IMG/VR virus record: IMGVR_UViG_3300020473_001965 | Location: 62,001 to 126,000 of that record | Strand: one strand, 5' to 3' | Length of the DNA stretch: 64,000 nucleotides | In this document: one piece after another, positions 1 through 64,000 of the stretch | Layout of the letters: each line of letters starts with the position of its first letter | How positions within the stretch are numbered: the first letter of the stretch is position 1 | Notes under the pieces: generated by a model | Told to the model about the DNA's origin: nothing | Database searches by the model: none | What the model saw: only the letters and a program-made list of their open reading frames with translations | Position numbers and translations under genes: made by a program

Positions 1-300
1 ATACTTTAGAAGTGCATTGATTATGGCTTTCCCTGCGCCGCGGCGCAAACTCCACACTGTATATGGGATACAAATGCGGCCGTCGCTGAGTGTATATGAA
101 CTCAGCGTCATAATATCAACTGGTATGGCATGTGTTCTTGCAACACAGCAGAAAGCGACGTAGTCTCCGGAAAGATCTCTTAGACCAAAGACTTCTCGAC
201 CCGGGTACGTTTTAAAAGCTACTCCTAGCTCTGGTCTTACTGGATCACTATCACGCCATAGCTTGGGTGTATTGCTTACATTCTCAAGCACGTATTCCAT
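1..300 (-). CDS. Conserved phage hypothetical protein (partial, runs off window)
   Basis: ATG at 300, open frame to the window edge: MEYVLENVSNTPKLWRDSDPVRPEL...IPYTVWSLRRGAGKAII; not in the ORF track because truncated. Confidence 0.6.
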   Translation of the reverse strand, partial: MEYVLENVSNTPKLWRDSDPVRPELGVAFKTYPGREVFGLRDLSGDYVAFCCVARTHAIPVDIMTLSSYTLSDGRICIPYTVWSLRRGAGKAIINALLKY

Positions 301-301
301 A

Positions 302-502
302 TCAAAACTCGCTTAACTTCAGTGGTTCAAGTCTATCTAGCTGTGTCCACGAAACTCCTGAATGCCATAACACCTTGGCCACTCGGACCATCACTGATGA
401 GTCGTCAGGGTGATGCATTTTAAAATCGAGCAGAACTCCGGCATTCCGGCCTCGTATGTCGACGTCATTTCTTTTTATTCGTACCAAGTCACCTATTTTC
501 AT
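302..502 (-). CDS. Small SH3/KOW-like beta protein
   Basis: MKIGDLVRIK...G...VLW pattern; tightly packed with neighbours. Confidence 0.6.
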   Translation of the reverse strand: MKIGDLVRIKRNDVDIRGRNAGVLLDFKMHHPDDSSVMVRVAKVLWHSGVSWTQLDRLEPLKLSEF

Positions 503-701
503 CTACAACTACTCTCCCAGGATTATCAATAGCATCTCTCATAGTCAGGCCGAAGTGCTCAGCAACAGCTAAAACTATTCTTTTCATTTGAGACGACTTT
601 CCAGTGATAACAATAAAAGGCACGTCGAAGTCATTACAGCACCTTGATATAATATCGGAAACATCTTTGTGTCTCACCCCATGAAGATCAACTGTTTTCA
701 T
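489..701 (-). CDS. Stand-alone Smr-domain protein
   Basis: VDLHG and VITGKS motifs typical of Smr domains. Confidence 0.65.
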   Translation of the reverse strand: MKTVDLHGVRHKDVSDIISRCCNDFDVPFIVITGKSSQMKRIVLAVAEHFGLTMRDAIDNPGRVVVDENR

Positions 702-873
702 CGATCACCACCCGGAGTCTAATTGACTGATCATGTGTGTAATGCCATTCGCCAGGGATTCCCTCCCAATCGACTACAACATAGTCCTTTGTTATCTTTA
801 TAACTCTTCCCGATGCCACGTTGTGCTTCCACATAGGAGACATCTCAACTCTATCACCTACCTTGAAATTCAT
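688..873 (-). CDS. Small SH3/KOW-like protein
   Basis: MNFKVGDRVEM...GRVIKI...VVVDW; start re-called at 873. Confidence 0.6.
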   Translation of the reverse strand: MNFKVGDRVEMSPMWKHNVASGRVIKITKDYVVVDWEGIPGEWHYTHDQSIRLRVVIDENS

Positions 874-1441
874 CACTCTGCTCTGTTGTTCTGGACCACC
901 ATGGCGGAAGATCTCCCGATCTCCACTTAGCAAATCTTACCTTGTCCTTTAAATAATATTCTCTATAGCAGTCAACAGGATCATCACTTACCTTGTAATC
1001 TTCTAACATACAAATTGAGAACGGTGATAATCCTTTCGACTGTAATCGAGGCGGATGATTATTGTGTAGCCAACGATGCACCCTAGAAGACTTGTGGGTT
1101 TTGCCATATCGCTTTTCATACTCTTCACAAAGTGCTAATCCCAGCTTAGAGTGCCAGACATAATTGTCTAAGCTCTCTCTAGTCCAAACACTGCATGGGT
1201 GATTGATGTGTGTCATCTTCCACTCGGGCTGAAAAACGGTGGGAACTTCTTGATAAAGAAAAGCTTTTGCTTCTTTCTGCGTTCTAAAATCTTTTATATC
1301 CTTCTTAAGGTAGTCAAGCCAGCCCAACCAGTGCGCTGTACACAGCATCTGGCCTGACTCCAGAATCATCTTCAAGACGTGCTTGTCACAGTGGTAACTA
1401 GCTGCAATTTCTGGGTCGTTGTCAAGAATAAAGATGTTCAT
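854..1441 (-). CDS. Pyrimidine-dimer DNA glycosylase / endonuclease V-like phage protein
   Basis: MNIFILD..P..AA..HCDKHVLKMILESGQMLCTAH and THINHPCSVW motifs. Confidence 0.7.
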   Translation of the reverse strand: MNIFILDNDPEIAASYHCDKHVLKMILESGQMLCTAHWLGWLDYLKKDIKDFRTQKEAKAFLYQEVPTVFQPEWKMTHINHPCSVWTRESLDNYVWHSKLGLALCEEYEKRYGKTHKSSRVHRWLHNNHPPRLQSKGLSPFSICMLEDYKVSDDPVDCYREYYLKDKVRFAKWRSGDLPPWWSRTTEQSDEFQGR

Positions 1442-1644
1442 ATTGTTTCTTTTCTCTCTGTCACTATTCTTAGTGTGCTGCAATCAACCCACTGAATTTT
1501 GCCATCCCAAAGCAGTATTTCAGCAGATCGGGTAGTGGCGCCAGTTCGAGACAACCTCAAAACGACGCCAAGATCAACATCAAACTTTTCTCGCACATCA
1601 TCTTTAGCTGAGTACCATTTGACGAGATCACCCTTTCTGATCAT
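1438..1644 (-). CDS. Small SH3/KOW-like protein
   Basis: KGDLVKW...GVVL...ILLWDG. Confidence 0.55.
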   Translation of the reverse strand: MIRKGDLVKWYSAKDDVREKFDVDLGVVLRLSRTGATTRSAEILLWDGKIQWVDCSTLRIVTERKETI

Positions 1645-1653
1645 TGGAGTACC

Positions 1654-2340
1654 TTACTTTAGTTTTAGAGTTGCAACTTCAGTGTCTAGCTCGATTGAAA
1701 AGTTTCCAAAGTTATACGAGGTTTCAAGCAACGCTGCAGCCGTAGTTTCAAGATCGAGCGTGATTGAATAATTGCCTCGCTTAAAATCATATTGTTGCAA
1801 CGAAGTGTCTAGGCCAAACTCATAGTAATCATAGGTTACTGCCTCTGAAATATCGTCTGGGACGAACGTCATTTGAGAAACAACTTCATCCCATACTTCA
1901 TCTTCGTCAAAGTTGTCATCTTCTGGGCTTGTTAGATTGAGGTGCTTTGTTGCTTCGCTGAAGTCGTATTCATTACCTTCATCATCAATAAAGTAACCTT
2001 CTCGTTCAACGTAGTCTGACTCAGAGATTGCTTCGCTTATCTTCCCACCCAGCATATTTTTGTCAACACCTGTGGTCAAAAATTCGATAAACATGTCAGA
2101 AATACCAGAAGAATAAAACACATCTTCTTGATAGTCATCTGTGTAATGAGCGACATCTTCGGAGTACTCGTATGATAGAGTCACCGGAGTGTCTGGATTG
2201 ATTCCCAAGGCTCCTGTCTTGATAAGTTCACGTAACGTTGTAATGCTATTGCCCACTATTACCTCCCATTTATTAATAGATGTAAGCTCTACATTGTATT
2301 CAATAGGATTGAAATGTTCAATGAATCTTAGAAAGAACAT
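1654..2340 (-). CDS. Highly acidic hypothetical protein
   Basis: D/E-rich ORF; true start probably the internal GTG (VGNSIT) after GGAGG. Confidence 0.6.
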   Translation of the reverse strand: MFFLRFIEHFNPIEYNVELTSINKWEVIVGNSITTLRELIKTGALGINPDTPVTLSYEYSEDVAHYTDDYQEDVFYSSGISDMFIEFLTTGVDKNMLGGKISEAISESDYVEREGYFIDDEGNEYDFSEATKHLNLTSPEDDNFDEDEVWDEVVSQMTFVPDDISEAVTYDYYEFGLDTSLQQYDFKRGNYSITLDLETTAAALLETSYNFGNFSIELDTEVATLKLK

Positions 2341-2527
2341 CTACATAAGACTTATGAAATGTCAAGAAAGCACCGTTGGAAAACAATACAGTAATTCTGT
2401 CGCGGCGGCGGCCGCTTATTTCCACGACTAGCCCGTCTCTTCTATTTTCTGGCATCATGGGATCATGCGTACCGTCTTTGATCTGGACATATGCTCCCGG
2501 CTCTAGACGCTTTTTCTTAATTGACAC
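2318..2527 (-). CDS. Small SH3-like protein
   Basis: LEPGAYVQI...GLVVEI...VLFSNG. Confidence 0.55.
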   Translation of the reverse strand: MSIKKKRLEPGAYVQIKDGTHDPMMPENRRDGLVVEISGRRRDRITVLFSNGAFLTFHKSYVDVLSKIH

Positions 2528-3325
2528 TTAGGACACTTCTGATGGTAATCTACTAATTATGTCTTCTATTATCTCGCATGTATTTTCAGGGGATTTCGTA
2601 GCAAATGCACGGCCGTGTCCGCCAAGCGTCTCATAGATGGTATTGTCGTTGCCGCCTGGCATACACTTATCTCCAACAAACCAGCATCGATAATCTTTAA
2701 AGTGATTTAGCGCATACGTTTTGTCCCAACCCGTCGGATAAATATCAATACTTGTTGATCCCCCAAGTGCAGCAGTCACGCTAACACCAGCGTGCTTGAT
2801 CTCCTTAAAGATCTCTTCTAAATAACGCTCTCTTATGCTCTGTTCAGTATCTGCTTTGATCCAGGCTTCCCTTTCTTGCTGATTTGCTAGCCTGCCTACA
2901 GGACACCAATTAAGCATAGATTCTCTATAGTGGAAGAAAGTTCCAGTAAGGGGCAAATTGTTTTGACACGATATGACAATCTGGTGGGCCAACAGTGAAG
3001 TCAAAAGACTGTTGTATGCATCTTGGCCGATTTCTTCTCTCATGTCTCGAGAATGTTTAAGCTGCCACTTTCTATTCTTGACTGCATACTGATACAGCTT
3101 TGTCCCATTGCAAGGCATCAAGCTTATTCTAGACGGAGGGACTGATCCTATCTCGTACCATATCTCTCGGCACTGCTCAAATAAATAATCATAGTCACTA
3201 CCCGTCACTATTCCTACTTCACAGTGCTCAGATAACTTTCGAAGAATGCTTATGATATCTCGGCCGACTTTTTGTCGAGGCTCAGTCAGTGTCCCGTCCA
3301 TATCAAACAGGACTATATCTTTCAC
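2528..3325 (-). CDS. Phosphomannomutase, eukaryote-type HAD-IIB
   Basis: FDMDGTLTEPR, VTGSD, R.SMLNWCPVGR, GGSTSIDIYPTGWDKTYAL, GDKCMPGGND motifs. Confidence 0.85.
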   Translation of the reverse strand: MKDIVLFDMDGTLTEPRQKVGRDIISILRKLSEHCEVGIVTGSDYDYLFEQCREIWYEIGSVPPSRISLMPCNGTKLYQYAVKNRKWQLKHSRDMREEIGQDAYNSLLTSLLAHQIVISCQNNLPLTGTFFHYRESMLNWCPVGRLANQQEREAWIKADTEQSIRERYLEEIFKEIKHAGVSVTAALGGSTSIDIYPTGWDKTYALNHFKDYRCWFVGDKCMPGGNDNTIYETLGGHGRAFATKSPENTCEIIEDIISRLPSEVS

Positions 3326-3579
3326 TGTTCTTCCGGGCTTGGCTCATTAGTTATTTGAAAAGTTCTCTCCAAGAGCGCAAGCTTACCATCAGCATCTGAA
3401 ACTCTAGACAGCAGTTTGTCGCATGTGTCAAGAATGCTGCTGTGATCTCCCGTACCCGTAGGGTTTCTTAAGAAAACCATTAACTCTGCGAGTGCTCCCG
3501 CTCTGTCTGCTTCTAGGCGTGCTTTGAGAGCACCCACCATTTGAATGGTAACTCTTTCTTCAATCATTTCTACCTCCAA
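3322..3579 (-). CDS. Hypothetical helical protein
   Basis: ORF overlapping the start of the PMM gene; GGAGG RBS near its start. Confidence 0.6.
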   Translation of the reverse strand: MEVEMIEERVTIQMVGALKARLEADRAGALAELMVFLRNPTGTGDHSSILDTCDKLLSRVSDADGKLALLERTFQITNEPSPEEQ

Positions 3580-3615
3580 TGATATTAGAAAGTTTACTCA
3601 ATCTTTGCTATTTGT

Positions 3616-6600
3616 TTAACTATTTTTGAGAAGGTCTTGAATCATTTCTCTCACAACCGATTCATCTCTACGATCCGGGTCGTTGCTTCCCTGGAAGTCT
3701 AGGCTCATTTGTCTGTCTAGGTCGATTGTAACTCTGTCATTAGCTTGCTGTAATTCTACCGCTGTTCTACCCAGGGCCCAGCCAATTGTGAATATTCCTG
3801 CCCTGATATGCGTCAAGCCCTGAGATTTGCCTCGATCTTTTCCGTATCTTGCTGCAAGAACAGGACGGAATTCATCATCTTCAGGAACGTCGCCCTTTAC
3901 TTTAATCTGTCCAGAACCCTTTAGAGAAAACGAGTATACTGGCTGAATACCACTGAACATATCTACCTGGGCTTGATTAGATTCTTTGGATAGTTGTATC
4001 ACACCCTTTGTGGCAATACAAAGGTCGCAGCTTTCTGGGCTTGATTCACTATCACTTAAAGCTGGCCCATAAATTGCGCGTGCTTTTAAGCTGTCATCGT
4101 TAATCTCTCTATAGACTGCAGTTGTCAGCCTTCCTTCGGCAGTGTAGTCTATCAGATCCTGAATAAAAGACTGAATCTCAGGATGCGTATCTAGACCGGA
4201 TCTACTAGAAATTCCTGACCATTGTTGTTGCTCTGATCCTTTGCTTGCATACTTTAGAGATATAAATGCTACCTGATTTCCTTCATAGTCTACCAACGCA
4301 GCATCGGCTTTTGGTGTCTTTGGTATTGACACACAAGAAACAACCCCGCGGACTGTCTTGTCCCGCCCTAAGTACAGAGAGATTCCCTTGGTAGGGTCGT
4401 AGTCATCATCATTCGACTCATCGCTTATTGCTTTCTGAATTGCTGCATTAATCTGATCAATTTGTATATCTTCTTTTTCGGTACCTGAATCACTATCTTT
4501 GCCCGTAACAATACTCTTGCTTATCCGCGAGAGGGGTGTTCCCGAATCTTGAAATATTTTAACTAGTTCCTTGTATTCATCAGACGCTACAGGATCCTCA
4601 AGGTCAGACATCTTCTCACAGAGGCTTGATGCTTTCGTTCTTTGAGCGGGTGTCATATCAAGCAGTACTTCTCCACCGTCTTTGATTAATCTTACTTTTA
4701 ACTCTGGGTTCTGCAACATCTCAGCGAACTTCTTTAAATACTTTGGTCGCTTTGCAATTCCCCCTCTTCCTGATGCCCTTGTTTCTGAAAGCATTTTCTT
4801 TTTCCTCGTAGTTATTTCTTTAATAATTGTCTTCAATAAGAGTTTGGCTGACTCTGTCAGAGTTAGCCCAACATCTTGGAGATTTTGTGCTATCATTGCC
4901 CACAGCCACGTCTTTCCTTCTCTTTCATCTTCTACTTCATCTTCTGGAACGTATTCCTTGTAAGTCTGCCAGTTTGAATTAACCCAGCGAAGTATTTCAT
5001 TCCTAGAAACGGGCGGTAAGTCTACACCCTTTTGAACAACAATATTGCTGTCTCTCATAAACTTTTGAATCACTTCGTCTCTAGCGGAAGGAGTCGTACT
5101 AAAATGAGTTGTACTTGGATGTGCAGGCTCTTGAGAGAGTTGACGCTTTACATCAGCTGCAGCAAAAGCTGTAGCTGCTCCATCACTGGAAAAGATGTCT
5201 ATCTCTCTTGTGAGGTCTTTACTATCTTTCCCTAGAAATACCTGGGGTGGTCTATTTCCATCAAAATGCCTAAACTTTACGTATGCTATTTCTTTACCTT
5301 CAAGTGCTTCAGTACCTTGAAGACTGTAGTACACTGAAGGGTTCACGTCATTTCGCAAAGGTAGTTCTACCACTTTCATCTCAGGGATCCCGGGATATAC
5401 TACCGATTCTATTGAGACTAGCTGGCTCACTGAGTTTGCATCGGCACGAGCAGCTTTCGACCACGGTACAGTAAATTTTATATACGCAGTCTTTCTATCG
5501 TTTTCTTCTGCACCCAGCTCTACACCAAAGAGTTTTCTGGTAGCATCTGTTACTATTGCATCAACATATCCCATCTCATCCAGTAGCTTCATAAATTCAT
5601 CGTGATTGTCTCTAAACATTTGGAAGTAAGCTTGTTGAGCCTCTTGAGCTTGAGGATCTTTTCCCGGTGTCTTCATGTTGCCAAAGCCACTCTCCATGTA
5701 GTGTGTGTAAACTACACTAGTCTTCCCAGTCTCAAGCAAATGAGGTGCACCCTTCGGTGTCACTCTAAGGTATGAAGATCCTTGTCCTAAGTCTTTTGGT
5801 GAGACGCCAGATCTGAACTCTACACCGTAGCCTGTCCTTGCTGGATTCTTCGGATGCGGATCTGGCACGTGAACGTGTGGCCCACCTATCTTTGAACGCT
5901 CCCACAGATTGATAAACCTCTGATCAGTGATATCTACGCCGAGGTTTGACATTTCTCGGCTTAGCTCAAAAACAGGAACTTCGAATTCAGGTACACCTTT
6001 CTTGCCAAGCACCGGTTGACCAGATGAGTCTGTCTTAAATGTCAAGGTGGTTGTCCCTAATGTAATATTTGATGAAGCCTCTGGAGAAGTTGTAATAAAC
6101 GTTTTAGTCTTACCACCTGATGTTTGAACATCGACGATTTTGTCACGATATTTCTTGTCAGCTGTCTCTTCATTCAAGATGTGTTTCTCAACAAAGCGCT
6201 CGATTGCTCGATAGTAAATGTCTGTGGATATGTAGCCTGATAGATATTGGCCCTTTGCCAGTTTTCCTCTTCCCAAGCCCCCCACTCTATGATCATCATT
6301 TAACTTTACGTGAATGTCTACATTGGTCAGTTCAACGTCTACCTCATCATTGCCAGGCTTGGGTTCTGAGCCTGTACCTGGCAACAACTCTACTTCTCCA
6401 AAATTTGCAATAGCTTCTGAAGCCAGGGACTTCATAGCGCTCACAATGTTTTTTAGCTTTAATAAATTCGCAGCTGTGTCACCAGACTCACCCTCAGTAC
6501 TGACAGCGCTTTCAGCTCTTTCAAAAGCAGCGCTATATCTTCGATCTTTCTTGCACTCTTCCCATTCACCTTCCGTTAAATCTCCCGGGGATTTCGCTGC

Positions 6601-6765
6601 AAAGTAAACAGCCCACTCAGCGATAAAAGACGCGTGGCCATTCGCTGAGCCGGTAAATGGACTCCCTGAAACAGAAGAACCCAAGCCCGCTAAAGGCTTG
6701 GGTGACTCCGAAAGAATTGATTGTATTCTTTCTCGCAACGTTTTTTCATGATTACGTGACAACAT
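3616..6765 (-). CDS. 1049-aa multi-module protein with a putative PD-(D/E)xK-like C-terminal domain and leader-like helices
   Basis: KTPKADAALVD...FISLK...QQWSG; helices LRERIQSILSE, LTESAKLLLKTIIKE, DESVVREMIQD. Confidence 0.6.
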   Translation of the reverse strand: MLSRNHEKTLRERIQSILSESPKPLAGLGSSVSGSPFTGSANGHASFIAEWAVYFAAKSPGDLTEGEWEECKKDRRYSAAFERAESAVSTEGESGDTAANLLKLKNIVSAMKSLASEAIANFGEVELLPGTGSEPKPGNDEVDVELTNVDIHVKLNDDHRVGGLGRGKLAKGQYLSGYISTDIYYRAIERFVEKHILNEETADKKYRDKIVDVQTSGGKTKTFITTSPEASSNITLGTTTLTFKTDSSGQPVLGKKGVPEFEVPVFELSREMSNLGVDITDQRFINLWERSKIGGPHVHVPDPHPKNPARTGYGVEFRSGVSPKDLGQGSSYLRVTPKGAPHLLETGKTSVVYTHYMESGFGNMKTPGKDPQAQEAQQAYFQMFRDNHDEFMKLLDEMGYVDAIVTDATRKLFGVELGAEENDRKTAYIKFTVPWSKAARADANSVSQLVSIESVVYPGIPEMKVVELPLRNDVNPSVYYSLQGTEALEGKEIAYVKFRHFDGNRPPQVFLGKDSKDLTREIDIFSSDGAATAFAAADVKRQLSQEPAHPSTTHFSTTPSARDEVIQKFMRDSNIVVQKGVDLPPVSRNEILRWVNSNWQTYKEYVPEDEVEDEREGKTWLWAMIAQNLQDVGLTLTESAKLLLKTIIKEITTRKKKMLSETRASGRGGIAKRPKYLKKFAEMLQNPELKVRLIKDGGEVLLDMTPAQRTKASSLCEKMSDLEDPVASDEYKELVKIFQDSGTPLSRISKSIVTGKDSDSGTEKEDIQIDQINAAIQKAISDESNDDDYDPTKGISLYLGRDKTVRGVVSCVSIPKTPKADAALVDYEGNQVAFISLKYASKGSEQQQWSGISSRSGLDTHPEIQSFIQDLIDYTAEGRLTTAVYREINDDSLKARAIYGPALSDSESSPESCDLCIATKGVIQLSKESNQAQVDMFSGIQPVYSFSLKGSGQIKVKGDVPEDDEFRPVLAARYGKDRGKSQGLTHIRAGIFTIGWALGRTAVELQQANDRVTIDLDRQMSLDFQGSNDPDRRDESVVREMIQDLLKNS

Positions 6766-6782
6766 ATCTACCCGATTATAAA

Positions 6783-6795
6783 CATAAATATCACG
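6783..6795 (-). promoter_or_regulatory. Class II (putative late) promoter motif CGTGATATTTATG
   Basis: Matches the recurrent CGTnATAWTTA motif, just upstream of the 1049-aa gene. Confidence 0.5.
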
Positions 6796-6806
6796 ATCGT
6801 ATTAAA

Positions 6807-6986
6807 TTAGCTGCTAGAAAAGAGAGAACATAGCTTTTTAAATTCGGAAGGCGTGCAGTTGACAACCTTATTGCCGTTCTTATTTAGCTGATAAAAAGTA
6901 TGGCCGGCGATTTTCGTTACAGACACGTCGAACGTATGTGTCTTGTTGTAACCCTTTACTTTTACAGACGCTAGTGTTTCAGTCAT
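6807..6986 (-). CDS. 59-aa hypothetical protein (below ORF-track cutoff)
   Basis: MTETLASVKVKGYNKTHTFDV...KLCSLFSSS*; fills the gap after the 6988 ORF. Confidence 0.5.
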   Translation of the reverse strand: MTETLASVKVKGYNKTHTFDVSVTKIAGHTFYQLNKNGNKVVNCTPSEFKKLCSLFSSS

Positions 6987-6987
6987 C

Positions 6988-7203
6988 TTAGATCCCGGGC
7001 ATGAGGCTTCGACTCATCTGAACCTCGTGCGGCTTGCTACTTTTGGCTCTTCGATCTTCAAGGACTTTCTGTGCTCGTGCGTCTGATTCTTTGGCCGATT
7101 CGTTATCTTCGCTGACAACGTACTCGAGATTTAGTTTTACACCATTTCTCTCTTGATAAATTTTGTAGATATACATTATTCTCCTCCCTTGCATTTTGGA
7201 CAT
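6988..7203 (-). CDS. Hypothetical protein
   Basis: ORF in operon; GGAGG RBS before MYIYKIY. Confidence 0.5.
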   Translation of the reverse strand: MSKMQGRRIMYIYKIYQERNGVKLNLEYVVSEDNESAKESDARAQKVLEDRRAKSSKPHEVQMSRSLMPGI

Positions 7204-7409
7204 GTTAACTTTACATTAGAATCCTGATCAATCTCGACATGCCAGTCAAGTTGTGATGTATCTTCGTCAGGTTCTGTAGTTTTCCCACAACTCCCGCAAT
7301 GATCAGGCATTTTGTCAATTGCGTGCTGCAATTTCTTAAGTCGCTTCTTTGCTGCTTTCTTTTCAGCAAGCTGCTTCTTTCTCCTAATTGATCTCGACAT
7401 AGATCCCAT
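7176..7409 (-). CDS. Zn-ribbon protein with basic N-terminus
   Basis: CGSC...CPKC. Confidence 0.6.
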   Translation of the reverse strand: MGSMSRSIRRKKQLAEKKAAKKRLKKLQHAIDKMPDHCGSCGKTTEPDEDTSQLDWHVEIDQDSNVKLTCPKCKGGE

Positions 7410-8170
7410 TAGATCTCAACCTCACAAATAAGTGACCACTGAGTGTCGTCACACGGTACATCGTTCCACTGGCCCAAGTCTGCATCATTTCGATTGATAT
7501 GACCGCAGAATTCTGCCCCTCCGTTTGGTTCTTCGGGCGCCCAATTGGTGTATTCAAACGGGATACCAGAGTCCCACTGGTTCGACCCTACGCTGCTGAT
7601 GTTTACCCATGGTCGCTCTGTGTCATCTTCTCCCGAATCCTGGAGCAGCAGGTTTATAGACGTTTGAATTGATTCATTGTAGATTCCTGCCAAAGAATCA
7701 TATCCACTGTCTACACAAAGATCGTAAGATTCAGACCACGTTAAATCAAAATCAGGGCAGAAAGCGTAGTAAACCCCCTCAAACGTATCTGCTTCGCAAT
7801 CAAGCGAATCACAGTCTTGATCGATGCCGTCACCATAAAAGTCTCCCGCAAATGGGTGGACTAGAACGTTTTCATCATCGCAGTCGCCGTCGTTAGGAGT
7901 GTATCCGTCCATGTCACAATCATCGTCCAGATTGCCGCAGGGTTCATCTTCGGGTGGGTCTTCAGTCTCTTCTTCTTCGGGTTCATCTTGAATGGGTGGA
8001 TCCAAAACTTCCGCTGTATTGATTGTAAACTCTGGGTTTTCGTCTTCTTCATCTACGACTACTACTTCTTCATCAGCGCCACCTGATGTGGGTGACTTTA
8101 CTTTCTCAAGCCCATAATCAGAGCAGCCAGTCATCACAAGCGTCAACGGAATATAAAAAGTCTTCATCAT
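7409..8170 (-). CDS. Lipoprotein with MopE-like putative metal-binding repeat and C-type lectin domain
   Basis: Lipobox MTGC; DCDMDGY...GDCDD...DGIDQDCD; YTNWAPEEPN..EFC...WNDVPC...LICE. Confidence 0.8.
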   Translation of the reverse strand: MMKTFYIPLTLVMTGCSDYGLEKVKSPTSGGADEEVVVVDEEDENPEFTINTAEVLDPPIQDEPEEEETEDPPEDEPCGNLDDDCDMDGYTPNDGDCDDENVLVHPFAGDFYGDGIDQDCDSLDCEADTFEGVYYAFCPDFDLTWSESYDLCVDSGYDSLAGIYNESIQTSINLLLQDSGEDDTERPWVNISSVGSNQWDSGIPFEYTNWAPEEPNGGAEFCGHINRNDADLGQWNDVPCDDTQWSLICEVEI

Positions 8171-8175
8171 CTCTC

Positions 8176-8976
8176 CTATCGCAAATTTTCAAATGTTTGA
8201 GTAAATTTTTTCCAAGTCTTTTCTTTTAGGATAGAGTTAAACTCCATCGCCTTGAAGGCTTCTTGGATTGTGCCTTCATGTAGTCTTCCTTCAGAGATCA
8301 GATGATCACAAGGTCTGAAGTTTTCGATACCTTCGAATCTGATCAGCAGCTTGTTCCGTTCAAAGATCTCTTTCTTTTCACCGTCAGACAGAAAGGTATT
8401 CATCAAGGCTCTGTCACGAACAAGCTTTTCTGCTGTCTTAGCACCTACTCCCTTGATACCAGGGATGTTGTCTGTCTTATCGCCGCAAAGTGCCTTCCAG
8501 TCTAAGTAGTTGTAATCAGGTTTTTCAATATAAGTCTTCTTGATCGGGTGATAAATCTTTACAGCTGGATTGGTATCAAGGAGTTGAATAAAATCTGAGT
8601 CGCCTGAGATCACTACACATTCGTCGCCCATGCTATCATGGTACTGCGCTAAGTTCCCAATCAAGTCATCGCATTCCAGGTCATCATGTTGAACTACCCA
8701 AAAAGGAAAAGACGACTTTATCAAATTGATAATCGTTTTCTTTTGTCTGTGGAAACTGTCACCAGGAGAAACTCTGTCGCCCTTGTAGTCAGGAAGCGCA
8801 GCGATTCGATGTTTGGGCATGCCCTCAAGGACGAAATAAGCACGATCAGGATTGTGCATTTCTACCAATGGTCTCAAACCTCTGAAGAAATTGTAAACAA
8901 TAGCGTTGTCACCTCTTGTGAATCCGCTTCTTGCACGATGTATTAGATTGTAGGCATCAAATAGCGCAACCTTCAT
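8176..8976 (-). CDS. 5'-3' exonuclease / flap endonuclease (Pol I N-terminal, T4 RNase H-like)
   Basis: DAYNLIHR, YKGDR, ECDDLI, SGDSDFIQL, GDKTDNIPGIKGVGAKTA. Confidence 0.9.
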   Translation of the reverse strand: MKVALFDAYNLIHRARSGFTRGDNAIVYNFFRGLRPLVEMHNPDRAYFVLEGMPKHRIAALPDYKGDRVSPGDSFHRQKKTIINLIKSSFPFWVVQHDDLECDDLIGNLAQYHDSMGDECVVISGDSDFIQLLDTNPAVKIYHPIKKTYIEKPDYNYLDWKALCGDKTDNIPGIKGVGAKTAEKLVRDRALMNTFLSDGEKKEIFERNKLLIRFEGIENFRPCDHLISEGRLHEGTIQEAFKAMEFNSILKEKTWKKFTQTFENLR

Positions 8977-9195
8977 TTAACTCTCCTTACTTTTTAATTC
9001 TACCACAACTTGGCTGGCGTTACATAAAATTTCAATATCATCACACCAGGTATTTGATATCACACCATTCGACCATAGAATTGAAACTGATGGTGGTATT
9101 TCTACATCTCGCCTTACTTCTAGTACTATGCCCGTTCCGTCTTCAACACCACAGAAAGTGTCATAAACTAAAACTCCCGGTTCTATTTTATTCAT
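8977..9195 (-). CDS. Small SH3-like protein
   Basis: IEPGVLV...GIVLEV...ILWSNG. Confidence 0.55.
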   Translation of the reverse strand: MNKIEPGVLVYDTFCGVEDGTGIVLEVRRDVEIPPSVSILWSNGVISNTWCDDIEILCNASQVVVELKSKES

Positions 9196-9794
9196 TGTAG
9201 TGCCAAAATCTTCTTCTTAATAGTCTTCTTAATCCCAGGATTAATTTGCTCCACGTGAGGCATCATAACATGACGAATATAGTTTCGACGATATCTCGTA
9301 TCCACGTTGGTTACATCTTCTACAAATGGGACGCCCTTCCTCGTGCACCACTTGATCAAGTCATCCTTATCTGTAGAAAGAAAAGGCCTGATGTACTGAT
9401 CACGCTTGTGTGGTATTAAGAACGGATTGCCATTGAGGCTTGTAAAGATCCAGTTCTCCACTACATCGCCCAGATGGTGTGCGGTGATGATTGGTAGGTT
9501 AGTTGTGGTTTCAAACCAATCATATCTTTTTTTTCTCCACCAGGCTTCAGATGAAACACCTTCGGGCATCAGGTCTGTATTCCACCCAAACTTGCTCTGA
9601 AGGTTATGCTTGTCTGCGTATTCTTTTACTAGCTGTGTTGCTTTGTCTGCGTGCGCACCGGTGCCATGATTAAAATGCAAAACAGTTACTTCTCGTGTTC
9701 TACGAAGAAAGTCAAGAACTGCCATCGAATCGACGCCGCCGCTAACAGCGATCGATACTTTTTGTGGAACAGCGCCTAAAATTCGAATCATCAC
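9192..9794 (-). CDS. tilS: tRNA(Ile)-lysidine synthase-like PP-loop ATPase (N-terminal domain only)
   Basis: SGGVDS, HFNHG, TAHHLGD..E, IRPFL, D.TN....YRRNYIRH. Confidence 0.8.
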   Translation of the reverse strand: MMIRILGAVPQKVSIAVSGGVDSMAVLDFLRRTREVTVLHFNHGTGAHADKATQLVKEYADKHNLQSKFGWNTDLMPEGVSSEAWWRKKRYDWFETTTNLPIITAHHLGDVVENWIFTSLNGNPFLIPHKRDQYIRPFLSTDKDDLIKWCTRKGVPFVEDVTNVDTRYRRNYIRHVMMPHVEQINPGIKKTIKKKILALQ

Positions 9795-9810
9795 TTATCT
9801 CCTAGTTTAT

Positions 9811-9839
9811 ATTCTAACACACTATGCAGTGTTTTACAC
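9811..9839 (-). promoter_or_regulatory. Class I promoter GTGTAA-N17-TAGAAT
   Basis: Read directly from sequence, upstream of tilS. Confidence 0.6.
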
Positions 9840-10029
9840 TAGAAGTTAGTCTGGGTGCACAGGGTTATAGTAGCCGCCGCGGCGCCTACGAGCCATCTGC
9901 TCATATGACAGTATCGTTATTGCGATAATAGAAACACCGAAAGCTAACAAGTCCATGGCATTTTTTTTAATCTTTCGCTTACACATTATATTATTTTATA
10001 CTGCGTAGATTGATAGTGTATAAATCTCA

Positions 10030-10245
10030 CTAGACTGAAGAGATCACATGAATCTGTGACGCTTCGTCATCCAATTGAAGTGTGCAGAAAACGTCATCTG
10101 TAGAGAGTACTGTGACTTTATCACTGTCTATGTCAAGAACTATCCCTTGCTTTGGTTGAACATTCATCTCAATCATGACGCGTTCTTTGAGCGGGTTGTA
10201 CACAGTGTAGCTTCCTGAAAACACTACTAGATCTCCCTTGTTCAC
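10030..10245 (-). CDS. Small SH3-like protein
   Basis: MNKGDLVVF...GIVLDI. Confidence 0.55.
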   Translation of the reverse strand: MNKGDLVVFSGSYTVYNPLKERVMIEMNVQPKQGIVLDIDSDKVTVLSTDDVFCTLQLDDEASQIHVISSV

Positions 10246-10424
10246 TGGTACACCTCAAACTTGTGCCGGTCAGCACTGTCAAAGATTACTTCTCTCACAC
10301 CATTGATATCTCTTTGAGCGCTCACTCTAAACTGGAACCCTTCATCGACAAAACAATAGACTAGCTCACCCAATTCAAACGTGTTTGTTTTAGCTATTAC
10401 CCTAAGAACTTTTCCAGCATACAT
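10242..10424 (-). CDS. Hypothetical protein
   Basis: ORF overlapping the next start by 4 nt. Confidence 0.5.
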   Translation of the reverse strand: MYAGKVLRVIAKTNTFELGELVYCFVDEGFQFRVSAQRDINGVREVIFDSADRHKFEVYQ

Positions 10425-10440
10425 CTTCCACCACTATTAA

Positions 10441-10466
10441 TGTGACGGGCCCGAAGGCCCGTCACA
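10441..10466 (-). terminator. Hairpin terminator after hsp20
   Basis: TGTGACGGGCC-cgaa-GGCCCGTCACA perfect 11-bp stem (TTCG loop on the minus strand), 7 nt after the stop. Confidence 0.75.
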
Positions 10467-10473
10467 AATAACT

Positions 10474-10956
10474 CTAAGCAATCTCAATTTTTCTTGTTTT
10501 CGGTTCCGAGTTGTCAGGTACTACCTTTGGAATCTCCAAGGATAGAATACCGCTTTCAAATCCTGCGGAAATCTTCTTACTATCTAGATTGTCGTTTAGA
10601 GTAAAACTACGTCTAAATGAAGACCTCTTGATCTCTCTCTTTACATATTGAGAATCTGTGACACCTTCATTCTGATTGCTTGTTCCTACAATTGACAACA
10701 CCCCGTCTGTTACTTCAACGTTAATATCTTCTTTAGATAGGCCTGGAATTGCAGCTTCAATTAAAATATGGTCTTCGTGATTTATCACATTTACTTTAGG
10801 GTAGCTCCCCTTGGAAAAGAACTCATCCCCAAACTCCCGATGAAATGCCGGGAACATGTCTGTTAACATATCGTCAAATAGACGATCAAATGGAGTTAAA
10901 AACTCCCTCTTGGTCAGAGAACGTGGATTAACACGTCTACGAATAATTGCACTCAT
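10474..10956 (-). CDS. Small heat-shock protein Hsp20/alpha-crystallin
   Basis: YPKVNV, AIPGLSKEDINVEV.DGVL, F.RSFTL, A.FESGIL.LEIPK. Confidence 0.92.
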   Translation of the reverse strand: MSAIIRRRVNPRSLTKREFLTPFDRLFDDMLTDMFPAFHREFGDEFFSKGSYPKVNVINHEDHILIEAAIPGLSKEDINVEVTDGVLSIVGTSNQNEGVTDSQYVKREIKRSSFRRSFTLNDNLDSKKISAGFESGILSLEIPKVVPDNSEPKTRKIEIA

Positions 10957-11033
10957 GATTTATCTCCTATGTTTATGCTTACCTGAAATCAGTGTAAGTG
11001 CCGGTTGTTCACTAGTGATCCAACCGTAATATT

Positions 11034-11062
11034 AATATAAACACAGGAGTAGGGTTGTACAC
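11034..11062 (-). promoter_or_regulatory. Class I promoter GTGTAC-N17-TATATT
   Basis: Upstream of hsp20. Confidence 0.55.
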
Positions 11063-11071
11063 CCCCTTAAT

Positions 11072-11695
11072 TTAACTTTTTTGATATGGTGCGTTCAATA
11101 AGCTGTCTACAACATCCTGAAGGTGTACTTTGATCGCATCGTAAACAAGTGAGCGTGCTTCATCATGAAAGCTTGCCTCACCAGGCCCGCCTAAATCTTC
11201 AGCTGCAACCTGAAGGACCGGTATCATCGCATCGCGAAGTGCTGCCTTATTCTCTTCACCAAACAGCGGGGCAATTGCATCAGAGAGTGCTTGAGTGTGC
11301 TGCGCTCGCAAGACGCTGAGACCTCCTTCGGGCACAGCCATGTGGCTTATCTCTTCCTTAATAATCTGTCTAAGCTGTCGTCTTGTAATTTTGATTGTTG
11401 ACTCTGTGTATCTTTCAATCCTTTTTCCTGACGGTATGGACTCTGGTTCCATATCAGCCAGCGAGTCTAAACTATAAGGAATGTTTGCTCTGCTTCCTGG
11501 ACCTCCGGTAATCATGTCTAATATGTCGTCAAGCTCATCTTGATTATAGGCAATTTCAGATTGAGCCCTACCGTTTAAATCATATCCCACCACAATGGGA
11601 AATTCAGCATCAGCAATGTTCTTCCCAAGATTATGCCTTGGATGTGCCATTTCTTCTTCAATAATCTTTCTAAGCCGGGATTTTGTAATTTTCAT
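11072..11695 (-). CDS. Leader-tagged protein with two leader copies
   Basis: MKITKSRLRKIIEEE and internal IKITRRQLRQIIKEE. Confidence 0.75.
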   Translation of the reverse strand: MKITKSRLRKIIEEEMAHPRHNLGKNIADAEFPIVVGYDLNGRAQSEIAYNQDELDDILDMITGGPGSRANIPYSLDSLADMEPESIPSGKRIERYTESTIKITRRQLRQIIKEEISHMAVPEGGLSVLRAQHTQALSDAIAPLFGEENKAALRDAMIPVLQVAAEDLGGPGEASFHDEARSLVYDAIKVHLQDVVDSLLNAPYQKS

Positions 11696-11839
11696 TTTAT
11701 TTTCTCGCGGTGGTCTTTACTCATATCTAAAATCTCATGAATCATTATCGATCGTTTAATCATTGTCTCTAAAATTATTTGAACAACCCTTACTTTCAGC
11801 ATCTTCTGCATAGAAATATATATTACCGAGCCCTGAATT

Positions 11840-12550
11840 ATGCAGCACATCAAAGACCTTAATGTAGAAAGAATAAGAGTTATTACAGTTGCGAAGGTCG
11901 CTAGTTCCGCATTCTCTCACTCTCTCAGTGACAAATATAAGACTAGTCATGGACACTCACTAGCGCTTCTTAAAAAGTGTCTAGAAGAAGAAGAAAACAC
12001 TCTTGTCATCTCAGGCATTAGAAATCCTCTTGCGAGAAATCTATCATACTTTTTCCAAACGTATTCAGACGTCGGGCGCAATGATGTAAAATGCAAGTCA
12101 AATAAATACAAGGGTGAAAAGTGCTATGTTATGGAAAAAGATAAAATATTAAGTTTAAGCACAGAAGAGGTCGTCCAAAAATTCTTTGATCAAAAATGGC
12201 ACAACACTTTTAATGATTGGTTTGAAGAGTTTTTTGAAATCACAGATATCGATGTAGTCTCATTTGATAAAGAATCTGGGTATCAGCTCTACTCACTAGA
12301 CAATAACAACTGGATTCTATTCTATACTTTTGAAATGTTTTCAAAGAACAAGTCAAAATTTGAGAGATTCTTTGATATTAAAAGACTCGCGCACACAAAC
12401 AATGCAGACAAGAGAATTTATGGCGAAGTATATAGAAGCGTAAAAGCATCAATTAAATTCCCTAAGTCATACAAACAAAAGTTACTCAACACAGAAATTA
12501 TCAATCGATTCTACAGTAAAAGTGATATTCAGAAGTTCTGGGCCATGTGA
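11840..12550 (+). CDS. Putative capsular-polysaccharide-synthesis (NKWYS-like) / sulfotransferase-fold protein
   Basis: AKVASS..., IRNPLARNLSYFFQ, WFEE; plus-strand gene inside a minus-strand array. Confidence 0.55.
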   Translation: MQHIKDLNVERIRVITVAKVASSAFSHSLSDKYKTSHGHSLALLKKCLEEEENTLVISGIRNPLARNLSYFFQTYSDVGRNDVKCKSNKYKGEKCYVMEKDKILSLSTEEVVQKFFDQKWHNTFNDWFEEFFEITDIDVVSFDKESGYQLYSLDNNNWILFYTFEMFSKNKSKFERFFDIKRLAHTNNADKRIYGEVYRSVKASIKFPKSYKQKLLNTEIINRFYSKSDIQKFWAM

Positions 12551-12753
12551 TGAAATTTAAAATTTCTGATCACGCTCTAGCAGTTCCTGACATGCAAGTA
12601 GGTGATCTTGTCAAGATAGGTCGCATCGGCAAAGAATACGGCTTGATCCTCAGCATTCATGACTCGAAAAGCATTATTCAAGTATACTGGCCAGAAAGCA
12701 ATGAAATAGGCTGGGAGAAATGCGTTAGAATGATTGTTGTATCTAGAGCCTAA
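12547..12753 (+). CDS. Small SH3-like protein
   Basis: QVGDLVKI...YGLIL...VYWP. Confidence 0.5.
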   Translation: MMKFKISDHALAVPDMQVGDLVKIGRIGKEYGLILSIHDSKSIIQVYWPESNEIGWEKCVRMIVVSRA

Positions 12754-14744
12754 ACAGGCTTAAGATCAGCCAGTTCTTTGATTGCTTCAAGAATCACATC
12801 TCGAACGAGGCCTTTTCTCATAACACCCTCGACTTGTGTCTCGCCAGAGGCTTCTACAGCCGTTGACTGCAATTCTTTTACAGCAGATTTCAGGTCTTTT
12901 ATTCTATCATTTATCTGGTCTATCTTGTCTGGGTCTTCTTCTGCATCGATTTGACTGAGCAGGTCTTGTATCTCTTTGTTTGCTGATGCTACATTGTCTG
13001 TTACTACAGCTTCAATGTCCACGGGTGTTTCGTTGATTACATTTGTTAGCAAAGCTGCGAGATCGCTCTTTCTTATCTTAATGTTTTCTCTTACGTCGTT
13101 TGCGACAGGACGACCAAGACTCGGAGAATAAGCACTCAAGGCGTAATCAGAAGCAGTCACTCCTGCGCGCCAGGCATCCCATGGGCCACCGTAATCATCA
13201 CTTGACATGTCAGCAGGCATCTTATCAACAACTTCATAATTCAAAGCTTTTGCAAGGTCCCTACTCCACTGTCCGAACCCAGAGGCTTCAATGTCTGCCA
13301 TTTGGGCGTCAACGTCGTAAGAGCCTTCTTTTAGGTTTTTTGTAAGTTCGGCGACACGTGTCTTTACCGCTGAAAGAAAACCTGACGACGAGCCACCTAT
13401 TTCATCGCTGGGAATCGGTGTTAAGCCAGAGCCTATGTCAGGCCCCCACATTTCGCCAGAAACCCAAGGACTGCCCGTCCACTTAAACTGATACGGCTTC
13501 GACGCTCCTGGGAGCGTTACTATGAACCCGATGTATTTGCCTTCTTCGTACGGGTTGTAAGAAGTCATCTTTCTTTTGTAGCCGCTCTGAGTCACCTTTA
13601 TTCCTGAAAGTGCTTCTCGCACTTCAGTCACCTGATCGTCTGTTACGGACATTAAGCTTGCAGCCGGACCTGACCATTCGAGGCCTCGACCAGAAATACC
13701 CCAACCCTTAGATTGCCAACCGCCCTGGTTGAGAATTTCTTTGGCTTCTCGGGGTGCTGAAGCTCTACTCTGCCTTGCGATGGTTTTGGCGCCATGATAT
13801 CTTTGTGCTCTTCGTCTGTCTGGGTGTAGATTGTCATCCCAGTCTCCTGACATCGCTTCACGAATCATCTGGAGCAATTCACCCTTAGAGACAGTCCGGA
13901 CTGCACCTTCTGTTGTTTTGCTCTTAGATTGAAATGGTCCGCGGAGATCTGTATTAATATCGCGCCATAGATCAACATCATCGTCAAGCCCCTCCCGATG
14001 GCGGACATACCACTCGGAGTCGGGATCTGAATACGGCTCTAACTCTTCAGGTGTAGATCTTCGCCACTTCGGATTGTCTGCAAGCCACATGACAAAGTCG
14101 GCTTCAAAAACATCTTCACCATAGATTTCTCCAGTAAGCGAATCCACGATATCTCTCATCCCATGTTTTTGAGACAAGCGTTCTGCAGACGCTTCTAGGT
14201 CTGTAACTTTCTGGGTCCATGACTCGTAAACACGCTTTACTTGATCGTCATATCCCCAAACAAGCCTGTTATATTCTGGCCCTCGGGTGAGAATCTTTCC
14301 TTCAAACCCGGGTCGTCCATTCTTAATATCGTCTTCTTTAAATTCAACTTCTACGCGGTGGCGTGTGCCGGAGTTGTCGACAAAGAGGATTTCGTCGCCC
14401 ACTTTATAGCTTACGTCTTGGTGCCCGTATCTGGTGAGCGCGCTCTCTCTGATGTGATTCTGTTGCGCCTGCCTTATAAGATTGCCTGCCAGGCCTTGTG
14501 CAAATTCGTGGGCTGACGCGAGCGGCTTAGCGTGGTAGTGTGGTGCGCCGTAGCCGCTGCTTTTATTGTCCGCTACGATCGCTGATGCATCTTCTTTTGT
14601 GTAAAGCCCTGCTACTCCGCTAGGGGTGCTAGGGTCAGGGTCTCCAAAGACAGGGCTACCGTCATTTCTAGAATCTCGCATGCGAGGCCACAGACTCTGC
14701 TGGCCTCGTCCAAAGTTTGCAATAACTACATAAAGGTCGTCCAT
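12750..14744 (-). CDS. Multi-module polyprotein-like protein with internal leader-like helices
   Basis: VSKGELLQMIREAM, ENIKIRKSDLAALLTNVINE, VMRKGLVRDVILEAIKE; internal SH3-like YKVGDEILF module. Confidence 0.65.
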   Translation of the reverse strand: MDDLYVVIANFGRGQQSLWPRMRDSRNDGSPVFGDPDPSTPSGVAGLYTKEDASAIVADNKSSGYGAPHYHAKPLASAHEFAQGLAGNLIRQAQQNHIRESALTRYGHQDVSYKVGDEILFVDNSGTRHRVEVEFKEDDIKNGRPGFEGKILTRGPEYNRLVWGYDDQVKRVYESWTQKVTDLEASAERLSQKHGMRDIVDSLTGEIYGEDVFEADFVMWLADNPKWRRSTPEELEPYSDPDSEWYVRHREGLDDDVDLWRDINTDLRGPFQSKSKTTEGAVRTVSKGELLQMIREAMSGDWDDNLHPDRRRAQRYHGAKTIARQSRASAPREAKEILNQGGWQSKGWGISGRGLEWSGPAASLMSVTDDQVTEVREALSGIKVTQSGYKRKMTSYNPYEEGKYIGFIVTLPGASKPYQFKWTGSPWVSGEMWGPDIGSGLTPIPSDEIGGSSSGFLSAVKTRVAELTKNLKEGSYDVDAQMADIEASGFGQWSRDLAKALNYEVVDKMPADMSSDDYGGPWDAWRAGVTASDYALSAYSPSLGRPVANDVRENIKIRKSDLAALLTNVINETPVDIEAVVTDNVASANKEIQDLLSQIDAEEDPDKIDQINDRIKDLKSAVKELQSTAVEASGETQVEGVMRKGLVRDVILEAIKELADLKPV

Positions 14745-14754
14745 GTCTTACTCC

Positions 14755-15540
14755 CTAATTTGAAAATGGTACGTAGAGGTTTGTGTTTAACTTGTAGCCT
14801 CCGGCTTCCACATCTGCTTTAGCTTCTGCGTACGAAACAGATCGTGTAGCATCTTCAGCACCTCCAGCGCTTTCTGGAATGTAGACGGCTGCGTGTCGAG
14901 CGCCGCTCTTTGGAATGACAATTATTACACCGTTATTTTGATTGTATTGCATGGGCCCGATGTTTCCGTCACGTTCCTGCTTAAGCAGCCACTCAAGATC
15001 GCTCTCTCTTCCCGGAATTGGTATACCAGAAACTGTTACAAATCCGCGCGGGATTCGAAACTCATTGAGAAGTTGAATCTCTTCTTTAATAATCTGTTGT
15101 AGTTTTGCTTTGGTTATCTTCATGGTGTTCTCCATTGGACCGGCAGGAGGTGCTGCAGTTGGTGGAACTTGAATCGTTGCGCCGCTCATGTCAGAATGAG
15201 CTGTTTGGAAGCTTACGAACTGCGGGTGCTGCTTAAACATTCCCTTGATCACGTCCTTGATCAGCTGGCCCTGTTGCATCATCTCATCTTGAGTGTATCC
15301 CAGGCTTGATAACCACTCTAACAATTGAGGCTCACTTCTGCTTTTCTTCATAGCATTAAAGACAATGTAAAGCCCCATGTCGACTTGGCTTGACCATTCA
15401 AGCTCTGCAGCCCCGTATCGAGGTGCTGATTTTCCAGGTACCGGTGATAGTTCGTTGTGTATTTGATGAACCCGTTCAGATAGCACGCGGCTCAACTCTT
15501 CTTTAATAATCTGTCTTAATTTGTTTTTTGTGATTTTCAT
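14755..15540 (-). CDS. Leader-tagged protein, two leader copies
   Basis: MKITKNKLRQIIKEELSRVLSE (start re-called to 15540); internal MKITKAKLQQIIKEEIQLLNE. Confidence 0.75.
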   Translation of the reverse strand: MKITKNKLRQIIKEELSRVLSERVHQIHNELSPVPGKSAPRYGAAELEWSSQVDMGLYIVFNAMKKSRSEPQLLEWLSSLGYTQDEMMQQGQLIKDVIKGMFKQHPQFVSFQTAHSDMSGATIQVPPTAAPPAGPMENTMKITKAKLQQIIKEEIQLLNEFRIPRGFVTVSGIPIPGRESDLEWLLKQERDGNIGPMQYNQNNGVIIVIPKSGARHAAVYIPESAGGAEDATRSVSYAEAKADVEAGGYKLNTNLYVPFSN

Positions 15541-15556
15541 TTTGCTTCCTTTGACC

Positions 15557-16627
15557 TTAATCATACATTGGGGGTGTGTGTCTGACTGGTGCCCGCTTCT
15601 TGCGTGGCTTGGCACCATAAGCATAAAGCACATCTTCAATTTGTTTTAGAGTAAATCCTGCACGTTGTGCTTGATCGGCTGTAATATTACCATAGTCGGT
15701 GCCGCCGTCCTTGTATTCAATATTAATGTTACTTGGCTCGCCACCCTTGCGACGGACCTGATACGTTATCTTCTTGATATCATCCTTAGCTATGTAATCC
15801 ATTGTCAGTGAATTGCCGATAACTTCTCTTTCTCCTGGGTTTGGGTCCGCTTGATGCGCTGCATCCATGTCGGCACCACGCTGGTTCATCCAGGCAGACT
15901 CAAGATCTCTCATGAACTTACGTACTTTGTCAAGATCCCAGTTATCTGGAACGACAGCATCTTGAGAAAAAGACCCGTCGTTCCGACCTACCTTGTTTAC
16001 CCATCCGTTCATTGCGTCAAGGTCTAAGTCAAGATTCTCGTAGTTAACCATTTCATCAGCAAGCGCACCTTGAATGTCATTCGTAAGTGCATAGTTTGCA
16101 ACCCTGTTCATGGTATCCAGATCTTCATAAGGGTTTACCATAATTGGAAGCATTTTGCGCTCGCTGAGTATGGCTTCGCGTATAATTCTTCTAAGCTGTG
16201 ACTTCTTGATTCTCATCTTTCCCTCTGTGGCTGGAGGTAAATCATAGTCTGGTAGACCATGATCACCTGATTCTTGCCACTCACCTTTTCCATTCCAAAA
16301 TCCTGATGGATCTGCATCGGCAGGTGGTGGTCGTTCATGCCAGCCTTCTTGTTTAATGAGTGCTAATAGTTCGCTGTCATGCATCCACTCAGTTTTAGCA
16401 CCAGGATTTGCTCCGAAAACAACAAGAACGTTTGCACCCGGAGGGACTGGATCACCAAGGTCTATTGCGGCACTCACTGTCTCAGGCGAAGCTATGTCAT
16501 TGATATATCGAACTTCTCCGTCACGCGTGAATGTAACATTCCGCCAAGCAAAATGATCTTCAACCCAAGTGGGCACAGATACCACCTCTTGAATTATTCG
16601 CCTGAGCTGTGACCTCTTGATTCTCAC
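15557..16627 (-). CDS. Leader-tagged protein, two leader copies
   Basis: MRIKRSQLRRIIQEV; internal MRIKKSQLRRIIREAILSE. Confidence 0.75.
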   Translation of the reverse strand: MRIKRSQLRRIIQEVVSVPTWVEDHFAWRNVTFTRDGEVRYINDIASPETVSAAIDLGDPVPPGANVLVVFGANPGAKTEWMHDSELLALIKQEGWHERPPPADADPSGFWNGKGEWQESGDHGLPDYDLPPATEGKMRIKKSQLRRIIREAILSERKMLPIMVNPYEDLDTMNRVANYALTNDIQGALADEMVNYENLDLDLDAMNGWVNKVGRNDGSFSQDAVVPDNWDLDKVRKFMRDLESAWMNQRGADMDAAHQADPNPGEREVIGNSLTMDYIAKDDIKKITYQVRRKGGEPSNINIEYKDGGTDYGNITADQAQRAGFTLKQIEDVLYAYGAKPRKKRAPVRHTPPMYD

Positions 16628-16770
16628 TGTGATAAACTCCCTATGAATCCCATTACCATTACTACAACAAATACTGTTAATGGTATCATTGCTGCTGCCA
16701 TCATACCTAAATCTTTTGGTGTGACTCCTCGATGATCCATCCAGTCTTTGAGTTTTTTTATTGGCTTCAT
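16624..16770 (-). CDS. 48-aa membrane protein (below ORF-track cutoff)
   Basis: MKPIKKLKDW...MIPLTVFVVVMVMGFIG; 4-nt overlaps on both sides. Confidence 0.55.
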   Translation of the reverse strand: MKPIKKLKDWMDHRGVTPKDLGMMAAAMIPLTVFVVVMVMGFIGSLSQ

Positions 16771-16892
16771 TTCTTCTTGTCCTTGTTTTTCTTGACAGGG
16801 ACGGGCTGAAGCGCTGGCTGCAATCCCAGCAAAGCTGCTAGATCATCAATAAATTCGCTCACCTTGGCTCGAATGTCATCAAAGATTTTCAT
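16767..16892 (-). CDS. 41-aa hypothetical protein (below ORF-track cutoff)
   Basis: MKIFDDIRAKVSEFIDDLAALLGLQPALQPVPVKKNKDKKK*. Confidence 0.5.
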   Translation of the reverse strand: MKIFDDIRAKVSEFIDDLAALLGLQPALQPVPVKKNKDKKK

Positions 16893-16897
16893 TTTAT

Positions 16898-17296
16898 CTA
16901 GCCTGTTGTTGTTGCGTACACACTGTAAATGTCGTACTGATCTAAATCACCGATTTGCTGTATAAGCGCAGGGTTGCGGCCGCGCTCTATCGCGGATTGG
17001 ACGTTTCCTCTCACTCCTGGATCAGAAAGGTCAAGCAGTGTTACTGCCCTAAACATGTCTTCGGGTGTGATTGATGGTGCACCCTTTGGCACAAATTCCA
17101 ACCAAGCTCTGTCCCGAGGATGAATTCTTCTTCCATCGAATGTGGTAGTACCGCCTGTTCCAACCTTCCCGTGATAAGGGCCTGAGAGAGCGTCATCCAA
17201 ATAAGAATCGGATTCACTGAGGCCTTTTCTTTCACTCAGAAATCTTGAGACTTCCTCTTTTATAATCTGCTGAATTCTTGATTTAGCTATTTTCAT
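16898..17296 (-). CDS. Leader-tagged protein
   Basis: MKIAKSRIQQIIKEEVSRFLSE. Confidence 0.75.
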   Translation of the reverse strand: MKIAKSRIQQIIKEEVSRFLSERKGLSESDSYLDDALSGPYHGKVGTGGTTTFDGRRIHPRDRAWLEFVPKGAPSITPEDMFRAVTLLDLSDPGVRGNVQSAIERGRNPALIQQIGDLDQYDIYSVYATTTG

Positions 17297-17580
17297 TTTA
17301 AGGCCTTGGCGTCGTCGAGCTGACCTCGCTCGACTGTTGCTGTTAGATCCTCAATGAATTCATATGCAGCCGCTCGGCGATCGCCGGGATCGCGTATCGA
17401 CATAAGAGCATTGATCACATCTTTCATAGCAGTACCCAAATCGTCTTCTTCGTACTCATACTCCTTGAGCATTTCTTGACGCTCAGCATTTGAGCCAAAC
17501 TCTTTCTTGCTGGTCTGCCTGTTAAGTTTTGCAGCTTCCTCAGCAACAATTCTTTTAAGTTGTTTCTTGGTAATTTTCAT
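17293..17580 (-). CDS. Leader-tagged protein
   Basis: MKITKKQLKRIVAEE...MLKE. Confidence 0.75.
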   Translation of the reverse strand: MKITKKQLKRIVAEEAAKLNRQTSKKEFGSNAERQEMLKEYEYEEDDLGTAMKDVINALMSIRDPGDRRAAAYEFIEDLTATVERGQLDDAKALK

Positions 17581-17589
17581 TTTTATCCT

Positions 17590-17850
17590 CTACAATCTAA
17601 TGTTTCTTAGTCTTCTGTCCCTGACTATTGCTGCAGGTAGTTCTCCTAGCTCGAGATCTCTCTTTACTTGTGTCAGCTGTTCGGGGAAGAGTCGACCCTT
17701 GTCGACTTCGAACTCTACTTGACGCAGGAGTTCTGCCTTTTGTCGCTCAATCTCAGCGTTTTCACTAAGAGCATTAAGCACTTGCAGCTCTTCTCTTACT
17801 ATTTGACGAAGCTTTTTCTCTGTTAGTTTCACTATCTTCCTCGCTGCCAA
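17590..17850 (-). CDS. Leader-tagged protein
   Basis: VKLTEKKLRQIVREELQVLNALSE. Confidence 0.7.
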   Translation of the reverse strand: MAARKIVKLTEKKLRQIVREELQVLNALSENAEIERQKAELLRQVEFEVDKGRLFPEQLTQVKRDLELGELPAAIVRDRRLRNIRL

Positions 17851-18083
17851 GAATAGGCGAACCCATGCTTGCTAAAAAATGCGTTGAGCACCTCATCCAA
17901 CTCGGTTTCAAAGCCTACCGGAAGCAGACCGTGCTTGAGATCAGATTCAATGTTTACACTCAAGGTGTGCATTCCGCCGGCTGAGGGCCACATTCTAGCA
18001 GATGCTGTGCTGTTCGATTCGTTTAAAATCTTTTTCTGCTCTTCTTGGATGATTCTTCTGAGTTGTGACTTTTTGATTTTCAT
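17832..18083 (-). CDS. Leader-tagged protein
   Basis: MKIKKSQLRRIIQEEQKKILNE. Confidence 0.75.
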   Translation of the reverse strand: MKIKKSQLRRIIQEEQKKILNESNSTASARMWPSAGGMHTLSVNIESDLKHGLLPVGFETELDEVLNAFFSKHGFAYSWQRGR

Positions 18084-18089
18084 GATATC

Positions 18090-18290
18090 CTACTTTGCTG
18101 TTTGCGCTTGAGACAGCATCGCTGCTAGACGGTCTAGCTTTTTTCCTATGTCTGTTTCTTCGCCTACATCGTCAACTAGGCTAAACAGTTCCTGTCTTAC
18201 CTTTTCTATTATTTCATTCTTTTTTGACTCTGCCAACCGATCCTTCTCTTCTTGGATGATTCTTCTGAGTTGTGACTTCTTGATTCTCAT
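18090..18290 (-). CDS. Leader-tagged protein
   Basis: MRIKKSQLRRIIQEEKDRLAE; start re-called to 18290. Confidence 0.75.
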   Translation of the reverse strand: MRIKKSQLRRIIQEEKDRLAESKKNEIIEKVRQELFSLVDDVGEETDIGKKLDRLAAMLSQAQTAK

Positions 18291-18571
18291 TTTCTCTCCC
18301 AAGCTCCTCTTGAAGCTAAGTTTACTAGGGCAGGGATCACTTTGCCCCTCACGTACTCAAGTGCGTCTTGATAAACGTCATCGCCGTACAAGCCCGTGTC
18401 AAAGTTCTTCTGATCACTCTTGACGGCGCCGTCTTCAATCATCACTTCAACAATCTCATCGACGAGCTGTGCTACGCTGTGGTAGTCGGGACCAGCTTCG
18501 ACGCGAGCTTCCTGAAGGTTGGCAGCTTCTTCTTTGATTATCTGTCTAAGTTGTTTCTTTGTAATTTTCAT
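18287..18571 (-). CDS. Leader-tagged protein
   Basis: MKITKKQLRQIIKEEAANLQE. Confidence 0.75.
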   Translation of the reverse strand: MKITKKQLRQIIKEEAANLQEARVEAGPDYHSVAQLVDEIVEVMIEDGAVKSDQKNFDTGLYGDDVYQDALEYVRGKVIPALVNLASRGAWERK

Positions 18572-18572
18572 T

Positions 18573-18845
18573 TTAAGCTCTCGGTACCGACTTTAAGAAA
18601 TTGTGCACTAACTTGAATGCCTTTTTTAATTCTAGAAATTTCTGAGGTGTCAGCTCACCCGCATCGCGTTGCCTCATTGCTAGCGCAGGAAGGACACTGC
18701 TAAGATCTACAGCTACATCGGACGGGTGTTTCTCGTGCGGCAAGTGGTCGTCCTCGATGTCGCCGGGGCGCGTGTACGCATCAGCAATCAATCTAGCCTG
18801 CTCTTCTTGGATGATTCTTCTAAGTTGTGACTTCTTGATCTTCAT
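18573..18845 (-). CDS. Leader-tagged protein
   Basis: MKIKKSQLRRIIQEEQARLI; start re-called to 18845. Confidence 0.75.
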   Translation of the reverse strand: MKIKKSQLRRIIQEEQARLIADAYTRPGDIEDDHLPHEKHPSDVAVDLSSVLPALAMRQRDAGELTPQKFLELKKAFKLVHNFLKSVPRA

Positions 18846-18853
18846 TTTTCTTC

Positions 18854-18982
18854 CTAGCAACAACTACAAGAGTCGCAACTGCACGTGCAGCATTCGCAGC
18901 ACTTTGATTCTTTCTTGGGCGGACATGTTTCACCGCAATCTTCATCGTGGTGATTCGTGATCTTTTGATCTAAATTTCCCAT
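18854..18982 (-). CDS. 42-aa Cys-rich metallothionein-like protein (not in ORF track)
   Basis: MGNLDQKITNHHDEDCGETCPPKKESKCCECCTCSCDSCSCC*; 11 Cys, purine-rich RBS (AGAGGAAGAGAAAG), fills the gap before the next start. Confidence 0.7.
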   Translation of the reverse strand: MGNLDQKITNHHDEDCGETCPPKKESKCCECCTCSCDSCSCC

Positions 18983-19088
18983 CTTTCTCTTCCTCTACAG
19001 TTAATTGACCGGAGCCCGACGAAAATGGGAGATGTTCCGGTCTCATTTTATTTTAGCGTGGGCTCAGACCTACCAATCCCACGTGATT

Positions 19089-19100
19089 ATAAATATGACG
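19089..19100 (-). promoter_or_regulatory. Class II promoter motif CGTCATATTTAT heading the leader array
   Basis: Matches CGTnATAWTTA. Confidence 0.5.
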
Positions 19101-19205
19101 CAGCAATACTATCGTACCACCCGGGAGAGTAAAAAGTTTCGAACCAGCAAAGAATTTTGGAGGAATCGATACGTCGATTCTGAGAAATTCTGTTGCAACT
19201 CTATC

Positions 19206-19397
19206 TTAATCGCTTGCGTTGTCTTCGAGTTCTTCGTCGTCTGATGATTCATGTCGTGACTCCGGGACGTCATCAAATGCATCTTCTTCAAACATTAGTT
19301 CCTCCAACGCTTTCTTTCTTTCCTCGTCTGCACGATCAGGTAAATTAGACTTTGGGCAACCCATCAACACTAAAGACAGTAAAAACAATAACCTCAT
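19206..19397 (-). CDS. Small acidic lipoprotein
   Basis: MRLLFLLSLVLMGC lipobox; GGAG RBS. Confidence 0.6.
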   Translation of the reverse strand: MRLLFLLSLVLMGCPKSNLPDRADEERKKALEELMFEEDAFDDVPESRHESSDDEELEDNASD

Positions 19398-19545
19398 TGT
19401 ATATCTCCTTGACTTTATACATATCATCTTTGTTGAGGTTATTCTAGACGCCCTGTGTGATTCTCTGTTGTTAACTAAATATCGATACCAAGAAGGTATC
19501 ATATGACTTAACAAAGACGTCTGTGATTCATCTGTGTCCCCCTGA

Positions 19546-19785
19546 TTAATCTATCTTCACAAGGTCATCTTCCTCCAAGAATAAAGAATAACCACATGAA
19601 AATCCTACAAGGCACATTCCCGGTGATGACTTCACATCTCCAAATATTTCTAGGACCAATCCTATGTCTTTCGAATTTTGACTAGAGTAATCATGGTTTA
19701 TGTTTGTAAAAACAAGATCGCCCACACTTAGGTAAAAACCTTCGGTGGGCTTTAAGATATTAGATTGATATCGGCGGATTGACAA
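19546..19785 (-). CDS. Small SH3-like protein
   Basis: SVGDLVF...GLVLEI. Confidence 0.5.
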   Translation of the reverse strand: MSIRRYQSNILKPTEGFYLSVGDLVFTNINHDYSSQNSKDIGLVLEIFGDVKSSPGMCLVGFSCGYSLFLEEDDLVKID

Positions 19786-19815
19786 ATCATTTTCCTCCGG
19801 GACTCAATTTAATTA

Positions 19816-20373
19816 TTAAACATTCTCTAATTTTTCAGGATCTAGCAGCTCAACACCTGAGCACTTGTACCGAATATATGGATCAGTTCCCGGTGCCCAT
19901 TCTTCTGGCATTGTTGTTCGATACCTCTTGTCAATAAGAAGAGCCTCATCTCTCGTAATGACAGCTGCGTGGAGATTGTCCTCAAGAATCTCTGAAACTG
20001 CCTCCCACGAACCGCCCCTTACAGCGGCATCTTGAAAAAGAAGATTTCTCAAAAGTGCCAGAGGAACAACATGTTCATGTCGAAGACCTGTAATCTTTCT
20101 TCTGCTTCGCGTGCCCTTGTTTTCAATTAAAGCCCTAGCAGCCCTGCTGTGTTTATGATGTCGTTCTGAGTACTTTACGGCATCGTAACCTTGCTGATCG
20201 GGTGAATCGCAAGTAAACGCCCAAAAATAATGTTTTAGATCTCCACGCTCTCGATCGAGTCTTATGTCATACTTTTCTTCATACTCAACAATAAACTTAA
20301 TTGCATTTGCAATTCGCTTACATCTTTCGATTGCTAAAGGATGGCTAGATAGATAGTTTCCAATTTTCTTCAT
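19816..20373 (-). CDS. Hypothetical protein, possible His-Me (HNH-like) nuclease
   Basis: LRHEHVVP...VITRDE...MPEEW...RY..GV. Confidence 0.45.
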   Translation of the reverse strand: MKKIGNYLSSHPLAIERCKRIANAIKFIVEYEEKYDIRLDRERGDLKHYFWAFTCDSPDQQGYDAVKYSERHHKHSRAARALIENKGTRSRRKITGLRHEHVVPLALLRNLLFQDAAVRGGSWEAVSEILEDNLHAAVITRDEALLIDKRYRTTMPEEWAPGTDPYIRYKCSGVELLDPEKLENV

Positions 20374-20378
20374 AATGT

Positions 20379-20594
20379 TTAAACTCGCTCAATAGATGAC
20401 GAAGACCACTCTGACATAGTATTGTCTGGCCAGCGGACTAGATAACTGTAAGGCACGGCCTTTGAAAGCTTCCCTACTGTCTTCTCCACTTTGACAATAA
20501 TGCCCACGCCTTCGGGTACATCTTTGTCTAGTCGCTTGATCGCTCTCACTAAGTCGCCCTCTAAGTATTTTGGCTGATCTTTAAACATGAACAC
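20379..20594 (-). CDS. Small SH3-like protein
   Basis: EGDLVRA...GIIVKV...YLVRWPD. Confidence 0.55.
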   Translation of the reverse strand: MFMFKDQPKYLEGDLVRAIKRLDKDVPEGVGIIVKVEKTVGKLSKAVPYSYLVRWPDNTMSEWSSSSIERV

Positions 20595-20603
20595 CTCATT
20601 AAT

Positions 20604-20632
20604 ATTATAAACAGTGCAGAGGAACGTTACAC
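20604..20632 (-). promoter_or_regulatory. Class I promoter GTGTAA-N17-TATAAT
   Basis: Read directly from sequence. Confidence 0.65.
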
Positions 20633-20883
20633 TCTATTTGCCTATTAGCAAAAGCAGCGCCCGTCTTTGTCACTGAATCTGAGTGCACATCAAAGATCTC
20701 TTCGGTGTCTACTAGCATGATCTTTATGCCTATAGAAAAAGGCAGCTCGTCGCCTGTTAGCCGAAGTCGCTCTGCGTCCTCTATAGAAATTGGATCCGCA
20801 ACTAGAACGTTCTCTTCCAAAATGTAAGCGATGTGTTCGTCACACCAGACAACGGTGTCGCCGGCTTTGAGTCTATTGGTCAT
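20605..20883 (-). CDS. Small SH3-like protein
   Basis: LKAGDTVVW; GGAG RBS. Confidence 0.5.
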   Translation of the reverse strand: MTNRLKAGDTVVWCDEHIAYILEENVLVADPISIEDAERLRLTGDELPFSIGIKIMLVDTEEIFDVHSDSVTKTGAAFANRQIECNVPLHCL

Positions 20884-21088
20884 TTTTCTCTCCTATTTTT
20901 TTTAAGCTCCAGTAAGGTTCCTCAAACTCTAAAACTTTGCCGTTAGACAGAACTTGATAAACACGATACCATTCGTCGCTGTCGAGTATTTTCTTAACTG
21001 ACAGCAGGATACCCGTAGTGTGATAGTCTACTCTTGGATCTCTAGGGTCATAAACCTCTACAAGCGATCCTATGACAAGTTTTTCAAT
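20873..21088 (-). CDS. 71-aa SH3-like protein with probable ATT start (not in ORF track)
   Basis: GGAGG-5nt-ATT overlapping the previous TGA; (M)EKLVIGSLVEVYD...GILL...YQVL.NG. Confidence 0.5.
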   Translation of the reverse strand: MEKLVIGSLVEVYDPRDPRVDYHTTGILLSVKKILDSDEWYRVYQVLSNGKVLEFEEPYWSLKKIGEKNDQ

Positions 21089-21299
21089 CGCTTCCTCCCG
21101 GGCATCTATTTAATAAAAGTACTGAACGCACGGGACGTGTATAAAACTTTCCATTACGCATGATCACTACGTGATTTCTTTGCTTGGAAACAATTATACC
21201 TGTCAATAAAACGCGATGCTCGAAGCAGTCAACAGACTTTGCGCTAGGTATATTATCAGGCTCCCAAAATCTCACCAAACTACCGATGTTCTTCATCAT
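21084..21299 (-). CDS. Small SH3-like protein
   Basis: NIGSLVRF...GIIVS. Confidence 0.5.
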   Translation of the reverse strand: MMKNIGSLVRFWEPDNIPSAKSVDCFEHRVLLTGIIVSKQRNHVVIMRNGKFYTRPVRSVLLLNRCPGGSD

Positions 21300-21534
21300 C
21301 TCCCCCTACAGGCTGAAAATGTCCTGGCTTTACCCATCTCGTTGTCCAGCTTCCATTTACGCTTAAAACTCTTGCTTGAATCGGAAGCTCTGTACCTGAC
21401 CATGTCACTCTTATTCTATGATGATAATCATCATCGACAGCAGTCTCGTCAACTACGATACCTAACGGTCCGGAAGCACCTGTCTTGCCCCAGCCCTTAT
21501 ACCTTACAAGATCTCCTACGCGTAACTTCTTCAT
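21280..21534 (-). CDS. Small SH3-like protein
   Basis: MKKLRVGDLVRY...GIVV...RVTW; start re-called. Confidence 0.55.
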   Translation of the reverse strand: MKKLRVGDLVRYKGWGKTGASGPLGIVVDETAVDDDYHHRIRVTWSGTELPIQARVLSVNGSWTTRWVKPGHFQPVGGDDEEHR

Positions 21535-21778
21535 AATCAATGTATTCTTCTTTCTTTTTTCTTGACAGTTTTTTAAAAGCTGACTCTGCAATCTGAGCTT
21601 TCGATCTATTTTCATGCGTTTCAAAATAAATCACCGAAACAGGCGTCCTGGGCCTTGTATATTTTGCGCCTGTTCCGCTGTTGTGTTCGCGAGTTCTTCT
21701 AACAATCTCAGTGGTTACACCACAATAGAAAGACCCGTCGGAACATTCCAAAACATACATCTTCCAGGAGTCACTCAT
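21497..21778 (-). CDS. GIY-YIG nuclease (UPF0213-like)
   Basis: MYVLECSDGSFYCG.T....RR..EHNSG.GAKYTR.R.PV. Confidence 0.85.
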   Translation of the reverse strand: MSDSWKMYVLECSDGSFYCGVTTEIVRRTREHNSGTGAKYTRPRTPVSVIYFETHENRSKAQIAESAFKKLSRKKKEEYIDYEEVTRRRSCKV

Positions 21779-23007
21779 CGATCATTCCTAAAACACACGA
21801 ACGTTGGAAATCGTAAAGATCCGTCTGGGGTCACTTCTTGATATCTCACTTCAATCATTCTCCCTACAAATTCTTCTTTATTCGACCAGATCGATGTCCT
21901 CAACTCATCAGAAAAGCCCGACCCTACCTGAACATCGACTCCCTTGTAGTTCACAACAACAGAGCCTAGTTTGCCAGAATGTTTTCCTGTTCCTTCAAGA
22001 AGTGACTGTATTGTCAAATCTACATCGTGGAAAGCTTTTAGCTTCATTACCTCAAAGCCCCTACCAAACTTATAGGGTGCGTCAAGAAACTTTACCATTG
22101 CACCCTCGTAACCCTCTTTCACATAATAATCATGCTGATCTTTTATCTCATCATAAACAGCATCAACAGTGGTTCTCTCCACGGGCTGAACCATTTCGAG
22201 GTCGATAGCGCTCTCTGCCAGACGGTCGAGCAGTGCTTCATATCTAGACTCACTAGGCATTGTTGACTTCTTAGATCTCCATTCTGACAAGGGCAAGAAA
22301 TCAAATAAAGCAAGATAAGTCCCGGACGTATCTTTGTCTTCTTTTCTATACGCTTGACGCATTAGAGAGATGAAGTCAGAACCCATTAGCTCGCCATCAT
22401 AACATCCGTCGCCTAGTTTTAAGAGTTCAGGTGCAATCGTCTGACTGAAGTTTGTGATCAACTTTCCAGATCTTGCGTACATCTTTACATCATTGTTTTC
22501 AACAATACAAAAACATCGAATACCATCTAGCTTGGGTTCAATTGCGACGCTATCCTGATCTTTCAATCTTTTCATGTCAAACTTTTGTGCCAGCGAAACT
22601 TCAAACGTAGAAATAAGCCCAGGATAAACGCTGTTTATTGTCTTGACTGATGCTCCTATTGCCAAATGTTTCTTGAGAATTTTTCTCATCCACACTTCTT
22701 CTTCTTTCGTGACTACACAAAAAGCTGATCTTATGGTTTCAATGGCCGCATTTCCCGTTACTTCTCTAGAAATACATCTGTCTACTGCGGTGAAAAAAGA
22801 GTCCCATCGATCTGCCTCAGACATTGCGATCGTCTTGTCGGACTCTTTGACTCTTGGGACCTTTACAACATTAAACACAATAAAAGGGTCGAAGCTATAG
22901 ACAAAAATCTTCTTGAGCAGATCATTGCTATCATTCTCCAGAAGAATCGACTTCTTAAGATTAGACCCGGAGGAACTTTTAATTTGTTCTAGTATTTCTA
23001 CAATCAT
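21775..23007 (-). CDS. ATP-dependent DNA ligase (T4-like)
   Basis: EPKLDGIRC, DGEL, EGAMVK, KLK, VGSGFSD, SLRFPTF..FR.D. Confidence 0.93.
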   Translation of the reverse strand: MIVEILEQIKSSSGSNLKKSILLENDSNDLLKKIFVYSFDPFIVFNVVKVPRVKESDKTIAMSEADRWDSFFTAVDRCISREVTGNAAIETIRSAFCVVTKEEEVWMRKILKKHLAIGASVKTINSVYPGLISTFEVSLAQKFDMKRLKDQDSVAIEPKLDGIRCFCIVENNDVKMYARSGKLITNFSQTIAPELLKLGDGCYDGELMGSDFISLMRQAYRKEDKDTSGTYLALFDFLPLSEWRSKKSTMPSESRYEALLDRLAESAIDLEMVQPVERTTVDAVYDEIKDQHDYYVKEGYEGAMVKFLDAPYKFGRGFEVMKLKAFHDVDLTIQSLLEGTGKHSGKLGSVVVNYKGVDVQVGSGFSDELRTSIWSNKEEFVGRMIEVRYQEVTPDGSLRFPTFVCFRNDR

Positions 23008-23008
23008 C

Positions 23009-23230
23009 TTATTTTGGTTGAAAGTCAGGCATCGTCAAATCAACTGTCTCTACCTGTTCAAGCGAAGAGATCATGTCTTTTAACCTTAGCTTTAAAACTT
23101 TCAGCTCTTTCAATTGTTGATGCTCTCTAGGGGAGATGTGCCTTATTGATGACAGCTCATCTACCCGCTTGTTTATCTGAGCATGTCGCTCTTTCAAAAT
23201 GTCTATTCTTGTCACTGATTTCTCTCTCAT
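23009..23230 (-). CDS. DUF465/YdcH-like coiled-coil protein
   Basis: LKERHAQI..RVDEL...LKELK.LKLRLKDMI. Confidence 0.6.
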   Translation of the reverse strand: MREKSVTRIDILKERHAQINKRVDELSSIRHISPREHQQLKELKVLKLRLKDMISSLEQVETVDLTMPDFQPK

Positions 23231-23519
23231 TTACTTCCTCTAACCAACGAATGTCCTTTCCTAAAACCTTGCACACTTCACCATTTATCAAGAACTGATA
23301 GTGGGTATGAGTGCCTCCTAGATTCATATCTGTTACCTTTCTACCTAAGTATACACCGCTTTTGTAGCTATTTACATTATCTTTTACAACCCAAGCGATT
23401 GGTATTTCTGTTACCGGGGAGCCAGGAAGAAAGAGCCACGTCTCATAGTTTATAAAAAAATACCTCCCGGGGACTGTCTTTACCAACAAACCGGGCCTTA
23501 GATCAGAAACTAACATCAT
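23157..23519 (-). CDS. SH3-like hypothetical protein
   Basis: DLRPGLLVK...GVYLG...YQFLING. Confidence 0.45.
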   Translation of the reverse strand: MMLVSDLRPGLLVKTVPGRYFFINYETWLFLPGSPVTEIPIAWVVKDNVNSYKSGVYLGRKVTDMNLGGTHTHYQFLINGEVCKVLGKDIRWLEEVNEREISDKNRHFERATCSDKQAGR

Positions 23520-23530
23520 TAATACTACAG

Positions 23531-23752
23531 CTATAGATCTACACGATAAACATCGCAAACGCTTGTATACTTGTCTATATACCCTTTCGATCCGTCGGGC
23601 CATAAAACTATCAAATACGCTTTATCCACACCGTTCAGATCAACACAATTTCTTTCTGCTACAACCAACCCTACTGTATCTTCGACAGCGCCTACGTCGT
23701 CTATTACATCTGGCTTGTAACGTACGAGATCACCTACATTGATTGATTCCAT
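23531..23752 (-). CDS. Small SH3-like protein
   Basis: NVGDLVRY...GLVV...VLWPDG. Confidence 0.55.
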   Translation of the reverse strand: MESINVGDLVRYKPDVIDDVGAVEDTVGLVVAERNCVDLNGVDKAYLIVLWPDGSKGYIDKYTSVCDVYRVDL

Positions 23753-24641
23753 ACATACTATATATGGATGTATATCGTTCGCCTCTATCACACAGCATTG
23801 TTACGACGATACCATCGGGCTGAGATTGCTGCACATATTTCTCAGCAGCCAAAACATTAGCACCTGAAGATATCCCTACTAGCAAGCCGTGCTTACTAGA
23901 CAATTCTATGGATTTCTTTATTGCCAGCTGCGTCTCTATTTTTATTTCTTGATGTATTGCTGATTTGTCTAATAGAAAATCGGCGCCGTCGTTTACACCC
24001 TGAATGCCGTGGGATTTGTTTCCCTCAGCCGGGCTCATCAAAACTATCTTAGTTGTCAATCCTGCATCGCAGAGATATTCTTGAACACCACGTATTGTCC
24101 CACCTGTGCCGGCTCCTGAGACAAATGCGCTCCATGATCCGTGAGGAATGACTTGTTTGTGTATCTCAGGTGCTGTCTGTGTTTTGTGACATTCTACGTT
24201 TAGTAAGTTTTCAAACTGCGACGGCGTCCAAAAATTGGGATTTGAAGAACATATCTCATCTCTTAGCTGAATGGCTGCTGCGAAATCGCTGGGGCCTACT
24301 TCAACTACTTTGGCGCCATACAGGCGCATCATTACTTTTCTCTCTTCACTCATATTTGACGGCATAACAATCAGAACATCTAGACCGAGAGAAGCGCCAA
24401 ACATAGACAGCGCGATGCCAGTGTTTCCAGATGTTGCTTCAACAAGCGTCGATTCAGAGTTTATCTTTCCAGAATTAATCGCTTCGTTTACAAGATATGA
24501 TATCATCCTATCTTTGACTGAACCTGAAGGGTTGTATGTCTCTAGTTTTGCATAGATCTTGTCTGTCAGCTTAACTAAGGGTGTGTTACCTACTAGGCTC
24601 TTTAAGCTCTGGTATTCTTGCGTCGTTTCTGTTGTTTTCAT
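23730..24641 (-). CDS. cysK: Cysteine synthase (PLP-dependent O-acetylserine sulfhydrylase family)
   Basis: GNTPLV, KLE.YNPSGSVKDR, EATSGNTG, GAGTGGT, GISSGAN, CDRGERY. Confidence 0.88.
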   Translation of the reverse strand: MKTTETTQEYQSLKSLVGNTPLVKLTDKIYAKLETYNPSGSVKDRMISYLVNEAINSGKINSESTLVEATSGNTGIALSMFGASLGLDVLIVMPSNMSEERKVMMRLYGAKVVEVGPSDFAAAIQLRDEICSSNPNFWTPSQFENLLNVECHKTQTAPEIHKQVIPHGSWSAFVSGAGTGGTIRGVQEYLCDAGLTTKIVLMSPAEGNKSHGIQGVNDGADFLLDKSAIHQEIKIETQLAIKKSIELSSKHGLLVGISSGANVLAAEKYVQQSQPDGIVVTMLCDRGERYTSIYSMYGINQCR

Positions 24642-24803
24642 TTTCTAAACTATAGTTGTACATGTTTTGACCTATTACATTGTTAGCTTTTTGTATGTGC
24701 CCAGCAGCGCCAGATTTTATTAACACATATATAAACAGCATTGCTGCTGATAGAGCTGAACAAATTGCTACCTCTAACAAGTGAGCGTCTTTAACCATAT
24801 AAA

Positions 24804-26525
24804 CTAATTATCATCTAGAACCTCTTGTTCATAAAACACTGCCAAATCTTTTAGTTCTTTTTCGTAGTTGAAGTTTGATCGAACTTCTGCTTCAAAACAG
24901 AGACTATCAATCTCAACAAGCGTATCGTAACAATCAATTGACGACATAGAAATTGCAGATCTAATCTCATCTGAAAGATCTTCGAGTACTTCGTGAATAG
25001 ATTCTAACGATAAGTTTCGTACTTTTTTTGAGGCTTCTATTATCTTATTTTTCACACCTTGCTTGATGCTTTCTTCACTTGATTCTAATTCAAAATTGTC
25101 ACTAATTTCTATAGTTTGCATGGAAAAAATTTACTCCTGATCCTTTTTTGATTCCAGCTATTTCAAAACATACTATTAATTCTTCGTATGTCTTTAGGCC
25201 GCAAGACTCGATGACGTCATAATTTACATAAGTAAAATCTTCTCCGTCGATACTGAGCCCGCATTTTTTTATCATTTTCTCATATGTCTTTGTACTTCTT
25301 GTCCAAACACAAAAGTACCTAATCGTTTTAAATTCCTTCGTCTTTTCATCTACATCGTCTTCGTGAATATTGAGGGTATCTGAAACAACAGCCCGAACAA
25401 TAAGCTTGTTAAACCATACATCGACGCCAAGTTCATCATCGATGACCAACCTGTTCTTGTTGTTTTTGCGTATAACCGCGCCGGATTTTTTTCTGATAAT
25501 CAGGGACATGTACCATCTTAAATATCTGCTGAACCCGTAATATTTGTACCGTTGTCTAAATTATAACCATCTAAAAGTTCTCTATGCGTGAGCTGAAACA
25601 TGTTCCCCGCGCTGAAGATTGCATTCCCCATCATCACAGCGTTCTGAGCTAATGTCATCAGCATTGTCATTCTCTGAACTCTTTCAGTCATCTCTAGACA
25701 AAGTGTTTCAGTTTTAAAATTTTCCAAACCCGTCTCTGGATTTTCTCCCATGGGCATCAACCTGTTGACAATTTCATCATATATGAGGTCTGTACTAGCA
25801 TGATAAATAGCGTTTGCCTCCATTATGTCTTTAGCTGTCATGTTCTCTTTGCCTTCAGGCAGATTCAACTGTTTGATTTGTGCTATTGACATGATTACTC
25901 CTTAGCCTTGTCACTGTCGTCAGCCTTAGATTTATCCTCAGCCTTAGCCTTCTCTTTCTTTTCTTCTTCAATTGCTTCGACTTTTGTCTTTATCTTGTCT
26001 GAAACAATTGAAAGTATTTCTGATTTGTGTGCATGTTGAAGCGCATCGACAAACTCCAACTGATCTTCGTCTAATTCTCTTAGATTGTCAAGCCACTTAT
26101 TAGAGAGCGCAATATTTTGCTGCGCAGCTTCAGAGTTTTCATATGTTTCAAAAAAATCAAAGTCTTTATGCTCTTCGCTTTCTCTATAGGCGAGGACTTC
26201 TTTTAGCGGCACTGGCTTATAACTGAACCCAAGCGAATCATCTCTTACATTCTTCAAGTTTTCGAGCACATAACCAGCGACATCTTGCGACTTTAGCATA
26301 GAAACATTGTGCAAAAACTCTGAGAGCCCTAATTTATAATTTGAATCTGGCATTATCAAACTTTAGCAGGTAGAGAATCTCTGGAACACAAAATAAGTTC
26401 AACAGCAAAAAGAGTGAAAACCATCCGGTGTCTCTATTTCTCGCTGACCTCCACATTGCGTACCCTTTAACAGGTATGGTTAGCCACATTGTCCACTCAG
26501 GCAGTTGAGCTATATCAAAAACCAT
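24804..26525 (-). other. Run of five hypothetical ORFs (24804-25121, 25102-25509, 25518-25892, 25895-26359, 26334-26525)
   Basis: Tightly packed co-oriented ORFs with no recognisable motifs; the last is a small membrane protein. Confidence 0.55.
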
Positions 26526-26526
26526 G

Positions 26527-26994
26527 CTAAATTTTTATCCTATTTAAAACAGGTGTATAATCAAAATAAATCTCGCGATGAAATTTCTTTAGAACTTTTT
26601 TTGTTACATCTAGAATGATATCCTGATTTACTTTTCCCTTCAAAAGTTTTTCAACTTCTTTGGTCACCTTTGGTTCTATCTCATCTTTATAGTATCTTCC
26701 CATCTCAGATCTTGCGAGTCTTCTAACCTCTTCTTTGTCTGTTTTTGTCAGAGCCTCAACAAGGGTGTACTCCTTGACGTAAGTGCGCAAGATCACTTCA
26801 GATTCTATTAGCTTCATCGCTTTTAGATAGTCAGAGATTTGAACATTGACTGGGATTTCTTTTCCGTTCTTTTTAAAACTTAAGTTTGACAGCGCTTTTA
26901 TTTCTCTATCTAAAAATAGATTCTTGTCATTGCCCGGCATATACGACTCGTCTGGATGACTGCCAGCTACTTTTGATTTTTTTGACTTAGGCAT
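26527..26994 (-). CDS. Hypothetical protein with internal leader-like helix
   Basis: LIESEVILRTYVKEYTLVE; ATAATTA 5 nt before the ATG. Confidence 0.6.
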   Translation of the reverse strand: MPKSKKSKVAGSHPDESYMPGNDKNLFLDREIKALSNLSFKKNGKEIPVNVQISDYLKAMKLIESEVILRTYVKEYTLVEALTKTDKEEVRRLARSEMGRYYKDEIEPKVTKEVEKLLKGKVNQDIILDVTKKVLKKFHREIYFDYTPVLNRIKI

Positions 26995-27002
26995 AATGGT
27001 AA

Positions 27003-27407
27003 TTATTCTTTAGTATTATATTTATCTCTCACTTTGTCAGAAACAGGAATTGCTTCACCATCGCCATCGATTCTAACAAACGTCATCTCTGTAGTCAGGA
27101 CTGTCTTTTGAGAGCCATTATAAACGCTATGTCTCCTCGCCTCTAATTTAATCGTAATAGACCTTGTTCCTACGCGGTCGACTTCACCGTAGATTTTGAT
27201 GATCTGACCTGGTCTTACGGGCTTATTAAAGACAACCTCTGATATCTTTTTTGTTACCATTCTGGGTGTGTCACAAGCCTGGCATGCGAATGCTGCTCCA
27301 GCTTCATCAAGCCAAGCGAGCATCGTCCCGCCGAATAGATTACCGTGATAACCTACATTAGCAGCTTTGCAAAAATGTGTAGAAATTAATTCCATTTCTA
27401 AGAGCAC
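27003..27407 (-). CDS. Acyl-CoA thioesterase (hotdog fold)
   Basis: GNLFGG.ML.WLDEAG, F.KPV.PG, VG.RS, TFV.ID.DG. Confidence 0.85.
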   Translation of the reverse strand: MLLEMELISTHFCKAANVGYHGNLFGGTMLAWLDEAGAAFACQACDTPRMVTKKISEVVFNKPVRPGQIIKIYGEVDRVGTRSITIKLEARRHSVYNGSQKTVLTTEMTFVRIDGDGEAIPVSDKVRDKYNTKE

Positions 27408-27433
27408 CCTTTTCCAAGATACGTATAAAAGTT

Positions 27434-27784
27434 ATGCGCGTAAATCACAAACTTAAGGAAGGTGACTTAGTCAAGTTGAAAATATATAGAAAGTCATTTA
27501 CAAGTGATGGATTTTCTACGCTAGGTTATCACCCCAACCCGATGTACGGTGCTCTTTACGAGTATATCAATATTCAAACCTACCCTAGTTGTAGAGACTT
27601 CTTAGGCAGAAGCGTTGCAGTCAAGCATAATCAAGAAGCGATGGTTCTAAAATATATTGGAAGACCCTTAACGCTACAGAACCCTGCATATTCAGACTAC
27701 GACATTTACGAGGTGTTAGTCAATGGCTATACTTGCTATGTTTTTAATTACAACATTGAGCCAGTATGCATCAAATCGGAATAA
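27434..27784 (+). CDS. SH3-like hypothetical protein
   Basis: LKEGDLVKL...YEVLVNG. Confidence 0.5.
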   Translation: MRVNHKLKEGDLVKLKIYRKSFTSDGFSTLGYHPNPMYGALYEYINIQTYPSCRDFLGRSVAVKHNQEAMVLKYIGRPLTLQNPAYSDYDIYEVLVNGYTCYVFNYNIEPVCIKSE

Positions 27785-28272
27785 GCGACAAACTAGAAAT
27801 CAAGACATCTTCAATACAGGGTGCGGGTTTAGGTGTATTTGCAAAAGCCGATATTCCGGCGGGGACTATTATTGAGACTTGCCCTGTAAAGCTTCTAAGC
27901 ACCTTCATTCTTGATGACGATGATATGCACAAGACATGGTTGATAGATTACACGTTTTCATGGAATGAAAAATTTGCAGCCGTTTGCTTTGGATGGGGTA
28001 GTTTTTACAACCACAGCGAAGAATACAACACGCACTATTCATGTCAGGAAGAGCCCATGGGAATTAGTTTTAAAACTGTCAAGCGTGTAAAGAAGGGTGA
28101 AGAACTATTTATTCGCTATCGTCACCCAAGCAGGTATCATGAGCTTGATTTTATCGAAATACAAGAGCATCAAAGCTCACCTGACAAATCGTATACAGAT
28201 CGTACCAAAAGCAACATACAAAGAAGGCGTCTAAATAGAGATGGTTCTCTCAAAGACTACCTCAAGCGCTAG
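27766..28272 (+). CDS. SET-domain protein-lysine methyltransferase
   Basis: GAGLGVFA..DI..G, FYNHS, KKGEELFIRY. Confidence 0.85.
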   Translation: MHQIGISDKLEIKTSSIQGAGLGVFAKADIPAGTIIETCPVKLLSTFILDDDDMHKTWLIDYTFSWNEKFAAVCFGWGSFYNHSEEYNTHYSCQEEPMGISFKTVKRVKKGEELFIRYRHPSRYHELDFIEIQEHQSSPDKSYTDRTKSNIQRRRLNRDGSLKDYLKR

Positions 28273-29930
28273 CTTTTCGACAAACAGCGCTTAAAATCTT
28301 TAGGGAAGAAGCTGGAATTCATTCTGTAGAACCTGTCAAAATCTGCATCTAGTATGTATGAAACTGCGTGGTCATCAGATGATCTCACGCTTCTGCCTAC
28401 AGACTGAACTATTGATTTAGCTGTTTGAAGCGGGTACCACTTCTTCCACTTGTTCATTCGCTTCTTGACTAATTTGTCTCCCAAGTAAGGATAGGGCACC
28501 TTGCATATTATTTGAAATCTGCTTGCATCACCTTTAAGATCCACCCCTTCAGTCATCGAAGGTGAAAGCAAAACAGTGTCCTTGTCACCATGTATATGCT
28601 TATAAAGAATTTCGTCTCGATTCTCACTATTGTGAGTTAAAATTCTCGAACTTCTAATATTGCGTTTGAGATGGTTTACCACCTTGTAAGAGTGGCAGTG
28701 AATAATTCCCTTTTCATTCTTGTGAGCAGCCATTATCATCTTGACTGCTTGAACAATGTTCGGCAAAGATTTGTCAATCACTTTCGATGACATACTCCCG
28801 ATAGGATTAAAAAGGATGGGTCGATTTTCTACAGGGAAAGGTGACGGTATACTGATGAAAGCTGTCTCTTCTTTCGGGATGCCCAAAGACTGGCAAAAGA
28901 CTTCGTGATCAAGTATTGTTGCTGACATCAGCAAAACACGCTCGCCCAACCGAAACAAATACTCGGTCGCGTATCCTGAAACGTCGATTGATTTAAAGAC
29001 AAACTTTCTAGACTTCCGTTCCCAGCTCACCTCTTCATCAAACACCCAGTTATCTTTGTTATAATATCTCAAAAAGTTTTCAAGCTTTGTGACATGACCT
29101 CGGAGCATGTCGTAATGTCGAGCAATAGTTTTTAATTCTTTCATTTTTTGAGTAAGATCAATCTTCTCTATTTGCTTTTCCATGTGTGAAAGCTGCGCTT
29201 TTGCTTTTGGAAAGTATACATCTTTCACCCAACGGAAAGCCTGAAATTGAGTTTGGTGCTTTGGCAAAGAAGTCTTCAAGACTGACTTGACAAACCTGTC
29301 AGTAATTGTCACTTCAACGAATCTACTTAATTCCGTTTCGACGTTGTGAGCCTCGTCGATTACTAAAAAACGTCGAGGAGAAATCTTTCCTGAGTATGCT
29401 GCTTCCGTCATGAAATATGGGAAATTACTCACGCTTTCACTAGATTCAAGGTACTTCTTTTTCTCTTCTTTGTAATTGCAGTTGAACGTGCATGCTTTAA
29501 AAAACCTTGAATCTCTTTCAGCAGTCTTTAGTAGCTGCTGACTCTGATTGCATGTATTGCGCTTATGAAAGCCACACGTGTAATTGGTTGAAGACTTGAT
29601 GGATCTCATCTTTCCGGAAGGTGCCCCGAAATCAGAAACATACTGATGTTGCAGGATCTTTTGGGTAGTTACGAACCACGATCCCAAATCATAATCATCA
29701 GACTTTTTTAGGCCACTATTTATCTGTCGCCCTAGCGTCAAACCTATTGCAGACTTGCCAACGCCCGTTCCTGCCTCGAGGACCACAAATCTCTTACCAG
29801 AATTATAAGCTTCAATCGCCAAGTCAATTGCTTGAACTTGTTCATCTCTTATCTTTTCGTAAGGAAAGAACTGCAAATAGTTATCACCACTGATCATCTT
29901 GTCCCACCCAGTCCTTAAATTTTTCGTCAC
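28269..29930 (-). CDS. DinG/XPD-family Fe-S helicase
   Basis: EAGTGVGKS, four Cys, IDEAH, MSAT, EGVD, KVPYP, QSVGRSVRS.DD. Confidence 0.9.
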   Translation of the reverse strand: MTKNLRTGWDKMISGDNYLQFFPYEKIRDEQVQAIDLAIEAYNSGKRFVVLEAGTGVGKSAIGLTLGRQINSGLKKSDDYDLGSWFVTTQKILQHQYVSDFGAPSGKMRSIKSSTNYTCGFHKRNTCNQSQQLLKTAERDSRFFKACTFNCNYKEEKKKYLESSESVSNFPYFMTEAAYSGKISPRRFLVIDEAHNVETELSRFVEVTITDRFVKSVLKTSLPKHQTQFQAFRWVKDVYFPKAKAQLSHMEKQIEKIDLTQKMKELKTIARHYDMLRGHVTKLENFLRYYNKDNWVFDEEVSWERKSRKFVFKSIDVSGYATEYLFRLGERVLLMSATILDHEVFCQSLGIPKEETAFISIPSPFPVENRPILFNPIGSMSSKVIDKSLPNIVQAVKMIMAAHKNEKGIIHCHSYKVVNHLKRNIRSSRILTHNSENRDEILYKHIHGDKDTVLLSPSMTEGVDLKGDASRFQIICKVPYPYLGDKLVKKRMNKWKKWYPLQTAKSIVQSVGRSVRSSDDHAVSYILDADFDRFYRMNSSFFPKDFKRCLSKS

Positions 29931-30315
29931 CGCCCCGGATAGTCCAGTCAGAATCTATCGTTAACTTAGACGATATTCCGCCGCGAGGGTTGAACAACAT
30001 TGTCAATCTAAGTCTGTTTGGTTCATAAGCCTTCATAATATCATCGTAAACAACATTAATCAAGCGCTCATAAGAAATAATTGAATTTCGAAACTGATAA
30101 AAATATTGTTTTAAAGATTTTAGCTCGATCACTTTTTCATTGGGATAGAACGTCATATAAACTTGTGCATAGTCTGGTTGATTTTTCACACCTAAAAAAG
30201 TCAACTCAGGATTTTTTATTTTTATTTCGTACCCTTGCCTTGTTGGATTTACTATTGTTGTTAGGATCGACGGATCGCTCCACCTTCTTTTTCCTGAGTC
30301 TTGTTGTTTTGCCAC
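29884..30315 (-). CDS. queF: QueF-like T-fold protein lacking the catalytic Cys
   Basis: PELTFLGVKNQPDYA, ELKSLKQYF..FRN, PRGGIS. Confidence 0.75.
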   Translation of the reverse strand: MAKQQDSGKRRWSDPSILTTIVNPTRQGYEIKIKNPELTFLGVKNQPDYAQVYMTFYPNEKVIELKSLKQYFYQFRNSIISYERLINVVYDDIMKAYEPNRLRLTMLFNPRGGISSKLTIDSDWTIRGGDEKFKDWVGQDDQW

Positions 30316-30643
30316 CGTGAGTTTTCCTCCTAGATTCTTTCTTAATAATACAGCTGTCATATACAAATGTACTATCTCCTGGGCCTTTAAAGGGGATTGA
30401 CCATTTCTTTCTCAGCAGGTCTGCTTCATGCTGATACACAACTTCTGACTCCCAACCAGAATATCCTGGCCAGCCCATTGACATTTTAAACCCCACACGC
30501 TTCGGAGGTGTTGGTTTGACAACGACTCTCTTTACAAGCCTTACGTGAATATGAGGAATTGCGTCTCCAGCGATGGACTTTACTAAGACTATATCGCCTT
30601 CTTTGTATCTACGTGTTTTCTTATCTTTCATCTGGTTTGCCAC
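30206..30643 (-). CDS. SH3-like hypothetical protein
   Basis: YKEGDIVLV. Confidence 0.45.
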   Translation of the reverse strand: MANQMKDKKTRRYKEGDIVLVKSIAGDAIPHIHVRLVKRVVVKPTPPKRVGFKMSMGWPGYSGWESEVVYQHEADLLRKKWSIPFKGPGDSTFVYDSCIIKKESRRKTHGGKTTRLRKKKVERSVDPNNNSKSNKARVRNKNKKS

Positions 30644-30698
30644 AAAACAAACAATTTTCGTATTGGTCTTGTGCTATCTCAAATTATTTTATTTGTCT

Positions 30699-30727
30699 AT
30701 TATAAACACAATTAGAAGAATTTACAA
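30699..30727 (-). promoter_or_regulatory. Class I promoter TTGTAA-N17-TATAAT
   Basis: Read directly from sequence. Confidence 0.6.
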
Positions 30728-31154
30728 TGTATTTTGCTGATTCGCCAAAGGAATGATCGAATCATGATTCTTTCTAAAGGGCTTTGCGTTATGAATGCTC
30801 GTTACTTTTCCATCAGCAAAAACTCGATAAGTAACAGTGTCTGGGTCGGGTGTTGATCTCACTTCACATATCAAGTACAGTGTTTCGGACTTGTCGGGAT
30901 TTATTACTTTTATGATATCACCAGGCTCTGCACAGGGGTGACTCTTGATTTGAGAATTCATTGGCAAACAACTCTTGGGGGACAGAGATAAGTATCCCTC
31001 CAGGAGACAATGCTACCCAAACTATATTTCTACCTTCTTCAAAGGGGCCGTCAATTAGAGTCAAGACAGCACCTCGAGAAACTTTTATACTCATTCTAGT
31101 ATCAAAAAAATCTTGTTCTAAATCAATTCTATCGCCGACTTCGTACTCTTCCAT
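30722..31154 (-). other. Two small SH3-like ORFs (30722-30967, 30918-31154)
   Basis: EPGDIIKV; YEVGDRIDL. Confidence 0.45.
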
Positions 31155-31953
31155 TAATAGATTCCCTCACAAACTTACGAACAAGATCAACTTGAGAAAC
31201 CTCAGTATGAATTTCATTTTCAACTGAGAGACTCTTGTCAAATTCTTTTACTGCTCGATCATAAAGTCGCTCGATATATCCAGTGTTTCTCAAAACTTTA
31301 AAAGCGAGATTTTCAGCTGAATACTCCCCCGATCTTTCAAGCCCAGACTGTCGCATATTCTTTATTTTTTTCTTTAATGCGTCTATCTTTTTTATGCTAG
31401 GATCATCTTTTTCTAAAAGATTGTCGATCATCTTCATTAATGCGCTAGCTTTTCTTTGGACCGCGGGTAAATCTAATTTGGCGGATTCTCTCTTCGGGAC
31501 AGTCAACCATTTGTCTGACATTATACTGTATACACCCGTAGAGTGATGTTCTTCATTTACGTCTTGACCGTAAAGTTCAACATCGTGACCTTTTATTTTA
31601 ATGTTATGCTTTTCGTTCCAGATGGATTTTTTAGCATTCATATAATTTTTTACTAGGTCGAGGTTTTCATCTATTTCACTAAAGTCAAAAAGAACGTGCA
31701 AGTCCACATCGCTGACTTTTGTATAGTTGTAATTTGCAAGCGAGCCCGTAATTATTATGTCTTTGATTGGCGCGCTAATGTCTAAAGAAAGATAAAATTC
31801 GAGAGCAATCTTATACAAGATGTTTCGAAGCCCTTGCTTTAACTCATTCTCTTCCCACAAAACTGTGCTTAGATTTTGACTAGGTTCAAAATCAGAGAAG
31901 TCGTCAGGAACTGACTTCTGAATTGCTGACTGTATTTCATCTTCAGATAGCAT
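31129..31953 (-). CDS. Pol-beta-superfamily nucleotidyltransferase
   Basis: TGSLANYNY...SDVDLHV, DVELY; C-terminal DLVRKFVRES helix. Confidence 0.75.
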   Translation of the reverse strand: MLSEDEIQSAIQKSVPDDFSDFEPSQNLSTVLWEENELKQGLRNILYKIALEFYLSLDISAPIKDIIITGSLANYNYTKVSDVDLHVLFDFSEIDENLDLVKNYMNAKKSIWNEKHNIKIKGHDVELYGQDVNEEHHSTGVYSIMSDKWLTVPKRESAKLDLPAVQRKASALMKMIDNLLEKDDPSIKKIDALKKKIKNMRQSGLERSGEYSAENLAFKVLRNTGYIERLYDRAVKEFDKSLSVENEIHTEVSQVDLVRKFVRESINGRVRSRR

Positions 31954-32094
31954 ACTAGTAATTATTACTCACTTACAATAGAATCATGGCTTTTATTATC
32001 TACCGCCTTGTCTTCCATTATTTCCTTTTTTACATGATACCACAACGTGAAACTCAAAGACAGGCTTACAATTAATGCAATCAACTTGTAAATA

Positions 32095-33726
32095 TCAAGT
32101 CTTGGTTGCTTCATCTTCTTGATATTCTGTTAGCTCACGAGCAGACGGATCGTTCACATCTGACCAGTTGGGCATCCAAAATTTTGGTATCGTTAACGTT
32201 GCAGGTTTTCCAAAGAATTTCTCAAAGACCTTCCTATAATAATAGCTTTCTTTCAACACGGGTGTGCACGGGTGAAGTCGACTCCCATGTTTTGCAAACT
32301 CACCGTCTGAGACTACAGTGTTTACATGTTGCTGAATTATTTTGTGCCAAGAGTTTTCCCTTGTGGATACTGCATCAGAAAAAGCGCACTTAGTTCTATT
32401 AAGCACATCAAGTGGCAAGAGGCCTGTCTCAGAAAAAGCAGATCGAAGCAAGTTCTTTTCAGGGACTTCTCCGCCAAATCGCTTTAAGCCCACTGGAAGG
32501 CTCATATAATAGTCTACGAAATCTCGATCAAGAAAGGGTGTTCTTGCTTCGAGGCCGTGCGACGATACAGATCTGTCTGATCGGAGGACATCATAGATAT
32601 GGATTTCTCGCAATAGCTTTAAGTTTTCTTCAAAAAACGCTGCGTTGCTCGGTGCATTTATATTATAAAGATAGCCCATAGCAACTTCATCAGACCCATC
32701 TCCGTTGAACACCACCTTGACGTCAGTGTTCTCCTTAATATATTTCCCTACAAGATAATTCCCCACCGATGCTCTCACTGTTGTCGTGTCATACGATTCA
32801 ATGCTGTAGATTACCGCTTCTATTGCATCAACAAACTCTTGAGCGGTCGCTTCAACAACATGATGGTCAGAGCCTATCCAGTCTGCAACCTTTTGTGCAT
32901 AGACGACATCAGGACTGCCCGGCATTCCAATTGAAAACGTTTTTATTCTTTCGCTTGTCATAGAGTTGGCAAGGCTCGCTATCAGACTAGAGTCTAGGCC
33001 GCCTGATAGAAGACAGCCTATTTCTCTGTCAGACATCATTCTCTTTTCTACAGCTGATGTTAAAAGATTTTGTATCTGTGTCGTTGCTTCTTCAAAGCTT
33101 GCATTGTTATCGGGTTTATAGTCACAATCAAAATAACTGTAAAACGACTGGGGCGTTTCAGACGACCACCAAGAGCCCGGTGGAAAGTGTTGTATCTTTT
33201 CTGCGATATCAGACATTGCCTTGATCTCAGAAGCTACAAAATATTCACCAGAAGATGCTCCAAAGAAGCTTGGTCGTACTCCGTAACGATCTCTAGCTGA
33301 GTAAAGTATTCCTTCCTTTTTGTCGTATAAGGACAGTGCGAATACTCCGTCGAGCTCTCTACATGTTCTGTTCATTCCAAACTTAGCAAACATGTGTATT
33401 ATAATTTCGCAATCAGAGTTTGTCTCTGTCTTGAAATTGTACTTCTCGCTGAGCGTTTTGTGATTGTAAATCTCTCCGTTGCAAATCAACCAGTACCTTT
33501 GAAGGTTGGCTTTTCTTAAGTTCATTGGCTGGCCGGACTTTTCGTCTAACCCATTAATTGCAAGACGATGGAACCAGAGCACAGCCCTTGCCTTTGATTT
33601 TAAAGTGAGCTTGTTTTTAAATTCTTCAAATTCTGTCTTGTCGGGTCCACGGTGCTGAATTTTTGTAAAATGCTTGTCCAGCTCCCGCAAACTTCTATTC
33701 CCTAGATAACCTACAAACCCACACAT
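32095..33726 (-). CDS. asnB: Asparagine synthase (glutamine-hydrolysing)
   Basis: N-terminal MCG, HRGPD, NGEIYN, RD.YGVRP, LLSGGLDSS, GDGSDE, EARTPFLD. Confidence 0.92.
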   Translation of the reverse strand: MCGFVGYLGNRSLRELDKHFTKIQHRGPDKTEFEEFKNKLTLKSKARAVLWFHRLAINGLDEKSGQPMNLRKANLQRYWLICNGEIYNHKTLSEKYNFKTETNSDCEIIIHMFAKFGMNRTCRELDGVFALSLYDKKEGILYSARDRYGVRPSFFGASSGEYFVASEIKAMSDIAEKIQHFPPGSWWSSETPQSFYSYFDCDYKPDNNASFEEATTQIQNLLTSAVEKRMMSDREIGCLLSGGLDSSLIASLANSMTSERIKTFSIGMPGSPDVVYAQKVADWIGSDHHVVEATAQEFVDAIEAVIYSIESYDTTTVRASVGNYLVGKYIKENTDVKVVFNGDGSDEVAMGYLYNINAPSNAAFFEENLKLLREIHIYDVLRSDRSVSSHGLEARTPFLDRDFVDYYMSLPVGLKRFGGEVPEKNLLRSAFSETGLLPLDVLNRTKCAFSDAVSTRENSWHKIIQQHVNTVVSDGEFAKHGSRLHPCTPVLKESYYYRKVFEKFFGKPATLTIPKFWMPNWSDVNDPSARELTEYQEDEATKT

Positions 33727-33789
33727 AAAAACTCCAAACTCCGTATTTATTATTACGCGAGCGCAAAAAAAGATTTAACCTATTATTTA

Positions 33790-34035
33790 TTGTTTATGCG
33801 ACTAAAAGACATAGCTGAAAATATTCGTCGCGATCTGGTTGATCTAACAGACGGAGCATTTCACGTTGAAATATCTAGTGACGACGGTGGCCACCACTTG
33901 ACCATTTCAATAGAATTCCACAACGACGCTCAAAAGGTTAGAAAGTTACTGGATGAAAAGTATAGAAATACAAGGACAGTTATCCTTAAAGTACCAGTAG
34001 GGACACTGCACTTTATCAGAATCCCTATCGTCTAA
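33790..34035 (+). CDS. Hypothetical protein
   Basis: Plus-strand ORF filling the gap between divergent and convergent genes. Confidence 0.5.
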   Translation: MFMRLKDIAENIRRDLVDLTDGAFHVEISSDDGGHHLTISIEFHNDAQKVRKLLDEKYRNTRTVILKVPVGTLHFIRIPIV

Positions 34036-34037
34036 AG

Positions 34038-34337
34038 TCAATCGTACTTTATCCATTCAATTACATTGCCACTAAGATCTCTGTCATAGTAATACCAAGA
34101 GCCGTCTCTGTGCTGCTTTATCTCGCAACCTTCTGGAAATTCTGAAAAGTCGCTTACTTGAAAAGCTACGTGAGGCGGGTGGTCGCCCTCTATTGTCAGA
34201 GCTATTTTTGTTTCACCTATCTTAAGCATCGCCCACGTTTGGTCTTCGTATTCGACAGTTGCTTTCATGTTTTCTCTATACCACTGAACAGATGTGTGAA
34301 TACTTTTTACATTCAATGCGATGTGATCAAATTTCAC
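34038..34337 (-). CDS. VOC/glyoxalase family protein
   Basis: FDHIALNV......WY, HVAFQV, YDRDLSGNVIE. Confidence 0.85.
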   Translation of the reverse strand: MKFDHIALNVKSIHTSVQWYRENMKATVEYEDQTWAMLKIGETKIALTIEGDHPPHVAFQVSDFSEFPEGCEIKQHRDGSWYYYDRDLSGNVIEWIKYD

Positions 34338-34350
34338 TTCTACCTCATGA

Positions 34351-34551
34351 TTATGTTGGGTCGATCATCTCTATAGGGCATTCATCTCTCATTAAACGCT
34401 TGCCCTCATAATAGCTATCTTTCTTCTTGACTTGCAGCATCCCTTCAGGTGTTTCTATAATACAAACATCCCGCTCACACTGGTCAACAGTACAAACGGG
34501 CAACTCAGGTTGCTGATATGTGAAAGCTAAAAGCATTATTATCCAAAACAT
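34351..34551 (-). CDS. Small secreted Cys-containing protein
   Basis: Hydrophobic N-terminus, four Cys, AGAGG RBS. Confidence 0.5.
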   Translation of the reverse strand: MFWIIMLLAFTYQQPELPVCTVDQCERDVCIIETPEGMLQVKKKDSYYEGKRLMRDECPIEMIDPT

Positions 34552-34616
34552 GTTGTTCCTCTTTGTAAAAGATAATAACTATATCTGTTCTATTTTATTT
34601 GTATACTAAAATAATA

Positions 34617-34692
34617 TGGAGCGGGTGATGGGACTCGAACCCACAACGTACAGCTTGGAAGGCTGTCACTCTACCAGTTGAGTTACACCCGC
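34617..34692 (-). tRNA. tRNA-Gly (TCC)
   Basis: GCGGGTGTAACTCAACTGGTAGAGTGACAGCCTTCCAAGCTGTACGTTGTGGGTTCGAGTCCCATCACCCGCTCCA; cloverleaf with CCA. Confidence 0.95.
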
Positions 34693-34701
34693 AATTCGTC
34701 G

Positions 34702-35130
34702 CTATTCTTGAATATCTACAAGCTCTATTTCAAAATTTAAAGTTTTCCCTGCAAGCGGGTGATTAAAGTCGATAACAGCTTCTTCGTCTGTGAAAGAGCT
34801 GATTACTCCTCGGAACGTTCCCGTCTCATTTTGTGCCTGAACTACTCCGCCTACAGCAAATTCCATCTCTTCAGGAAACTGGGTCCTGGGAACAGTTGCA
34901 ACTGCTTGTTCGTCAATGGGTCCGTAAGCATTGTCAGGTTCGATTGTAACATTTTTCACTTCTCCTACTTGCATTCCTAAAAGCGCAGAATCAAATCCTC
35001 CAATAACTCTACCCTCGCCTACCTGAAATTCTAGAGGCATTTCTCTATCATAAGAGTTATCAAACTCCATTCCATCATCGAGTGTTCCTCGATAGTGAAC
35101 GCTAACTGTATTTCCGTTTTCTACTTTCAT
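34702..35130 (-). CDS. FKBP-type peptidyl-prolyl isomerase (SlyD/SlpA-like)
   Basis: VSVHYRGTLDDG.EFDNS, AYG, DFNHPLAGKTLNFEIEL. Confidence 0.92.
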   Translation of the reverse strand: MKVENGNTVSVHYRGTLDDGMEFDNSYDREMPLEFQVGEGRVIGGFDSALLGMQVGEVKNVTIEPDNAYGPIDEQAVATVPRTQFPEEMEFAVGGVVQAQNETGTFRGVISSFTDEEAVIDFNHPLAGKTLNFEIELVDIQE

Positions 35131-35172
35131 TTTTCCTTCTTTCTTTTGTGCATTTTGCACGGTTATTAGTGC

Positions 35173-35415
35173 TTAACGCACAACTTTTAGTTTTTCTACC
35201 CAGACTGGCAAAGATAACTCGGACCGACCAGATCCGTAAATTGCACTCTCTGGTACTTTGAATGGTACTAGTTCGTCTGAACCGCCTACCCAGTGCAATC
35301 TATCTGCAACTACATCGAACAAGAGTGTTTCTTGATCTTCAGTGGGATAATAGAACCCGTTGTAGCCGCGCTTGCTCATTCGAACTGTGTCACCTTTTTT
35401 GATTGTAATTTTCAT
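35173..35415 (-). CDS. Small SH3-like protein
   Basis: IKKGDTVRM. Confidence 0.5.
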   Translation of the reverse strand: MKITIKKGDTVRMSKRGYNGFYYPTEDQETLLFDVVADRLHWVGGSDELVPFKVPESAIYGSGRSELSLPVWVEKLKVVR

Positions 35416-35425
35416 TTGATGCTCC

Positions 35426-35794
35426 TCAGCAACCTTTTAAAACGTCTATTTCTTCCCAGGCACCCTGCCAGTTTGTGTACCTGACTTTAGCTATCCCAGC
35501 CTTTTTCATCTCTTGCATGCAGAGATAACATGGGCGTGCCATTGTCCATCGATGATCATGCTTTGTAAATCTAATAACTTCAATTTCATCTCCCGGTTTT
35601 GCAAATCTCAATACATTCATTTCTGCGTGCATGTGCGAAGCCCATGTACCATCCTCATATTGTCGCTTAAACCTTGGGTGAGTCTTATCAGTATTTTCAC
35701 CTATCTTCACGACCTTGCCTTTTCTTCGTAAGATAGCAGCCAAATGATAGGTTCTACCATTGCTGATCGCTTTTTCTTTAGCTCGATAGTACAC
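35426..35794 (-). CDS. Zn-dependent deaminase (cytidine/dCMP deaminase fold)
   Basis: HAE and ARPCxxC motifs. Confidence 0.75.
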   Translation of the reverse strand: MYYRAKEKAISNGRTYHLAAILRRKGKVVKIGENTDKTHPRFKRQYEDGTWASHMHAEMNVLRFAKPGDEIEVIRFTKHDHRWTMARPCYLCMQEMKKAGIAKVRYTNWQGAWEEIDVLKGC

Positions 35795-35815
35795 TTGGCA
35801 TGATGCCCTCCTTAG

Positions 35816-35903
35816 TGGCGGAAGCGGTGAGATTCGAACTCACGATACGTTTCCGTATGCCGGTTTTCAAGACCGGTGCCTTAAGCCGCTCGGCCACGCT
35901 TCC
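35816..35903 (-). tRNA. tRNA-Ser (TGA)
   Basis: GGAAGCGTGGCCGAGCGG...CTTGAAA...GTTCGAATC...CTTCCGCCA; long variable arm. Confidence 0.95.
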
Positions 35904-35905
35904 AG

Positions 35906-36505
35906 TTAAACTTTCCATAATCCTGACTGATTTCCAATACCAGTCCATCTTGGCCGGACGGTTCGTGAATAGAGATCCAAGTATGGACCTTTGCTTCTTT
36001 CCTCAACAAAAGAGTAAAATTCTTCAGGCTTTCGAGAATGCTGTCGCCTCTGAGCGAAAATATAATCCTTAGAACCGCACAGACCCTTTCCGTTGGGAAC
36101 TGACTCTTTCTCATTTGTCCCTGAATACCTTGTTCTTTTTCCCATTCCCTTTCGATATCTTACAGCAAAAATACACATCTCAGTGTATCTCATTCCGTAC
36201 GGGGTAGGGCTTCCCACATTTGACTTTACCCATGGGATCAAGCTGATTGGTTTGAAACCTAGCGCATCACAAACTTCAAGCGCAGGTAAAATCCCTTGAT
36301 CTTTCCCAGCTGTAAATGAATTAACTGTCCACATGTACATATGGGCTTCAGGAGCGACAGGATGCTTCTTAAACCACTCTGATATCGTGCAAATTATCTC
36401 GCCCTTAGACTGAACATTGTAATGAGTCGAAGGTTGTAAAGTTGCATGACCCACACCCCCTGTGGTCTTTCTCCAAGGTGGGTCTATTACGATAGTTTTA
36501 TACAT
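35906..36505 (-). CDS. MT-A70-family N6-adenine methyltransferase
   Basis: IVIDPPW, HSRKPEEFY, LDLYSR..R..W...GNQ. Confidence 0.85.
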   Translation of the reverse strand: MYKTIVIDPPWRKTTGGVGHATLQPSTHYNVQSKGEIICTISEWFKKHPVAPEAHMYMWTVNSFTAGKDQGILPALEVCDALGFKPISLIPWVKSNVGSPTPYGMRYTEMCIFAVRYRKGMGKRTRYSGTNEKESVPNGKGLCGSKDYIFAQRRQHSRKPEEFYSFVEERSKGPYLDLYSRTVRPRWTGIGNQSGLWKV

Positions 36506-36520
36506 AGCTTATCCATAAAA

Positions 36521-36596
36521 TGGCTCCCCGAGCAGGACTTGAACCTACGACCCGCTGATTAACAGTCAGCTGCTCTACCAACTGAGCTATCGGGGA
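36521..36596 (-). tRNA. tRNA-Asn (GTT)
   Basis: TCCCCGATAGCTCAGTTGGTAGAGCAGCTGACTGTTAATCAGCGGGTCGTAGGTTCAAGTCCTGCTCGGGGAGCCA. Confidence 0.95.
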
Positions 36597-37081
36597 TTAT
36601 ATTTTTTCAAACATTAGTTCGTCTAAATCTTTATATACTACACCGTCTATCAAAACTTTATAAAGAAAAAAGTCTTCATCTCCAACAACGTCTAATGTAT
36701 CTTTAGTATATGACTCAGTAAACATCTTCTTTTCTAATATGATGCCTACTTTATCTGGGCTTAGCTCTAGCTCACCATCTTGTTCACTTGTCACCCACCA
36801 CGAACCAAAAGGTGCAGCTGAATGAACTGTCTTAATTGCTGTGCCTATGTCATAAGGAGATTTCATTTCTTATTCATCGCCAAAAGCTCTGGATTATCGC
36901 CGATATACGTGTCATAAAAGAAATCATCGACTGTAGCTAGATTATTGGCCAGCGCTCTTTCTTGCCAATGCTGGCTTGTGTTTTGTAAAGCATTGCGCAA
37001 AATGCTATGAATTTTTTCAACAGAGTTTTCATTCAAAGCGTCTAATACGCGTAGCTTCAATATAGTATATTCGGCGCCCAT
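36597..37081 (-). other. Two hypothetical ORFs (36597-36866 SH3-like; 36863-37081)
   Basis: ATGA overlap; GIILE...YKVLIDG in the first. Confidence 0.5.
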
Positions 37082-37096
37082 ACCGTCCTCTCAGAG

Positions 37097-37834
37097 TTAC
37101 TCTAATATTCGAATGCCTGTTTTTACACAATTTGCTGAAGAGTACAACCAGGATTCACCCTGTTTACCGCAACAGTAATATCTTACACCCTTGTAATCCC
37201 AATGTTCATGCTCATGATGATGACCAAAAAACCAAGTATTGGGGTGCTTCGTCGCACCTTCGACAACTGCCTTAAAATATTGTGGGACGCCATTCTTCGA
37301 CCATTTTTTATGATACTTTTGATGCTTTAATAGAAAGCTAGGGCAATCATGTGTCACCACGATGTCAGCTTTCTCGTAGTTCTTTTTAAACATCTCAAGC
37401 TCATTATGTGAAGGCATCTCTCTTGGCCACCAATTTTTTCCAAATATAAACGGAGAATCTTTCTTGCCTAAGTAGCTTTGAGCACCACCCATAAAAAGAA
37501 TATTGTTGCCATTGAGGTTCATGAGTGTGCCGCGGCGAACATGATAACAGTTCTTTGCGACCTGTACTACATCGGGTGTGGGATTGCTTACCTTCTGATT
37601 TTCGTACATCTCATCAAGTACTGTGTGGTTTTCGTGATTGCCATCACAAAAAAAGAAGGGTATCTCTGATTTGTTATTTTCGAAAAAACTGCTCAAGCCA
37701 TTCTCAGGATCTGGCCAGTAAATTCCAAAATCGCCCACCTGAATTATTGCTTGAACTTTTTTGTCTATTGCATCTTTATAGACCTGTTCTAAAGCGCTTA
37801 CTCTGCCGTGGATATCTCCTGCAAATAGAATCAC
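37097..37834 (-). CDS. Calcineurin-like metallophosphoesterase
   Basis: GDIHG, GDFG, GNHE, THDCP, GHHH. Confidence 0.9.
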   Translation of the reverse strand: MILFAGDIHGRVSALEQVYKDAIDKKVQAIIQVGDFGIYWPDPENGLSSFFENNKSEIPFFFCDGNHENHTVLDEMYENQKVSNPTPDVVQVAKNCYHVRRGTLMNLNGNNILFMGGAQSYLGKKDSPFIFGKNWWPREMPSHNELEMFKKNYEKADIVVTHDCPSFLLKHQKYHKKWSKNGVPQYFKAVVEGATKHPNTWFFGHHHEHEHWDYKGVRYYCCGKQGESWLYSSANCVKTGIRILE

Positions 37835-37990
37835 TTAAAATCGTCTCTCGTAAATAAGGATATTCCACAGGCTGCAAAAGATCCCAAGCTGATTAGCATT
37901 AGAGGCTTATCTTGTAGATACATGCCTACTCCGAATACCCCTAGATTTACGCAAAGCAATGCGTACCACACGCCAGCTGGAATTAGATTA

Positions 37991-38242
37991 TTAATTTTCA
38001 TGTTCATCATCTGGCGGCATGTATTCAACTTCATCTTCGACATTACTGCACGTTGTGCAATGATACTCTAAGATTGATGTGTGAAAATCCATGATCATCT
38101 TAAGATCTTCAATGATTCCACAAAAAGAATAAAAATCTTTGATGTGCAGCTTTAGGACAACCTGATCACCTACGGGTAATCGCAACATCTGTGTTTCTAA
38201 ATCAATTGTTGCGCCGTGAGGAAGATCATGAAGTTTTGACAT
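37991..38242 (-). CDS. Hypothetical protein
   Basis: MSKLHDLPHG...HCTTCS; start re-called. Confidence 0.5.
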   Translation of the reverse strand: MSKLHDLPHGATIDLETQMLRLPVGDQVVLKLHIKDFYSFCGIIEDLKMIMDFHTSILEYHCTTCSNVEDEVEYMPPDDEHEN

Positions 38243-38669
38243 TTTTTCTAGATCTTGTTTTTCGCGTCGCGGGCTTCTTCTTAACGCTGTCAATGATTGA
38301 CGATGTACCAGATCCCGCCTCGGACGATGTCTTTGGCTTGCGTGGTGCTCTTTTTCGTGTCGCCTTTTTCTTCGGTGGCGGCTTTTCTTCCGGAGCAGGC
38401 TCTGGGGCACGTTCGCGTCTAGGCTCAACTGGCTCAGGCTCAGGCTTAGGTTCGGGCTTAAGCTCTTTTGGTGGCTGGGGTGGCGGAGCTGGTGGCTTAG
38501 GCGGCGCAAAGAATTCATTGTATTCTTCTAGCGTCGGTGCCACCAGACACTTCTTATTGATTAGCTTGACACATTTTTCATATGAGTCGATTTCATTGAA
38601 TTCAGCCCATCGTCGTGGGTCGCGGCGTTTTCTTATAAAGAAACCTTTCCAAGAAAGAATAAATCCCAT
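38226..38669 (-). CDS. Pro/Glu-rich linker protein with Lys/Arg-rich tail
   Basis: PKPEPKPEPEP repeats and KKKATRKR tail; GAGG RBS. Confidence 0.6.
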   Translation of the reverse strand: MGFILSWKGFFIRKRRDPRRWAEFNEIDSYEKCVKLINKKCLVAPTLEEYNEFFAPPKPPAPPPQPPKELKPEPKPEPEPVEPRRERAPEPAPEEKPPPKKKATRKRAPRKPKTSSEAGSGTSSIIDSVKKKPATRKTRSRKNVKTS

Positions 38670-38705
38670 AGTTACCTCTTAAATATATATGCAGATCTAA
38701 GAGAC

Positions 38706-38984
38706 TTAGTCAATTTCTGTAATCATTTCTGCAACAGCACTCTGAAACGCTGGGTGAATTGCCACGCTCTTAAGATTATCTGGTGAGCAGTCCTGACCGT
38801 AGAGTACACATACTTCTCTTGCGATCTTTGTCAAGCCCTTGACAAAAACATTTCTCGCTGTTGCATGATTCATCTTGTGACCTTCTTCTGTCATCTTTTC
38901 AGCAATAGACCGATAATCCATTCCAGACAAATCATTTACAGTTGCATAGCCTCGCTCAATCTTAGTTCCTTTAGGCATTGACAT
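38706..38984 (-). CDS. HTH protein resembling a detached sigma region 4.2
   Basis: MDYRSIAEKM...MNHATARNVFVKGLTKIA aligns by eye to TLEEVG...VTRERIRQIEAKALRKL. Confidence 0.6.
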   Translation of the reverse strand: MSMPKGTKIERGYATVNDLSGMDYRSIAEKMTEEGHKMNHATARNVFVKGLTKIAREVCVLYGQDCSPDNLKSVAIHPAFQSAVAEMITEID

Positions 38985-39746
38985 TTATTTTCCCTCCATG
39001 AGTTTCATATATTTTTCTTTAGAGATTGGATAATCAGAATGATTTGTGCTGTCCTCAGTAATTCCGAATCTAAGCCTGATTATCTTTTCTTCCCTAGAAG
39101 TCAAGCATCGCAAACCTTTGCGAACAGCTCCGGTAATTTTTTCCTTGTCCAGAATATCATCTAAGTGTGTAGCATCACTATCAGGGACGATATCTTCAAG
39201 GGTCCCGGATTCATCTTTCCCAATCGGCCGGCTAAGTGACGTTGTATTGGTCGGCGCTTGCAAAGCATCTTCAATCAACGAAGTTGTCACGCCTAAGATA
39301 TCAGCAAGTTCTTCTTTAGTTGGGGCTGAACCGAATTCATCCTCATACTCTTCAGAGACATTTTTGATCTTAGATAGTAGACCTCGAGCGTGAGATGGAA
39401 TTCTAATAGTCGACGTGTTTGCTGTAACATGTCGGCGAACTGACTGACGAATCCACCAAGTTGCATACGTAGAAAAACGAAAGCCTCGACGCCAATCGAA
39501 TTTCTCAACAGCTTTCATCAAGCCAATGTTAGATTCTTGAATCAGATCAGAAAGATCACATCCAAAATGCTGATATTTCTTAGCGATGCTCACAGCTAGT
39601 CGCAAGTTTGACTCGATCAACTTCCTTCTAGCTTCGGGGTCACCTGCCTCGATTCTCTTTGAGAGTTCTACTTCTTCATCTTTGGTAAGAAGTTTAGACT
39701 TCCCAGCTTCTTTAAAGTAAACGTTAAGTAAGTTAGACACAAACAC
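38985..39746 (-). CDS. RpoD/RpoS-like sigma-70 factor, truncated after region 4.1
   Basis: [57 protein letters not shown] then ends. Confidence 0.9.
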
Positions 39747-39781
39747 CTTCTCGTCAATGTACGCTGAATTGCGTTATATAT

Positions 39782-39811
39782 ATTTTACCACAAAAAATCT
39801 AGCTCTTACAC
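39782..39811 (-). promoter_or_regulatory. Class I promoter GTGTAA-N18-TAAAAT upstream of the sigma gene
   Basis: Read directly from sequence; extended -10 TG. Confidence 0.55.
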
Positions 39812-39815
39812 TAAA

Positions 39816-40073
39816 CTAACGAGTATTTTTATATCTACGGGACGTCTGCTTTAGATACTCTGCATGGCGGATCTTTCTGATCTTTCGCCACTCAGACTCT
39901 CGTTGAGCGTAGCAAAGCTCCACCTGGGCGCCCATACCATCGCGGCGCCGAGCGGCTGTTCTAAGCGCGTCGATCTTTCGATCGATTTGCTCATCACTCA
40001 TATCATTCAAAACTTCACGTGTCAAAGCTCTATGCATCAAGCATCTCCTCTTTAAGCTTTTATATAATACCAT
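39816..40073 (-). CDS. Basic hypothetical protein
   Basis: ORF with AGAGG RBS before internal LMHRAL; promoter GTGTAC-N17-TATTAT at 40064-40092. Confidence 0.5.
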   Translation of the reverse strand: MVLYKSLKRRCLMHRALTREVLNDMSDEQIDRKIDALRTAARRRDGMGAQVELCYAQRESEWRKIRKIRHAEYLKQTSRRYKNTR

Positions 40074-40091
40074 AAGGGAGCGAGATGTACA

Positions 40092-40457
40092 CTAAATTGT
40101 CATCATATCAAACAAAGTTTTGATGACAAGGCCGACGACCACTGATGACGTCATCCATAGGAACTTTTGATAAGATCTGGACCTTGCTTTTATCAGAGTA
40201 AAATCTTCAACGAGGTTCTCAGGAATCATTTGAGAACAGTTCTCTAGTTTTGCTTCAAGTAAGGCTAGTCGCGTTTCCTGAGAGTTTGTAACAGACTTTA
40301 GCTCTTCAAAGCCTGCTTCAAGCTTTTGAACACTTAATGACAGTGAGTCTAACTTGGTGTCTACACCAGCAGCAAGGATCTTTATTTCAGTTAAAGAATC
40401 TTGTAGTTTTGCAACCCACGCTTCATCAGCAGACATCGTGTTATCTCCCATTAACAA
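40092..40457 (-). CDS. Coiled-coil protein with C-terminal transmembrane segment
   Basis: Heptad pattern followed by FLWMTSSVVVGLVI. Confidence 0.55.
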   Translation of the reverse strand: MLMGDNTMSADEAWVAKLQDSLTEIKILAAGVDTKLDSLSLSVQKLEAGFEELKSVTNSQETRLALLEAKLENCSQMIPENLVEDFTLIKARSRSYQKFLWMTSSVVVGLVIKTLFDMMTI

Positions 40458-40531
40458 TAACCAACCCGGCAGTTATATGTATTATAGAATTGTGGATTAA
40501 GCTATTTTAGCTAAAGTCTCACCAGTGAGTA

Positions 40532-40906
40532 TTAGATTACCAAAGGCTTACCATTTACCATGTAGGGTTTGTCATTTAATTTGACAATTTTTACGATCCT
40601 TACATTTGCTGCTTTTTTGATAGCATTGCCTAGCTTTTCAAGAGAGACTGTAATATTTCCCTTTGCTGGTAAGAACTTCACAGAAATAGGCAAAACGGTC
40701 CTTCCCAACTTTGATCTTAAAGAATGATCTGTTTGCCCTACAACTGCAACGCCTTGAAGTACTCTTATTATTGTCATTGTGTCTGTTACACTAGCATCTC
40801 TATCAAGAAACAACTTCATATCACAATCAGCTAATCTTGATGTGGGCCCTTCCTTTTTCTCAAGAATTAGGGCTTTTACAGTATTTTTTAAATCGTCTCT
40901 ATTCAT
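40532..40906 (-). CDS. Hypothetical protein with leader-like N-terminus
   Basis: MNRDDLKNTVKALILE; CGTAATAATTAT at 40929-40940. Confidence 0.6.
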   Translation of the reverse strand: MNRDDLKNTVKALILEKKEGPTSRLADCDMKLFLDRDASVTDTMTIIRVLQGVAVVGQTDHSLRSKLGRTVLPISVKFLPAKGNITVSLEKLGNAIKKAANVRIVKIVKLNDKPYMVNGKPLVI

Positions 40907-40969
40907 CGAAGCAACTCTAAACCTGCGTATAATTATTACGAGAAAAGAGAAAGATTGGTCATTTAAAAA

Positions 40970-43367
<2,398 letters not shown>

Positions 43368-43370
43368 AAA

Positions 43371-43410
43371 ATAATACCTCGTAGTTAAAATGTGTTCTAC
43401 GAGGTATTAT
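43371..43410. promoter_or_regulatory. 14-bp perfect inverted repeat overlapping a -10 box and the downstream RBS
   Basis: ATAATACCTCGTAG-N12-CTACGAGGTATTAT. Confidence 0.7.
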
Positions 43411-43442
43411 ACAGAATTAGAAATGTTTGTTAATGACAGTAG

Positions 43443-43847
43443 TTATTTCTTCCAGTTTGCGAAACCTACACCTACGCCGCCCATATTCACTTGGCGACCA
43501 GTACGTTTTACCCTAGAGTAACCAGAAACTCCAAAGAACTCATCGTCTTCTTCGGTTTCATCTGACTCAGCCAACATTGCTTTCAACTCTTGACGAATCG
43601 CATCTCTGAGTCGTGACTCTACTAAAGCTGTCTTGGACTCTTTAATTGCGTATTCAACATCAATTTCATTGATGTCTTCATCTTCATTATCTTCAGAATG
43701 AAACTTCGACTCAACGGTCTGTTCGCTCTGATATGGCTGGTGTGTTTGAACTGGTTCTTCTGCAAGGCCTTCGTTCAAAGGTTGTGTCTCTTCACCTTCG
43801 CCTAAGCCTGCAAGTCTTAAAATTCTCTCTGAAAGGAATTCCATCAC
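43443..43847 (-). CDS. Acidic protein with RxxxLAGL and leader-like motifs
   Basis: ERILRLAGL; LVESRLRDAIRQELKAMLAE; CGTTATATTTAA at 43863-43874. Confidence 0.65.
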   Translation of the reverse strand: MMEFLSERILRLAGLGEGEETQPLNEGLAEEPVQTHQPYQSEQTVESKFHSEDNEDEDINEIDVEYAIKESKTALVESRLRDAIRQELKAMLAESDETEEDDEFFGVSGYSRVKRTGRQVNMGGVGVGFANWKK

Positions 43848-43893
43848 TGTCTCCTTGTAGTATTAAATATAACGCACAGACAGTTTTTTCTAC

Positions 43894-44658
43894 CTAAACT
43901 CCTGCAAGAATGAACTTATATTTCTTATCTGCGTCTTGCCAGTATTCAGTTTTGTCGATAATTGTCTGCATTTTTTTAGAATGTCTTGACATCCTAGTCT
44001 CAAGACCTTTGGTGAGACGCTCTCTCTTCTTCACAGCGTTTTCACTGCAGCCCCAAATCTTTTTGTTTGTGCTAGCGACGTCCTGATATGCTGCATAGGC
44101 TGCATTAAAAAATCTTGCGGCTTGCTTGTTAATTTCGATCTCATTCATTACCTGAACGTCACCATGTAGTACTACAGATTTTTTCATTCCAACGTGTTTC
44201 TTCATCTTAACTTTTCCTCGGGCTCCTGGCGCCTCATCAGAAAAGTCATTTATTGTCAGACCCTCGAAAAACAAAACATTAAAAGATTGAAAATCGGGTG
44301 CAGCAAGAACATACAAATAATCAAGCGATCCTTTTTTCTTTAAAGTACTGTAATCTGTCTGGAAGCTATAACCTCCCTTTGGGCGCCGAGTGGTTATTTT
44401 ACACTCAAGCTCTTTGCCTAGTGAAGGTATGACAATGTCAGGCTGGCCGGTTGCTCCGTCTGAAATCGCATCTTTAAAATAACTTGCTATCTCGTCTGCA
44501 AAAAACTTCTCTTGAGCAGCTGACATGATTATGTTTCTTCGTCCGGTGTTTTGAACAAAATCGAGTCCGTACTCCTCATGAAGAGACAACTGCTTATCGT
44601 GAAAGCTTTTCATTTTAGCCAACGCTTTTACGACCATTTCTTTAGTAATATAACTCAT
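43894..44658 (-). CDS. Putative PD-(D/E)xK endonuclease
   Basis: QE...GQPDIVI...ELECK; promoter TTGTAA-N17-TATAAT at 44683-44711. Confidence 0.55.
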   Translation of the reverse strand: MSYITKEMVVKALAKMKSFHDKQLSLHEEYGLDFVQNTGRRNIIMSAAQEKFFADEIASYFKDAISDGATGQPDIVIPSLGKELECKITTRRPKGGYSFQTDYSTLKKKGSLDYLYVLAAPDFQSFNVLFFEGLTINDFSDEAPGARGKVKMKKHVGMKKSVVLHGDVQVMNEIEINKQAARFFNAAYAAYQDVASTNKKIWGCSENAVKKRERLTKGLETRMSRHSKKMQTIIDKTEYWQDADKKYKFILAGV

Positions 44659-44717
44659 ATGACACTCCTAGCATACAACTATATTATACACAAAGAGTTT
44701 CAATTTTACAATTATTA

Positions 44718-45107
44718 TTATTCTTCTGTGCTGTCTAGAGTATTTGTTGTGGTGTCATCTTCAGACACGGCAACTCTTACGTTGCTTGTAATCTTCTGTC
44801 CTTTCATAGCTGCAGTCTTATAAGCTTCCAAGCCCAAAGCAAAACGAACGTTGTCATATTCCGCCCAATTTAGCTTTTCTTTTAAGACAGCCATGCTTGC
44901 ATATTGATGAAGATCTAACTCCGTCACCGGTACTTCTTCGCCGTCCAGACCTGGCTCGAACTCCCCAGTGTCTCTAGACTCAAACATAAAGAGTATCTTT
45001 GGCATCTCTTGATCATCGGGAACATGAATAAAGGGTATCTTTGAAGTAATGCCGTCTTCGGCTTCTTCATACATAATTTCTGGTATCCAATTGGTAGACA
45101 TCTGCAC
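44718..45107 (-). CDS. Hypothetical protein
   Basis: ORF with GAGG RBS. Confidence 0.6.
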   Translation of the reverse strand: MQMSTNWIPEIMYEEAEDGITSKIPFIHVPDDQEMPKILFMFESRDTGEFEPGLDGEEVPVTELDLHQYASMAVLKEKLNWAEYDNVRFALGLEAYKTAAMKGQKITSNVRVAVSEDDTTTNTLDSTEE

Positions 45108-45169
45108 CTCTTAAAACTTATAAATCATACATCGAGGTTTTTAGAAGTTAATATATTATAGCGTTTAAT

Positions 45170-46936
45170 TTAAGTCGCTAGATCTAGGTCGACATCTTCT
45201 TCTTCAGCTTGCTCCTCTTCAGCTTCCTCTTTCTTTTTCTCCATTATTTCGACCATTTCATTTTTTGCTTTTTCTCTCTCGGACTCTAAAACATCAAGGC
45301 CAGATTCTAATCCCTTGACTACTGTTTCATATCCGTCTTCAAATAAAATTGTAACCATCTGTTCCCACATCGGATCTTTGCTCGAATCATAACCTGATTT
45401 TTTTACTAAGCTTTCGTAAGCATCAAAATTGGGCGAAATCATGTCTTTAAAAGACTTTTCATCAAGTGAGTCCACAAAAGATTCTACATAGCTAGGTCTA
45501 AACTGTGCTATTATACGTGACATTATTTCATCATCTTGTTCTTCAATGGCTAGCTCATATGCTTCTTTGATATCATCTTGCTGAGAAAACACTTCAAAGC
45601 CCTTCTTGAACAAGGGTTGTGCAGCATTTAAATCAGACGTCTTTGCAGGCTTCAGCCCCTCAGCCATCTCCTCTCCCAAATAAGCTTGAATATCAGCGAT
45701 TATGGCTTTCAAAGACTTTGCAGCGCCTGATGATTCTTTTTGTGCTACTAGGTTTAGCCATTCTAGGGACGTCAAAATATCTAAAAATAATTCATCATCT
45801 GTCGATGTTATGTTCAATTTTGACCTTAGATCTTCGGGCTCATCGCTGAAATCGCCCATTCCGCCGGCGCCTTTTAAAAATTCTGCAAACGCTTCAATAT
45901 CGTCAAGATCAGCATCAGCTTTTCTATGACCTCGTTCCCAATTCTTCAAGGCGTCTTGCGACTGGTCCCAAAGTTTAGTTAGAGTCCCTGTCAGTCTCCC
46001 AGGGAAAACATCATTGATTCCGTCTTTTGCAGGGACGTATGCATCTTCTCTAGATAGAAGCAAAGCATGCATTGCAACAATTCTTGGTAGATATTTTCTC
46101 TCAATTGCTTTACTTAAATCTTGTTGATTCTTTTTCTGATTCTCTCCCGGATCTTCTTCGTAAATCGTTTTTAAGAGATCTTCTGGATCTATTCTTTCAT
46201 TGTCAGAAAGAATTACTGAAATTGTTAGCTTGGACAGCCAGTCATCGTCAGCGAGATCACCTGCTACGGTCGCATCTGTTATTGCATTTTTAACTGTGGG
46301 ATTTCCTCTCGCGCGTTTGACAGCATTACTTACCCATCGAGGTATTTCCTTGCCGTTGTAGTCATCTACAGCTGCTTCTGTCAAAAGGGCGCGCTCCCAC
46401 TTCTCAATTATTAGAGCTGCGTCTCTGGTGTGAGATTCTCCTATAATTGATTTGTGAAGAATATCGTAAAAGTTTTTATTGTCTTCAGAGAATTGGTTGC
46501 TTTCCGCAGAATACTTGTCAAGTAGAGCCATGTATTCTCTTCGCTTATGCTCTCTCTCGAACACCTCGAGGCACCAGAATGAAGCTGGTGCGCCGACCAA
46601 TATTTCTGGCACACCTATCTTTTTAGCACGAATAATAGAAGACTTCTCTCTATCTAAGTTGGCGAAGTGTTTCTCCAGGTCGCCTCGGGTGTAGTCAGCC
46701 ACTTCTTTCCAAAAGTTTTTCCATCCGCCTTTTATCGCGCCTCCGACTGCTGATGCTATTGCTTGCCAGTTAGGTGCAAACCCCTTGACAATTCCTATAA
46801 GATCAGAAAGACCTGCTATGTCCTCATTGACAGCATCATCGTGATACATTGATCTCACATCCTGCGACTCTTTAATAGAGTTTCTGGCCCGAACAAGAGA
46901 ATTTTTGAAATCTGGCTTTTTCATATTTCTTTGCAC
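45170..46936 (-). CDS. Large acidic helical protein, possible virion internal protein
   Basis: Several (I/L)xE sites; CGTAATATTTAT at 46943-46954. Confidence 0.55.
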   Translation of the reverse strand: MQRNMKKPDFKNSLVRARNSIKESQDVRSMYHDDAVNEDIAGLSDLIGIVKGFAPNWQAIASAVGGAIKGGWKNFWKEVADYTRGDLEKHFANLDREKSSIIRAKKIGVPEILVGAPASFWCLEVFEREHKRREYMALLDKYSAESNQFSEDNKNFYDILHKSIIGESHTRDAALIIEKWERALLTEAAVDDYNGKEIPRWVSNAVKRARGNPTVKNAITDATVAGDLADDDWLSKLTISVILSDNERIDPEDLLKTIYEEDPGENQKKNQQDLSKAIERKYLPRIVAMHALLLSREDAYVPAKDGINDVFPGRLTGTLTKLWDQSQDALKNWERGHRKADADLDDIEAFAEFLKGAGGMGDFSDEPEDLRSKLNITSTDDELFLDILTSLEWLNLVAQKESSGAAKSLKAIIADIQAYLGEEMAEGLKPAKTSDLNAAQPLFKKGFEVFSQQDDIKEAYELAIEEQDDEIMSRIIAQFRPSYVESFVDSLDEKSFKDMISPNFDAYESLVKKSGYDSSKDPMWEQMVTILFEDGYETVVKGLESGLDVLESEREKAKNEMVEIMEKKKEEAEEEQAEEEDVDLDLAT

Positions 46937-47030
46937 TCAACAATAAATATTACGCACTGCTAACAATTACACAGAATATAGATTTGTACATTAAACAATT
47001 TTTTTGTATAATTCATCAAAAGAGGTTTGT

Positions 47031-47780
47031 ATGAAAATCGGTCTTGTTCCTATGTCAGCAAAACCCTATCATATCGGTCATCATAAGTTAATCGATATTG
47101 CTGCTAAAGAAAATGATGTTACTTTTGTATTCGTTTCTTTTTCTAGCAGGGGTGTCAAAAAGATAAAGGACCCAACCGATAAGAGGACAATCAAGCAAGG
47201 CGCAAGAAAAATTGAAGTGCCTAAAGACGGAGAGTTACCTATTTTTGGGTCTGATATGCGGTATATCTGGCTTAATATCCTCAAAGAAGAGCTTGAGTTC
47301 TCAGGACGTGTTGAACTCGTCTTTCCAAAAGAAGGCAAAAGTTTGATTCCTGTACTGTCAGTCCACGAAGCATGTGCAAGCCTAATTGAGTCGATCGACA
47401 ATAATGCATGGTTTGAAATCGATGGTCAAAAATTTGAAAGCAGTTCATCGACTATTCAAATCTACTCAGATAAGCAAGATATTGCTACGAACTACGATAA
47501 TCAAACAATGACAAAGTACTACAAGGATGATTGGTTTAGACACATCACTCTTGTGGGTGTCGATCGAAATGACACTGTCAATATCAGCGGTACAAAAATG
47601 AGGGCTCTGTTAAGCGAGAGAAAAAACATTGATGAATTCAAATCTCTGCTGCCCCCAATTAGAAATAATTCAAAAAATATTGTTGCTGAAATACTGTTTG
47701 ACAGTGCTGGATCAGGTACAACTTTTAATTCTAGGTGTGTGCGTGCAATCCAAACCCCTTTGCCGATTTACGCTGGCTGA
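47031..47780 (+). CDS. HIGH-family nucleotidyltransferase (cytidylyltransferase-like)
   Basis: KPYHIGH and ISGTKMR; promoter TTGTAC-N17-TATAAT at 46984-47012. Confidence 0.75.
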   Translation: MKIGLVPMSAKPYHIGHHKLIDIAAKENDVTFVFVSFSSRGVKKIKDPTDKRTIKQGARKIEVPKDGELPIFGSDMRYIWLNILKEELEFSGRVELVFPKEGKSLIPVLSVHEACASLIESIDNNAWFEIDGQKFESSSSTIQIYSDKQDIATNYDNQTMTKYYKDDWFRHITLVGVDRNDTVNISGTKMRALLSERKNIDEFKSLLPPIRNNSKNIVAEILFDSAGSGTTFNSRCVRAIQTPLPIYAG

Positions 47781-47828
47781 CAAAAAATAGTTCTAAAGTC
47801 GCATACTTATAAAAAGAGGTATGCGCTC

Positions 47829-48554
47829 TTGAGACAGATTAAAATCATAGTGGTAACACTATTAGCCGGTGTGGCGATATACACTGGCTACGCCTTCTTT
47901 AATCATGGACATCAAGATGAATCTCAAGAAAAACAACAACAAAGCTATGTAACTGAAGAAGCTGTTGTTGATTTAGAGTTTATTGATCATCAGGCGTCTT
48001 ACGCAGAAATAGCGTCTAGAAAGTCATCGGTACAAGTACACAACCCGGATTTTCGAGGTTTTGGCTCTGGTACATATTTTGTACAAAAGGGCCGCCATTT
48101 TATACTGACAGCTGCACACGTCGTAGACGATAAAGAGCACATGATGATCTCAGGCAGAGATGAGATTGTGCCCGGGCGCGTGGTTTATACAAATCCGGCT
48201 ACTGATATTGCCGTCATAGAAGTCGATAAAATGAATACACGTGATCCTGTGCGTCTTCGTGTCAATGGTAACCCACACGTGGGTGATGCGGTTGCATACA
48301 CTGGCTTTCCGAACGGTACAGATCTATTAACCATCACGGGAAGAATTAGCGGCTATAGGGGCAGCTGGGTTGTTATTCAAAGTTATACATGGATGGGTGC
48401 ATCAGGAAGCGGCGTTTTTGACTCCAGAGGAAGGCTTGTTGGCGTTGTCTCAATGGTAGAAATTGGCCATTACAGAGCGCCCCAAGTTATTGAAGATGTT
48501 GGTTATGTTGCTAAAATATCTGAAGCTGATGTGCGAGGAATTAGAGGGTTGTGA
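47829..48554 (+). CDS. Membrane-anchored trypsin-like serine protease
   Basis: N-terminal TM, LTAAHVV, DIAVI, GASGSGVFD. Confidence 0.88.
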   Translation: MRQIKIIVVTLLAGVAIYTGYAFFNHGHQDESQEKQQQSYVTEEAVVDLEFIDHQASYAEIASRKSSVQVHNPDFRGFGSGTYFVQKGRHFILTAAHVVDDKEHMMISGRDEIVPGRVVYTNPATDIAVIEVDKMNTRDPVRLRVNGNPHVGDAVAYTGFPNGTDLLTITGRISGYRGSWVVIQSYTWMGASGSGVFDSRGRLVGVVSMVEIGHYRAPQVIEDVGYVAKISEADVRGIRGL

Positions 48555-48582
48555 GCGTTGACATAAAATAGGAGGGTCTAAA

Positions 48583-49467
48583 ATGTCTTCGGGTGTTAAA
48601 TTGCTGTTGTTGTTAGCCAGTCTTGGAATTGTTGGCTGCACATCTGACTACGCAGTTTCAGAAACAAAAGAAGTAAGAGTGGTCGTTGACTCTTACGTTC
48701 AAGCAGATCAGCTTGAAGAACTTGACGTTCTTGTTGTTTTAGACACATCTGGATCAATGCACGACAATTATGAAGATGTCGCTGACGGTATGGAAATACT
48801 AAGAACAGATATTGAGTCTTTGACTCTTGATTATCAGTTCGGTTACATTACCATGGATCCCACTCGATTGTCTTACGTGGGACCGTATGACTCTTCTTCT
48901 ACAGCAATTGACATGCTTATGGCTCCAAGCCTTCTTCCTTCTACAATATTAGAGGAGGGGTTCGGAGCCACATACACTTTTTTGGAGTCAGAGGAAGGAT
49001 TAGCCTTCAGGCGACCCGAAGCGGATTTTCTTTTGTTCTTGATTTCTGATGAAGACGAGCAGAGTGCGATATCCTCTGATCTATTCTATGACTGGTTGCA
49101 TGATGAGTTTAAAGACGTAAATCATGATGTTGTGTCTATAGTAAACCCTGATGATGAAAACGCATCTTGGGCACATGAAATAGGTTATAAGTACATTGAC
49201 CTCGCAAACCTTTATGGTAAAGATGTTCTTGACATAAAAGCAGAAGACTGGTCAATATGGCTATCAGACTCTTCATATTTAACACAGCTGCAAGACACTA
49301 TTGCACTAACTGAGACCTATCCCATTGTTGAATCAATTGTCGTCTATGTTGATCAAGTAGCTATCTATAATTGGAACTACATTGAAGAAACGAATGTCAT
49401 CAAGCTAGGTGACGTTCCCGATTACGGGTCTGTAGTAGAGGTGGGGTACAATGTATATGTGGACTAG
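48583..49467 (+). CDS. vWA-domain lipoprotein
   Basis: Lipobox IVGC; VLDTSGSM MIDAS; ISDEDEQS. Confidence 0.8.
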   Translation: MSSGVKLLLLLASLGIVGCTSDYAVSETKEVRVVVDSYVQADQLEELDVLVVLDTSGSMHDNYEDVADGMEILRTDIESLTLDYQFGYITMDPTRLSYVGPYDSSSTAIDMLMAPSLLPSTILEEGFGATYTFLESEEGLAFRRPEADFLLFLISDEDEQSAISSDLFYDWLHDEFKDVNHDVVSIVNPDDENASWAHEIGYKYIDLANLYGKDVLDIKAEDWSIWLSDSSYLTQLQDTIALTETYPIVESIVVYVDQVAIYNWNYIEETNVIKLGDVPDYGSVVEVGYNVYVD

Positions 49468-51073
49468 ATTACTGCTTTCTTCTTTTGTTGTGCTATCGAT
49501 AGGTTGCAGCAGTGATTATGAGATAAGCAAATATGTTGAGCCGCCAGAGCCGGGCGTCACTGCACCTGAAATAGAAGTTGACCCTACACATCATAGTTAT
49601 GGTGCACTAAGCGCTGGCAGTGAGACCCAAGACATTGTCATCAATATTGAAAACATCGGCAATGACGATCTAGACGTTTCAAACATTTACTTGCATAACG
49701 GTGATTCCAACTTCACATTATCTACAATGCCGATTGGTATCGTAGAATCGCTAGGATCTGTAGAACTTATTGTCACGTATGCGCCTGGAACATACGAAAC
49801 TAATCACGAAACTATTAGTATTATTTCTAACGATGAAGACGAACCGGTTGTAAATGTAACACTAGATGGTTCCGGCGACGCACCTGTCATCACTATCACA
49901 CCAGACTACCACGATTTTGGAGATGTCTATATAGGCTGTGACGATACACTTCCAATAGAGGTAGGAAATATTGGAAATTCAAATCTTATAATTGATGATA
50001 TTGAGTTTTTTGCTAGTCTCCCTGTTGATTTTTCTATGCAAGACTATGAACCAGACTGGGGAGTTCTTCCTATTACTATTTCGCCTGGTGACACTATCAA
50101 TCTTAACGTAGACTATATGCCGCTAGATGTTTTAGACGATGCTGCTTACCTCGAAATCTCGTCAAATGATCCGGCGACGCCTACTGCTCATGCTGATCAA
50201 GACGGTCTCGGAGAAGTGGAAGCTTGGATTACTGATTCTTTTAATCAAGACGGAACCGTTGATGTTGATATACTATTTGTCATTGACAACTCTGGTTCAA
50301 TGGGGTCTAACCAGACTAACATTAAAAACAACTTTGACGCCTTTATGAATGCTTTTAACGCAGCTGGTGTGTCCTATCAAATGGCACTTATCACTACGGA
50401 TAGTGCTGATTTTGTAGGTGATGTTATTACAAACGCAACAGTTGATCCCGTCACTGAATTCAACAATCAGATTGACTCTATTGGTACACGCGGAAGTGCT
50501 TATGAGAAAGGCCTGTGGTTTGCATACGAGTCAACAACAACAGGTGACGCATCTTCAAGCAGCCCCACTGGATTTTTTAGATCAGACGCAAGACTAGTAG
50601 TTGTATACGTTTCTGATGAGCCTGACTTTTCACACCAGACTTACGGAAGCGGTGGGTCTACAACCATGGTTCCCGCTGATTATTCAGCATCTCTTTTGTC
50701 TCTTAAGAGCTCTTCTGATCTAGTCACAGCGCATGCAATCGCAGGCGATTACCCGTCTGGCTGCACTTCTAATGGAGGCGCTCAGTTTGGTGACGGATAT
50801 TATGATGTTGTAACTGATCTTGGTGGAACGTTTATGTCAATATGTGCTGCTGACTGGAGTGTAACAATGGATACACTCGCAAGAGAATCACTGGCTCAAC
50901 TAGGATTTGCACTTTCAGACACACCGATTGAAGACACTATAACAGTTACAGTCGACGGTGTTCTGTCATCAGACTGGTCATACGAAGCCTCATCAAATAC
51001 TGTTATTTTCACAACAGCACCTGCCGACGGCAGCACCATTGATATTAATTACGGTGTATGGGGTTGCGACTAA
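49451..51073 (+). CDS. Lipoprotein with two Ig-like (ASH / choice-of-anchor D-like) repeats and a vWA domain
   Basis: Lipobox SIGC; two (E/G)NIGN..L..I repeats ending SND; ILFVIDNSGSM; VSDEPD. Confidence 0.8.
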   Translation: MYMWTRLLLSSFVVLSIGCSSDYEISKYVEPPEPGVTAPEIEVDPTHHSYGALSAGSETQDIVINIENIGNDDLDVSNIYLHNGDSNFTLSTMPIGIVESLGSVELIVTYAPGTYETNHETISIISNDEDEPVVNVTLDGSGDAPVITITPDYHDFGDVYIGCDDTLPIEVGNIGNSNLIIDDIEFFASLPVDFSMQDYEPDWGVLPITISPGDTINLNVDYMPLDVLDDAAYLEISSNDPATPTAHADQDGLGEVEAWITDSFNQDGTVDVDILFVIDNSGSMGSNQTNIKNNFDAFMNAFNAAGVSYQMALITTDSADFVGDVITNATVDPVTEFNNQIDSIGTRGSAYEKGLWFAYESTTTGDASSSSPTGFFRSDARLVVVYVSDEPDFSHQTYGSGGSTTMVPADYSASLLSLKSSSDLVTAHAIAGDYPSGCTSNGGAQFGDGYYDVVTDLGGTFMSICAADWSVTMDTLARESLAQLGFALSDTPIEDTITVTVDGVLSSDWSYEASSNTVIFTTAPADGSTIDINYGVWGCD

Positions 51074-52347
51074 CCCACGTAAAGAGGCACTGGTAGCGGC
51101 TTTTCTTTTCCTCTAGACTTAGAAAAAGCTGGATTTACCATACCTAAAATCTGATTTACTGGTGCAAACGCTCCCGTAATCTTATAAGACATTCGTTTAT
51201 TTGGTAACGTAAAAACCACACCCTCGACAGTTGATGTTATAGTAAACACATCATTAGATAACTTCTCATAATTCATTGCCAAGGTATTAAGAGTTTTCTC
51301 TGACTCATTTTCTTTTCTTACTTTTTCTACAGCCGTCGCGACCTTCGTCCTCAATGCCTTAACCTGATCTTCTCCGTTGTCGACAAAAATGGAATGAGAG
51401 TTTTCAAGCAATCCTATGCCAAACTTATTGATAATCATCTCTAGCGGCATGATAATTTTTCGGACAATTGAAGATCTAGACCTAGCGATATCAGACAAAG
51501 CACTTCTGACTGCAGGATTTAGTGTTTTAACGATTGAAGGTGTGGGCCTTGTTCGAGGCACATCAAGCATTCTATTTAGAAACTCATTTTCAATTTCAGA
51601 TGGCAACGTGTACTGCTTTAGATAATCTAAAGTAATCTGGTTTTCTAAGTACACGCTGATTGTATCTTCATCTTCTAAGTGATTCTTTACCATAAAATCT
51701 TTTAGAAGAAACAATGCTTCGTTCATTTTTTCTTTGTTTGCTGTCTTTGCCAAACTTATAGGGGTAGGCCCCTTAATTGTCCAAAACTTATCAGTAAAGG
51801 GTGATTTGACAACAGCACCAGACATTGCCTTTACAACTTTGTCAAACGTCTCAGGACATGCAGTCCCTAGTGAAGTGCCTTCTTGATATCTTGTAACACC
51901 GTGCATAACAAGATAGTTTCTATTGTATGTGATAACATTTGGATTATCAGTAGACATCACCTCAAGATTGACAAATGGAATGCCCCCTTGATCTTTATCA
52001 AAGATCTGGAATCGGTTGTAGTACACCAAATCAGACACAGATAGATTGAAAGCTGAGAGTGCGTCAGTAAATGCTTCTTTTACAAGCGTCTTTGTAGCGT
52101 ATCGCTTTTCAAGTTGTTTTCTATCAACACCTGACTTTTTGATGTCAGTCTTGTTTCGTGCCGCGTAAGATGCATGCCCTCTTGGGTCATGAGTTAACGA
52201 AAGATTTTGTCCGTCGACTTTCTCGTATAGGGTTATTTTATTCTGAATAATTGATTCTAGAACTGATCTTAGTTCTCCAAAAGTTAGGTTATAATCTTCA
52301 TAAAGATGATTGAGGTGACCACTATCGTTTCCACCAAGTCCACCCAT
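51070..52347 (-). CDS. Phage protein with ligase-like KxDG motif
   Basis: HLNHLYED, EKVDGQN, EGVVF, YKITGAFAPVNQILG. Confidence 0.55.
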   Translation of the reverse strand: MGGLGGNDSGHLNHLYEDYNLTFGELRSVLESIIQNKITLYEKVDGQNLSLTHDPRGHASYAARNKTDIKKSGVDRKQLEKRYATKTLVKEAFTDALSAFNLSVSDLVYYNRFQIFDKDQGGIPFVNLEVMSTDNPNVITYNRNYLVMHGVTRYQEGTSLGTACPETFDKVVKAMSGAVVKSPFTDKFWTIKGPTPISLAKTANKEKMNEALFLLKDFMVKNHLEDEDTISVYLENQITLDYLKQYTLPSEIENEFLNRMLDVPRTRPTPSIVKTLNPAVRSALSDIARSRSSIVRKIIMPLEMIINKFGIGLLENSHSIFVDNGEDQVKALRTKVATAVEKVRKENESEKTLNTLAMNYEKLSNDVFTITSTVEGVVFTLPNKRMSYKITGAFAPVNQILGMVNPAFSKSRGKEKPLPVPLYVG

Positions 52348-52656
52348 TTAATCCTCCGATTCTTCAATTAACTCTATTTGACCTGTGCTTAAACCGTACC
52401 TGTGAGCTTTTTTCTTAAGTTCTCGCAGGGACTCCATACATCTTGTAATTCGATCTCTTTCTTTCCTATCTGTTCTTGAAAGTTGCTTTCTAACATTGTT
52501 CAACTCAGACAGCAAAGTATCATATACATTCACATGCGATGAAGAGCCAAAAGAAAGCTCTTCATTTTCAGTTGTTAGAAAAGTCTTGTTCTCATTTAAA
52601 GATAAGAAACTTTCTCTAAGAAAAGTTCTCAATAACTTGTTTTTCTGGTCAGACAT
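52348..52656 (-). CDS. Leader-like hypothetical protein
   Basis: KLLRTFLRESFLSLNE. Confidence 0.55.
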   Translation of the reverse strand: MSDQKNKLLRTFLRESFLSLNENKTFLTTENEELSFGSSSHVNVYDTLLSELNNVRKQLSRTDRKERDRITRCMESLRELKKKAHRYGLSTGQIELIEESED

Positions 52657-52675
52657 TCGTCACCTCCAGATATAA

Positions 52676-52867
52676 CTATAGCTTAAAAGTCTCTTCTTTA
52701 TTAATAGCTGTATTTAACGATCCATAAAAGAACATTCGTATATGATCATCACTAACGGGTTGATCTGTCTTTAGATCAAATGCTTCGCGGATCTTATCAA
52801 GAAAACCCTTTTTGAATTCAACTTCTAAAATCTTCCCATTTGGAAGCTCAATATTTCTTTGTTCCAT
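52676..52867 (-). CDS. Hypothetical protein
   Basis: Promoter ATGTAA-N17-TATAAT at 52874-52902. Confidence 0.55.
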   Translation of the reverse strand: MEQRNIELPNGKILEVEFKKGFLDKIREAFDLKTDQPVSDDHIRMFFYGSLNTAINKEETFKL

Positions 52868-52918
52868 AATCGTATTATACCCTATTCTTTGACGGTTTAC
52901 ATAAAAAAATATATTTTT

Positions 52919-54225
52919 TTATTTTATAATCTCAGTGATGACGTCTCGTTTGTCCTGAGATTCTCCCACTTTAATTGGTGGGCTAAACTCTCTCTCAGGA
53001 GCAGACTTGTCAACTGATTTTTTCTTCACTGACTTCTTTATTTTTTGTTTGATGCTCTTTTTGTTAGGATCGGGTGCCTTGACCTTAGATTTAGTCTTAA
53101 CGTCAACTTTCCCTTTTCCTTGATCGGGCTCCTGAACATCAGATCCCTCTACATCTTTTGTCAAAATAACAGAAATGGCTGCGAGAAATTTATAGAGCGC
53201 TATTCTGTCAGGCTCATCTAAATCATCGTAGTAATCAACTAGCTCCATCTTTGTTTCTGGGTCTTTTAGAGATTTTCCAGACCTTAGCTGATCGATCATT
53301 TTTCTGATATCTTGAAACTTTATCTCTGGTGGCACATCTAACTTGACGAACTTTTCGTCCTGTTCTGGCTCTTTTTTCGCCTCTTCTTCCCCTTGCGCCT
53401 CTTCAGATTCTTCCTCATCAACAAGCATGGGTCTTTCTGCATCGTAAGTCTTGCCTCGAAGGTCTCTTGCCAGTGATTTTTGGCGTTCTTCTTCTTCGGG
53501 ATTCTCAGACAATGCTGTTTGAACTGCCTCTTTTGTTAGCTTTTTTAAGAGACTCTGAAGTTGCTCCGGGTAACTTATCACAATTACCTCACTTCTTGGT
53601 TGTTTTAGGTCTGTAGACTACGCGATTCTGTGGGAGTTCTCTGTAAAGCCTGTTGTACTTACGCTGGGGTAGCTCAGCATGTCCTTCAGCATACTCTTTT
53701 ATCTTCTCTTTTGCAGCCTCTTCCCTCTTGACAATGTCATTCATAAACTTATCAAAGTGGAATTCTGGGATGTACTCTTCATCATGATTGTTGTTGTTGT
53801 TGGACATGTTTACCTCTTTAATTAAATATTATCTTTACCTGGTAATTTTCAGAATCATTGGGCTTTATAAGATTAATTTTGTACTTATTGACACCCACCT
53901 CTCCAAAATCGAACTTGGCCGTTTCAAACCCGTTGTCATCTAATAGATTTACGCCTAAGATTGGATTCTGATTACTTAAAATGTCAACTAGTGTCCCCAG
54001 CTGAGAATCGGCTTCTAGAACAATTTCTTCTAAGTTTGAGCCAAACAGTAACGACCGAGTGGGCATTACAAGCTGAATGTCTTTGAACAAGATCACAGAT
54101 TCGAGGAGATCTGCTTCTCCATCTTCATACTCAAAATCACTGTATTCTTCACTTTGAGAAGAAAGAGACGATTCTGTCAATCGTCCTGTCAAAGAATTGC
54201 TAACAAAAAAAGTACTGTCGGACAT
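52919..54225 (-). other. Three hypothetical ORFs (52919-53581, 53589-53807, 53818-54225)
   Basis: Co-oriented; GAGG RBSs; the first begins QLQSLLKKLTKEAVQTALSE. Confidence 0.55.
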
Positions 54226-54226
54226 T

Positions 54227-54619
54227 TTATCCTCTCACGTGTCGAGCGTCTTTGTAGATTAAATCTACTTCTTTAGCGTATTTTATATCTAAGCCTGTCA
54301 CTTCGTTTAAATCATGTGTGTAAATTTCTATCTCAACGTCTTTTGGATTTATCGTTATCGTCCCATGGTGATTCATCTCTTCCTGAAATACAAGTACTTC
54401 TGCAACGAAAAAGAGACGCTGTTCAGGTGAATCAAAATCGAAGCGCCTATGGAGCTTATTGGGACTATCTGTCTGTGTCCAGGTTTGCTTTGGTGCTTCA
54501 ATAGGTAGTTTTCTAGGCAATCCTATAGCTTCGTTAAGAGATTCAACCAGAGCTAATTCTGATTCATTCTCGTCAAGGTGGCCGTTAGACTTCATTATCT
54601 CTAGAATTGATCGACCCAT
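54227..54619 (-). CDS. Pterin-4-alpha-carbinolamine dehydratase-like protein with N-terminal extension
   Basis: W......KL.R.F.F, EMNHHG.I, IYTHD...VT.LD..YA..VD. Confidence 0.75.
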   Translation of the reverse strand: MGRSILEIMKSNGHLDENESELALVESLNEAIGLPRKLPIEAPKQTWTQTDSPNKLHRRFDFDSPEQRLFFVAEVLVFQEEMNHHGTITINPKDVEIEIYTHDLNEVTGLDIKYAKEVDLIYKDARHVRG

Positions 54620-55749
54620 TAGCTTCTCTTAGCAAGTTCTTTGTCTGCTTTCTGAGCTGCCTTCTTGAGCATTTTACCATATTCTTCGGGTGTGTAAGCC
54701 TGGATTAGCTCTTTGAGATCATCTAGGATGAATTTGTGCAAAGAATTGTTTTCACTGTGCGGCTTCCCGTTTCCATATTCTCTGCCGGTTCCTAATGTAT
54801 GCCACTGGGAAACTAGATCCACAGAAGACTTTATTCCACCCGAGTAGTAGTCTGACAGTAGTTGATGTACGAAGAATCTAAAGACTTCACGAGGTGCTTC
54901 TAATTCTTTTGAATTTGTAAATCTGTCATACACAGGTAGTTGAGCGGCATCCGGATTTAGCTGCTCAGTCATATCTTGAAAAACAAGATAGAGAATTTTT
55001 TCAATCTCAGTGGCAGTGCCCATTACTTCGGGGTCAAGTCTTGTTGGAATTGCTGACCTACGAGATGGTCGCTTGCTAACCTGAGCATGGTCTCCTGCCT
55101 TTTTCATAAAGTCATATAAGACGTTAGTTACAGCTGAGCGACCTACGCCCATTTGAGCTGCAATGGCATCTATTATTTCTCCAATAGTTAAAGCGTTGGG
55201 ACCCATTCTCAATTCTGGATCGAACAGGTCGACCGTCTTTAGCTCTTCGGGAGTAAGCTTAGCTCTCTTTTGAAAAGCTTGTACTATTGCTTCTTCATCA
55301 GGTTCTTCTTCAGAGTACTCGCCTGCTTCGTCATCACCTGAATCGATTGCTTCGAGATCAGCGGCTGTTGGGCCTTCGAGATCTTTCATCCACTCGGGCT
55401 CATCATCCATTTCGTTAACCACACTCTCTATGATTTTTACGAGAACCATCTCATCGTTTGACTGCTCTCTAATCTTCTTCACTGATTTTCTAAGCTTCTT
55501 ATAAATAGTTGTCTGTTGGTCCTCTGTGAGTTTTGAAAGCAGCCTTCCTAGCTTTCGCATTGTTGGGTTTGACTCAAAAGCTGGTACTGATTTTAAGTTT
55601 CCCACTTCTGCACCGCTCACAGAAGGTTGAGGGCGGACAGGGACGACAGGAGGTTCGTTCACTACTACTGGATCGTTACCTGATGACGCCAGGCCCAACG
55701 TCTCTTTTATTAAAGCTTGTAGCTTGTTTCTTTCAATCTTAGTGGGCAT
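54619..55749 (-). CDS. Leader-like hypothetical protein with possible HTH
   Basis: KIERNKLQALIKETL; TIGEIIDAIAAQMGVGRSAV; GATGATATTTAT upstream. Confidence 0.55.
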   Translation of the reverse strand: MPTKIERNKLQALIKETLGLASSGNDPVVVNEPPVVPVRPQPSVSGAEVGNLKSVPAFESNPTMRKLGRLLSKLTEDQQTTIYKKLRKSVKKIREQSNDEMVLVKIIESVVNEMDDEPEWMKDLEGPTAADLEAIDSGDDEAGEYSEEEPDEEAIVQAFQKRAKLTPEELKTVDLFDPELRMGPNALTIGEIIDAIAAQMGVGRSAVTNVLYDFMKKAGDHAQVSKRPSRRSAIPTRLDPEVMGTATEIEKILYLVFQDMTEQLNPDAAQLPVYDRFTNSKELEAPREVFRFFVHQLLSDYYSGGIKSSVDLVSQWHTLGTGREYGNGKPHSENNSLHKFILDDLKELIQAYTPEEYGKMLKKAAQKADKELAKRS

Positions 55750-55811
55750 TTATATCTCCTCGAAAAATCACACATATAAATATCATCTTAACATAGAAGA
55801 TTATTAACTTA

Positions 55812-57290
55812 TTAAGGATTTGCTGCCTGATTTAAACTCCATGCTGCGGCGCCCGTTATTACTATCCCACCGACGACCCCTAGCGCAAACCAAAGTTCAT
55901 TCTTGGGCTTTGATGCTTTTTCAAGCCGGGTGTCGAGAAAATCAATTTGACCATTTTTAATGGCTAGCATTTCATTATAATTGGTCTCTAGACGCAAGGT
56001 TTTTGCACTTAAGTTATCGATCTCAAGTTGATATTCAGCCCTTACCAAATTTACTCTTCTGTCAACTTCAAGCTGGCAGCTCTCTTCAGTTAGCTCTATT
56101 TGAGCTAGAAGACTTGCGGCCGCGGCTGTACTGAACAGTGTGCCTGAATATGGTGCTATTTCACCTTTTTCCAGCGTTGTCACAAGCTTTGCTTGTTCAC
56201 TTATATCATCAGCCTCGTCACCATAAACTGGTAACGGTGCTACTAAAAGTGCTATCGAAGTAATCCAAGCTGCAATTTGTCTCATCATATTAATCTATAT
56301 CAACAACAGTAAAACCAGTTAAATCAGCAATCTGCTTGGTTATCTCATCCGGGTCTTCACTATTATCTTGTATTAACTTTTTAATTCTTTTCTTTTTTTC
56401 TGCATCTAGCTTTTTTGACTCAGACTCATATTTTTCTTCGATCTGCTTGATTGCAACCTGATATCTTTTGTTTGCAGCATCACGATCTTCCAGCTCTTTT
56501 TCATGAGAGCTCTTTAGAGCATTGATCTCATCTTCGTAAGCCTTCTTGCGCTCGTTCAGTATTTTAGAAAAGTCTACTGGTTTTCGGCTAATTATCAAAA
56601 CTATAATTCCTGCCCCTACCAGGAAAACAACGTGACCGTTGACTTTAATCCAAGCCCAGGCTTTTTTTGCCCAATGCTTTAGCTTTGAAGCCAAGGTCAG
56701 CGCTGTATTAGCAATGCTTAACGCTTGAATCATTTTCCATGCTTCCAGGAGATCGCAGCATCAATAACAGTCTGGCCTCCAATGTAAATCATAGCAATCA
56801 TTCCCCACGTATCTGCATCTAGGTAGTTATAGCCTAGCAATGCTGTAGCTGTCAAGAACACAAAGAATTTTCTAGAAATCAATCTTCCCATGATCTGGTC
56901 GATTAACCCTAGCTTTTCTCCTTCAATAGCAGCCTGTACCTGCTTAACATCAATATCATTGTCAGCCATAAACATACCTTATTTCTCCTACTCTTCAGTA
57001 GCTTCAGCTTCAGCAGGCTCAGCCGCACCAGTAGTATCAGTTCCCTCTACTGTTGTTGCAGCAGGGGCTGTTGCTTCTGTTGCTTCAGCTGTCTCTGTAG
57101 TTCCTGTAGTTTCTGTATTGCCTGTAGCTTCTGTGGTCGTCTCTTCTGACGATTCTTCGACTGCAGGTTCTTCAGCAGCTGGGGGTTCGTACGAGCACGT
57201 ACCATAAGCAGAAGCGACTACTAGTACACCTCCTACTACACTTATTTGAACCTTCCATCTGTTCCATAGTTCTTTTGCTTTATCTAACAT
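55812..57290 (-). other. Membrane-protein cluster (55812-56288, 56290-56733, 56730-56975 two-TM holin-like, 56988-57290 A/E/T-rich)
   Basis: Hydrophobic segments and coiled coils. Confidence 0.5.
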
Positions 57291-57301
57291 AATTACCTCT
57301 T

Positions 57302-57646
57302 TTAGTTTATTAGATCATCGTCGTCATCGTTTGAAAATAATGATGGTAAACCGACTCCTATATTCTTTCTGCCAGAAGAAGATTGTAAACCCTCATAAGA
57401 CATTGCAACTTCCAATGCCAATTCAGCGAATGACTTTACTAAATTATCTAGCAACTCTTTATTTTTCTTCTCAGCCAACCTATTTTGGCTGGACGCATAT
57501 ACCAAATCAGAAATTGTTTTTGTATTAGAGCCTATTATGTTTGATATCTTTCTCATCTGCTGAGTTAGACCATAAACTTGCGCTCTCAAATCATCTACTT
57601 CTTTTTTTGTAGTAAGACCAAATATTCTAGCAAGATAGCGTGTCAT
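57302..57646 (-). CDS. Coiled-coil hypothetical protein
   Basis: ORF in operon. Confidence 0.5.
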   Translation of the reverse strand: MTRYLARIFGLTTKKEVDDLRAQVYGLTQQMRKISNIIGSNTKTISDLVYASSQNRLAEKKNKELLDNLVKSFAELALEVAMSYEGLQSSSGRKNIGVGLPSLFSNDDDDDLIN

Positions 57647-57648
57647 GA

Positions 57649-57927
57649 TTAAAACGGACTCTCATTTTCAAGTAGATCATATATCTTATCAGCTTCTGTG
57701 CTAGAAATTTTCTCAACTGTTTTGTTTTCTTTGTCGCGCTTAATTTCATTAAGAAAGTTCATAAAATAATTTTCTTCAGATGCTAAGGCAGTTGCACATG
57801 CAGAAAAGAAATCTTGCATAGTTAAGTCCTTTTTAAATAGTATACTCCGCATATCAGCATGCGTTTCTTTTTCTATATTAACATGGACACTTTTCTTGCT
57901 TGCTATTACTCTTTTTGTTTTAGACAT
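57649..57927 (-). CDS. Possible ribbon-helix-helix DNA-binding protein
   Basis: KKSVHVNIEKETHADMR......LTMQDFF. Confidence 0.5.
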   Translation of the reverse strand: MSKTKRVIASKKSVHVNIEKETHADMRSILFKKDLTMQDFFSACATALASEENYFMNFLNEIKRDKENKTVEKISSTEADKIYDLLENESPF

Positions 57928-57931
57928 AGTC

Positions 57932-58549
57932 CTACGCTAGTTTTGATGCACCCGCTCCTACGGCAATTGGTGTTTCAAGATCATCATTCATAGTACCGCT
58001 AGGACGAGTAAGTGTATCAAGTTTTTCATCAACTTCATCGGCGGACGCTTTGTCATATCGATCTAGCATAAATTGTCGAGCTCTATTTTTAATTGTCGTC
58101 TCAACATTAATCAAGTTGTTAAAGTTATTAATTAACCGTGAGATTCTCTCAGCAAAAGCATCAGCGTTAAGGGGCTGCTGAACTTCTTCTCCTGGGTCAT
58201 CAACGGCTACTGAAGAGTTGTCCACAGTTAGGCGCACATCATAGCCTGCTTGCTTTAATTTCTCAATCATGTTTTTAATGTCATCATCGGAGGCTGCGTC
58301 CGGGTCTTCTTCAGGCGTCGGTTCAGCATCTTCAGCTTCTTCGCCTTCTTCTTCTTCAAAGAGGTAACCTAGTGCTGATCTAAGTGTTTTAGATTCATCA
58401 GCTCTTTCCATCGCTGAATCTGCTTCATACTGTAACAATAATGCATCAATCTGACGATCTATCGAATCTTGCTCTTCAGCAGCACCCTCAGAAATCAGTT
58501 TTAGCTCTTCTCTTATAATTCTTCTCAGTATTGCTGCTTCCTTTTTCAT
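57932..58549 (-). CDS. Leader-tagged acidic protein
   Basis: MKKEAAILRRIIREELKLISE; start re-called. Confidence 0.65.
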   Translation of the reverse strand: MKKEAAILRRIIREELKLISEGAAEEQDSIDRQIDALLLQYEADSAMERADESKTLRSALGYLFEEEEGEEAEDAEPTPEEDPDAASDDDIKNMIEKLKQAGYDVRLTVDNSSVAVDDPGEEVQQPLNADAFAERISRLINNFNNLINVETTIKNRARQFMLDRYDKASADEVDEKLDTLTRPSGTMNDDLETPIAVGAGASKLA

Positions 58550-58550
58550 T

Positions 58551-58949
58551 TTAGCTATCCTGTATTCCAGCTCTTTGCTTGCCCAGTTCAGCACCCTTAC
58601 CTAACTTCTTGGCTTTTGAAGTGGTTACATTTTGCTCTACAAATGTAGTTAACATATCATCAAAAAACTGAATTAAGGCCGGGATTTCTGTTGAAGTTAT
58701 GTTCTGTGCGCCTCGAAGTGCCTTCATCATATAGTTTCCTGCTTCTGTTTTATTTGTAGGCATCTTTGCACCTTGCAACTTCGGCTGGTATTCTTTTCCG
58801 GCGGCACCTAGTTCAGCTTGGTCTCCTTCGGGGGCATCTTCTTGACCAGGTTGATTCTCAGATATAACTCTCTTGGACAGCTCATTGAGCTTCTTAATCT
58901 GCAATTGGTTTCTAACAATCTTTCTAAGTTTTGATTCTGTAATTTTCAT
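58551..58949 (-). CDS. Leader-tagged protein
   Basis: MKITESKLRKIVRNQLQIKKLNE. Confidence 0.7.
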   Translation of the reverse strand: MKITESKLRKIVRNQLQIKKLNELSKRVISENQPGQEDAPEGDQAELGAAGKEYQPKLQGAKMPTNKTEAGNYMMKALRGAQNITSTEIPALIQFFDDMLTTFVEQNVTTSKAKKLGKGAELGKQRAGIQDS

Positions 58950-58956
58950 TGTGTTC

Positions 58957-59640
58957 TCACTTAAGTGCTTTTGCGATCTTCTCAGCTCGCTTAAATCGGT
59001 CCTCGATGACTTGCCAGTTTAGTTCCTTCATCATCGCGTATACATAAGACTTTCTCTTTGAAAGATAGTCCCTGTAATATGAGTGCTCCCACACGTCGAC
59101 GACAATCACGGGATAGAATCCGACCGGAACATTAAGGCTGTGTAAGTCGATTACTGTGTTCATGTATCGTTGCGTGTATGTGTTGTAGCCTGTGACTACC
59201 CAACCATTTCTGGCAGACTTTGCACATGCTATAAAGTCTTCTTGCCATGCATCGAAAGATCCGAAGTCTCTCTCAAGACGCATAAAAGAGAGTGTGTCCA
59301 TAGAAACTTCGCTTTGGACATCGCTAATGTTGTTAAAGAAGAGCTCGTGTAGATAAGCAGCGTTCATGTTGTACGTTTCATCCACTTTCAAGCTTCGGAA
59401 GTAAGAATGATTTAAGCCCGCCTCATCTCGATTTGCGGCGTCGAGCTCAGCTGAGACTCTATTAAATGTTTTTACATAGTTCTCATACAAGCCCTCATGT
59501 GCGTGCTTGTTCTTTTGGGTTAAAAGCTCAGTGGGCAAATCAAATTGCTTCTTTTGCAACACGAGTGCTTCATTAACTTCTTCTTCTTCGATTCCCAAGG
59601 AATCTCTGATTATTTCTCTTACACCATCTTTAGTAATCAT
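58957..59640 (-). CDS. Fe/Mn superoxide dismutase-family protein with leader-like N-terminus
   Basis: H..LY..YV, LHELFF, FGSFDAW, DVWEHSYY.DY; MITKDGVREIIRDSL...VNE. Confidence 0.85.
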   Translation of the reverse strand: MITKDGVREIIRDSLGIEEEEVNEALVLQKKQFDLPTELLTQKNKHAHEGLYENYVKTFNRVSAELDAANRDEAGLNHSYFRSLKVDETYNMNAAYLHELFFNNISDVQSEVSMDTLSFMRLERDFGSFDAWQEDFIACAKSARNGWVVTGYNTYTQRYMNTVIDLHSLNVPVGFYPVIVVDVWEHSYYRDYLSKRKSYVYAMMKELNWQVIEDRFKRAEKIAKALK

Positions 59641-60011
59641 TAGTCCACCACATATTCTTTTTCTAAATCTTTCTTGCTAACTTCTAGAGATTCCACTTCG
59701 CCCGTATCCGGATTCACATACTCTAGATTGACTGAGTCGGGGCCGATATGACTAACTGTGTACTCATACCCGCGTGGCCCGCCATTGGGTAAATGTGTTA
59801 CTCGGGTATCGAGGCCAAGATTGTCCACCTTTACTCGAGGTTCTTGGTCTTTCGGCTTTTCATCTTTCTTTGTGTCACCCGGGTCTTCAACAGACTTGTC
59901 AGCCTTCATACCATCAGCCGGCTTTTCAGAAAGCTCCTTGATTACGTCACGAAGATGCTGATCATACTGATCACGCATCATTCGAATTATTTGTTTCTCT
60001 GTTAATCTCAC
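59640..60011 (-). CDS. Leader-like hypothetical protein
   Basis: GTG start after GGAAGG: MRLTEKQIIRMMRD...IKELSE. Confidence 0.55.
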   Translation of the reverse strand: MRLTEKQIIRMMRDQYDQHLRDVIKELSEKPADGMKADKSVEDPGDTKKDEKPKDQEPRVKVDNLGLDTRVTHLPNGGPRGYEYTVSHIGPDSVNLEYVNPDTGEVESLEVSKKDLEKEYVVD

Positions 60012-62746
60012 TTTCCTTCCCCTAAACCTGCTAGTGTCATCCATCTTTCGTCAACCTGAGACTGCTCATGAGCTCTTGACTCTGTTATTACATCTGTTGA
60101 CTCGGGCCCCTCTTTAACAAGGCCGTATGTGACGAGCACATCGACGATTTTGTCTCTAGTTGCCTTGTCCTGGAATGATTGTCGGCGTTTGTCACCAAAA
60201 GCATTGCTTACTGCCTTGTTTGCTGCTGCTCGAGAGACCTTTGACTTGTTTGATACAAACTGATTAAAGATTTTTTGAACCAGTCTTTGTGTAGCTGCTT
60301 TGTTCTTGGCGCCTAATTTTGGATATTCAAACGACCCGCCTTTTGAAGTCTTTGATTTTTTATCTTTCTTCAAGTAGATATCAGAAGTAACAGATTTGTC
60401 GACTGTAAAGTAAGGTTCTACCTCGACACCTTTTCTGCGGAGATCGGGTGAACCCATGTCTTTCACCATTTGATCGTATGTTCTGTCTTTAACTGGTTTG
60501 TTTCTACCTAAGTGGGTCACACCTTTTCGTCGATCATCTAGATCACTTGAGGATGGCGTTGTATCTTTTCCAGTAATGCCTTGATCTTGTGCCGCTTGGA
60601 ATCTTTCTTTTTCAGTTTCGTATCGCTTGAGTGTAATTCCTCCTCGAGTCCGGTGGGCGTGAACGCCGTCGTCGTCAAGACGAAGAATTGCTAGTCTTGG
60701 TTTATCATCACCTGGTTTTGGTGGTACGGGAGGTACGGGAGGGTCGTCTTTTCCGCCAGTTCGTTTGTCATTAAGCGTGAACTGGCCGTCTCCGACGGCA
60801 CCATCGAGCATCTCTTTGGTAATCGGCCCAAATTCTGGGTGCTTTACTTTTAATAGCGCGTTCACCCACTTGAGAAGTGTCGGATAGTCGTCAAAGTTTT
60901 TGAAAGACGCACCAAACGTTCCCTCATCTTCTGGGTAGTTTTTAGGTTCACCCTGCCTGTTCTTGAATATGAACTCACCTTCGTGAGCTTCTGAAAGCAG
61001 ATCGATTATGGCATCAGGCGTTGTTATTCCTAATTCTACTAATGCAGGCAGGTTGGGCACATACCCAGAAAGATCTAGATCTACTTCCTCTTCTTCACCG
61101 GTTTCTGGATCTTTGACTGTTATTGTCATACGATTGGCAAAAAGGTCTATCACGATTTGCTCGTCTTCACCAGGCGGTGGAAGTGGAGGATCGTCTTCTC
61201 CACCTTCTTTACCTACATCCTCAAATCCGTCAACCATGACCTTGAGGATGGACATGCGAGAGCCGCGGATCTTGCCCGAACCTTTTTTACCACCCTTGCC
61301 TTTCCATCGAAGGAATCCACTAGCAGCACCTGCAGCTAGAAACCCTAACCCGAAGCCTTTGAGCAAGGGGCCGGCCCACTTCATAAGGCCGTTCAACACA
61401 TCATTCCTGAACGTATCATCTTCAACTATTCTAGTCTGATCTGGCATTGACTGGGAAAGCGTCTGAGATACATTCTCTGAGAACTGACCTGGGTCTATTC
61501 CGAAAAGTTCTGATCCTGCTTTTCCCATACCAGATGTTGCGTCGCCCGCGCCGCCGACAAAAGCTGTTACAGGGTCTGCGTTTGATGAAATAAGGTTGTC
61601 CACAGCTGCTGGACCCTTAGAGTCCATCATCGATGCTTTGATCAACTTAAGCAACTGTGCATTCTTCCCGCCGCCGAAGACAGTTCCCATGGAGGGTCCG
61701 CCTGCTTTACCAAATGTGCCGTCTCCCGTTATTCTTCGAACAACACGGATGATACCTTCTTCAGGCTTGACTTCACCCAAACCTACTGATTTCGAAATTG
61801 TTTGGGTTACTGTTTTTCCTGGAACTGTAGTTGTAGTTACATCCTTCATTGACTGCATCAAATCTTGAGCAAAAGGTGTGTCAGCTGCCCACCCGAGTGT
61901 CATCATAGCTGCGCCCGTTCCGATAAGAACGAGAGGTAACTTATACCCATAAGCAGCTTCAAAGTTTGCGGCGACATCGCCCTCTTTCCGACCAATTGAC
62001 TTTTCTTCTTGGCCTTCAACCTCTTCGAAGAGTAGGTCAGCAAGTGACTCTTCTTTACTCTCCCTATAGTAGTACTGGTCGTTCATCGCAAAGTCTTGGA
62101 AGTAAATTACTACCCCTCGAAGAACAGCGATAATGGTGTTGGCCGTTTTTGTATCAAGCTGCTCGGCGTCATGAGCAGAAACTACATCATCATAGATTTT
62201 TTGAAACTTAGCTGCTTCAGTCTTGAAACCGGATTTGTTTGCCTTGTTAGGGAATTCTGCTTGAACAAGCTCATCATACAAGTCTGAAAGCGGTTTATAT
62301 TCTATTGCTTTTAGCCAAGATTCTGCTTCTCTCTTTGCATTATCTTTAAGTTCTTGTCGCTTCTTGATATCAAACGTCTCATTTCCCCCTAGAAGTGTTC
62401 CGGCTTTGTTTCCGAACATTCCAATGTCTTTGATCCCTTTGATTCGATCAACTGTCTTAGCAAAAAAGCCGCGGGTGTCTTCGCCGGCTTCTTCTTGCTT
62501 GGCTTTCAGCATTTTCTTCAATGCAGATTTTGACAAAGCTTTAAGTTCGGCCTCGTCTGCTTGTGGATCACGATCCATTATCTTTTTGATCAAAGTTTTC
62601 TTTCGAGTGAAACCCAGTAACTCATTCAGCTCATCGTCTGAAAGCCCATTATTTGATGCTAAGATTGCTATGTGCTCTTCTGTCAAGTTGGCAAAATCTT
62701 CGTCGTCGAGCTCAAAAAGCAAAGATTCTAAGTCGTGTTGATTCAT
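60008..62746 (-). CDS. 912-aa protein with Gly-rich hydrophobic segments; possible ejected/internal virion protein
   Basis: Two TM-like stretches, Pro-rich linkers, C-terminal ITES...ERWMTLAGL; CGTAATAATTAG at 62778-62789. Confidence 0.55.
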   Translation of the reverse strand: MNQHDLESLLFELDDEDFANLTEEHIAILASNNGLSDDELNELLGFTRKKTLIKKIMDRDPQADEAELKALSKSALKKMLKAKQEEAGEDTRGFFAKTVDRIKGIKDIGMFGNKAGTLLGGNETFDIKKRQELKDNAKREAESWLKAIEYKPLSDLYDELVQAEFPNKANKSGFKTEAAKFQKIYDDVVSAHDAEQLDTKTANTIIAVLRGVVIYFQDFAMNDQYYYRESKEESLADLLFEEVEGQEEKSIGRKEGDVAANFEAAYGYKLPLVLIGTGAAMMTLGWAADTPFAQDLMQSMKDVTTTTVPGKTVTQTISKSVGLGEVKPEEGIIRVVRRITGDGTFGKAGGPSMGTVFGGGKNAQLLKLIKASMMDSKGPAAVDNLISSNADPVTAFVGGAGDATSGMGKAGSELFGIDPGQFSENVSQTLSQSMPDQTRIVEDDTFRNDVLNGLMKWAGPLLKGFGLGFLAAGAASGFLRWKGKGGKKGSGKIRGSRMSILKVMVDGFEDVGKEGGEDDPPLPPPGEDEQIVIDLFANRMTITVKDPETGEEEEVDLDLSGYVPNLPALVELGITTPDAIIDLLSEAHEGEFIFKNRQGEPKNYPEDEGTFGASFKNFDDYPTLLKWVNALLKVKHPEFGPITKEMLDGAVGDGQFTLNDKRTGGKDDPPVPPVPPKPGDDKPRLAILRLDDDGVHAHRTRGGITLKRYETEKERFQAAQDQGITGKDTTPSSSDLDDRRKGVTHLGRNKPVKDRTYDQMVKDMGSPDLRRKGVEVEPYFTVDKSVTSDIYLKKDKKSKTSKGGSFEYPKLGAKNKAATQRLVQKIFNQFVSNKSKVSRAAANKAVSNAFGDKRRQSFQDKATRDKIVDVLVTYGLVKEGPESTDVITESRAHEQSQVDERWMTLAGLGEGK

Positions 62747-62821
62747 TATATAACTCCGCGTGCCTGCAGCCTACAATCTAATTATTACGCAAAGAGACAA
62801 AATAATGACACACGCAGCTGT

Positions 62822-63226
62822 TTATTGGTAACTTTTAACAGACACACCTGAAGAGAGAAGCAAATCTATCCCAGACCTATCACGATACTCTTCGTCATAG
62901 ATCACTTCATCAATTCCGGCGTTTATCATCGCTTTGGCACACATTCTACAAGGTGAGAGCGTCACATACATTATCTTCTTCTTAGGATTGTTATAATCCA
63001 TTTTTAGAAGTGCGTTAATTTCTGCATGAATCATTCCCGACGCGCCTGGTTCTACTGACTCTACTTCATTAGGCCCGCCTTGATGGTTTCCGTTATACCC
63101 AACGGAAAGAACTTGTGTATTATCGTCAGTGACTACTATAGCTCCCACTTGATATCTTGGATCGTATGACCTTCTAGAAATGTTTCTGGCAAAGCTCATC
63201 CATATTTCATCCCACTCTGGACGCAT
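62822..63226 (-). CDS. dCMP deaminase
   Basis: RP.WDEIWM..A...S.RS, QVGA, GYNG, HAEINAL, SPCRMCAK. Confidence 0.9.
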   Translation of the reverse strand: MRPEWDEIWMSFARNISRRSYDPRYQVGAIVVTDDNTQVLSVGYNGNHQGGPNEVESVEPGASGMIHAEINALLKMDYNNPKKKIMYVTLSPCRMCAKAMINAGIDEVIYDEEYRDRSGIDLLLSSGVSVKSYQ

Positions 63227-63309
63227 CTGATTACCTCCTGTTGCAATTATATTATTGTCTATAGGATTGTATTAAAAAACACATAAGTGACAACCAGGAT
63301 CATTCTAGA

Positions 63310-63999
63310 TTACTTGTCAGTACTTTCTTTTGTTGATTCGCCAGCATTCTTATCAGCGCCAACATTTTTAGCAGCTGTCTTCTTGACAAGCTTCTTTCTT
63401 GTAGATCTAGTTCTTTTGGGCTTATCAAATAAATCTTCCACATGCTTGTTTTTGGGAAGCTGAAAACCTGACGCTTTTTTATGTCCGCCGCCGCCGTATT
63501 TCTTTGCAATCTCTGAAACGTCTACAGTGTCATGAAATGCCCTTAAACTTACTTTTGTTTCTTTAGACTCATGGTCCCAAAACCATATCATCGCAAAATC
63601 ACAGTCAGGAGCTAGACGAGCGCCAATCTCAGACATCCAGTGTGATGCATTAACAACAAGGACATCCATTCCTCCTAGCTTTCTCTTTGATGCTTTCTCG
63701 CAGACTTTTTTCACAACTGTCTTGCTATACGCAAGTATGTAGGATCCTCGCTTGCACGCATCATCGAAAACTGAGTCGTCTTCAAATTTCTCAAATTCCT
63801 CAAATTCAAAGGGCACCATATCGAAAGCCGCACTGAATTCTTTAGAGTATTCAAGCTCCCACTTCCACAAGTCTCTATCCTGGATATATCGTATAAACTT
63901 TGGTGGCTCTTTTCCAGGGTGGAAAAACTCCCATGCAAGCATTGCGCCGGATTTTGTCATGTCAAAATGTGTATGAGACACGTCGTGCAACTCTACCAT
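63310..63999 (-). CDS. DHH/DHHA1 phosphoesterase (probably 5'-partial)
   Basis: SGA.LAW, DRDLWKW, SLR....DVSEIAKKYGGGGHKKASGF. Confidence 0.8.
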   Translation of the reverse strand: MVELHDVSHTHFDMTKSGAMLAWEFFHPGKEPPKFIRYIQDRDLWKWELEYSKEFSAAFDMVPFEFEEFEKFEDDSVFDDACKRGSYILAYSKTVVKKVCEKASKRKLGGMDVLVVNASHWMSEIGARLAPDCDFAMIWFWDHESKETKVSLRAFHDTVDVSEIAKKYGGGGHKKASGFQLPKNKHVEDLFDKPKRTRSTRKKLVKKTAAKNVGADKNAGESTKESTDK

Positions 64000-64000
64000 A

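Follow-up and report, generated by a model that had tools for sequence, protein, structure and literature searches.

T4 late promoters carry TATAAATA at -10 and are used with the gp55 sigma, the gp33 co-activator and the gp45 clamp. The middle and late promoters of Thermus phage P23-45 are -35-less, of the extended -10 kind, and are read by host sigma with phage modifiers; the gp28 and gp33/34 sigmas of Bacillus phage SPO1 read two-box promoters. Both are phage-specific promoter classes that redirect the host polymerase later on, and such classes and their readers are how large lytic phages order gene expression. To our knowledge, almost nothing is known about this ordering in uncultured marine jumbo phages, and we know of no match between the P23-45 or SPO1 motifs and the ATAWTTA box described here.

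Group 2 jumbo phages with gp23-type capsids were described as encoding minimal sigmas or 'more complete versions close to cellular RpoD' and as relying on the host core polymerase (Iyer et al., 2021, PMC7824862). The passages on sigma in that paper give no promoter motif and mention neither loss of region 4.2 nor a conserved 92-aa neighbour.

The window analysed is a 64,000-nt stretch (positions 62,001 to 126,000) of IMG/VR record IMGVR_UViG_3300020473_001965, an uncultured 236-kb marine phage (235,672 bp). In this phage and its relatives a short box lies shortly 5' of many genes. The box is probably a late-type -10 element with no -35, read by the phage's RpoD-like sigma on host core polymerase; we infer its promoter function, register, reading sigma and late timing.

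The analogy to T4 late promoters drawn by the initial annotation holds as a functional likeness. One A/T-rich -10-type box without a -35 lies close to the start codon, boxes precede tail and head genes of a phage with T4-like virion genes (gp23-type capsid, gp20-type portal, gp21-like prohead protease), and the putative reader is a phage sigma without intact region 4 (region 4.2 is missing). The analogy does not extend to the parts. In place of TATAAATA the present box reads ATAWTTA, with a G three positions 5' of it; searches for a gp55 homologue found none, the putative box-reading sigma is of the RpoD type (regions 1.2 to 4.1), and the phage polymerase is DnaE-type. Sigma-70 extended -10 promoters (TGnTATAAT) share with the box -35 independence and, in its preferred putative register, G at -14, A at -11 and T at -7. 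They differ from it in that the box has no T at -15, no conserved T at -12 and an invariant TTA running into the discriminator.

What emerges is a defined, conserved cis-element together with a particular candidate for its reader: a sigma minus its -35-reading domain, with a conserved small partner. The box allows timing classes and operon starts to be predicted in metagenomic phage genomes of the same lineage, and links a promoter class to a protein family with a common N-terminal leader that may be capsid cargo.

Consensus and frequency of the box

All eight strings listed by the initial annotation were found on the minus strand at their positions (Table 1). Its consensus CGTnATAWTTA is exact in six of them; those listed at 31959 and 55776 deviate, yet carry the core ATAWTTA. 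The 64-kb window contained six exact matches, all on the minus strand and in coding-strand orientation, against 0.17 expected, and none of 100 shuffles contained more than one. Across 235,672 bp there were seven exact matches, every one on the minus strand, as were 12 of 12 matches to GTNATAWTTA. The invariant part is a 7-nt core, ATA(A/T/C)TTA, within an overall consensus (c)G-T-n-ATA(A/T/C)TTA. The cGT prefix is largely specific to the present genome; relatives keep only the core and a G near that position.

The enrichment held against an AT-matched background. ATATTTA and ATAATTA ranked first and second of 128 A/T-only 7-mers for upstream positioning, lying 8-55 nt 5' of a Shine-Dalgarno and start codon in 24 of 54 cases (background 12.8%). 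The equivalent test in relatives gave 16 of 67 (background 7.2%). De novo EM motif search of 170 upstream regions returned diffuse A/T or Shine-Dalgarno motifs, so that the class is not defined by EM alone. With a position weight matrix built on 15 seed sites, the excess over background was only about 3-5 sites beyond the seeds; this argues against a large hidden population, in a census that is circular, its matrix coming from the seeds themselves. The box precedes roughly 25-30 of about 320 genes, mostly at heads of gene runs.

Table 1. Boxes, class-B promoter and genes discussed in the text (window coordinates).
Feature	Sequence	Position	Strand	Context
Class-A box	CGTGATATTTA	6785..6795	minus	19 nt 5' of ATG of 1049-aa gene (3616-6765), leader-like N-terminus
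Class-A box	CGTCATATTTA	19090..19100	minus	heads leader-gene operon
Class-A box	AGTAATAATTA	31959..31969	minus	5 nt before ATG of nucleotidyltransferase gene (31129-31953), no Shine-Dalgarno
92-aa gene		38706..38984	minus	conserved, abuts sigma gene; predicted to bind sigma region 4.1
Phage sigma-70-family gene		38985..39746	minus	regions 1.2, 2, 3 and 4.1, no 4.2; candidate box reader
Class-B promoter	GTGTAA-N-TGgTAAAAT	39777..39810	minus	5' of sigma gene; kept in L021, L023, L024
Class-A box	CGTAATAATTA	40930..40940	minus	23 nt before 124-aa gene (40532-40906)
Class-A box	CGTTATATTTA	43864..43874	minus	19 nt before 134-aa gene (43443-43847)
Class-A box	CGTAATATTTA	46944..46954	minus	19 nt before ATG at 46924
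Variant box	ATACTTA	47803..47809	plus	19 nt before trypsin-like gene (47829-48554, plus)
Additional class-A box	GATAATATTTA	53823..53833	minus	15 nt before 72-aa gene
Class-A box	GATGATATTTA	55777..55787	minus	27 nt before 376-aa gene (54619-55749)
Class-A box	CGTAATAATTA	62779..62789	minus	32 nt before 912-aa gene (60008-62746)

Conservation in relatives

In four diverged relatives, every one of the 23 orthologous upstream regions compared contained a box. In alignments anchored on the box the core was 97% identical and the flanks 47%, and the distance from box to start codon differed among orthologues by 1-4 nt in most cases and by 8-9 nt in two regions. Each of the seven listed sites that could be compared had an equivalent box in diverged relatives, six of them in the orthologous upstream region and the one at 19090 ahead of the corresponding operon of leader genes. 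In IMG/VR neither the 588-aa nor the 1049-aa protein retrieved a relative, so that the comparison covers the listed sites other than 6785. Among cultured phages, a 7-kb megablast query and the 376-aa protein in tblastn gave no matches. Part of the box conservation, as at 53823 and g136623, overlaps upstream coding sequence.

Box geometry and absence of a -35 element

No -35 element was common to the aligned box sites, which had no information-rich upstream column, and a sigma-70 scan of 38-57 kb reported none of the four box sites there as a two-box promoter. The statement of the initial annotation that the TGTA -35 is lacking holds in class-B geometry (see below): GTGTAA is present at 46944, but its spacing to the -10 register is 15 nt, not the 17 nt of class B.

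A purine follows the box by 5-6 nt (box position +12) in 19 of 22 sites, and a G occupies box position -3, the -14 equivalent, in 11 of 22. That G is preceded by C or G instead of T, and conservation is lacking at the -12 equivalent. Judged from sequence, the geometry suits a promoter of the -10 type. Its register would be G(-14) T(-13) n(-12) A(-11) T A W T(-7) T A, and the purine 5-6 nt past the box would probably be the transcription start; at sigma-70 extended -10 promoters the start lies 6-8 nt past the -10 hexamer. The nucleotidyltransferase ATG follows the box by 5-6 nt in three genomes (the present phage, L021 and L024). As it lies exactly at the downstream-purine spot with no ribosome-binding site in all three, the arrangement suggests a candidate leaderless mRNA.

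The box might instead act in mRNA: within the 5' UTR it could enhance translation as an A/U-rich element, bind ribosomal protein S1, or serve as an operator for an RNase or a repressor. It is A/T-only and lies 5-35 nt 5' of start codons, just before the Shine-Dalgarno, as such an element might; its restriction to few genes, mostly run heads and not each gene, is nevertheless at odds with this reading, as is the failure of other A/T 7-mers to show such positioning. A G at -3 and a purine at +12 are unexpected for an A/U enhancer, and the nucleotidyltransferase arrangement leaves just 5-6 nt before the ATG. We regard action in mRNA as highly improbable.

Class-B promoters

The genome carries another class of promoter, class B, with the form GTGTAA-N17-TGnTAkAAT. 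Class-B promoters were found at 29-146 kb, including 5' of the sigma and DNA polymerase genes, and the promoters that recur at high density in the small-gene region belong to this class. By its placement, class B is the putative promoter class of early and replication genes and of the phage sigma gene. The structural module held no plausible class-B promoter, and the box class stands alone there. Classes A and B remain distinct at orthologous sites in four relatives, and the proposal that the box marks a second class is upheld in that it differs from the GTGTAA/-35 class by its single box and lack of a shared -35.

These data bear on whether the box is an ordinary -10 for the host primary sigma, weak or extended -10-like; it would then need no dedicated phage factor and say nothing about timing, and classes A and B would differ in strength only. 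The box could be readable by host sigma as a weak -35-less promoter. Such a reading agrees with the A-11, T-7 and G at -14 kept in the preferred register, as in extended -10 promoters, with the cores in the early region, and with boxes ahead of metabolic and chaperone genes. It is nevertheless unlikely: the box sites do not preserve T-12, the class-B -10 (TAkAAT) of the same genome has nothing like their invariant TTA after -8, the two classes stay distinct in four relatives, and the genome encodes a sigma unable to read a -35.

Genes downstream of the box

Class-A boxes precede the tail tube, sheath 2 and tape measure genes and the 128-aa gene and TerL, and a core without GT prefix precedes the 518-aa gene and the major capsid protein (MCP). 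The presence of the motif before capsid and tail genes, which the initial annotation required of the class, was thus found for tail tube, sheath and tape measure, but the 37-nt gap upstream of the MCP gene itself contains no box. Boxes also precede genes without evident virion role, namely an operon ending in GroEL, the genes for the nucleotidyltransferase and a trypsin-like protease, and the three genes that directly precede sigma. ATAHTTA cores lacking the GT prefix occur before a few genes of the presumed early region. Because of these cores and of the boxes before non-structural genes, the temporal class is not clean, and the presumed 'late' timing is drawn from gene content.

Several first genes or operons behind a box carry an N-terminal leader of the MKIKKSQLRRIIxEE or L-x-x-I-x-E type. 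The proposal that boxes mark leader-tagged genes is supported to that extent. The leader-tagged proteins matched no Pfam family, and they may be virion-destined.

The phage sigma and its 92-aa neighbour

The sigma protein matched Pfam PF00140, PF04542 and PF04539 above cut-offs and gave 226-240 bits against RpoD models. The region 4.2 helix-turn-helix is missing: alignment to SigA stops at residue 329 of 371, PF04545 matches over positions 2-20 of 50 only, and the rest of the genome gave no match to PF04545. In E. coli sigma, E458 contacts the TG motif. The alignment places Arg at what we take to be the T440 equivalent (E. coli numbering) and Gly at the presumed E458 equivalent, the latter a difference from sigma-70 at extended -10 promoters.

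The predicted complex of sigma with the 92-aa protein had an ipSAE of 0.71 against 0.00 for the best control; 51 of 78 complexes with solved structures attain the ipSAE mark, as do 2 of 108 mismatched pairs. Runs shared at least 49% of contacts, with a partner pLDDT of at least 66. The 92-aa protein had no PDB sequence match, no fold match in Foldseek/VIA/Atlas searches and no Pfam or PHROG family, and hhalign against T4 gp33 gave a probability of 0.5%. Given these sequence, profile and fold comparisons, we do not propose that this protein is homologous to gp33 or sigma region 4.2.

The host core RNA polymerase is probably guided to the box by the phage RpoD-like sigma, which lacks the -35-reading region 4.2, and the 92-aa neighbour may act together with it. 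The class-B promoter at the sigma gene places that gene outside the control of a class-A box. Class-B transcription would come first, sigma would then be made, and the box-driven genes would be turned on, among them those for the tail and for head packaging and the operons encoding proteins that share the leader.

Alternatively, another factor might read the box, such as an activator or a gp55/gp33-like pair that escaped detection; sigma and the 92-aa protein would then read class B with its unusual GTGTAA -35. The T4-like structural genes would suit such a factor, and predicted docking of the 92-aa protein on region 4.1 could restore -35 reading. The T4 gp55 protein, phrog_234 and phrog_12791 were all without match in the 235.7-kb contig, which is about 87% complete, so that a gp55-like factor could sit in the missing part. 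Against this reading, the promoters of the sigma gene and the small-gene region are class B, and since the sigma gene itself is class B, sigma would be needed before sigma is made; moreover, the 92-aa protein has no detectable sigma-4 or gp33 homology. A different reader is thus distinctly unlikely.

No homologue of a multisubunit polymerase beta subunit was found in the phage genome, and a search for a T7-type RNA polymerase carries no information, its control having matched nothing. A phiKZ-like, AR9-like or Bacteroidetes-type promoter was dropped from consideration, given the T4-type capsid, the strong use of Shine-Dalgarno sequences and the failure to find a phage RNA polymerase.

Starting from the preferred reading, in which the RpoD-like sigma reads the box, we tentatively raise the possibility of a two-piece sigma widespread in uncultured marine jumbo phages. 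Its RpoD-derived piece would end after region 4.1, the strictly adjacent 92-aa protein would dock on 4.1 in place of 4.2, and the box would be the recognition element. If true, the lineage would possess an equivalent of the T4 gp55/gp33 'split sigma' that derives from RpoD and has a dedicated promoter, G-T-n-ATAWTTA, switching on late genes including leader-tagged proteins presumably delivered into the capsid.

Individual sites

Behind the box at 19090 come a hairpin-rich leader of about 100 nt, a Cys-rich ORF of 40 aa and seven genes in a row (from 18845 to 15540), which begin MKI(K/T)KSQLRRIIxEE; its counterpart in relative GBIDBA_10000586 is an ATACTTA box 32 nt ahead of the first leader-tagged gene. 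The 134-aa gene behind box 43864 opens the run ending in GroEL (40970-42556), and this box is kept in the loci of four relatives. ATAWTTA at 40930 is retained in L021, L023 and L024 despite divergent flanks, and ATATTTA at 46944 in L021 and L023. The ORF behind box 46944 has 588 aa (45170-46936), or 584 codons counted from the ATG at 46924. At 55777, ATGATATTTATA is identical in L026 and L027, and for box 62779 the IMG/VR relative G001 (62% protein identity) has CGTTATAATTA in the equivalent place. A conserved ninth box (53823-53833) and a plus-strand ATACTTA variant (47803-47809) had been overlooked by the initial annotation. L026 and L027 share the ninth, although it overlaps the preceding gene at that gene's 3' end; the variant is identical in L026 and reads ATACCTA in L027.

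Box motif and its enrichment

The eight minus-strand strings from which the initial annotation had drawn the motif CGTNATAWTTA were all found at the positions given for them (window 6785, 19090, 31959, 40930, 43864, 46944, 55776 and 62779), and the consensus held for the core at every site but not for the prefix at 31959 and 55776. The full motif occurred six times in the window, where 0.17 occurrences would be expected and no shuffle produced more than one; all six were minus-strand sites. Contig-wide there were seven exact matches, and GTNATAWTTA lay on the minus strand in 12 of 12 cases. The proposal had been made to depend on enrichment over an AT-rich background, and this was upheld: when all 128 A/T-only 7-mers were scored for a position 8–55 nt upstream of a Shine-Dalgarno sequence and start codon, ATATTTA (12/28) and ATAATTA (12/26) ranked first and second (pooled background 12.8%). 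Intergenic 7-mer enrichment also yielded ATATTTA, ATAATTA and ATACTTA. Two further conserved boxes, missing from the initial list, are included in the table.

When 22 sites were aligned, no column ahead of the G was rich in information: counted from the core, only a weak A at -18 and a T at -15/-14 stood out. The class therefore has no shared -35, as had been suggested. A purine was found at +12, 5–6 nt past the box, in 19 of 22 sites. We infer a sigma-70-type register, G(-14) T n A(-11) T A W T(-7) T A, which would retain both most important -10 positions and the extended -10 G, with T at -12 not conserved. The nucleotidyltransferase ATG (window 31953) was located exactly 5–6 nt past the box, without a Shine-Dalgarno sequence, in three genomes, and this mRNA is a candidate leaderless transcript starting at the ATG.

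Conservation in relatives

Four diverged relatives were compared: G001, an IMG/VR contig of 49 kb that shares synteny with genome 120–175 kb, and three metagenomic contigs reached via the sigma gene, scaffold_21, JAOKRB010000002 and GBIDBA_10000586 (sigma 88%, 74% and 69% identical, respectively). Source samples of relatives were Guaymas Basin plume sample 3300001683 and Tara samples. An identical sigma is carried by a 296-kb contig, and the 88%-identical one by a contig of 219 kb. The 7-nt core was retained, with drifting flanks, in the orthologous upstream regions of 46944, 43864, 40930, 31959, 55776 and 62779, and likewise of the sites at genome 136623 and 173661, both of which lie beyond the window. 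An ATA(A/T/C)TTA box was present in 23 of 23 upstream regions compared. Box-anchored identity to the window was 97% for the core and 47% for the flanks, the latter figure slightly lowered by one of 15 relative regions (G001, before a 912-aa gene) that was anchored on a second, RBS-adjacent box instead of the orthologous CGTTATAATTA. The distance from box to start codon mostly varied within 1–4 nt among orthologous regions, and by 8–9 nt in two. No relative of the 1049-aa gene behind site 6785 was found, so this site stands outside the comparison.

In GBIDBA_10000586 an ATACTTA box was found ahead of the operon equivalent to the leader-tagged genes behind 19090; ATACTTA replaced ATATTTA at one further orthologous site, and in two genomes it was located ahead of the trypsin-like gene, which is on the plus strand. 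The fourth core position thus tolerates C. The cGT prefix was mostly peculiar to this genome, relatives retaining a G two or three bases ahead of the core. In the pooled relatives ATATTTA and ATAATTA were again positioned upstream of starts (16/67 vs 7.2%).

Genes behind the two putative promoter classes

The two-box promoter (class B), GTGTAA-N17-(TG)nTA(g/t)AAT, corresponds to the TGTA -35 class of the initial annotation. Genes preceded by it were those for sigma, for a 254-aa protein and for the DNA polymerase, together with many small genes at genome 29–62 kb, and it was conserved in relatives. An identical leader, aagaaagtaaggag, often came next; its recurrence behind several copies suggests duplicated early promoter cassettes. 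The last plausible class-B members were located at about 146 kb, and in the intergenic gaps of the structural module the box class was found in their place. The structural set was distantly T4-like (gp23-type major capsid protein, portal, large terminase, tail tube, baseplate hub, two large tail sheaths and a gp21-type prohead protease). Absence of the box before capsid and tail genes had been named as evidence against a late promoter; boxes did precede tail genes, and core-only copies preceded the 518-aa gene and capsid operon. In the 37-nt gap directly ahead of the capsid gene itself there was no box. Judged by gene content, box-driven genes would form a late class.

About 15 genes open with MKI(K/T)KSQLRRIIxEE or a looser L-x-x-I-x-E. 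Seven are consecutive behind the 19090 box, and looser versions were found in the first genes behind 6785, 40930, 55776 and genome 173661. The same leader occurred in GBIDBA_10000586 (stretch L031, 13563, 13835 and 16444). The leader-tagged proteins matched no Pfam family. In T4, cleavage takes place after L/I-x-E; by analogy, and given the gp21-type protease, it is plausible that the leader is a capsid-targeting propeptide. The proposal that the box marks leader genes stood for several first genes and operons, but the box also heads the nucleotidyltransferase gene, the trypsin-like gene and a run of genes ending in GroEL, so it is not confined to leader proteins. Behind the 19090 box, an untranslated stretch of about 100 nt contained two hairpin-forming repeats, without an Rfam match, followed by a highly cysteine-rich 40-aa ORF (MGNLDQKITNHHDEDCGETCPPKKESKCCECCTCSCDSCSCC).

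The suggested analogy to T4 applies to the working of the system, which by gene content and sequence appears akin to T4 late transcription, but not to its parts: T4 late promoters have the consensus TATAAATA where ATA(A/T/C)TTA is found here, and T4 uses gp55, of which no homologue was detected on this contig (~87% complete). No description of the box was found in the literature searched. Phages with gp23-type capsids encode minimal or RpoD-like sigmas and use the host polymerase, according to a jumbo-phage review whose sigma-factor passages give no promoter motif and do not mention loss of region 4.2 (PMC7824862).

Candidate sigma factor and its neighbour

No multisubunit polymerase beta subunit was encoded on the contig; no conclusion follows from a T7-type polymerase search, whose control matched nothing. 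The sole sigma-70-family protein on the contig comprised regions 1.2, 2, 3 and 4.1 and ended ahead of the region 4.2 helix-turn-helix. A sigma without region 4.2 is unable to read a -35, so this protein matches what the single-box class would need, unlike the two-box class. Its own gene lies behind a two-box promoter. Compared with E. coli, Arg was found at the T440 equivalent and Gly at the E458 equivalent, Q437 and H455 being retained. T440 contacts -12 and E458 contacts TG (E. coli numbering); the substitutions would be compatible with altered -12 and -15/-14 preferences, which is only suggestive.

The sigma stop codon abuts the start codon of a 92-aa gene, an arrangement shared by all relatives examined, even those with a sigma just 50–54% identical. 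Its family contained about 290 metagenomic proteins, all without annotation. Complex prediction of sigma with the 92-aa protein gave an ipSAE of 0.71 (best control 0.00), a figure that expresses the model's confidence. Of 78 solved complexes, 51 scored as high as this mark, as did 2 of 108 mismatched pairs. The runs had at least 49% of their contacts in common, and partner pLDDT was at least 66. The predicted interface, sigma residues 203–229, supports binding of the 92-aa protein to region 4.1. Since no homology of this protein to sigma region 4.2 or T4 gp33 was detectable, a two-piece sigma is put forward from the model as a hypothesis.

Coordinates of putative promoters, genes and other features
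Feature	Frame	Position	Strand	Remark
Box GATAATATTTA	window	53823-53833	-	before 72-aa gene
Box ATACTTA	window	47803-47809	+	before trypsin-like gene
Box	genome	186766		before tape measure
Box	genome	189274		before tail tube
Box	genome	196024		before sheath 2
Box	genome	206355		before 163-aa gene
Box	genome	212787		before 128-aa gene and TerL
Core-only copies	genome	204908, 204926		before 518-aa gene and capsid operon
Class-B copies	genome	29-62 kb		contig stretches L002-L004
Class-B copies	window	9024, 9838, 20631, 30726, 39810, 44710, 52901
Leader genes	window	15540-18845	-	seven consecutive
Leader genes	window	11695, 58549
Leader genes	genome	26911, 173635, 206847
Hairpin stretch and 40-aa ORF	window	18860-19089	-
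Nucleotidyltransferase gene with box	window	31129-31969	-
Sigma	window	38985-39746	-
92-aa gene	window	38706-38984	-
Structural genes	genome	182-235 kb		outside window
Prohead protease	genome	207284-207895		gp21-type
Tail-sheath paralogues	genome	189302-195994		L008 3302-9994
tRNA genes	window	34617-36596	-
Asparagine synthase	window	32095-33726
GroEL	window	40970-42556
Metallophosphoesterase	window	37097-37834

Contig and gene content

The source contig, a single IMG/VR viral record of which the window covers bases 62,001–126,000, was linear (235,672 bp, 42.6% G+C), with completeness estimated at about 87% using CheckV and about 83% of its genes on the minus strand. No close cultured phage was found at the DNA level. 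Replication genes included a DnaE-type polymerase and a DnaB helicase. The tail-sheath paralogues (1155 and 1060 aa) were in tandem, the sheath-family match being confined to the C-terminal ~330 residues of both. Three tRNA genes (Gly-TCC, Ser-TGA and Asn-GTT) were located amid small genes. Host-like auxiliary genes were asparagine synthase, GroEL and metallophosphoesterase, and the syntenic relatives (L026 and L028) additionally carried QueF, pterin-4a dehydratase, Fe-SOD, MT-A70 methylase, dCMP deaminase and DNA ligase.

Follow-up and report, generated by a model that had tools for sequence, protein, structure and literature searches.

The genome of an uncultivated marine jumbo phage (IMG/VR record IMGVR_UViG_3300020473_001965, 235 kb) carries a series of promoter-like sites that raise the question of which protein reads their -35 box. 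We studied them in a window of 64,000 nucleotides covering positions 62,001 to 126,000 of the record; coordinates are those of the window unless given as genome positions.

Promoters with an unusual -35 box

A preliminary description of the window listed ten sites of the form DTGTAM-N17-TAnnnT, placed them just upstream of gene starts and suggested that they may be targets of a split sigma factor. We recovered all ten, with their strands, at the following positions (matrix scores in bits, from a weight matrix built on the sites):

8997..9025, minus strand: promoter ATGTAA-N17-TAGAAT with extended -10 (TGg), score 25.8; the gene for a 5'-3' exonuclease/FEN (8176-8976) has its ATG 20 nt downstream
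9811..9839, minus strand: promoter GTGTAA-N17-TAGAAT with extended -10, score 26.8; a PP-loop ATPase gene (9192-9794; Pfam PF01171) lies about 19 nt downstream
11034..11062, minus strand: promoter GTGTAC-N17-TATATT, score 18.3; an Hsp20 gene (10474-10956; Pfam HSP20) lies 77 nt downstream
20604..20632, minus strand: promoter GTGTAA-N17-TATAAT, score 20.6; a small ORF (to 20379) has its ATG 15 nt downstream
30699..30727, minus strand: weaker candidate TTGTAA-N17-TATAAT, score 11.6
39782..39811, minus strand: promoter GTGTAA-N18-TAAAAT with extended -10 (TGg); 35 nt to the sigma gene
40064..40092, minus strand: promoter GTGTAC-N17-TATTAT with extended -10, score 28.0, much like the early-cluster consensus; 26 nt to the gene heading the sigma operon
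44683..44711, minus strand: promoter TTGTAA-N17-TATAAT, score 20.8; 24 nt to the ATG of a 254-aa gene (43894-44658) with no assigned function
46984..47012, plus strand (the sole member on that strand): TTGTAC-N17-TATAAT, score 13.4; 18 nt to the ATG (47031) of a nucleotidyltransferase gene (Pfam and PHROG matches), the first of a four-gene plus-strand block
52874..52902, minus strand: promoter ATGTAA-N17-TATAAT, score 20.9; only 6 nt separate the -10 from the ATG of a 63-aa ORF, and the transcript may be leaderless

The spacer is 17 nt in nine sites and 18 nt at 39782-39811, as had been described. Placement just upstream of a gene start held for nine of the ten, in which the -10 and the start codon are 6-77 nt apart and an AGGAG-type ribosome-binding site is usually present. 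It failed for 30699-30727, whose -35 box includes the stop codon of the preceding gene and whose next start (30643 or 30631, 56-68 nt away) has no clear ribosome-binding site. This candidate and the plus-strand site at 46984-47012 have the lowest matrix scores. The leader between the promoter at 11034..11062 and the Hsp20 gene could form a hairpin.

All ten -10 boxes are of the type TAnnnT with at least four of six matches to TATAAT, and five are exact. The -35 consensus (G/T/A)TGTA(A/C), in contrast, agrees with TTGACA at only 2 to 4 of 6 positions; it is conserved at about 1.8-2.2 bits per position and has no dyad symmetry. The combination of a canonical -10 with an altered -35 was thus borne out, and neither this genome nor 71 related loci showed enrichment of TTGAC at any spacing. 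We found 12 matches to DTGTAM-N17-TAnnnT in the window, in comparison with 3.36 +/- 1.88 in 100 dinucleotide shuffles of it, none of which reached 12. The matches absent from the earlier list (9288-9316, 51891-51919 and 57201-57229) lie inside ORFs, have poor -10 boxes and look like chance occurrences. An unbiased count in the 235-kb record, which did not presuppose the box, ranked TGTAA first among the 5-mers located 17 nt before a near-consensus -10 hexamer (25 versus 2.0 expected, z = 15), with maximal enrichment at N17. The most enriched hexamer of upstream regions was TATAAT (27 versus 4.6 expected). Genome-wide, TGTA[AC]-N17-TAnnnT occurs 45 times, compared with 20 times at N16 and 26 at N18, indicating a preference for a 17-nt spacer. 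Judged by their sequence, the ten sites are real promoters in which a normal -10 is paired with an unusual TGTAA -35.

The ten sites are only part of the class. At a threshold of at least 14 bits, the weight matrix found 28 places on the minus strand, which is the coding strand, and 1 on the plus strand, compared with 0 in reversed-sequence controls. The class has about 30 members in the record, and the earlier list was therefore incomplete rather than wrong. Seventeen members are densely packed among the small genes of an early-looking cluster that lies outside the window (genome 29-46 kb); others precede replication and metabolism genes. The 17 clustered sites have their spacer and downstream sequence in common (TAGTGTAAGAC...GCGTGGTATTATTAGATAGTAAGGA), suggesting that they derive from one cassette, and repeated early-gene cassettes carrying copies of one promoter could in principle inflate the signal of a class that was never selected. 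We consider this very improbable and, from the sequence comparisons, largely refuted: among the ten window sites, spacers and flanks are unrelated, but the box, the spacing and the -10 are kept, and the box is enriched independently in many distant genomes.

An extended -10 (TG at -15/-14, TGnTAnnnT) is present in most sites of the early cluster and at 8997, 9811, 39782 and 40064 in the window, whereas the canonical TGn is absent or shifted in the other six window sites. We found no box of this class upstream of the head and portal genes, which implies that another mode of transcription exists. Some upstream sequences in the late region contain -10-like boxes without a TGTAA box. Neither k-mer enrichment nor inspection revealed a convincing second motif upstream of genes beyond genome 126 kb, and no second motif class linked to the -10 was found in this genome; one late-promoter candidate, TGTAGTCTT, was discarded as it occurred only 2 times.

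A truncated sigma factor and its small neighbor

Two of the promoters stand before an operon with the following genes:

39816..40031, minus strand: small conserved gene heading the sigma operon, the likely start being the ATG near 40031
38985..39746, minus strand: phage sigma factor of 253 aa, RpoD-like, with regions 1.2, 2, 3 and 4.1 (Pfam r1_2, r2 and r3)
38706..38984, minus strand: 92-aa helix-turn-helix protein, a candidate separate 4.2 subunit, beginning right after the sigma stop codon

The translation and an alignment to RpoD place the C-terminus of the sigma factor at the first helix of the 4.2 helix-turn-helix, leaving the -35 recognition helix missing. The protein is 41% identical to RpoD of the enterobacterial type, the alignment ending at TDHTLEEVGKQ, and its Pfam r4 match is weak and covers only profile positions 2-20; the 11-residue segment reading the -10 is identical to that of enterobacterial-type RpoD. 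It is the only gene with a sigma region 2 in the record, where we found no other region-4 domain and, at E <= 1, no AsiA homologue. Nucleotide and protein searches found no close relative of the window among GenBank phages; the sigma protein matched mostly distant sequences or bacterial rpoD there, and the 92-aa protein matched none. The sigma factor of Vibrio phage 2.275.O was considered as a case of the same module and rejected as a full-length protein of 399 aa.

The small gene heading the operon has no Pfam or PHROG match, and its longer ORF (to 40073) overlaps the promoter at 40064..40092. Homologous small ORFs are found upstream of sigma in loci L004-L012, L019, L034 and L037, and in the relatives, too, a promoter of this class precedes the corresponding gene.

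Only one helix-turn-helix gene, that of the 92-aa protein, was seen traveling with sigma. It adjoins the truncated sigma gene or overlaps it by 1 nt in the window and in loci L003-L013, and lies one or two genes away in L019, L034 and L037; the pair is kept across phages of 34-58% GC with sigma identity down to 38%. The relative frame of the two genes varies from locus to locus, indicating two polypeptides instead of one frameshifted gene, and for the same reason we rejected readthrough or frameshifting as a way of joining the two. The small-protein family comprises 981 clusters, all of about 90-109 aa and from metagenomes, none from cultured phages. Among 185,579 species genomes, its profile matched a single 17.7-kb MAG contig labeled Planctomycetia, probably a mis-binned phage contig. 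In the putative recognition helix (HATARNVFVKGLTKIA), residues T42, A43, R44 and N45 are invariant in 32 sequences.

By every sequence and fold measure used, the 92-aa protein resembles region 4 only weakly. Pfam Sigma70_r4_2 matched 4 of 12 family members (best E 3.5e-4), and the protein-language-model neighbors were all small viral Sigma70_r4 proteins (0.81-0.87). A profile-profile comparison with RpoD region 4 (hhalign) was not significant (E 0.36), fold matches were to LuxR/GerE/NarL-type domains (Z 3.2-3.7), and neither a PDB sequence search nor Foldseek gave a significant match. The predicted complex of sigma residues 190-253 with the 92-aa protein reached an ipSAE of 0.62, the best of three controls being 0.00; 51 of 78 solved complexes and 2 of 108 mismatched pairs score that high. 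Contacts agreed between runs by at least 68%, and the pLDDT of the partner was at least 68. The model packs the helix-turn-helix of the small protein against sigma 203-229 (region 4.1), and the 92-aa protein is thus predicted to dock on the 4.1 helices where 4.2 would sit; R44 and N45 fall outside the interface and are predicted to be free for DNA contact.

The box in related phages

We counted 5-mers at N17 on the sense strand of 71 distinct loci containing the small gene (1.34 Mb). TGTAA (89 versus 7.2 expected), TGCAA (61 versus 10.2), TGTAC (26 versus 3.2) and GTGTA (68 versus 3.8) were enriched, whereas TTGAC was not (12 versus 7.8), and the antisense strand of the same loci showed no enrichment of these 5-mers. 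Single genomes gave the same signal: TGTAA 43 versus 1.5 expected in G004, TGCAA 10 versus 0.1 in G009 and GTGTA 15 versus 1.1 in G005. In every related phage with enough sequence, the -35 at fixed spacing was TG(T/C)AA and not TTGACA. The spacing itself differs among the relatives (N17, N18 and N19), being 19 nt in G013.

The preliminary description had proposed that the box might co-vary with the recognition helix across related phages, and there it did not fare well: we saw no clean pattern, and the T or C at position 4 tracks neither the helix nor GC content. An early pairing of TGTAA with 'MNH[AS]TARN' and of TGCAA with '[IV]S[IV]STARN' failed when more loci were added. AT-rich phages with MNHSTARN prefer TGCA and GC-rich ones TGTA, and G010 carries both. 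Occurrences of 'TGTACC...TATATT' upstream of sigma in GC-rich relatives turned out to be false positives within conserved coding sequence; the promoter before sigma in these phages is GTGCAA-N17-TATAGT, located farther upstream.

Candidate readers of the box

The suggestion that the promoters are targets of a split sigma gained from the truncated RpoD-like sigma, the adjacent helix-turn-helix gene, the predicted docking and the family-wide TG(T/C)AA box; reading of the box by a two-piece sigma, not by host sigma-70, is plausible but unproven. We regard a two-piece sigma on the host core as the likeliest reader of the early and middle TG(T/C)AA promoters, a view held with roughly even confidence. 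These promoters consist of a sigma-70-type -10 (TAnnnT, often with TGn) and (c)GTG(T/C)AA 17 nt upstream. The 253-aa protein would provide core binding and -10 recognition, while the product of the translationally coupled next gene would pack its helix-turn-helix on the 4.1 helices, substitute for region 4.2 and read TG(T/C)AA with the invariant T-A-R-N start of its helix. As the sigma operon itself sits behind two promoters of the TGTAA class, at least some members of the class must be started by the host holoenzyme, barring injection of the proteins; we envisage low-level transcription by host sigma-70 via the extended -10, after which positive feedback would amplify the sigma operon. The late structural genes that we checked, having no box, must be expressed some other way. 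Extended to a large, so far uncultivated family of marine jumbo phages, the reading would be that a housekeeping-type sigma is split inside region 4 and that a free subunit of 90-100 aa replaces the 4.2 helix and retargets the core to an orthogonal GTG(T/C)AA, creating a self-amplifying private class of early and middle promoters. We hold this generalization tentatively, with confidence just short of even.

Split sigmas with positive feedback are known from Tn916 (Sig7-8) and SigO-RsoA. Compared with descriptions of such systems, the phage, as seen in its sequence and the predicted complex, would resemble SigO-RsoA of B. subtilis, Sig7-Sig8 of Tn916, gp55/gp33 of T4 and gp33/gp34 of SPO1 in dividing recognition between two small adjacent genes and in redirecting the host core polymerase, and Tn916 Sig7-8 also in placing the genes of the factor behind a promoter that it may read, giving positive feedback. 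It differs in that the larger piece is a group-1, RpoD-like protein with regions 1.2, 2, 3 and 4.1, not a minimal one of the ECF or gp55 type, and in that region 4 itself is interrupted, 4.1 being separated from the 4.2 recognition helix. If a two-piece sigma reads the box, this would be the first natural group-1 sigma split between 4.1 and 4.2, as far as we have searched. Our full-text literature search found no description of the module or the box. Such a sigma would explain how widespread marine jumbo phages seize the host RNA polymerase without encoding a polymerase, offer a direct way to learn what determines -35 specificity and the length of the spacer once 4.2 is untethered and, since the -10 is common with the host and the -35 different, provide a ready-made orthogonal promoter/sigma pair.

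The host could also act alone. These would then be ordinary early promoters read by host sigma-70, the box being a habit of the lineage, and the truncated sigma, alone or together with the small protein in a gp33-like role, would serve promoters without a -35 such as those of late genes. The use of the class by the sigma operon and by the dense early-like cluster of small genes fits this account, as do the absence of the box from the head and portal genes and the late-region -10-like boxes without it. The -10 is near consensus and the -35 retains T and G, the two positions weightiest for sigma-70, a feature that counts against the two-piece reading. T4 gp33 is a precedent for a small region-4 replacer that reads no DNA; the T4 late promoters, however, have no -35, whereas here the box is fixed. 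The extended -10 is frequent among the sites. Extended -10 promoters (TGnTATAAT) function without -35 recognition by region 4.2 of sigma-70, so the box might be dispensable at such sites; many of them could be used by host sigma-70, and they would also suit a truncated sigma. The strong conservation of the box would not be expected if the extended -10 alone sufficed, and the six window sites without a canonical one need a -35 contact.

Phage T5, whose early promoters are read by host sigma-70, is an instructive control, as the same analysis found a -35 variant of its own there (TTGCT, 17 versus 1.0 expected). A phage-specific -35 alone thus does not imply a phage factor. Like the sites studied here, the T5 early promoters form a strong class that combines a consensus -10 with a -35 particular to the lineage (TTGCTT), many of them before small early genes. 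The T5 box, however, keeps TTG at positions 1-3, whereas the box studied here mostly has G at position 1 and has (T/C)AA at positions 4-6; sigma-70 prefers T at position 1 and CA at positions 5-6. Our variant also co-occurs with a phage sigma without its own -35 reader, while T5 is not known to encode a sigma factor. Furthermore, TG(T/C)AA recurs in phages of 30-58% GC, probably with different hosts, and TTGAC is never enriched. With host sigma-70 as the sole reader, the conserved helix of DNA-binding type would be left without a detectable target motif, given the lack of a second -10-linked class. Taken together, we consider reading by host sigma-70 alone doubtful, if a serious contender. Even if it is correct, the motif remains a practical means of locating early and middle transcription units when such uncultivated genomes are annotated.

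Finally, the box might belong to another factor, of phage or host origin, acting, much as MotA does in T4, as a class II activator with host or truncated sigma, the 92-aa protein not being the reader. In T4, the middle-promoter box (a/t)(a/t)(a/t)TGCTTtA, centered near -30, is read by MotA on host sigma-70 remodeled by AsiA. A fixed position overlapping the -35 is typical of class II activators and of sigma appropriation, and the varying box spacing among relatives and the weak region-4 homology of the 92-aa protein are compatible with such an activator. Nevertheless, we consider it improbable: no AsiA homologue was found in the record, no other candidate is linked by synteny, the one helix-turn-helix gene accompanying sigma is that of the 92-aa protein, which is predicted to dock on region 4.1 in place of 4.2, and the box lacks the dyad symmetry seen in the sites of dimeric activators. 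A two-piece sigma would still share with the T4 middle system the joining of a sigma-70-type -10 to a replaced upstream element as a private promoter class, differing from it in that the box, TG(T/C)AA, lies at the normal -35 and the phage brings its own sigma.

Promoters with a TGTA-type −35 box

The preliminary description had proposed ten promoters with a TGTA −35 box in the window, and all were found where and as described. The underlying pattern, DTGTAM-N17-TAnnnT, had 12 matches in the window where 3.36 were expected, a count reached in none of 100 shuffles; three matches beyond the ten sites fell within genes and had poor −10 boxes. Across the whole record, TGTA[AC]-N17-TAnnnT was found 45 times (20 with N16 and 26 with N18), and 29 of the 31 sites whose −10 had at most one mismatch from TATAAT lay on the coding strand. 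With a weight matrix and a threshold of at least 14 bits, we recovered 28 minus-strand sites and 1 plus-strand site, and none in reversed controls. We also computed the enrichment of 5-mers by their distance upstream of near-consensus −10 hexamers, an unbiased test that does not presuppose the box. TGTAA at 17 nt stood out (25 vs. 2.0 expected, z = 15), and the adjoining registers GTGTA, AGTGT, and TAGTG widened the consensus to tTAGTGTAA; TTGAC was enriched at no spacing in this genome.

The IMG/VR record (235,672 bp, linear, GC ~42%, an estimated 87% complete), of which the window covers bases 62001-126000, comes from an uncultivated jumbo phage, with nearly all genes on the minus strand and no close relative of the window among GenBank phages. 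Among its genes are those for GroEL, Hsp20, a 5'-3' exonuclease, a large DNA polymerase, a DnaB-type helicase, a UvsX-like recombinase, the major head protein, and the portal protein, the calls outside the window being crude, greedy ORFs. A second contig (296,665 bp) carries an identical sigma. The window features discussed here are as follows.

Features in the window
10474-10956, minus strand: Hsp20
34617-36596, minus strand: three tRNA genes, Gly-TCC, Ser-TGA, and Asn-GTT
38706-38984: ORF of the small protein, 92 aa, starting directly past the sigma stop codon and containing YRSIAEKM...HATARNVFVKGLTKIA
38985-39746: sigma ORF, 253 aa, the only region-2 sigma match in the record
39816-40031, minus strand: small gene heading the sigma operon, with counterparts upstream of sigma in loci L004-L012, L019, L034, and L037 of IMG/VR
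40970-42556, minus strand: GroEL-type chaperonin, 528 aa, just upstream of the sigma operon

The promoters are densest at genome 29-46 kb, where 17 near-identical members, spaced 0.7-1.5 kb apart, share the consensus TAGTGTAAGAC...GCGTGGTATTATTAGATAGTAAGGA and are followed nearly immediately by a ribosome-binding site; judged by its sequence, this stretch resembles an early region composed of small genes. The window members, whose spacers are unrelated to one another, lie upstream of the exonuclease, a PP-loop ATPase, Hsp20, several small ORFs, and a nucleotidyltransferase; the sigma operon has two promoters of this class, and one member also precedes the DNA polymerase gene. No site scoring at least 14 was found in front of the head and portal genes, and no late promoter motif could be defined from late-region upstream sequences. 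Two late-genome positions beyond the window, 173657 and 206351 (minus strand), share a 17-nt element, TTAATC(T/C)TGTAGTCTT, each copy 13-36 nt ahead of a gene start; these are its only two copies.

Some individual sites have features of their own. The Hsp20 leader (window 10957-11033, minus strand; 77 nt from promoter to start) contains an inverted repeat, ccggttg...caaccgg, a possible RNA thermometer like those known ahead of small heat-shock genes. In the promoter region at window 52867-52902 (minus strand), the ATG of a 63-aa ORF comes just 6 nt after the −10, which would leave the transcript with little or no leader. The record, especially at genome 29-46 kb, is strongly enriched in GC-rich palindromic octamers (CGCCGGCG, 34 vs. 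1.2 expected; also GCCGCGGC and GCGGCCGC), and some of these fall within the spacers of the early-cluster promoters.

A sigma ending inside region 4 and its small neighbor

The 253-aa sigma matches Pfam regions 1.2, 2, and 3, and region 4 over profile positions 2-20 only. It is 41% identical to an enterobacterial-type RpoD, with one identical 11-residue segment, and the alignment stops at phage TDHTLEEVGKQ, which is helix one of the 4.2 helix-turn-helix. Nine residues further on the phage protein terminates, whereas RpoD goes on into the recognition helix. The order of truncated sigma and small gene recurs in loci L003-L013, where GC is 34-56% and the sigmas are 46-63% identical. Because the two genes differ in relative frame from locus to locus, they encode two translationally coupled polypeptides and are not a broken gene; in three larger phages (L019, L034, and L037), sigma and small gene are separated by one or two small genes for membrane proteins. 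In L004, L005, L008, and L010, the small gene is in the frame of sigma behind a single stop codon, and occasional readthrough may yield a fused protein; other relatives have it in another frame. The gene heading the operon, with a motif like EVEYCYL..ELR.RE.R, may be the third member of the transcription module.

The small protein belongs to a family of 981 clusters (E ≤ 0.001), all of ~90-109 aa, unnamed and mostly from marine metagenomes; it had no match among cultured phages and a single one, on a MAG contig, in 185,579 species genomes. Several lines of evidence, each weak and all in one direction, hint that it serves as a region 4.2. Pfam Sigma70_r4_2 was matched by 4 of 12 family members (best E 3.5e-4), the protein of this phage having no Pfam or PHROG match of its own. 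By protein-language-model features, which provide a lead only, its ten nearest named clusters are all small viral Sigma70_r4 proteins (scores 0.81-0.87). The AlphaFold model contains a helix-turn-helix (pLDDT 77), and among the structures that it weakly matches are many DNA-binding domains of the LuxR/GerE/NarL type (Z 3.2-3.7, rmsd 2-3 Å over ~50 residues); PDB sequence search and Foldseek gave no match. Profile-profile comparison placed TARNVFVKGLTKI opposite RIRQIEAKALRKL, the register expected for a recognition helix but with an E of 0.36.

The small protein is also predicted to bind the 4.1 helices of sigma. The modeled complex with sigma residues 190-253 had an ipSAE of 0.62 (best of three controls 0.00). 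Of 78 solved complexes, 51 reached that mark; of 108 mismatched pairs, 2 did, and a minority of neighboring genes pass such a test by chance. Contact agreement between runs was at least 68%, and partner pLDDT at least 68. In the model, the 4.1 helices (sigma 203-229) contact partner residues 20-31, 43-61, and 81-92, and R44 and N45 lie outside the interface.

The box in related phages

Boxes of the same type were found in related phage genomes. In G004 (38% GC), TGTAA was seen 43 times against 1.5 expected, with consensus AAAATGTAAC and again a dense cluster, and in G005 (324 kb, sigma 38% identical) GTGTA was seen 15 times against 1.1. The form in G009/G006 (56% GC) and G002 is TGCAA (10 vs. 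0.1 and 8 vs. 0.2; consensus CGTGCAA), with strand-specific sites (18:0 and 19:1). G010 (L221-L235) has two classes, a clustered one of TGCAA with extended −10, ATCGTGCAA-N17/18-TGGTATAAT, and TGTAAAC-N15-TATAAT without extended −10; a scattered TGAACA-N16 class in the same genome might be host-type. The complete genome G013 (L236-L250) has TTCTGTAAAAAA, in which TGTAA is 19 nt from the −10, not 17. Over 71 distinct loci with the small gene (1.34 Mb), enrichment at N17 on the sense strand was seen for TGTAA (89 vs. 7.2), TGCAA (61 vs. 10.2), TGTAC (26 vs. 3.2), and GTGTA (68 vs. 3.8), compared with 12 vs. 7.8 for TTGAC, and the antisense strand showed no such 5-mer enrichment. The sigma operons of relatives likewise have a promoter of this class upstream. 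The covariation of box and recognition helix suggested as a check did not appear: whether box position 4 holds T or C tracks neither helix sequence nor GC, and both forms are present in G010.

Candidate readers of the box

We favor, at about even confidence, a two-piece phage sigma as the reader, with the phage sigma on the −10 and the small protein on the −35 box. This preference comes from four points: module and box occur together in phages of widely differing GC and, presumably, different hosts; no other upstream element at a fixed spacing is detectable; the start of the second helix of the small protein (T42, A43, R44, N45) is invariant across 32 diverse members and has no other visible target; and a canonical extended −10 is absent from 6 of the 10 window sites, among them 44683-44711 and 52874-52902, unlike 40064-40092, which has one.

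The main rival, which we consider less likely, has host sigma-70 alone reading the sites as early promoters and the truncated sigma serving −35-less promoters, much as T4 gp55/gp33 do. The 5-mer analysis, run on 50 kb of phage T5, gave TTGCT 17 times against 1.0 expected. T5 is read by the sigma-70 of E. coli and is not known to have a sigma gene itself; a −35 variant specific to one lineage thus does not by itself demand a phage-encoded reader. Both the early-like cluster and the operon of the sigma lie behind promoters of just this class, which something present from the start of infection must therefore recognize. Many members do have an extended −10, and such promoters reportedly work without region 4.2. 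Under the two-piece sigma, host sigma-70 would start the loop via the extended −10.

Split sigmas (SigO-RsoA, Tn916 Sig7-8, T4 gp55/gp33, SPO1 gp33/34) are already known, as are promoter classes private to a phage (e.g., T4 middle promoters); no AsiA homologue was found in this record. What would set this phage apart from these systems is the putative division of a group-1 sigma within region 4, combined with a defined −35 box. Our literature searches turned up no description of this arrangement; a comparative jumbo phage review does not have it, although RpoD-like sigmas of phages and homologues of gp33 are mentioned there. Other IMG/VR lineages (L018, L021, L022, L024, L025, L028, L031, L036, L038, and L043) have sigmas of ~225-231 aa that end right after region 4.1 (...REEKI.R.KFG(I/L)SD*), with no recognizable 4.2-like gene adjoining; truncation after region 4.1 seems to be recurrent in phages.

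Follow-up and report, generated by a model that had tools for sequence, protein, structure and literature searches.

The window analysed here is a stretch of 64,000 nucleotides (positions 62,001 to 126,000 of IMG/VR record IMGVR_UViG_3300020473_001965), and on its minus strand, between 11.3 and 18.9 kb, it holds an array of ten ORFs that share a short, conserved sequence, hereafter the leader, followed by unrelated payloads. An HMM trained on leaders of other contigs and genomes only, with no sequence of the window, identified 13 significant copies in these ORFs, and in the rest of the 64 kb gave two weak matches, at 58528 and 58949, and none further. Six-frame pattern scans of the window likewise found the motif in this interval and on this strand only. 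The loose pattern [KR]I.[KR]..L..I[IV] matched 11 times in the window, against 0.09 matches predicted by composition, and its application to 100 shuffles yielded a mean of 0.09 matches and a maximum of 1. The first codons of the leaders lie at 18845 (J), 18571 (I), 18290 (H), 18083 (G), 17832 (F), 17580 (E), 17296 (D), 16627 and 16216 (C), 15540 and 15123 (B), and 11695 and 11395 (A). The genes of the block are as follows, with bit scores from the HMM and h-x-E standing for hydrophobic-x-Glu:

18573..18845, minus strand: gene J, 90 aa; leader MKIKKSQLRRIIQEEQARLIA in the first ~22 codons (18780-18845), 27.2 bits (other-genome HMM); no h-x-E at residues 19-24
18287..18571, minus strand: gene I, 94 aa; leader MKITKKQLRQIIKEEAANLQE, 39.6 bits; LQE at residues 19-21
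18090..18290, minus strand: gene H, 66 aa; leader MRIKKSQLRRIIQEEKDRLAE; LAE at residues 19-21; start overlapping the stop of gene I (ATGA)
17832..18083, minus strand: gene G, 83 aa; leader MKIKKSQLRRIIQEEQKKILNE; LNE at residues 20-22
17590..17832, minus strand: gene F, 80 aa, GTG start (ATG-start version in strains L123 and L124); degenerate leader (M)KLTEKKLRQIVREELQVLNALSE, 12.4 bits; LSE at residues 22-24
17293..17580, minus strand: gene E, 95 aa; leader MKITKKQLKRIVAEEAAKLNR, 28.5 bits; no h-x-E at residues 19-24
16898..17296, minus strand: gene D, 132 aa; leader MKIAKSRIQQIIKEEVSRFLSE; LSE at residues 20-22
16624..16892, minus strand: two leaderless small genes, of 41 aa (16767-16892) and of 48 aa with one transmembrane segment (16624-16770), with starts and stops overlapping those of adjoining genes
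15557..16627, minus strand: ORF C, 356 aa, two in-frame modules; C1 leader from 16627 (GTG start), C2 leader from 16216 (MRIKKSQLRRIIREAILSE)
14755..15540, minus strand: ORF B, 261 aa from the ATG at 15540, two in-frame modules; B1 leader from 15540 (…ELSRVLSE, 40.1 bits), B2 leader from 15123 (…EEIQLLNE, 30.1 bits)
12750..14744, minus strand: 664-aa ORF inside the array; no significant leader copy (no HMM match), no Pfam family and a marginal PHROG match only
11840..12753, plus strand: two called genes that interrupt the array, 236 aa and 68 aa, no Pfam match
11072..11695, minus strand: ORF A, 207 aa; A1 leader at the ATG at 11695 (28.0 bits), A2 leader internal, at 11395 (34.0 bits); terminator-like hairpin at 11066-11045, directly past the stop

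The block thus also contains leaderless genes (the 664-aa ORF, the two small genes and the two on the plus strand). The first-pass annotation had described a near-identical, basic amphipathic leader at the start of ten genes. The ten ORFs stand, but the copies number 13, with two in-frame copies and no intervening stop in each of ORFs A, B and C. F and C1 have GTG starts. The first codon of the second copy in ORF A is ATC (Ile), which means that a leader need not coincide with a start codon. The leader is indeed basic (median pI 9.3), but an amphipathic character is not supported by its helical hydrophobic moment, an ordinary one that 30% of shuffles reach. All seven (L/I)-x-E sites reported past the leader are present; overall, 8 of the 13 copies carry h-x-E at residues 19-24 and five do not. 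The downstream sequences are mutually dissimilar, as had been proposed: with the first 24 residues removed, no pair of payloads was similar by BLASTP (all E > 0.01, in a tiny database). The presence in the window of a shared leader ahead of unrelated payloads is confirmed. The 13 copies do form one block, but a weaker second cluster exists at 57.9-60 kb, and the window also has a trio of membrane-protein genes:

57932..60044, minus strand: second, weaker leader-like cluster, four genes with leader-like N-termini (HMM 12.4 and 7.5 bits)
59640-60044, minus strand: gene 1 of the cluster, 134 aa
58957-59640, minus strand: gene 2, Fe/Mn-SOD-like (PF02777 Sod_Fe_C), starting MITKDGVREIIRDSLGIEEE
58551-58949, minus strand: gene 3, 132 aa, starting MKITESKLRKIVRNQLQIKKLNE
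from the ATG at 58549, minus strand: gene 4, an acidic protein starting MKKEAAILRRIIREELKLISE
55812..56975, minus strand: three membrane-protein genes of 81, 147 and 158 aa

Homologs of the membrane-protein trio are found directly 3' of leader genes and 5' of the large terminase gene in ~30 related marine phage loci. Scans for sigma-70 promoters and terminators gave counts near chance.

Payload homologs exist for gene I (32-41% identity, in the MAG-binned phage contigs L137 and L138) and for gene E (L139 and L141), and leader-bearing homologs were found of gene D (in L066) and, likewise, of C2 (in L012 and L138), while the gene G protein (P0001) is present on 14 contigs, the longest of 296,665 bp. 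None of the ten array proteins exceeded the Pfam threshold, and the comparison with PHROGs returned a marginal match only (E 0.007), to one family of unknown function; no single PHROG family carries or represents the leader, and its best match among PDB profiles was a marginal one to an S100B helix (E 0.035). No known DNA-binding or oligomerisation domain was recognized in these comparisons. Prediction of payload structures, proposed in the first-pass annotation, was uninformative: the AlphaFold model of gene D is of low confidence and unreliable (pLDDT 48), and that of C2, of moderate quality (pLDDT 67), matched nothing significantly in the PDB; two borderline matches with low TM, both to uncharacterised proteins of jumbo Erwinia phages, were all that it gave.

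The 22-residue consensus of the leader is M-K-I-T-K-x-Q-L-(K/R)-(Q/R)-I-I-K-E-E-(L/I)-x-x-h-L-x-E, and in a logo of 266 unique family members conservation extends through residue 22 and falls to background after it. In 59% of the 266 members the last residue of an h-x-E is residue 21 or 22, and in 72% it falls at residues 18-22, against a background of 2% per position; I-K-E occupies residues 12-14 in 98%. On the other hand, a conserved charged helix that simply stops there could account for both the h-x-E enrichment and the abrupt loss of conservation. Past the leader, D, E, G, S and A are abundant, and the payloads of the family are mostly acidic (median pI 4.9, 68% below 6; those of the window, 4.5-7.1); LRR, GNAT, FliG_C or DUF6321 domains occur in a few cargoes.

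The leader pattern occurs in at least 120 IMG/VR stretches, and 14,418 cluster representatives among 1.84 billion proteins match the leader at E <= 0.001. In 185,579 species genomes there were only 10 matching stretches, every one of them a MAG contig. The leader is also found at internal positions, with 2-4 copies per protein, and one 8-kb stretch of a MAG contig holds ~17 leader genes; this and the 13 copies in the window agree with the earlier proposal of a system larger than that of T4. The T4 late-promoter motif TATAAATA was found upstream of only one of the 266 leader genes. Among 50,697 phage records the array block had no match by megablast, and two leader proteins searched by tblastn gave none even at E <= 10; given the short match length and the low-complexity filtering applied, this second result is weak evidence against the presence of the leader in cultured phages. 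The exact leader was absent from the first 100 kb of HTVC008M and from a 25-kb stretch of Flavobacterium phage immuto; a 73-aa head-module protein of the latter, starting MKKSQIVKAVQEVLEE, does resemble it. A letter-string and keyword search of the literature returned no description of the motif.

Comparison of strains that are 97-99% identical revealed five indel or replacement events in the array, four of which break within the leader or at its end, while the fifth, a deletion of J and I, falls between two leaders, those of J and H. This deletion, in strain L124, corresponds to leader-to-leader recombination. The same strain has a 78-aa insertion in D directly past FLSER, is missing the payload of B1, the two B leaders having recombined, and carries a different payload in C1 that ends in a stop, which makes C1 and C2 two genes in that strain. 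Strain L123 has an unrelated payload of 100 aa in place of that of H, and homology breaks off ~46 nt from the start of the gene, within the leader. The array is therefore hypervariable and modular, as the first-pass annotation had maintained, and leader DNA acts as a homologous-recombination site, through which near-identical strains come to differ by gain, loss, exchange and fusion of cassettes. A conserved tag that doubles as a recombination site explains both the turnover of cassettes and the in-frame fusions of several cargoes.

The first-pass annotation had also proposed to search for a prohead protease gene and for the leader on head proteins, and both searches were successful. The contig to which the window belongs encodes, at L233, a Peptidase_S77 protein (PF03420) and a gp23-type capsid protein (Gp23, PF07068); it also has gp13, gp15, sheath and baseplate genes and a T4-type neck. 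The protease shares 35% identity with T4 gp21 (E 2e-24), with the His and Ser motifs aligned. Of the outcomes that the first-pass annotation had named as refuting, a leader match to a DNA-binding or oligomerisation domain and a genome with no Glu-specific head protease were thus both looked for, and neither was observed. An identity of the source phage as a T4-like cyanophage was rejected on the basis of its DnaE-type polymerase and different gene content. The array is located ~126 kb from the head module, its neighbours being hsp20, ligase and small genes, and in the part of the contig examined leftward of the window only small early-type genes were found.

Two conserved head-module proteins, c13L and c90, are encoded just past the protease gene and begin with a helix of the form K-h-T-x-x-x-L-K-x-h-V-K/L-E-E/C, immediately followed by h-x-E. 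The leader profile aligned with the N-terminus of both (hhalign probability 93.8%, E 1.8e-7 for c13L; 76.8%, E 2.1e-5 for c90), and the genome of the window encodes a c13L homolog, a leader-like head protein starting MAKVTKSMLKGIVKECLVEILSEG. Since the array genes share with c13L and c90 only this helix and not the remainder, they are leader-sharing proteins and not members of these families. The leader is a portable module, present on thousands of unrelated proteins, that resembles the N-terminal helix of two head-module proteins. In a relative (L163) the ILRE of the capsid protein aligns with the maturation site of T4 gp23, LTE65; the capsid protein of the window genome has an LLRE motif in its N-terminal stretch. 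Among the matches listed, 48 of 120 leader loci have a gp17-type large terminase gene, 25 an S77 protease gene and 3 ClpP-like genes. Leader genes directly adjoin the protease gene in L009, where they lie between it and c13, and in L015, where they are just upstream of it, and in L051 they are directly 3' of the capsid gene. Three large contigs (168, 255 and 273 kb) combine leader genes with a terminase-portal-S77-capsid module, and leader genes lie within 10 kb of the capsid gene in only 5 of 80 capsid-gene loci.

On this sequence evidence, the leader is probably (probability around 0.65) a capsid-targeting propeptide of marine T4-superfamily phages that acts like the capsid-targeting sequence (CTS) of T4. 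Tagged proteins would co-assemble with the scaffolding core in the prohead through the leader helix, and the gp21-type S77 protease would then cut after the h-x-E at the end of the leader, freeing the cargo. The invariant I-K-E at residues 12-14 may be a further cleavage site of the protease, and cutting in multi-leader proteins would separate their modules. The cargo would stay in the DNA-filled head and enter the host together with the genome, and its turnover might reflect selection on the proteins that are first to encounter the host, for example factors of counter-defence or takeover. In T4, head-internal and injected proteins include counter-defence factors.

The CTS of T4 is carried by IPI, IPII, IPIII and Alt and removed by gp21 after (I/L)-x-E, and the ip1 locus of T-even phages is hypervariable, with anti-defence payloads. 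Propeptides of 10-19 residues target unrelated proteins to the T4 core and are removed by gp21, and the tagged genes are, as in the marine phages, apart from the head module and strain-variable (PMC9026906). In both cases a short N-terminal tag ending in (L/I)-x-E is common to otherwise unrelated proteins, and the S77 gp21-type protease, gp23-type capsid protein and T4-type neck, sheath and baseplate of the window genome extend the likeness. In contrast, the marine leader is longer (22 residues), the arrays are far larger, with 2-4 leaders possible in one polypeptide, and packaging, established in T4, is for the marine system a reading of sequences. Neither MKTYQEFIAE nor the IPI propeptide is significantly similar to the leader, whose HMM scored below 0 bits on T4 IPI, IPII and IPIII (NC_000866); the leader would thus work like a CTS but belong to a different sequence family. 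The earlier description of the leader as unrelated in sequence is therefore correct with respect to the T4 CTS, but not with respect to the head-core proteins of these phages, and the T4-like interpretation as a whole is partly supported. Mature IPI-III have a pI of 9.0-9.7, versus the median of 4.9 of the marine payloads, and acidic cargoes are a poorer fit to DNA-associated internal proteins, although a basic pI is a typical trait of IPI-III and not a strictly defining one, and Alt is not a small basic protein of the IPI-III type either.

An unlikely alternative is that the leader does target the prohead, but that the proteins carrying it belong to the scaffold or core as accessory components, which would give the large head its filling or shape, be degraded and expelled later like T4 gp22, gp67 and gp68, and not be injected. 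These T4 proteins are small, take part in head assembly, are encoded next to the protease and are among its substrates, and c13L and c90, with their leader-like helix and h-x-E, occupy a comparable position, although they have no significant similarity to gp67, gp68 or gp22 (a resemblance to LIKEE…LIEG of gp67 is non-significant). The similarity of the leader to conserved head-core proteins would fit such a role, as would the acidity of the cargoes, typical of scaffolding proteins, the D-, E-, G-, S- and A-rich composition past the leader and the long acidic proteins of the second cluster. However, proteins so diverse and unrelated, a few of them with the domains mentioned above, would not be expected of structural fillers, nor would cargo turnover between near-identical strains, and internal h-x-E sites occur in the payloads at 2% per position, close to the prediction from composition (a rough estimate), with no excess.

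It is likewise improbable that the leader is a helix for self-association or for a non-capsid partner (a hub protein of phage or host, or a chaperone or protease such as the phage-encoded GroEL, Hsp20 or ClpP), the array genes then being cytoplasmic host-takeover proteins. The position of the array among non-structural genes such as hsp20 and ligase would agree with this, and the genome encodes GroEL, Hsp20 and a ClpP-family protease; in L025 a ClpP-like gene and an amidase gene directly adjoin leader genes, the leader can be internal, and its sole PDB resemblance is to a generic helix. This explanation nevertheless leaves unaccounted for the similarity to two head-module N-termini encoded beside the S77 gene, the leader genes next to protease (L009, L015) and capsid genes and the h-x-E at the exact end of conservation, and ClpP-like genes are far rarer than S77 genes among the leader loci counted above. 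Finally, that the conserved element acts as nucleic acid, a recombination or translation-initiation cassette encoding a functionless peptide, is very improbable, in spite of the breakpoints at leaders, the 82-94% match of leader DNA between unrelated contigs over 45-70 nt and a degree of codon skew at the conserved positions. No synonymous codon is missing from those positions (position 8 has all six Leu codons), the amino-acid pattern is kept across thousands of diverged clusters, and internal copies with no start codon retain it.

Other systems provide further comparisons for a capsid-targeting leader. We know of no single conserved leader common to the propeptides of phiKZ-type phages, and their cleavage motif is (S/A/G)-x-E. 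The giant phages phiKZ, 201phi2-1 and SPN3US are reported to have many head-internal (inner-body) proteins with propeptides cut at x-E by gp21-like proteases (gp175, gp245), and ejection proteins that enter the cell (PMC5694885, PMC10052503). In contrast, one strongly conserved leader marks the whole marine set, and the window phage, with its DnaE-type polymerase, showed none of the phiKZ-type hallmarks over the 154 kb of contig examined. As regards the Dar proteins of P1, no common cleavable leader has been described to our knowledge, and no homology to them was detected in this analysis; they are reported to be counter-defence proteins that are packaged in the head, with the help of head-assembly factors, and injected (PMC12810830, PMC9024508). 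Encapsulin cargo-loading peptides and the encapsulation peptides of bacterial microcompartments also send unrelated cargo into a shell by means of one short helical tag; they are non-viral and not known to be removed by a maturation protease, those of encapsulins are C-terminal, and they are only an analogy to the marine leader.

A broader proposal, to which we give somewhat less than an even chance, is that a single loading tag derived from the head-core proteins of the phages marks more than 14,000 cargo clusters in abundant, uncultured T4-superfamily phages of the ocean, that multi-leader polyproteins are cut in the capsid and that the leader guides the reshuffling of an injected arsenal; if so, it would be a sequence-only marker of injected proteins in unculturable phages. 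Should the leader be a capsid-targeting propeptide, head-internal and injected proteins of uncultured ocean phages, otherwise invisible, would become findable from sequence, and it would be a candidate means of equipping large phage heads with foreign proteins. The principle of the T4 CTS would then be widespread and scalable across the T4 superfamily and not a peculiarity of T-even phages, the 297-kb phage studied here being one example.

The pattern M(K/R)I(T/K)K.QL..II.EE opens a series of minus-strand genes between 10 and 20 kb. A six-frame scan of the whole 64 kb gave 11 matches, every one on the minus strand and within 11.3-18.9 kb, where 0.09 were expected by chance (100 shuffles: mean 0.09, maximum 1). 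When the window was scanned with a profile made exclusively from leaders of other contigs, 13 sites in the array scored 9-40 bits, and beyond it only two weak sites appeared (58528 and 58949). The first-pass annotation had described one leader heading each of ten genes. The minus-strand series stands, but ORFs A, B and C carry two in-frame copies apiece, and the second copy in A opens with ATC, which therefore cannot be a start codon; gene F starts with GTG. As the annotation had noted, the payloads are mutually dissimilar: no pair retained any similarity once the first 24 residues were cut off. The array genes adjoin or overlap at ATGA junctions and therefore look like a single transcription unit. 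The block also includes genes that lack the leader: a 664-aa ORF, a pair of small genes and, on the plus strand, two more that may be a separate mobile insertion:

11840-12753, plus strand: two genes (236 and 68 aa), mid-array, adjoining the 664-aa leaderless ORF, no family match

The leader is widespread in viral metagenomes. At least 120 IMG/VR stretches match a degenerate DNA leader pattern, and the 120 listed contain 308 leader copies, of which 285 come directly after a Met. The pattern was found in only 10 stretches of 185,579 species genomes, all on MAG contigs, which look like mis-binned phage; a single 306-kb MAG contig bears more than 25 leader genes. Among 1.84 billion proteins, 14,418 cluster representatives match a 30-column leader profile at E <= 0.001. 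Most of the best 150 of these (P0222-P0371) have 2-4 leaders per protein, spaced by about 133 residues, and a third of their internal copies open with V, N, T, L or K instead of Met, so that they are true internal repeats rather than merged gene calls. The logo of 266 unique proteins reads M K I T K x Q L K/R Q/R I I K E E (L/I) x x h L x E, with information dropping to background past residue 22. In 59% of members the last residue of a hydrophobic-x-Glu (h-x-E) triplet falls at position 21 or 22, compared with a rate of 2% per position elsewhere; in the window, 5 of the 13 leader copies lack it at residues 19-24. No family in the Pfam and PHROG comparisons stands for the leader, and no description of the motif was found in the searchable literature. 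Pfam domains were present in only a handful of the 148 leader proteins scanned (LRR in two; GNAT, FliG_C and DUF6321 in one each), and structure predictions for the payloads were uninformative.

The modular character proposed for the array was borne out by contigs 97-99% identical to the window, in which payloads are lost, swapped or inserted.

Payload changes in the near-identical strains L123 and L124 (B1/B2 and C1/C2, first and second leader modules of ORFs B and C)
L124: payloads of J and I absent; break between the J and H leaders
L123: unrelated payload in place of that of H; break about 46 nt into the gene, within the leader
L124: D gains 78 residues; break directly after FLSER
L124: C1 payload differs and ends in a stop, so that C1 and C2 are separate genes; break about 43 nt into C1, within its leader
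L124: B1 payload absent; the B1 leader has recombined with that of B2

Since the breakpoints fall at or between leaders, the leader is also a recombination site, which accounts for the modules fused in frame in ORFs A, B and C.

The window lies within a 296,665-bp marine contig (Tara Oceans), for which window coordinates are obtained by subtracting 56,641 from those of the record. It encodes GroEL, asparagine synthase, an ATP-dependent ligase, Hsp20, three tRNAs and a DnaE-type polymerase; the last of these is reported as the marker of one marine jumbo-phage group (PMC9123017). No close cultured relative was found in searches that included megablast of the array block against 50,697 phage records. 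The auxiliary genes located in the window are:

10474-10956: Hsp20 gene
32095-33726: glutamine-dependent asparagine synthase gene
34617-36596: tRNA-Gly, tRNA-Ser and tRNA-Asn
40970-42556: GroEL-type chaperonin gene

In the flanks are two copies of a thymidylate synthase ThyX gene, along with SET-domain, lectin C and IMPDH-like genes. Elsewhere on the contig, very large ORFs without family match follow in series (1309, 2908, 1040, 1150, 1049 and 1543 aa; stretches L227, 6071-18727, and L231, 1941-13745). The 1309-aa protein shares 39% identity with the large ORF closing the head-module region of pelagimyophage-like loci (L005, L009), and a similar N-terminus is common to the 2908-aa protein and one of 425 aa.

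To the right of the window, baseplate, two sheath-like, gp15 and gp13 genes make up a virion module of T4 type on the same contig; beyond it come genes for a Peptidase_S77, a scaffold-like protein and a Gp23 capsid protein. The prohead protease sought in this genome is thus present (L233, 221-832): it shares 35% identity with T4 gp21 (E 2e-24), with the GE.(D/N)HP and SSRG motifs aligned, and about 126 kb separate its gene from the array. There is also a ClpP-family protease (PF00574; L227, 4190-4792, record position about 159 kb; also in L025, L098 and L118), which in PHROG is matched best by families termed 'head maturation protease' (E 1e-23), so that the genome has two candidate maturation proteases. 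Its gene is followed by those of an amidase and the 1309-aa protein; in L025 the ClpP-like and amidase pair is directly upstream of two leader genes, and relatives of the protease adjoin leader genes in three loci.

Among the 120 leader loci listed, 48 include a gp17-type terminase, many with a T4-type portal too, and 25 an S77 protease. Leader genes recur at two places: next to the protease gene (e.g. L009, L015), and ahead of a trio of small membrane-protein genes that is itself upstream of the terminase gene. In the 273-kb contig of L051, three leader genes directly follow the capsid gene. Three large contigs have leader genes in one place and the terminase-portal-S77-capsid module in another, one being that of L066, a distant relative of the window phage with a few protein homologs in common (22-47% identity). 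The membrane-protein trio is found in the window as well:

55812-56975, minus strand: three genes (81, 147 and 158 aa), one product with a signal peptide and C-terminal transmembrane segment, another with a transmembrane segment and coiled coil

Its order is kept in about 30 related marine T4-superfamily loci, where the trio comes directly after leader genes and ahead of the terminase gene; its role is possibly in lysis or membrane-linked assembly. In L045 (11214-11456) and about 17 related pelagimyophage-like loci, a ribosomal protein S21 gene follows the protease and c13 genes within the head-module region.

Leader-like N-termini followed by h-x-E were also identified in the products of two conserved genes directly after the protease gene:

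c13L, about 140-157 aa: N-terminus MAK.(S/T)R..LK..VKECL.EIL.EG
c90, about 90 aa: contains K-L-T-P-x-L-L-K-K-L-V-L-E-E-K

Profile-profile comparison aligned the leader with the N-termini of both (c13L, probability 93.8%, E 1.8e-7; c90, probability 76.8%, E 2.1e-5), giving the search for the leader on head proteins a positive outcome, and the leader HMM assigns more than 5 bits to 63% of c90 members, versus 0.7% of other ORFs in the same loci. The c13L gene of the window's genome opens with MAKVTKSMLKGIVKECLVEILSEG. In the capsid protein of the relative L163, the residues ILRE are aligned with LTE65, the site of maturation in T4 gp23, and the same motif, recognised by its letters alone as LLRE, occurs in the N-terminal stretch of the capsid protein of the window's genome, which suggests conserved gp21-type processing. 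Looser likenesses were seen in Flavobacterium phage immuto (L127), at the N-terminus of the scaffold-position product (MSNKDLLKQAIAEAKTIRE) and in an adjoining 73-aa protein (MKKSQIVKAVQEVLEE); the former, annotated 'DNA polymerase phi-like protein', looks like a mis-annotated acidic scaffold. The T4 prohead core protein gp67 (L229, 2282-2524) holds DLIKEEKIAIARNFLIEGEE, loosely echoing the marine leader (IIKEE … h-x-E-G), at a score of only 2 bits that may therefore be due to chance.

The best-supported reading is that the leader would be a propeptide resembling the T4 capsid-targeting sequence (CTS), for which the precedent is well established (PMC9026906). Its helix, mimicking the core proteins in which it is also used, would dock tagged proteins onto the scaffolding core; the S77 protease would cut the leader off at the h-x-E boundary, and the cargo would stay in the head. 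The main weaknesses of this reading are the acidic cargoes (median pI 4.9, versus 9.0-9.7 for T4 internal proteins), the distance of the array from the head genes, the five window copies without h-x-E, the possibility that the h-x-E signal is a side effect of a charged helix, and the additional ClpP-family protease. As a rival, the likeness to c13L and c90 could be read as making the leader proteins head-targeted core accessories that are not injected; in another, the leader would be a helix for some other common partner. A purely DNA-level element is argued against by the codon data, since conserved leader positions use every synonymous codon and selection therefore acts on the peptide. With regard to the CTS-like propeptide, an enzyme cargo could be represented by:

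58957-59640, minus strand: Fe/Mn superoxide-dismutase-like protein (PF02777, DVWEHSYY signature), with an N-terminal extension of about 35 residues, MITKDGVREIIRDSLGIEEEE, loosely leader-like and below HMM significance

By contextual criteria, the window family would be analogous in its working to the T4 CTS and internal-protein system: it has a common propeptide that is predicted to be cleavable, an S77 protease and T4-type head in its own genome, and a hypervariable locus. It differs in the charge of its cargoes and in a leader that, as previously proposed, is not homologous to the T4 CTS. Four things set the leader family apart: its scale, polyproteins that carry several leaders, an apparent origin in head-core proteins, and its double role as a recombination site.

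What the first reader, a model, noticed from the sequence alone, without database searches (positions are those of the whole stretch)
18854..18982. Unannotated metallothionein-like miniprotein heading the cargo operon
Seen: MGNLDQKITNHHDEDCGETCPPKKESKCCECCTCSCDSCSCC has 11 Cys and 2 His in 42 aa, no aromatic residues, CC/CxC spacing and a good RBS. It is the first ORF after the class II motif. Established: this composition typifies metallothioneins. Inference: phage-encoded metal or redox buffering, fitting with SOD and CysK in the same window.
Basis: partly seen in the sequence, partly recalled or inferred. Interest (0 to 1): 0.65.

Follow-up and report, generated by a model that had tools for sequence, protein, structure and literature searches.

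The report
Tiny cysteine-rich phage peptide family
The 42-codon cysteine-rich reading frame is a real, conserved gene of a previously undescribed family of very small (14-42 residue) cysteine-packed peptides found only in uncultured marine T4-like phages. They look like miniature metallothioneins, but metal binding has not been shown.

Summary
The ORF exists as described, on the minus strand (18854-18982): 42 aa, 11 Cys, 2 His, no aromatic residue, and a GAGGA ribosome-binding site 8 nt upstream. It is not a chance frame. Degenerate DNA pattern scans recovered 24 distinct peptides at 38 loci in marine viral and metagenome contigs. All start with ATG, nearly all have a strong Shine-Dalgarno site, and all end soon after a shared core, C-K-C-C-E-C-C-x-C-x-C. 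Close pairs differ mostly at synonymous sites. Spacer residues are almost never hydrophobic.

Most members are only 14-22 aa; the window carries a rarer N-terminally extended form with extra His and Cys. The family has no match in Pfam, NCBIfam, PHROGs or PDB. It has one hit among 1.84 billion representative proteins and none in 596 Gb of bacterial and archaeal genomes.

The best reading is a phage-specific metal-thiolate (metallothionein-like) micro-peptide. This rests on composition only; it belongs to no known metallothionein family by sequence.

"Heading the cargo operon" holds only for this lineage. Elsewhere the mini-gene sits between unrelated genes, and in one deep clade it ends 5-9 nt before a phage tmRNA. 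The link to SOD is weak (40 kb away). CysK lies within 5 kb in three lineages but is absent from three complete carrier genomes.

The parts
18854..18982 (-). Mini-gene: 42 codons plus TAG. This is the N-terminally extended member of the C-K-C-C-E-C-C-x-C-x-C peptide family; here the first Cys of the core is Ser.
18991..18995 (-). Shine-Dalgarno-like GAGGA, 8 nt before the ATG.
   Evidence: Nearly all relatives have AGGAG/GGAGG-type sites 5-9 nt before their ATG.
19031..19073 (-). Conserved 43-nt upstream element of unknown role. It is kept in L129 and partly in L128/L141, and it appears in metatranscriptome contigs with unlike flanks.
   Evidence: no Rfam match
19086..19106 (-). Promoter-like TTGCT-N10-TATAAT in the 223-nt gap upstream of the mini-gene. 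Consensus match only.
   Evidence: 2 matches in the window against 0.24 expected
18573..18845 (-). First downstream ORF (90 aa), starting 8 nt after the mini-gene stop codon. Its N-terminus carries the shared M-K-I-x-K-x-Q-L-R-R-I-I-x-E-E type motif.
15557..18571 (-). Rest of the tandem array of small ORFs with the same N-terminal motif. These are putative capsid-targeted 'cargo' proteins; this is inferred, not shown.
   Evidence: T4-type prohead protease at G000:207383-207802. One array segment is replaced in another strain (joint 18089/18256).
23730..24641 (-). Context only: cysteine synthase (CysK-like) gene 4.7 kb upstream in the direction of transcription.
   Evidence: also near the mini-gene in L123 and G002

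Best explanation
The ORF is a translated, single-copy phage gene. It encodes a member of a phage-specific family of ultra-small cysteine-rich peptides with the core C-K-C-C-E-C-C-x-C-x-C, usually followed by one to three more Cys. The most likely mode of action is metal-thiolate cluster formation: the 8-11 thiolates wrap soft metal ions (Cu(I), Zn(II) or Cd(II)), as a metallothionein does. In the long form of this window, two His and a C-x-x-x-C pair in the N-terminal extension would add ligands. During infection this would buffer, sequester or deliver trace metal, and could also soak up oxidants.

Shown: the gene is real, is conserved at the peptide level, is restricted to marine T4-like phage contigs, and has metallothionein-like composition.

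Inferred: metal binding, which metal, and the benefit to the phage.
For: 1. Family and coding evidence.
- A K-CC-E-CC-x-C-x-C-D pattern scan of metagenomes gave 13 loci, and all 13 are tiny ATG-started ORFs with a Shine-Dalgarno-type site that end 1-6 codons after the motif.
- A C-K-CC-E-CC scan of viral contigs gave 23 such ORFs. The other 38 hits are off-frame matches without an ATG, which serve as an internal control.
- In total there are 24 distinct peptides at 38 loci.

2. Purifying selection on the peptide.
- Window versus L129: 6 synonymous and 3 non-synonymous differences (pN/pS about 0.1).
- L128/L136 and L138/L139: 5 synonymous and 0 non-synonymous each.
- The cytidylyltransferase-linked group: 1-3 synonymous and 0 non-synonymous.
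- TGC/TGT, AAA/AAG, GAA/GAG and GAT/GAC alternate freely at the conserved positions.

3. Composition typical of metallothioneins.
- 43% Cys overall, arranged as CC and CxC motifs.
- Spacers are almost only K, E, D, N, S and T. Only 1 of 137 variable non-Cys residues in the short forms is hydrophobic or aromatic, against 31% in the phage's own long ORFs.
- The long forms conserve T-N-H-H-D-E-x-C-x-E-x-C-x-P-K, which adds His and Cys ligands.

4. The gene is single-copy in the own genome and in five large carrier genomes.

5. Contigs from a metatranscriptome library (X18) cover 18845-19049. This is weak evidence of transcription.

6. AlphaFold gives no fold without metal (pLDDT 48.6), as expected for an apo-thionein.
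Against: - There is no experimental or computational evidence of metal binding.
- No hit to any metallothionein model, even at E<=10, nor to PDB chains.
- No metal-transport or metal-sensing gene is a consistent neighbour.
- K, E and six of the Cys were demanded by my search patterns, so their invariance is partly by ascertainment.
- A 14-residue chain with 8 Cys may be too short to wrap a classical M(II)3-4 cluster on its own.
- The recurrent position just upstream of a tmRNA suggests some other logic that I cannot explain.
Confidence: 0.5

Rival explanations
1. The peptide is made and acts through its thiols or a compact Cys-knot, but not as a metal buffer. It could be a redox or oxidant scavenger, or a small inhibitor that binds a host protein, with any metal playing only a structural part.
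For: The evidence of peptide-level conservation is the same as for the main reading. The charged spacers K, E and D at fixed positions could form a recognition surface. Small early phage proteins often inhibit host factors (general knowledge).
Against: A peptide of 8 Cys in 14 residues with no hydrophobic residue has little to build a binding surface from, and the bacterial cytoplasm is reducing. No partner is suggested by any conserved neighbour.
Confidence: 0.25
2. The mini-cistron is mainly a regulatory upstream ORF. Translating 8-11 Cys codons gauges the supply of Cys-tRNA (reduced sulfur). By ribosome pausing or coupling, this tunes the gene or tmRNA that starts 0-14 nt downstream.
For: It lies 0-20 nt upstream of the next gene or RNA in most loci (94 nt in L163, 55 nt in L184) and has a strong Shine-Dalgarno site. 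In at least 6 loci its stop codon is 5-9 nt before the 5' end of a phage tmRNA. CysK is nearby in 3 lineages.
Against: There is no terminator or antiterminator after it (the spacers are too short). The downstream partners are unrelated to one another: motif ORFs, a cytidylyltransferase, an exonuclease and tmRNA. Tight spacing is normal in phage genomes. The spacer residues are under peptide-level constraint, with hydrophobic residues excluded, which a codon sensor does not need. RNAalifold finds no conserved pairing between the mini-ORF and the tmRNA.
Confidence: 0.12
3. The peptide is a precursor of a ribosomally made, post-translationally modified peptide (RiPP), for example a SCIFF/ranthipeptide-like product.
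For: It has a Cys-rich C-terminus behind a variable N-terminus, and the long form is similar in size to SCIFF peptides.
Against: There is no NCBIfam match. No radical-SAM or other maturase was seen: the window neighbours scanned gave no such Pfam match, and the named neighbours in the relatives are unrelated enzymes or unknowns. The short forms have only 1-6 residues before the core, too few for a leader.
Confidence: 0.03
4. It is not a gene but a chance open frame over a TGC/TGT-rich stretch of DNA.
For: It was not called as a gene in the protein collection. Loose Cys-pattern scans are flooded by (TGY)n simple repeats.
Against: The chance probability is 6e-8 per frame. There are 38 loci with ATG, a Shine-Dalgarno site and a short tail, an excess of synonymous change, and a contrast set of 38 off-frame hits that lack these features.
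Confidence: 0.02

Closest known systems
Metallothioneins: the polyphyletic class of small Cys-rich metal-thiolate proteins, for example fungal and ciliate Cu/Cd-thioneins and the CC-containing alpha-domain of vertebrate MT (comparison from general knowledge)
   Same: Very small size, 26-57% Cys, CC and CxC motifs, almost no aromatic or hydrophobic residues, spacers of K/E/D/N/S/T, and no fold predicted without metal.
   Different: No sequence match to any Pfam or NCBIfam metallothionein model or to PDB chains. The typical member is 14-22 aa, shorter than any metallothionein I know of. It is encoded only on phage contigs. Metal binding is untested.
Bacterial metallothioneins SmtA/BmtA (Pfam Metallothio_Pro) and mycobacterial MymT
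   Same: Small prokaryote-associated Cys-rich metal binders. The long form also carries His residues.
   Different: SmtA-type proteins have a zinc-finger-like fold with aromatic residues and a different Cys/His spacing. No HMM match. The pattern is absent from 596 Gb of bacterial and archaeal genomes.
Amino-acid attenuator leader peptides (hisL, trpL, pheL type)
   Same: A tiny ORF with a Shine-Dalgarno site, a run of codons for one amino acid, placed directly upstream of other genes.
   Different: No terminator or antiterminator. The downstream genes are unrelated to cysteine synthesis. Peptide-level constraint acts on the non-Cys positions.
T4 internal proteins with a conserved capsid-targeting sequence. 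Per PMC3012670, these are diverse proteins that share only that sequence.
   Same: In this window, and at L129, L130, L145 and L164, the mini-gene abuts a variable array of small ORFs that share only an N-terminal motif ending in I-x-E-E. The genome has a T4-type prohead protease.
   Different: The mini-peptide itself lacks the motif. Most family members are not next to such arrays. The targeting role of the motif is an inference.
Cys-rich C-terminal tails of actinomycete DUF5685 proteins
   Same: They contain the same CC-E-CC-x-C-x-C-D string.
   Different: They are tails of proteins of about 360 aa in GC-rich Streptosporangiales, not free-standing mini-genes. This is most likely convergent, and their function is also unknown.

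Membership tests
Metallothionein (operational class) | Low molecular mass (under 10 kDa) | tested here: met
   42 aa here and 14-42 aa across the family.
Metallothionein (operational class) | High Cys content in CC, CxC and CxxC-type motifs | tested here: met
   11 of 42 residues here and 43% across 24 peptides. The core is CC-x-CC-x-C-x-C.
Metallothionein (operational class) | Few or no aromatic or hydrophobic residues | tested here: met
   No F/W/Y in the window peptide. LIVFMWY make up 6 of 502 residues family-wide, against 31% in the phage's long ORFs.
Metallothionein (operational class) | High metal content; metal-thiolate clusters seen by spectroscopy or mass spectrometry | not testable with these tools
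   Needs peptide chemistry. AlphaFold without metal gives pLDDT 48.6, which says nothing either way.
Established metallothionein sequence families (Pfam/NCBIfam, including bacterial SmtA type) | Significant match to a family model or to a solved metallothionein chain | tested here: not met
   No Pfam family at E<=10 for 9 members or at 0.1. No NCBIfam match at E<=1. The PDB profile search gave nothing at E<=10. HMMER's bias filters may hide weak Cys-driven matches.
Attenuator leader peptide | Terminator/antiterminator structure between the leader ORF and the regulated gene | tested here: not met
   No terminator-like site after the ORF. The distance to the next gene or tmRNA is 0-20 nt in most loci.
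Attenuator leader peptide | Downstream operon makes or handles the sensed amino acid | tested here: not met
   Downstream are motif ORFs, a cytidylyltransferase, an exonuclease or tmRNA. CysK is nearby in 3 lineages but never directly downstream.
SCIFF/ranthipeptide or other RiPP precursor | Family model match and an adjacent maturase (for example radical SAM) | tested here: not met
   No NCBIfam match. The window neighbours have no such Pfam domain, and the named neighbours in the relatives are unrelated enzymes or unknowns; most of those neighbours were not scanned against Pfam.
T4-type capsid-targeted internal ('cargo') protein | Carries the N-terminal targeting/cleavage motif shared by the array | tested here: not met
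   A motif scan of the whole genome finds 9 ORFs at window 16213-18842 but not the mini-ORF.

The most novel reading that the evidence does not exclude
The mini-cistron is a portable ribosome-level sensor rather than, or as well as, a metal binder. Translating its 8-11 Cys codons reports the host's Cys-tRNA or reduced-sulfur status. Because its stop codon lies within a ribosome footprint of the following start codon or tmRNA 5' end, it could gate expression of the next gene or maturation of the phage tmRNA. That would link sulfur supply, trans-translation and phage gene expression in marine hosts.
Probability: 0.08. Interest if true: 0.85.

Novelty: new variant of a known kind. Interest (0 to 1): 0.62.

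Why it matters
If the peptides bind metal, they would be the smallest metallothionein-like molecules known and the first such family specific to phages. They recur in uncultured marine T4-like phages, so infection might alter Zn, Cd or Cu handling in abundant ocean bacteria.

The result also shows that conserved genes of 14-22 codons are missed by gene callers. Only one cluster of this family exists among 1.84 billion representative proteins. Even so, such genes can be recovered by degenerate DNA patterns combined with start-codon, ribosome-binding-site and stop-codon criteria.

The recurrent placement just before a phage tmRNA is a new and testable oddity.

Tried and rejected
- tBLASTn against isolated phages gave no match. 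This is uninformative because the low-complexity filter is on.
- The word-based protein search found nothing, not even the ORF itself.
- The search for related loci could not use the peptide (too short). With alignment A2 it found 95 pattern matches, but the tblastn confirmation rejected all of them.
- Pfam, PHROGs, NCBIfam, a PDB profile search and the ESM Atlas gave nothing.
- Rfam found no RNA family in or upstream of the ORF.
- The AlphaFold2 model has no confident structure, so I did not run fold searches.
- I looked for a second Cys-rich ORF before the genome's own tmRNA. That position holds an unrelated 63-aa ORF.
- I scanned viral contigs for the upstream element and found only L128.
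- Conserved RNA pairing between the mini-ORF and tmRNA is not supported.
- HTVC008M and cyanophage Syn1 lack the mini-gene at the homologous gene junctions.
I redid the analysis by extracting the peptides from the stored loci.

Full report
**What is there**

The window is positions 62001-126000 of a 235,672-bp IMG/VR virus record that CheckV estimates as 87% complete. It is a tailed phage.
- It encodes a major head protein, portal, large terminase and a T4-type prohead protease.
- It also has GroEL, a helicase and a ligase, 8 tRNAs and one tmRNA.
- Its terminase is only 45% identical to the nearest isolate, Microcystis phage Mel-JY01, so the host is unknown.

The reported ORF is on the minus strand at 18854-18982. 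It has 42 codons, 11 Cys, 2 His and no aromatic residue. GAGGA lies 8 nt before the ATG, and an in-frame stop lies 4 codons upstream. It is the most Cys-rich ATG-started frame in the genome. The binomial chance of 11 TGY codons in 42 is 6e-8.

**Is it a gene?**

Standard searches were blank, so I back-translated the Cys core into degenerate DNA patterns.
- A specific pattern found one relative in viral contigs (L123), a 22-codon ORF with an AGGAGG site.
- A relaxed pattern added L128 among chance hits.
- The single metagenome scan gave 13 loci. Every one is a tiny ATG-started ORF with a Shine-Dalgarno-type site that stops 1-6 codons after the motif.
- The last viral scan gave 23 more. The other 38 hits lack an in-frame ATG and are off-frame matches inside other sequences, which makes a useful control.

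In all there are 24 distinct peptides at 38 loci, 14-42 aa long with 8-11 Cys each. Alignment A2 shows the core K-C-C-E-C-C-x-C-x-C-D-x-C. Most short forms have one more Cys before the K.

Close pairs differ mainly at synonymous sites.
- Window versus L129: 6 synonymous and 3 non-synonymous differences.
- L128/L136 and L138/L139: 5 and 0 each.
- The cytidylyltransferase-linked group: 1-3 and 0.

Both codons are used at every conserved position. Those changes would be non-synonymous in the other frames. Part of the invariance is imposed by my patterns. What the patterns did not impose is the following.
- ATG starts, Shine-Dalgarno sites and short tails.
- Additional Cys outside the pattern.
- The near-absence of hydrophobic spacer residues: 1 of 137, against 31% expected.

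Contigs from a metatranscriptome library cover 18845-19049, in the L129-like variant. This is only weak evidence of transcription, because DNA carry-over cannot be excluded.

**Distribution**

- A profile search of 1.84 billion representative proteins found a single 37-aa cluster, P0001. It sits on two marine contigs, again directly before ORFs with the N-terminal motif.
- The pattern is absent from 596 Gb of bacterial and archaeal genomes.
- A looser pattern there hit only unrelated frames and the Cys-rich tails of actinomycete DUF5685 proteins.
- The carrier contigs are marine. Their flanking genes resemble those of pelagimyophage HTVC008M and T4-like cyanophages at 40-48% identity, yet those isolates lack the mini-gene at the same junctions.
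- The own genome and each of five large carrier genomes hold exactly one copy.
- The window sequence itself occurs in marine metagenomes from several studies.

**Context**

In this window the mini-gene follows a 223-nt gap and precedes, by 8 nt, a run of at least 9 small ORFs that share only an N-terminal motif ending in I-I-x-E-E.

T4 internal proteins likewise share only a capsid-targeting sequence (PMC3012670), and this phage has a T4-type prohead protease. The mini-peptide itself lacks the motif.

The same adjacency holds for all long forms (L129, L130, L145) and for L164. Elsewhere the mini-gene is wedged, mostly with short gaps on both sides, in other places:
- before a cytidylyltransferase;
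- before a PD-(D/E)XK exonuclease;
- before assorted unknown ORFs.

In L132, L134, L138, L139, L205 (G004) and L182 (G002) its stop codon lies 5-9 nt before the 5' end of a one-piece phage tmRNA. In L123 and L140 the tmRNA is 0.5-1 kb further on. The own genome's tmRNA is 75 kb away and is preceded by an unrelated ORF. RNAalifold finds no conserved pairing between the mini-ORF and the tmRNA.

'Heads the operon' is therefore true here but is not a property of the family.

**Function**

The composition is that of a metallothionein: tiny, 26-57% Cys in CC and CxC motifs, hydrophilic spacers, no aromatics, and no fold without metal. The long form adds a conserved H-H and a C-x-x-x-C pair. I therefore take metal-thiolate binding as the most likely mechanism, with confidence about 0.5.

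It is not a member of any established metallothionein family by sequence. Which metal it binds, and why that helps the phage, are open questions.

The rivals are as follows.
- A thiol/redox or inhibitor peptide (0.25).
- A Cys-codon regulatory upstream ORF (0.12). This is disfavoured by the lack of any attenuator, by the unrelated downstream partners and by the peptide-level constraint on spacers.
- A RiPP precursor (0.03). There is no model match, no maturase was seen among the neighbours checked, and the leaders are too short.
- A chance frame (0.02).

The SOD is an Fe/Mn enzyme about 40 kb away. CysK lies within 5 kb in three lineages but is missing from three complete carrier genomes.

**Novelty and verdict**

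The core motif strings tested occur in no relevant paper of the library, and searches for phage metallothioneins found nothing relevant. The finding is real and, as far as these tools show, undescribed. It is a new phage-specific family of miniature metallothionein-like peptides, and the window carries an unusual extended member.

I rate it a new variant of a known kind. Interest is moderate to high, limited by the untested chemistry.

Noticed in passing
L132:4682-5040, L134:636-1056, L138:36-450, L139:2844-3258, L205:4042-4440; G002:C1:50188-50595: In a deep clade of carrier phages the Cys-rich mini-gene ends 5-9 nt before the 5' end of a one-piece phage tmRNA, so the mini-cistron lies in the tmRNA leader. 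No conserved RNA pairing between the two was found.
   Followed up: partly
window 19031-19073 (-), with 19086-19106 (-): A 43-nt element upstream of the mini-gene is kept in L129 and partly in L128/L141. It also turns up in metatranscriptome contigs with different flanks. It is unique in the own genome and has no Rfam match. It could be a promoter or leader cassette.
   Followed up: partly
window 15557-18845 (-); also ORF starts near 11695, 35415 and 58949: At least 9 tandem small ORFs, plus scattered others, share only an N-terminal M-K-I-x-K-x-Q-L-R-R-I-I-x-E-E type motif. The 45-nt coding piece of the motif recurs in many unrelated metagenome contigs. One array segment (18089-18256) is replaced by 263 other bases in another strain. 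Together with the T4-type prohead protease at G000:207383-207802, this resembles the hyperplastic internal-protein loci of T-even phages.
   Followed up: partly
L145:6124-6456 (+): One motif-bearing ORF directly after a long-form mini-gene carries a peptidoglycan-binding domain (PG_binding_1). This fits a protein that is delivered into the host envelope.
   Followed up: no
window 23730-24641 (-); L123 about 6100-7000; G002:C1:45613-46428: A cysteine synthase (CysK-like) gene lies within 5 kb of the mini-gene in three diverged lineages. In L123 it follows a PiT-like permease (my reading of the sequence, not checked against a family model) and the tmRNA. It is absent from three complete carrier genomes.
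   Followed up: partly
window 19206-19514 (-): The ORF upstream of the intergenic gap contains an internal Met followed by a lipoprotein-type signal (L-M-G-C lipobox). This suggests a small phage lipoprotein.
   Followed up: no
L148:277-1347, L151:4791-5891, L153, L154, L155, L157: DUF5685 proteins of Streptosporangiales (Herbidospora, Actinomadura, Spirillospora, Nonomuraea) end in long Cys/Asp-rich tails containing the same CC-E-CC-x-C-x-C-D string. Their function is unknown and the similarity is probably convergent.
   Followed up: partly
G000:C1:5354-5720 (-): The window's own phage encodes a one-piece tmRNA whose tag ends in R-L-A-A. It is preceded by a 63-aa basic ORF.
   Followed up: partly
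G000 about 29.6-31.4 kb, 59-60 kb and 38-46 kb (outside the window): Other short sequences recur 5-9 times in the genome. Examples are an ATG-AAA-GTC-GGT-GAT gene start and a TATTATTAGATAGTAAGGA-type intergenic motif.
   Followed up: no
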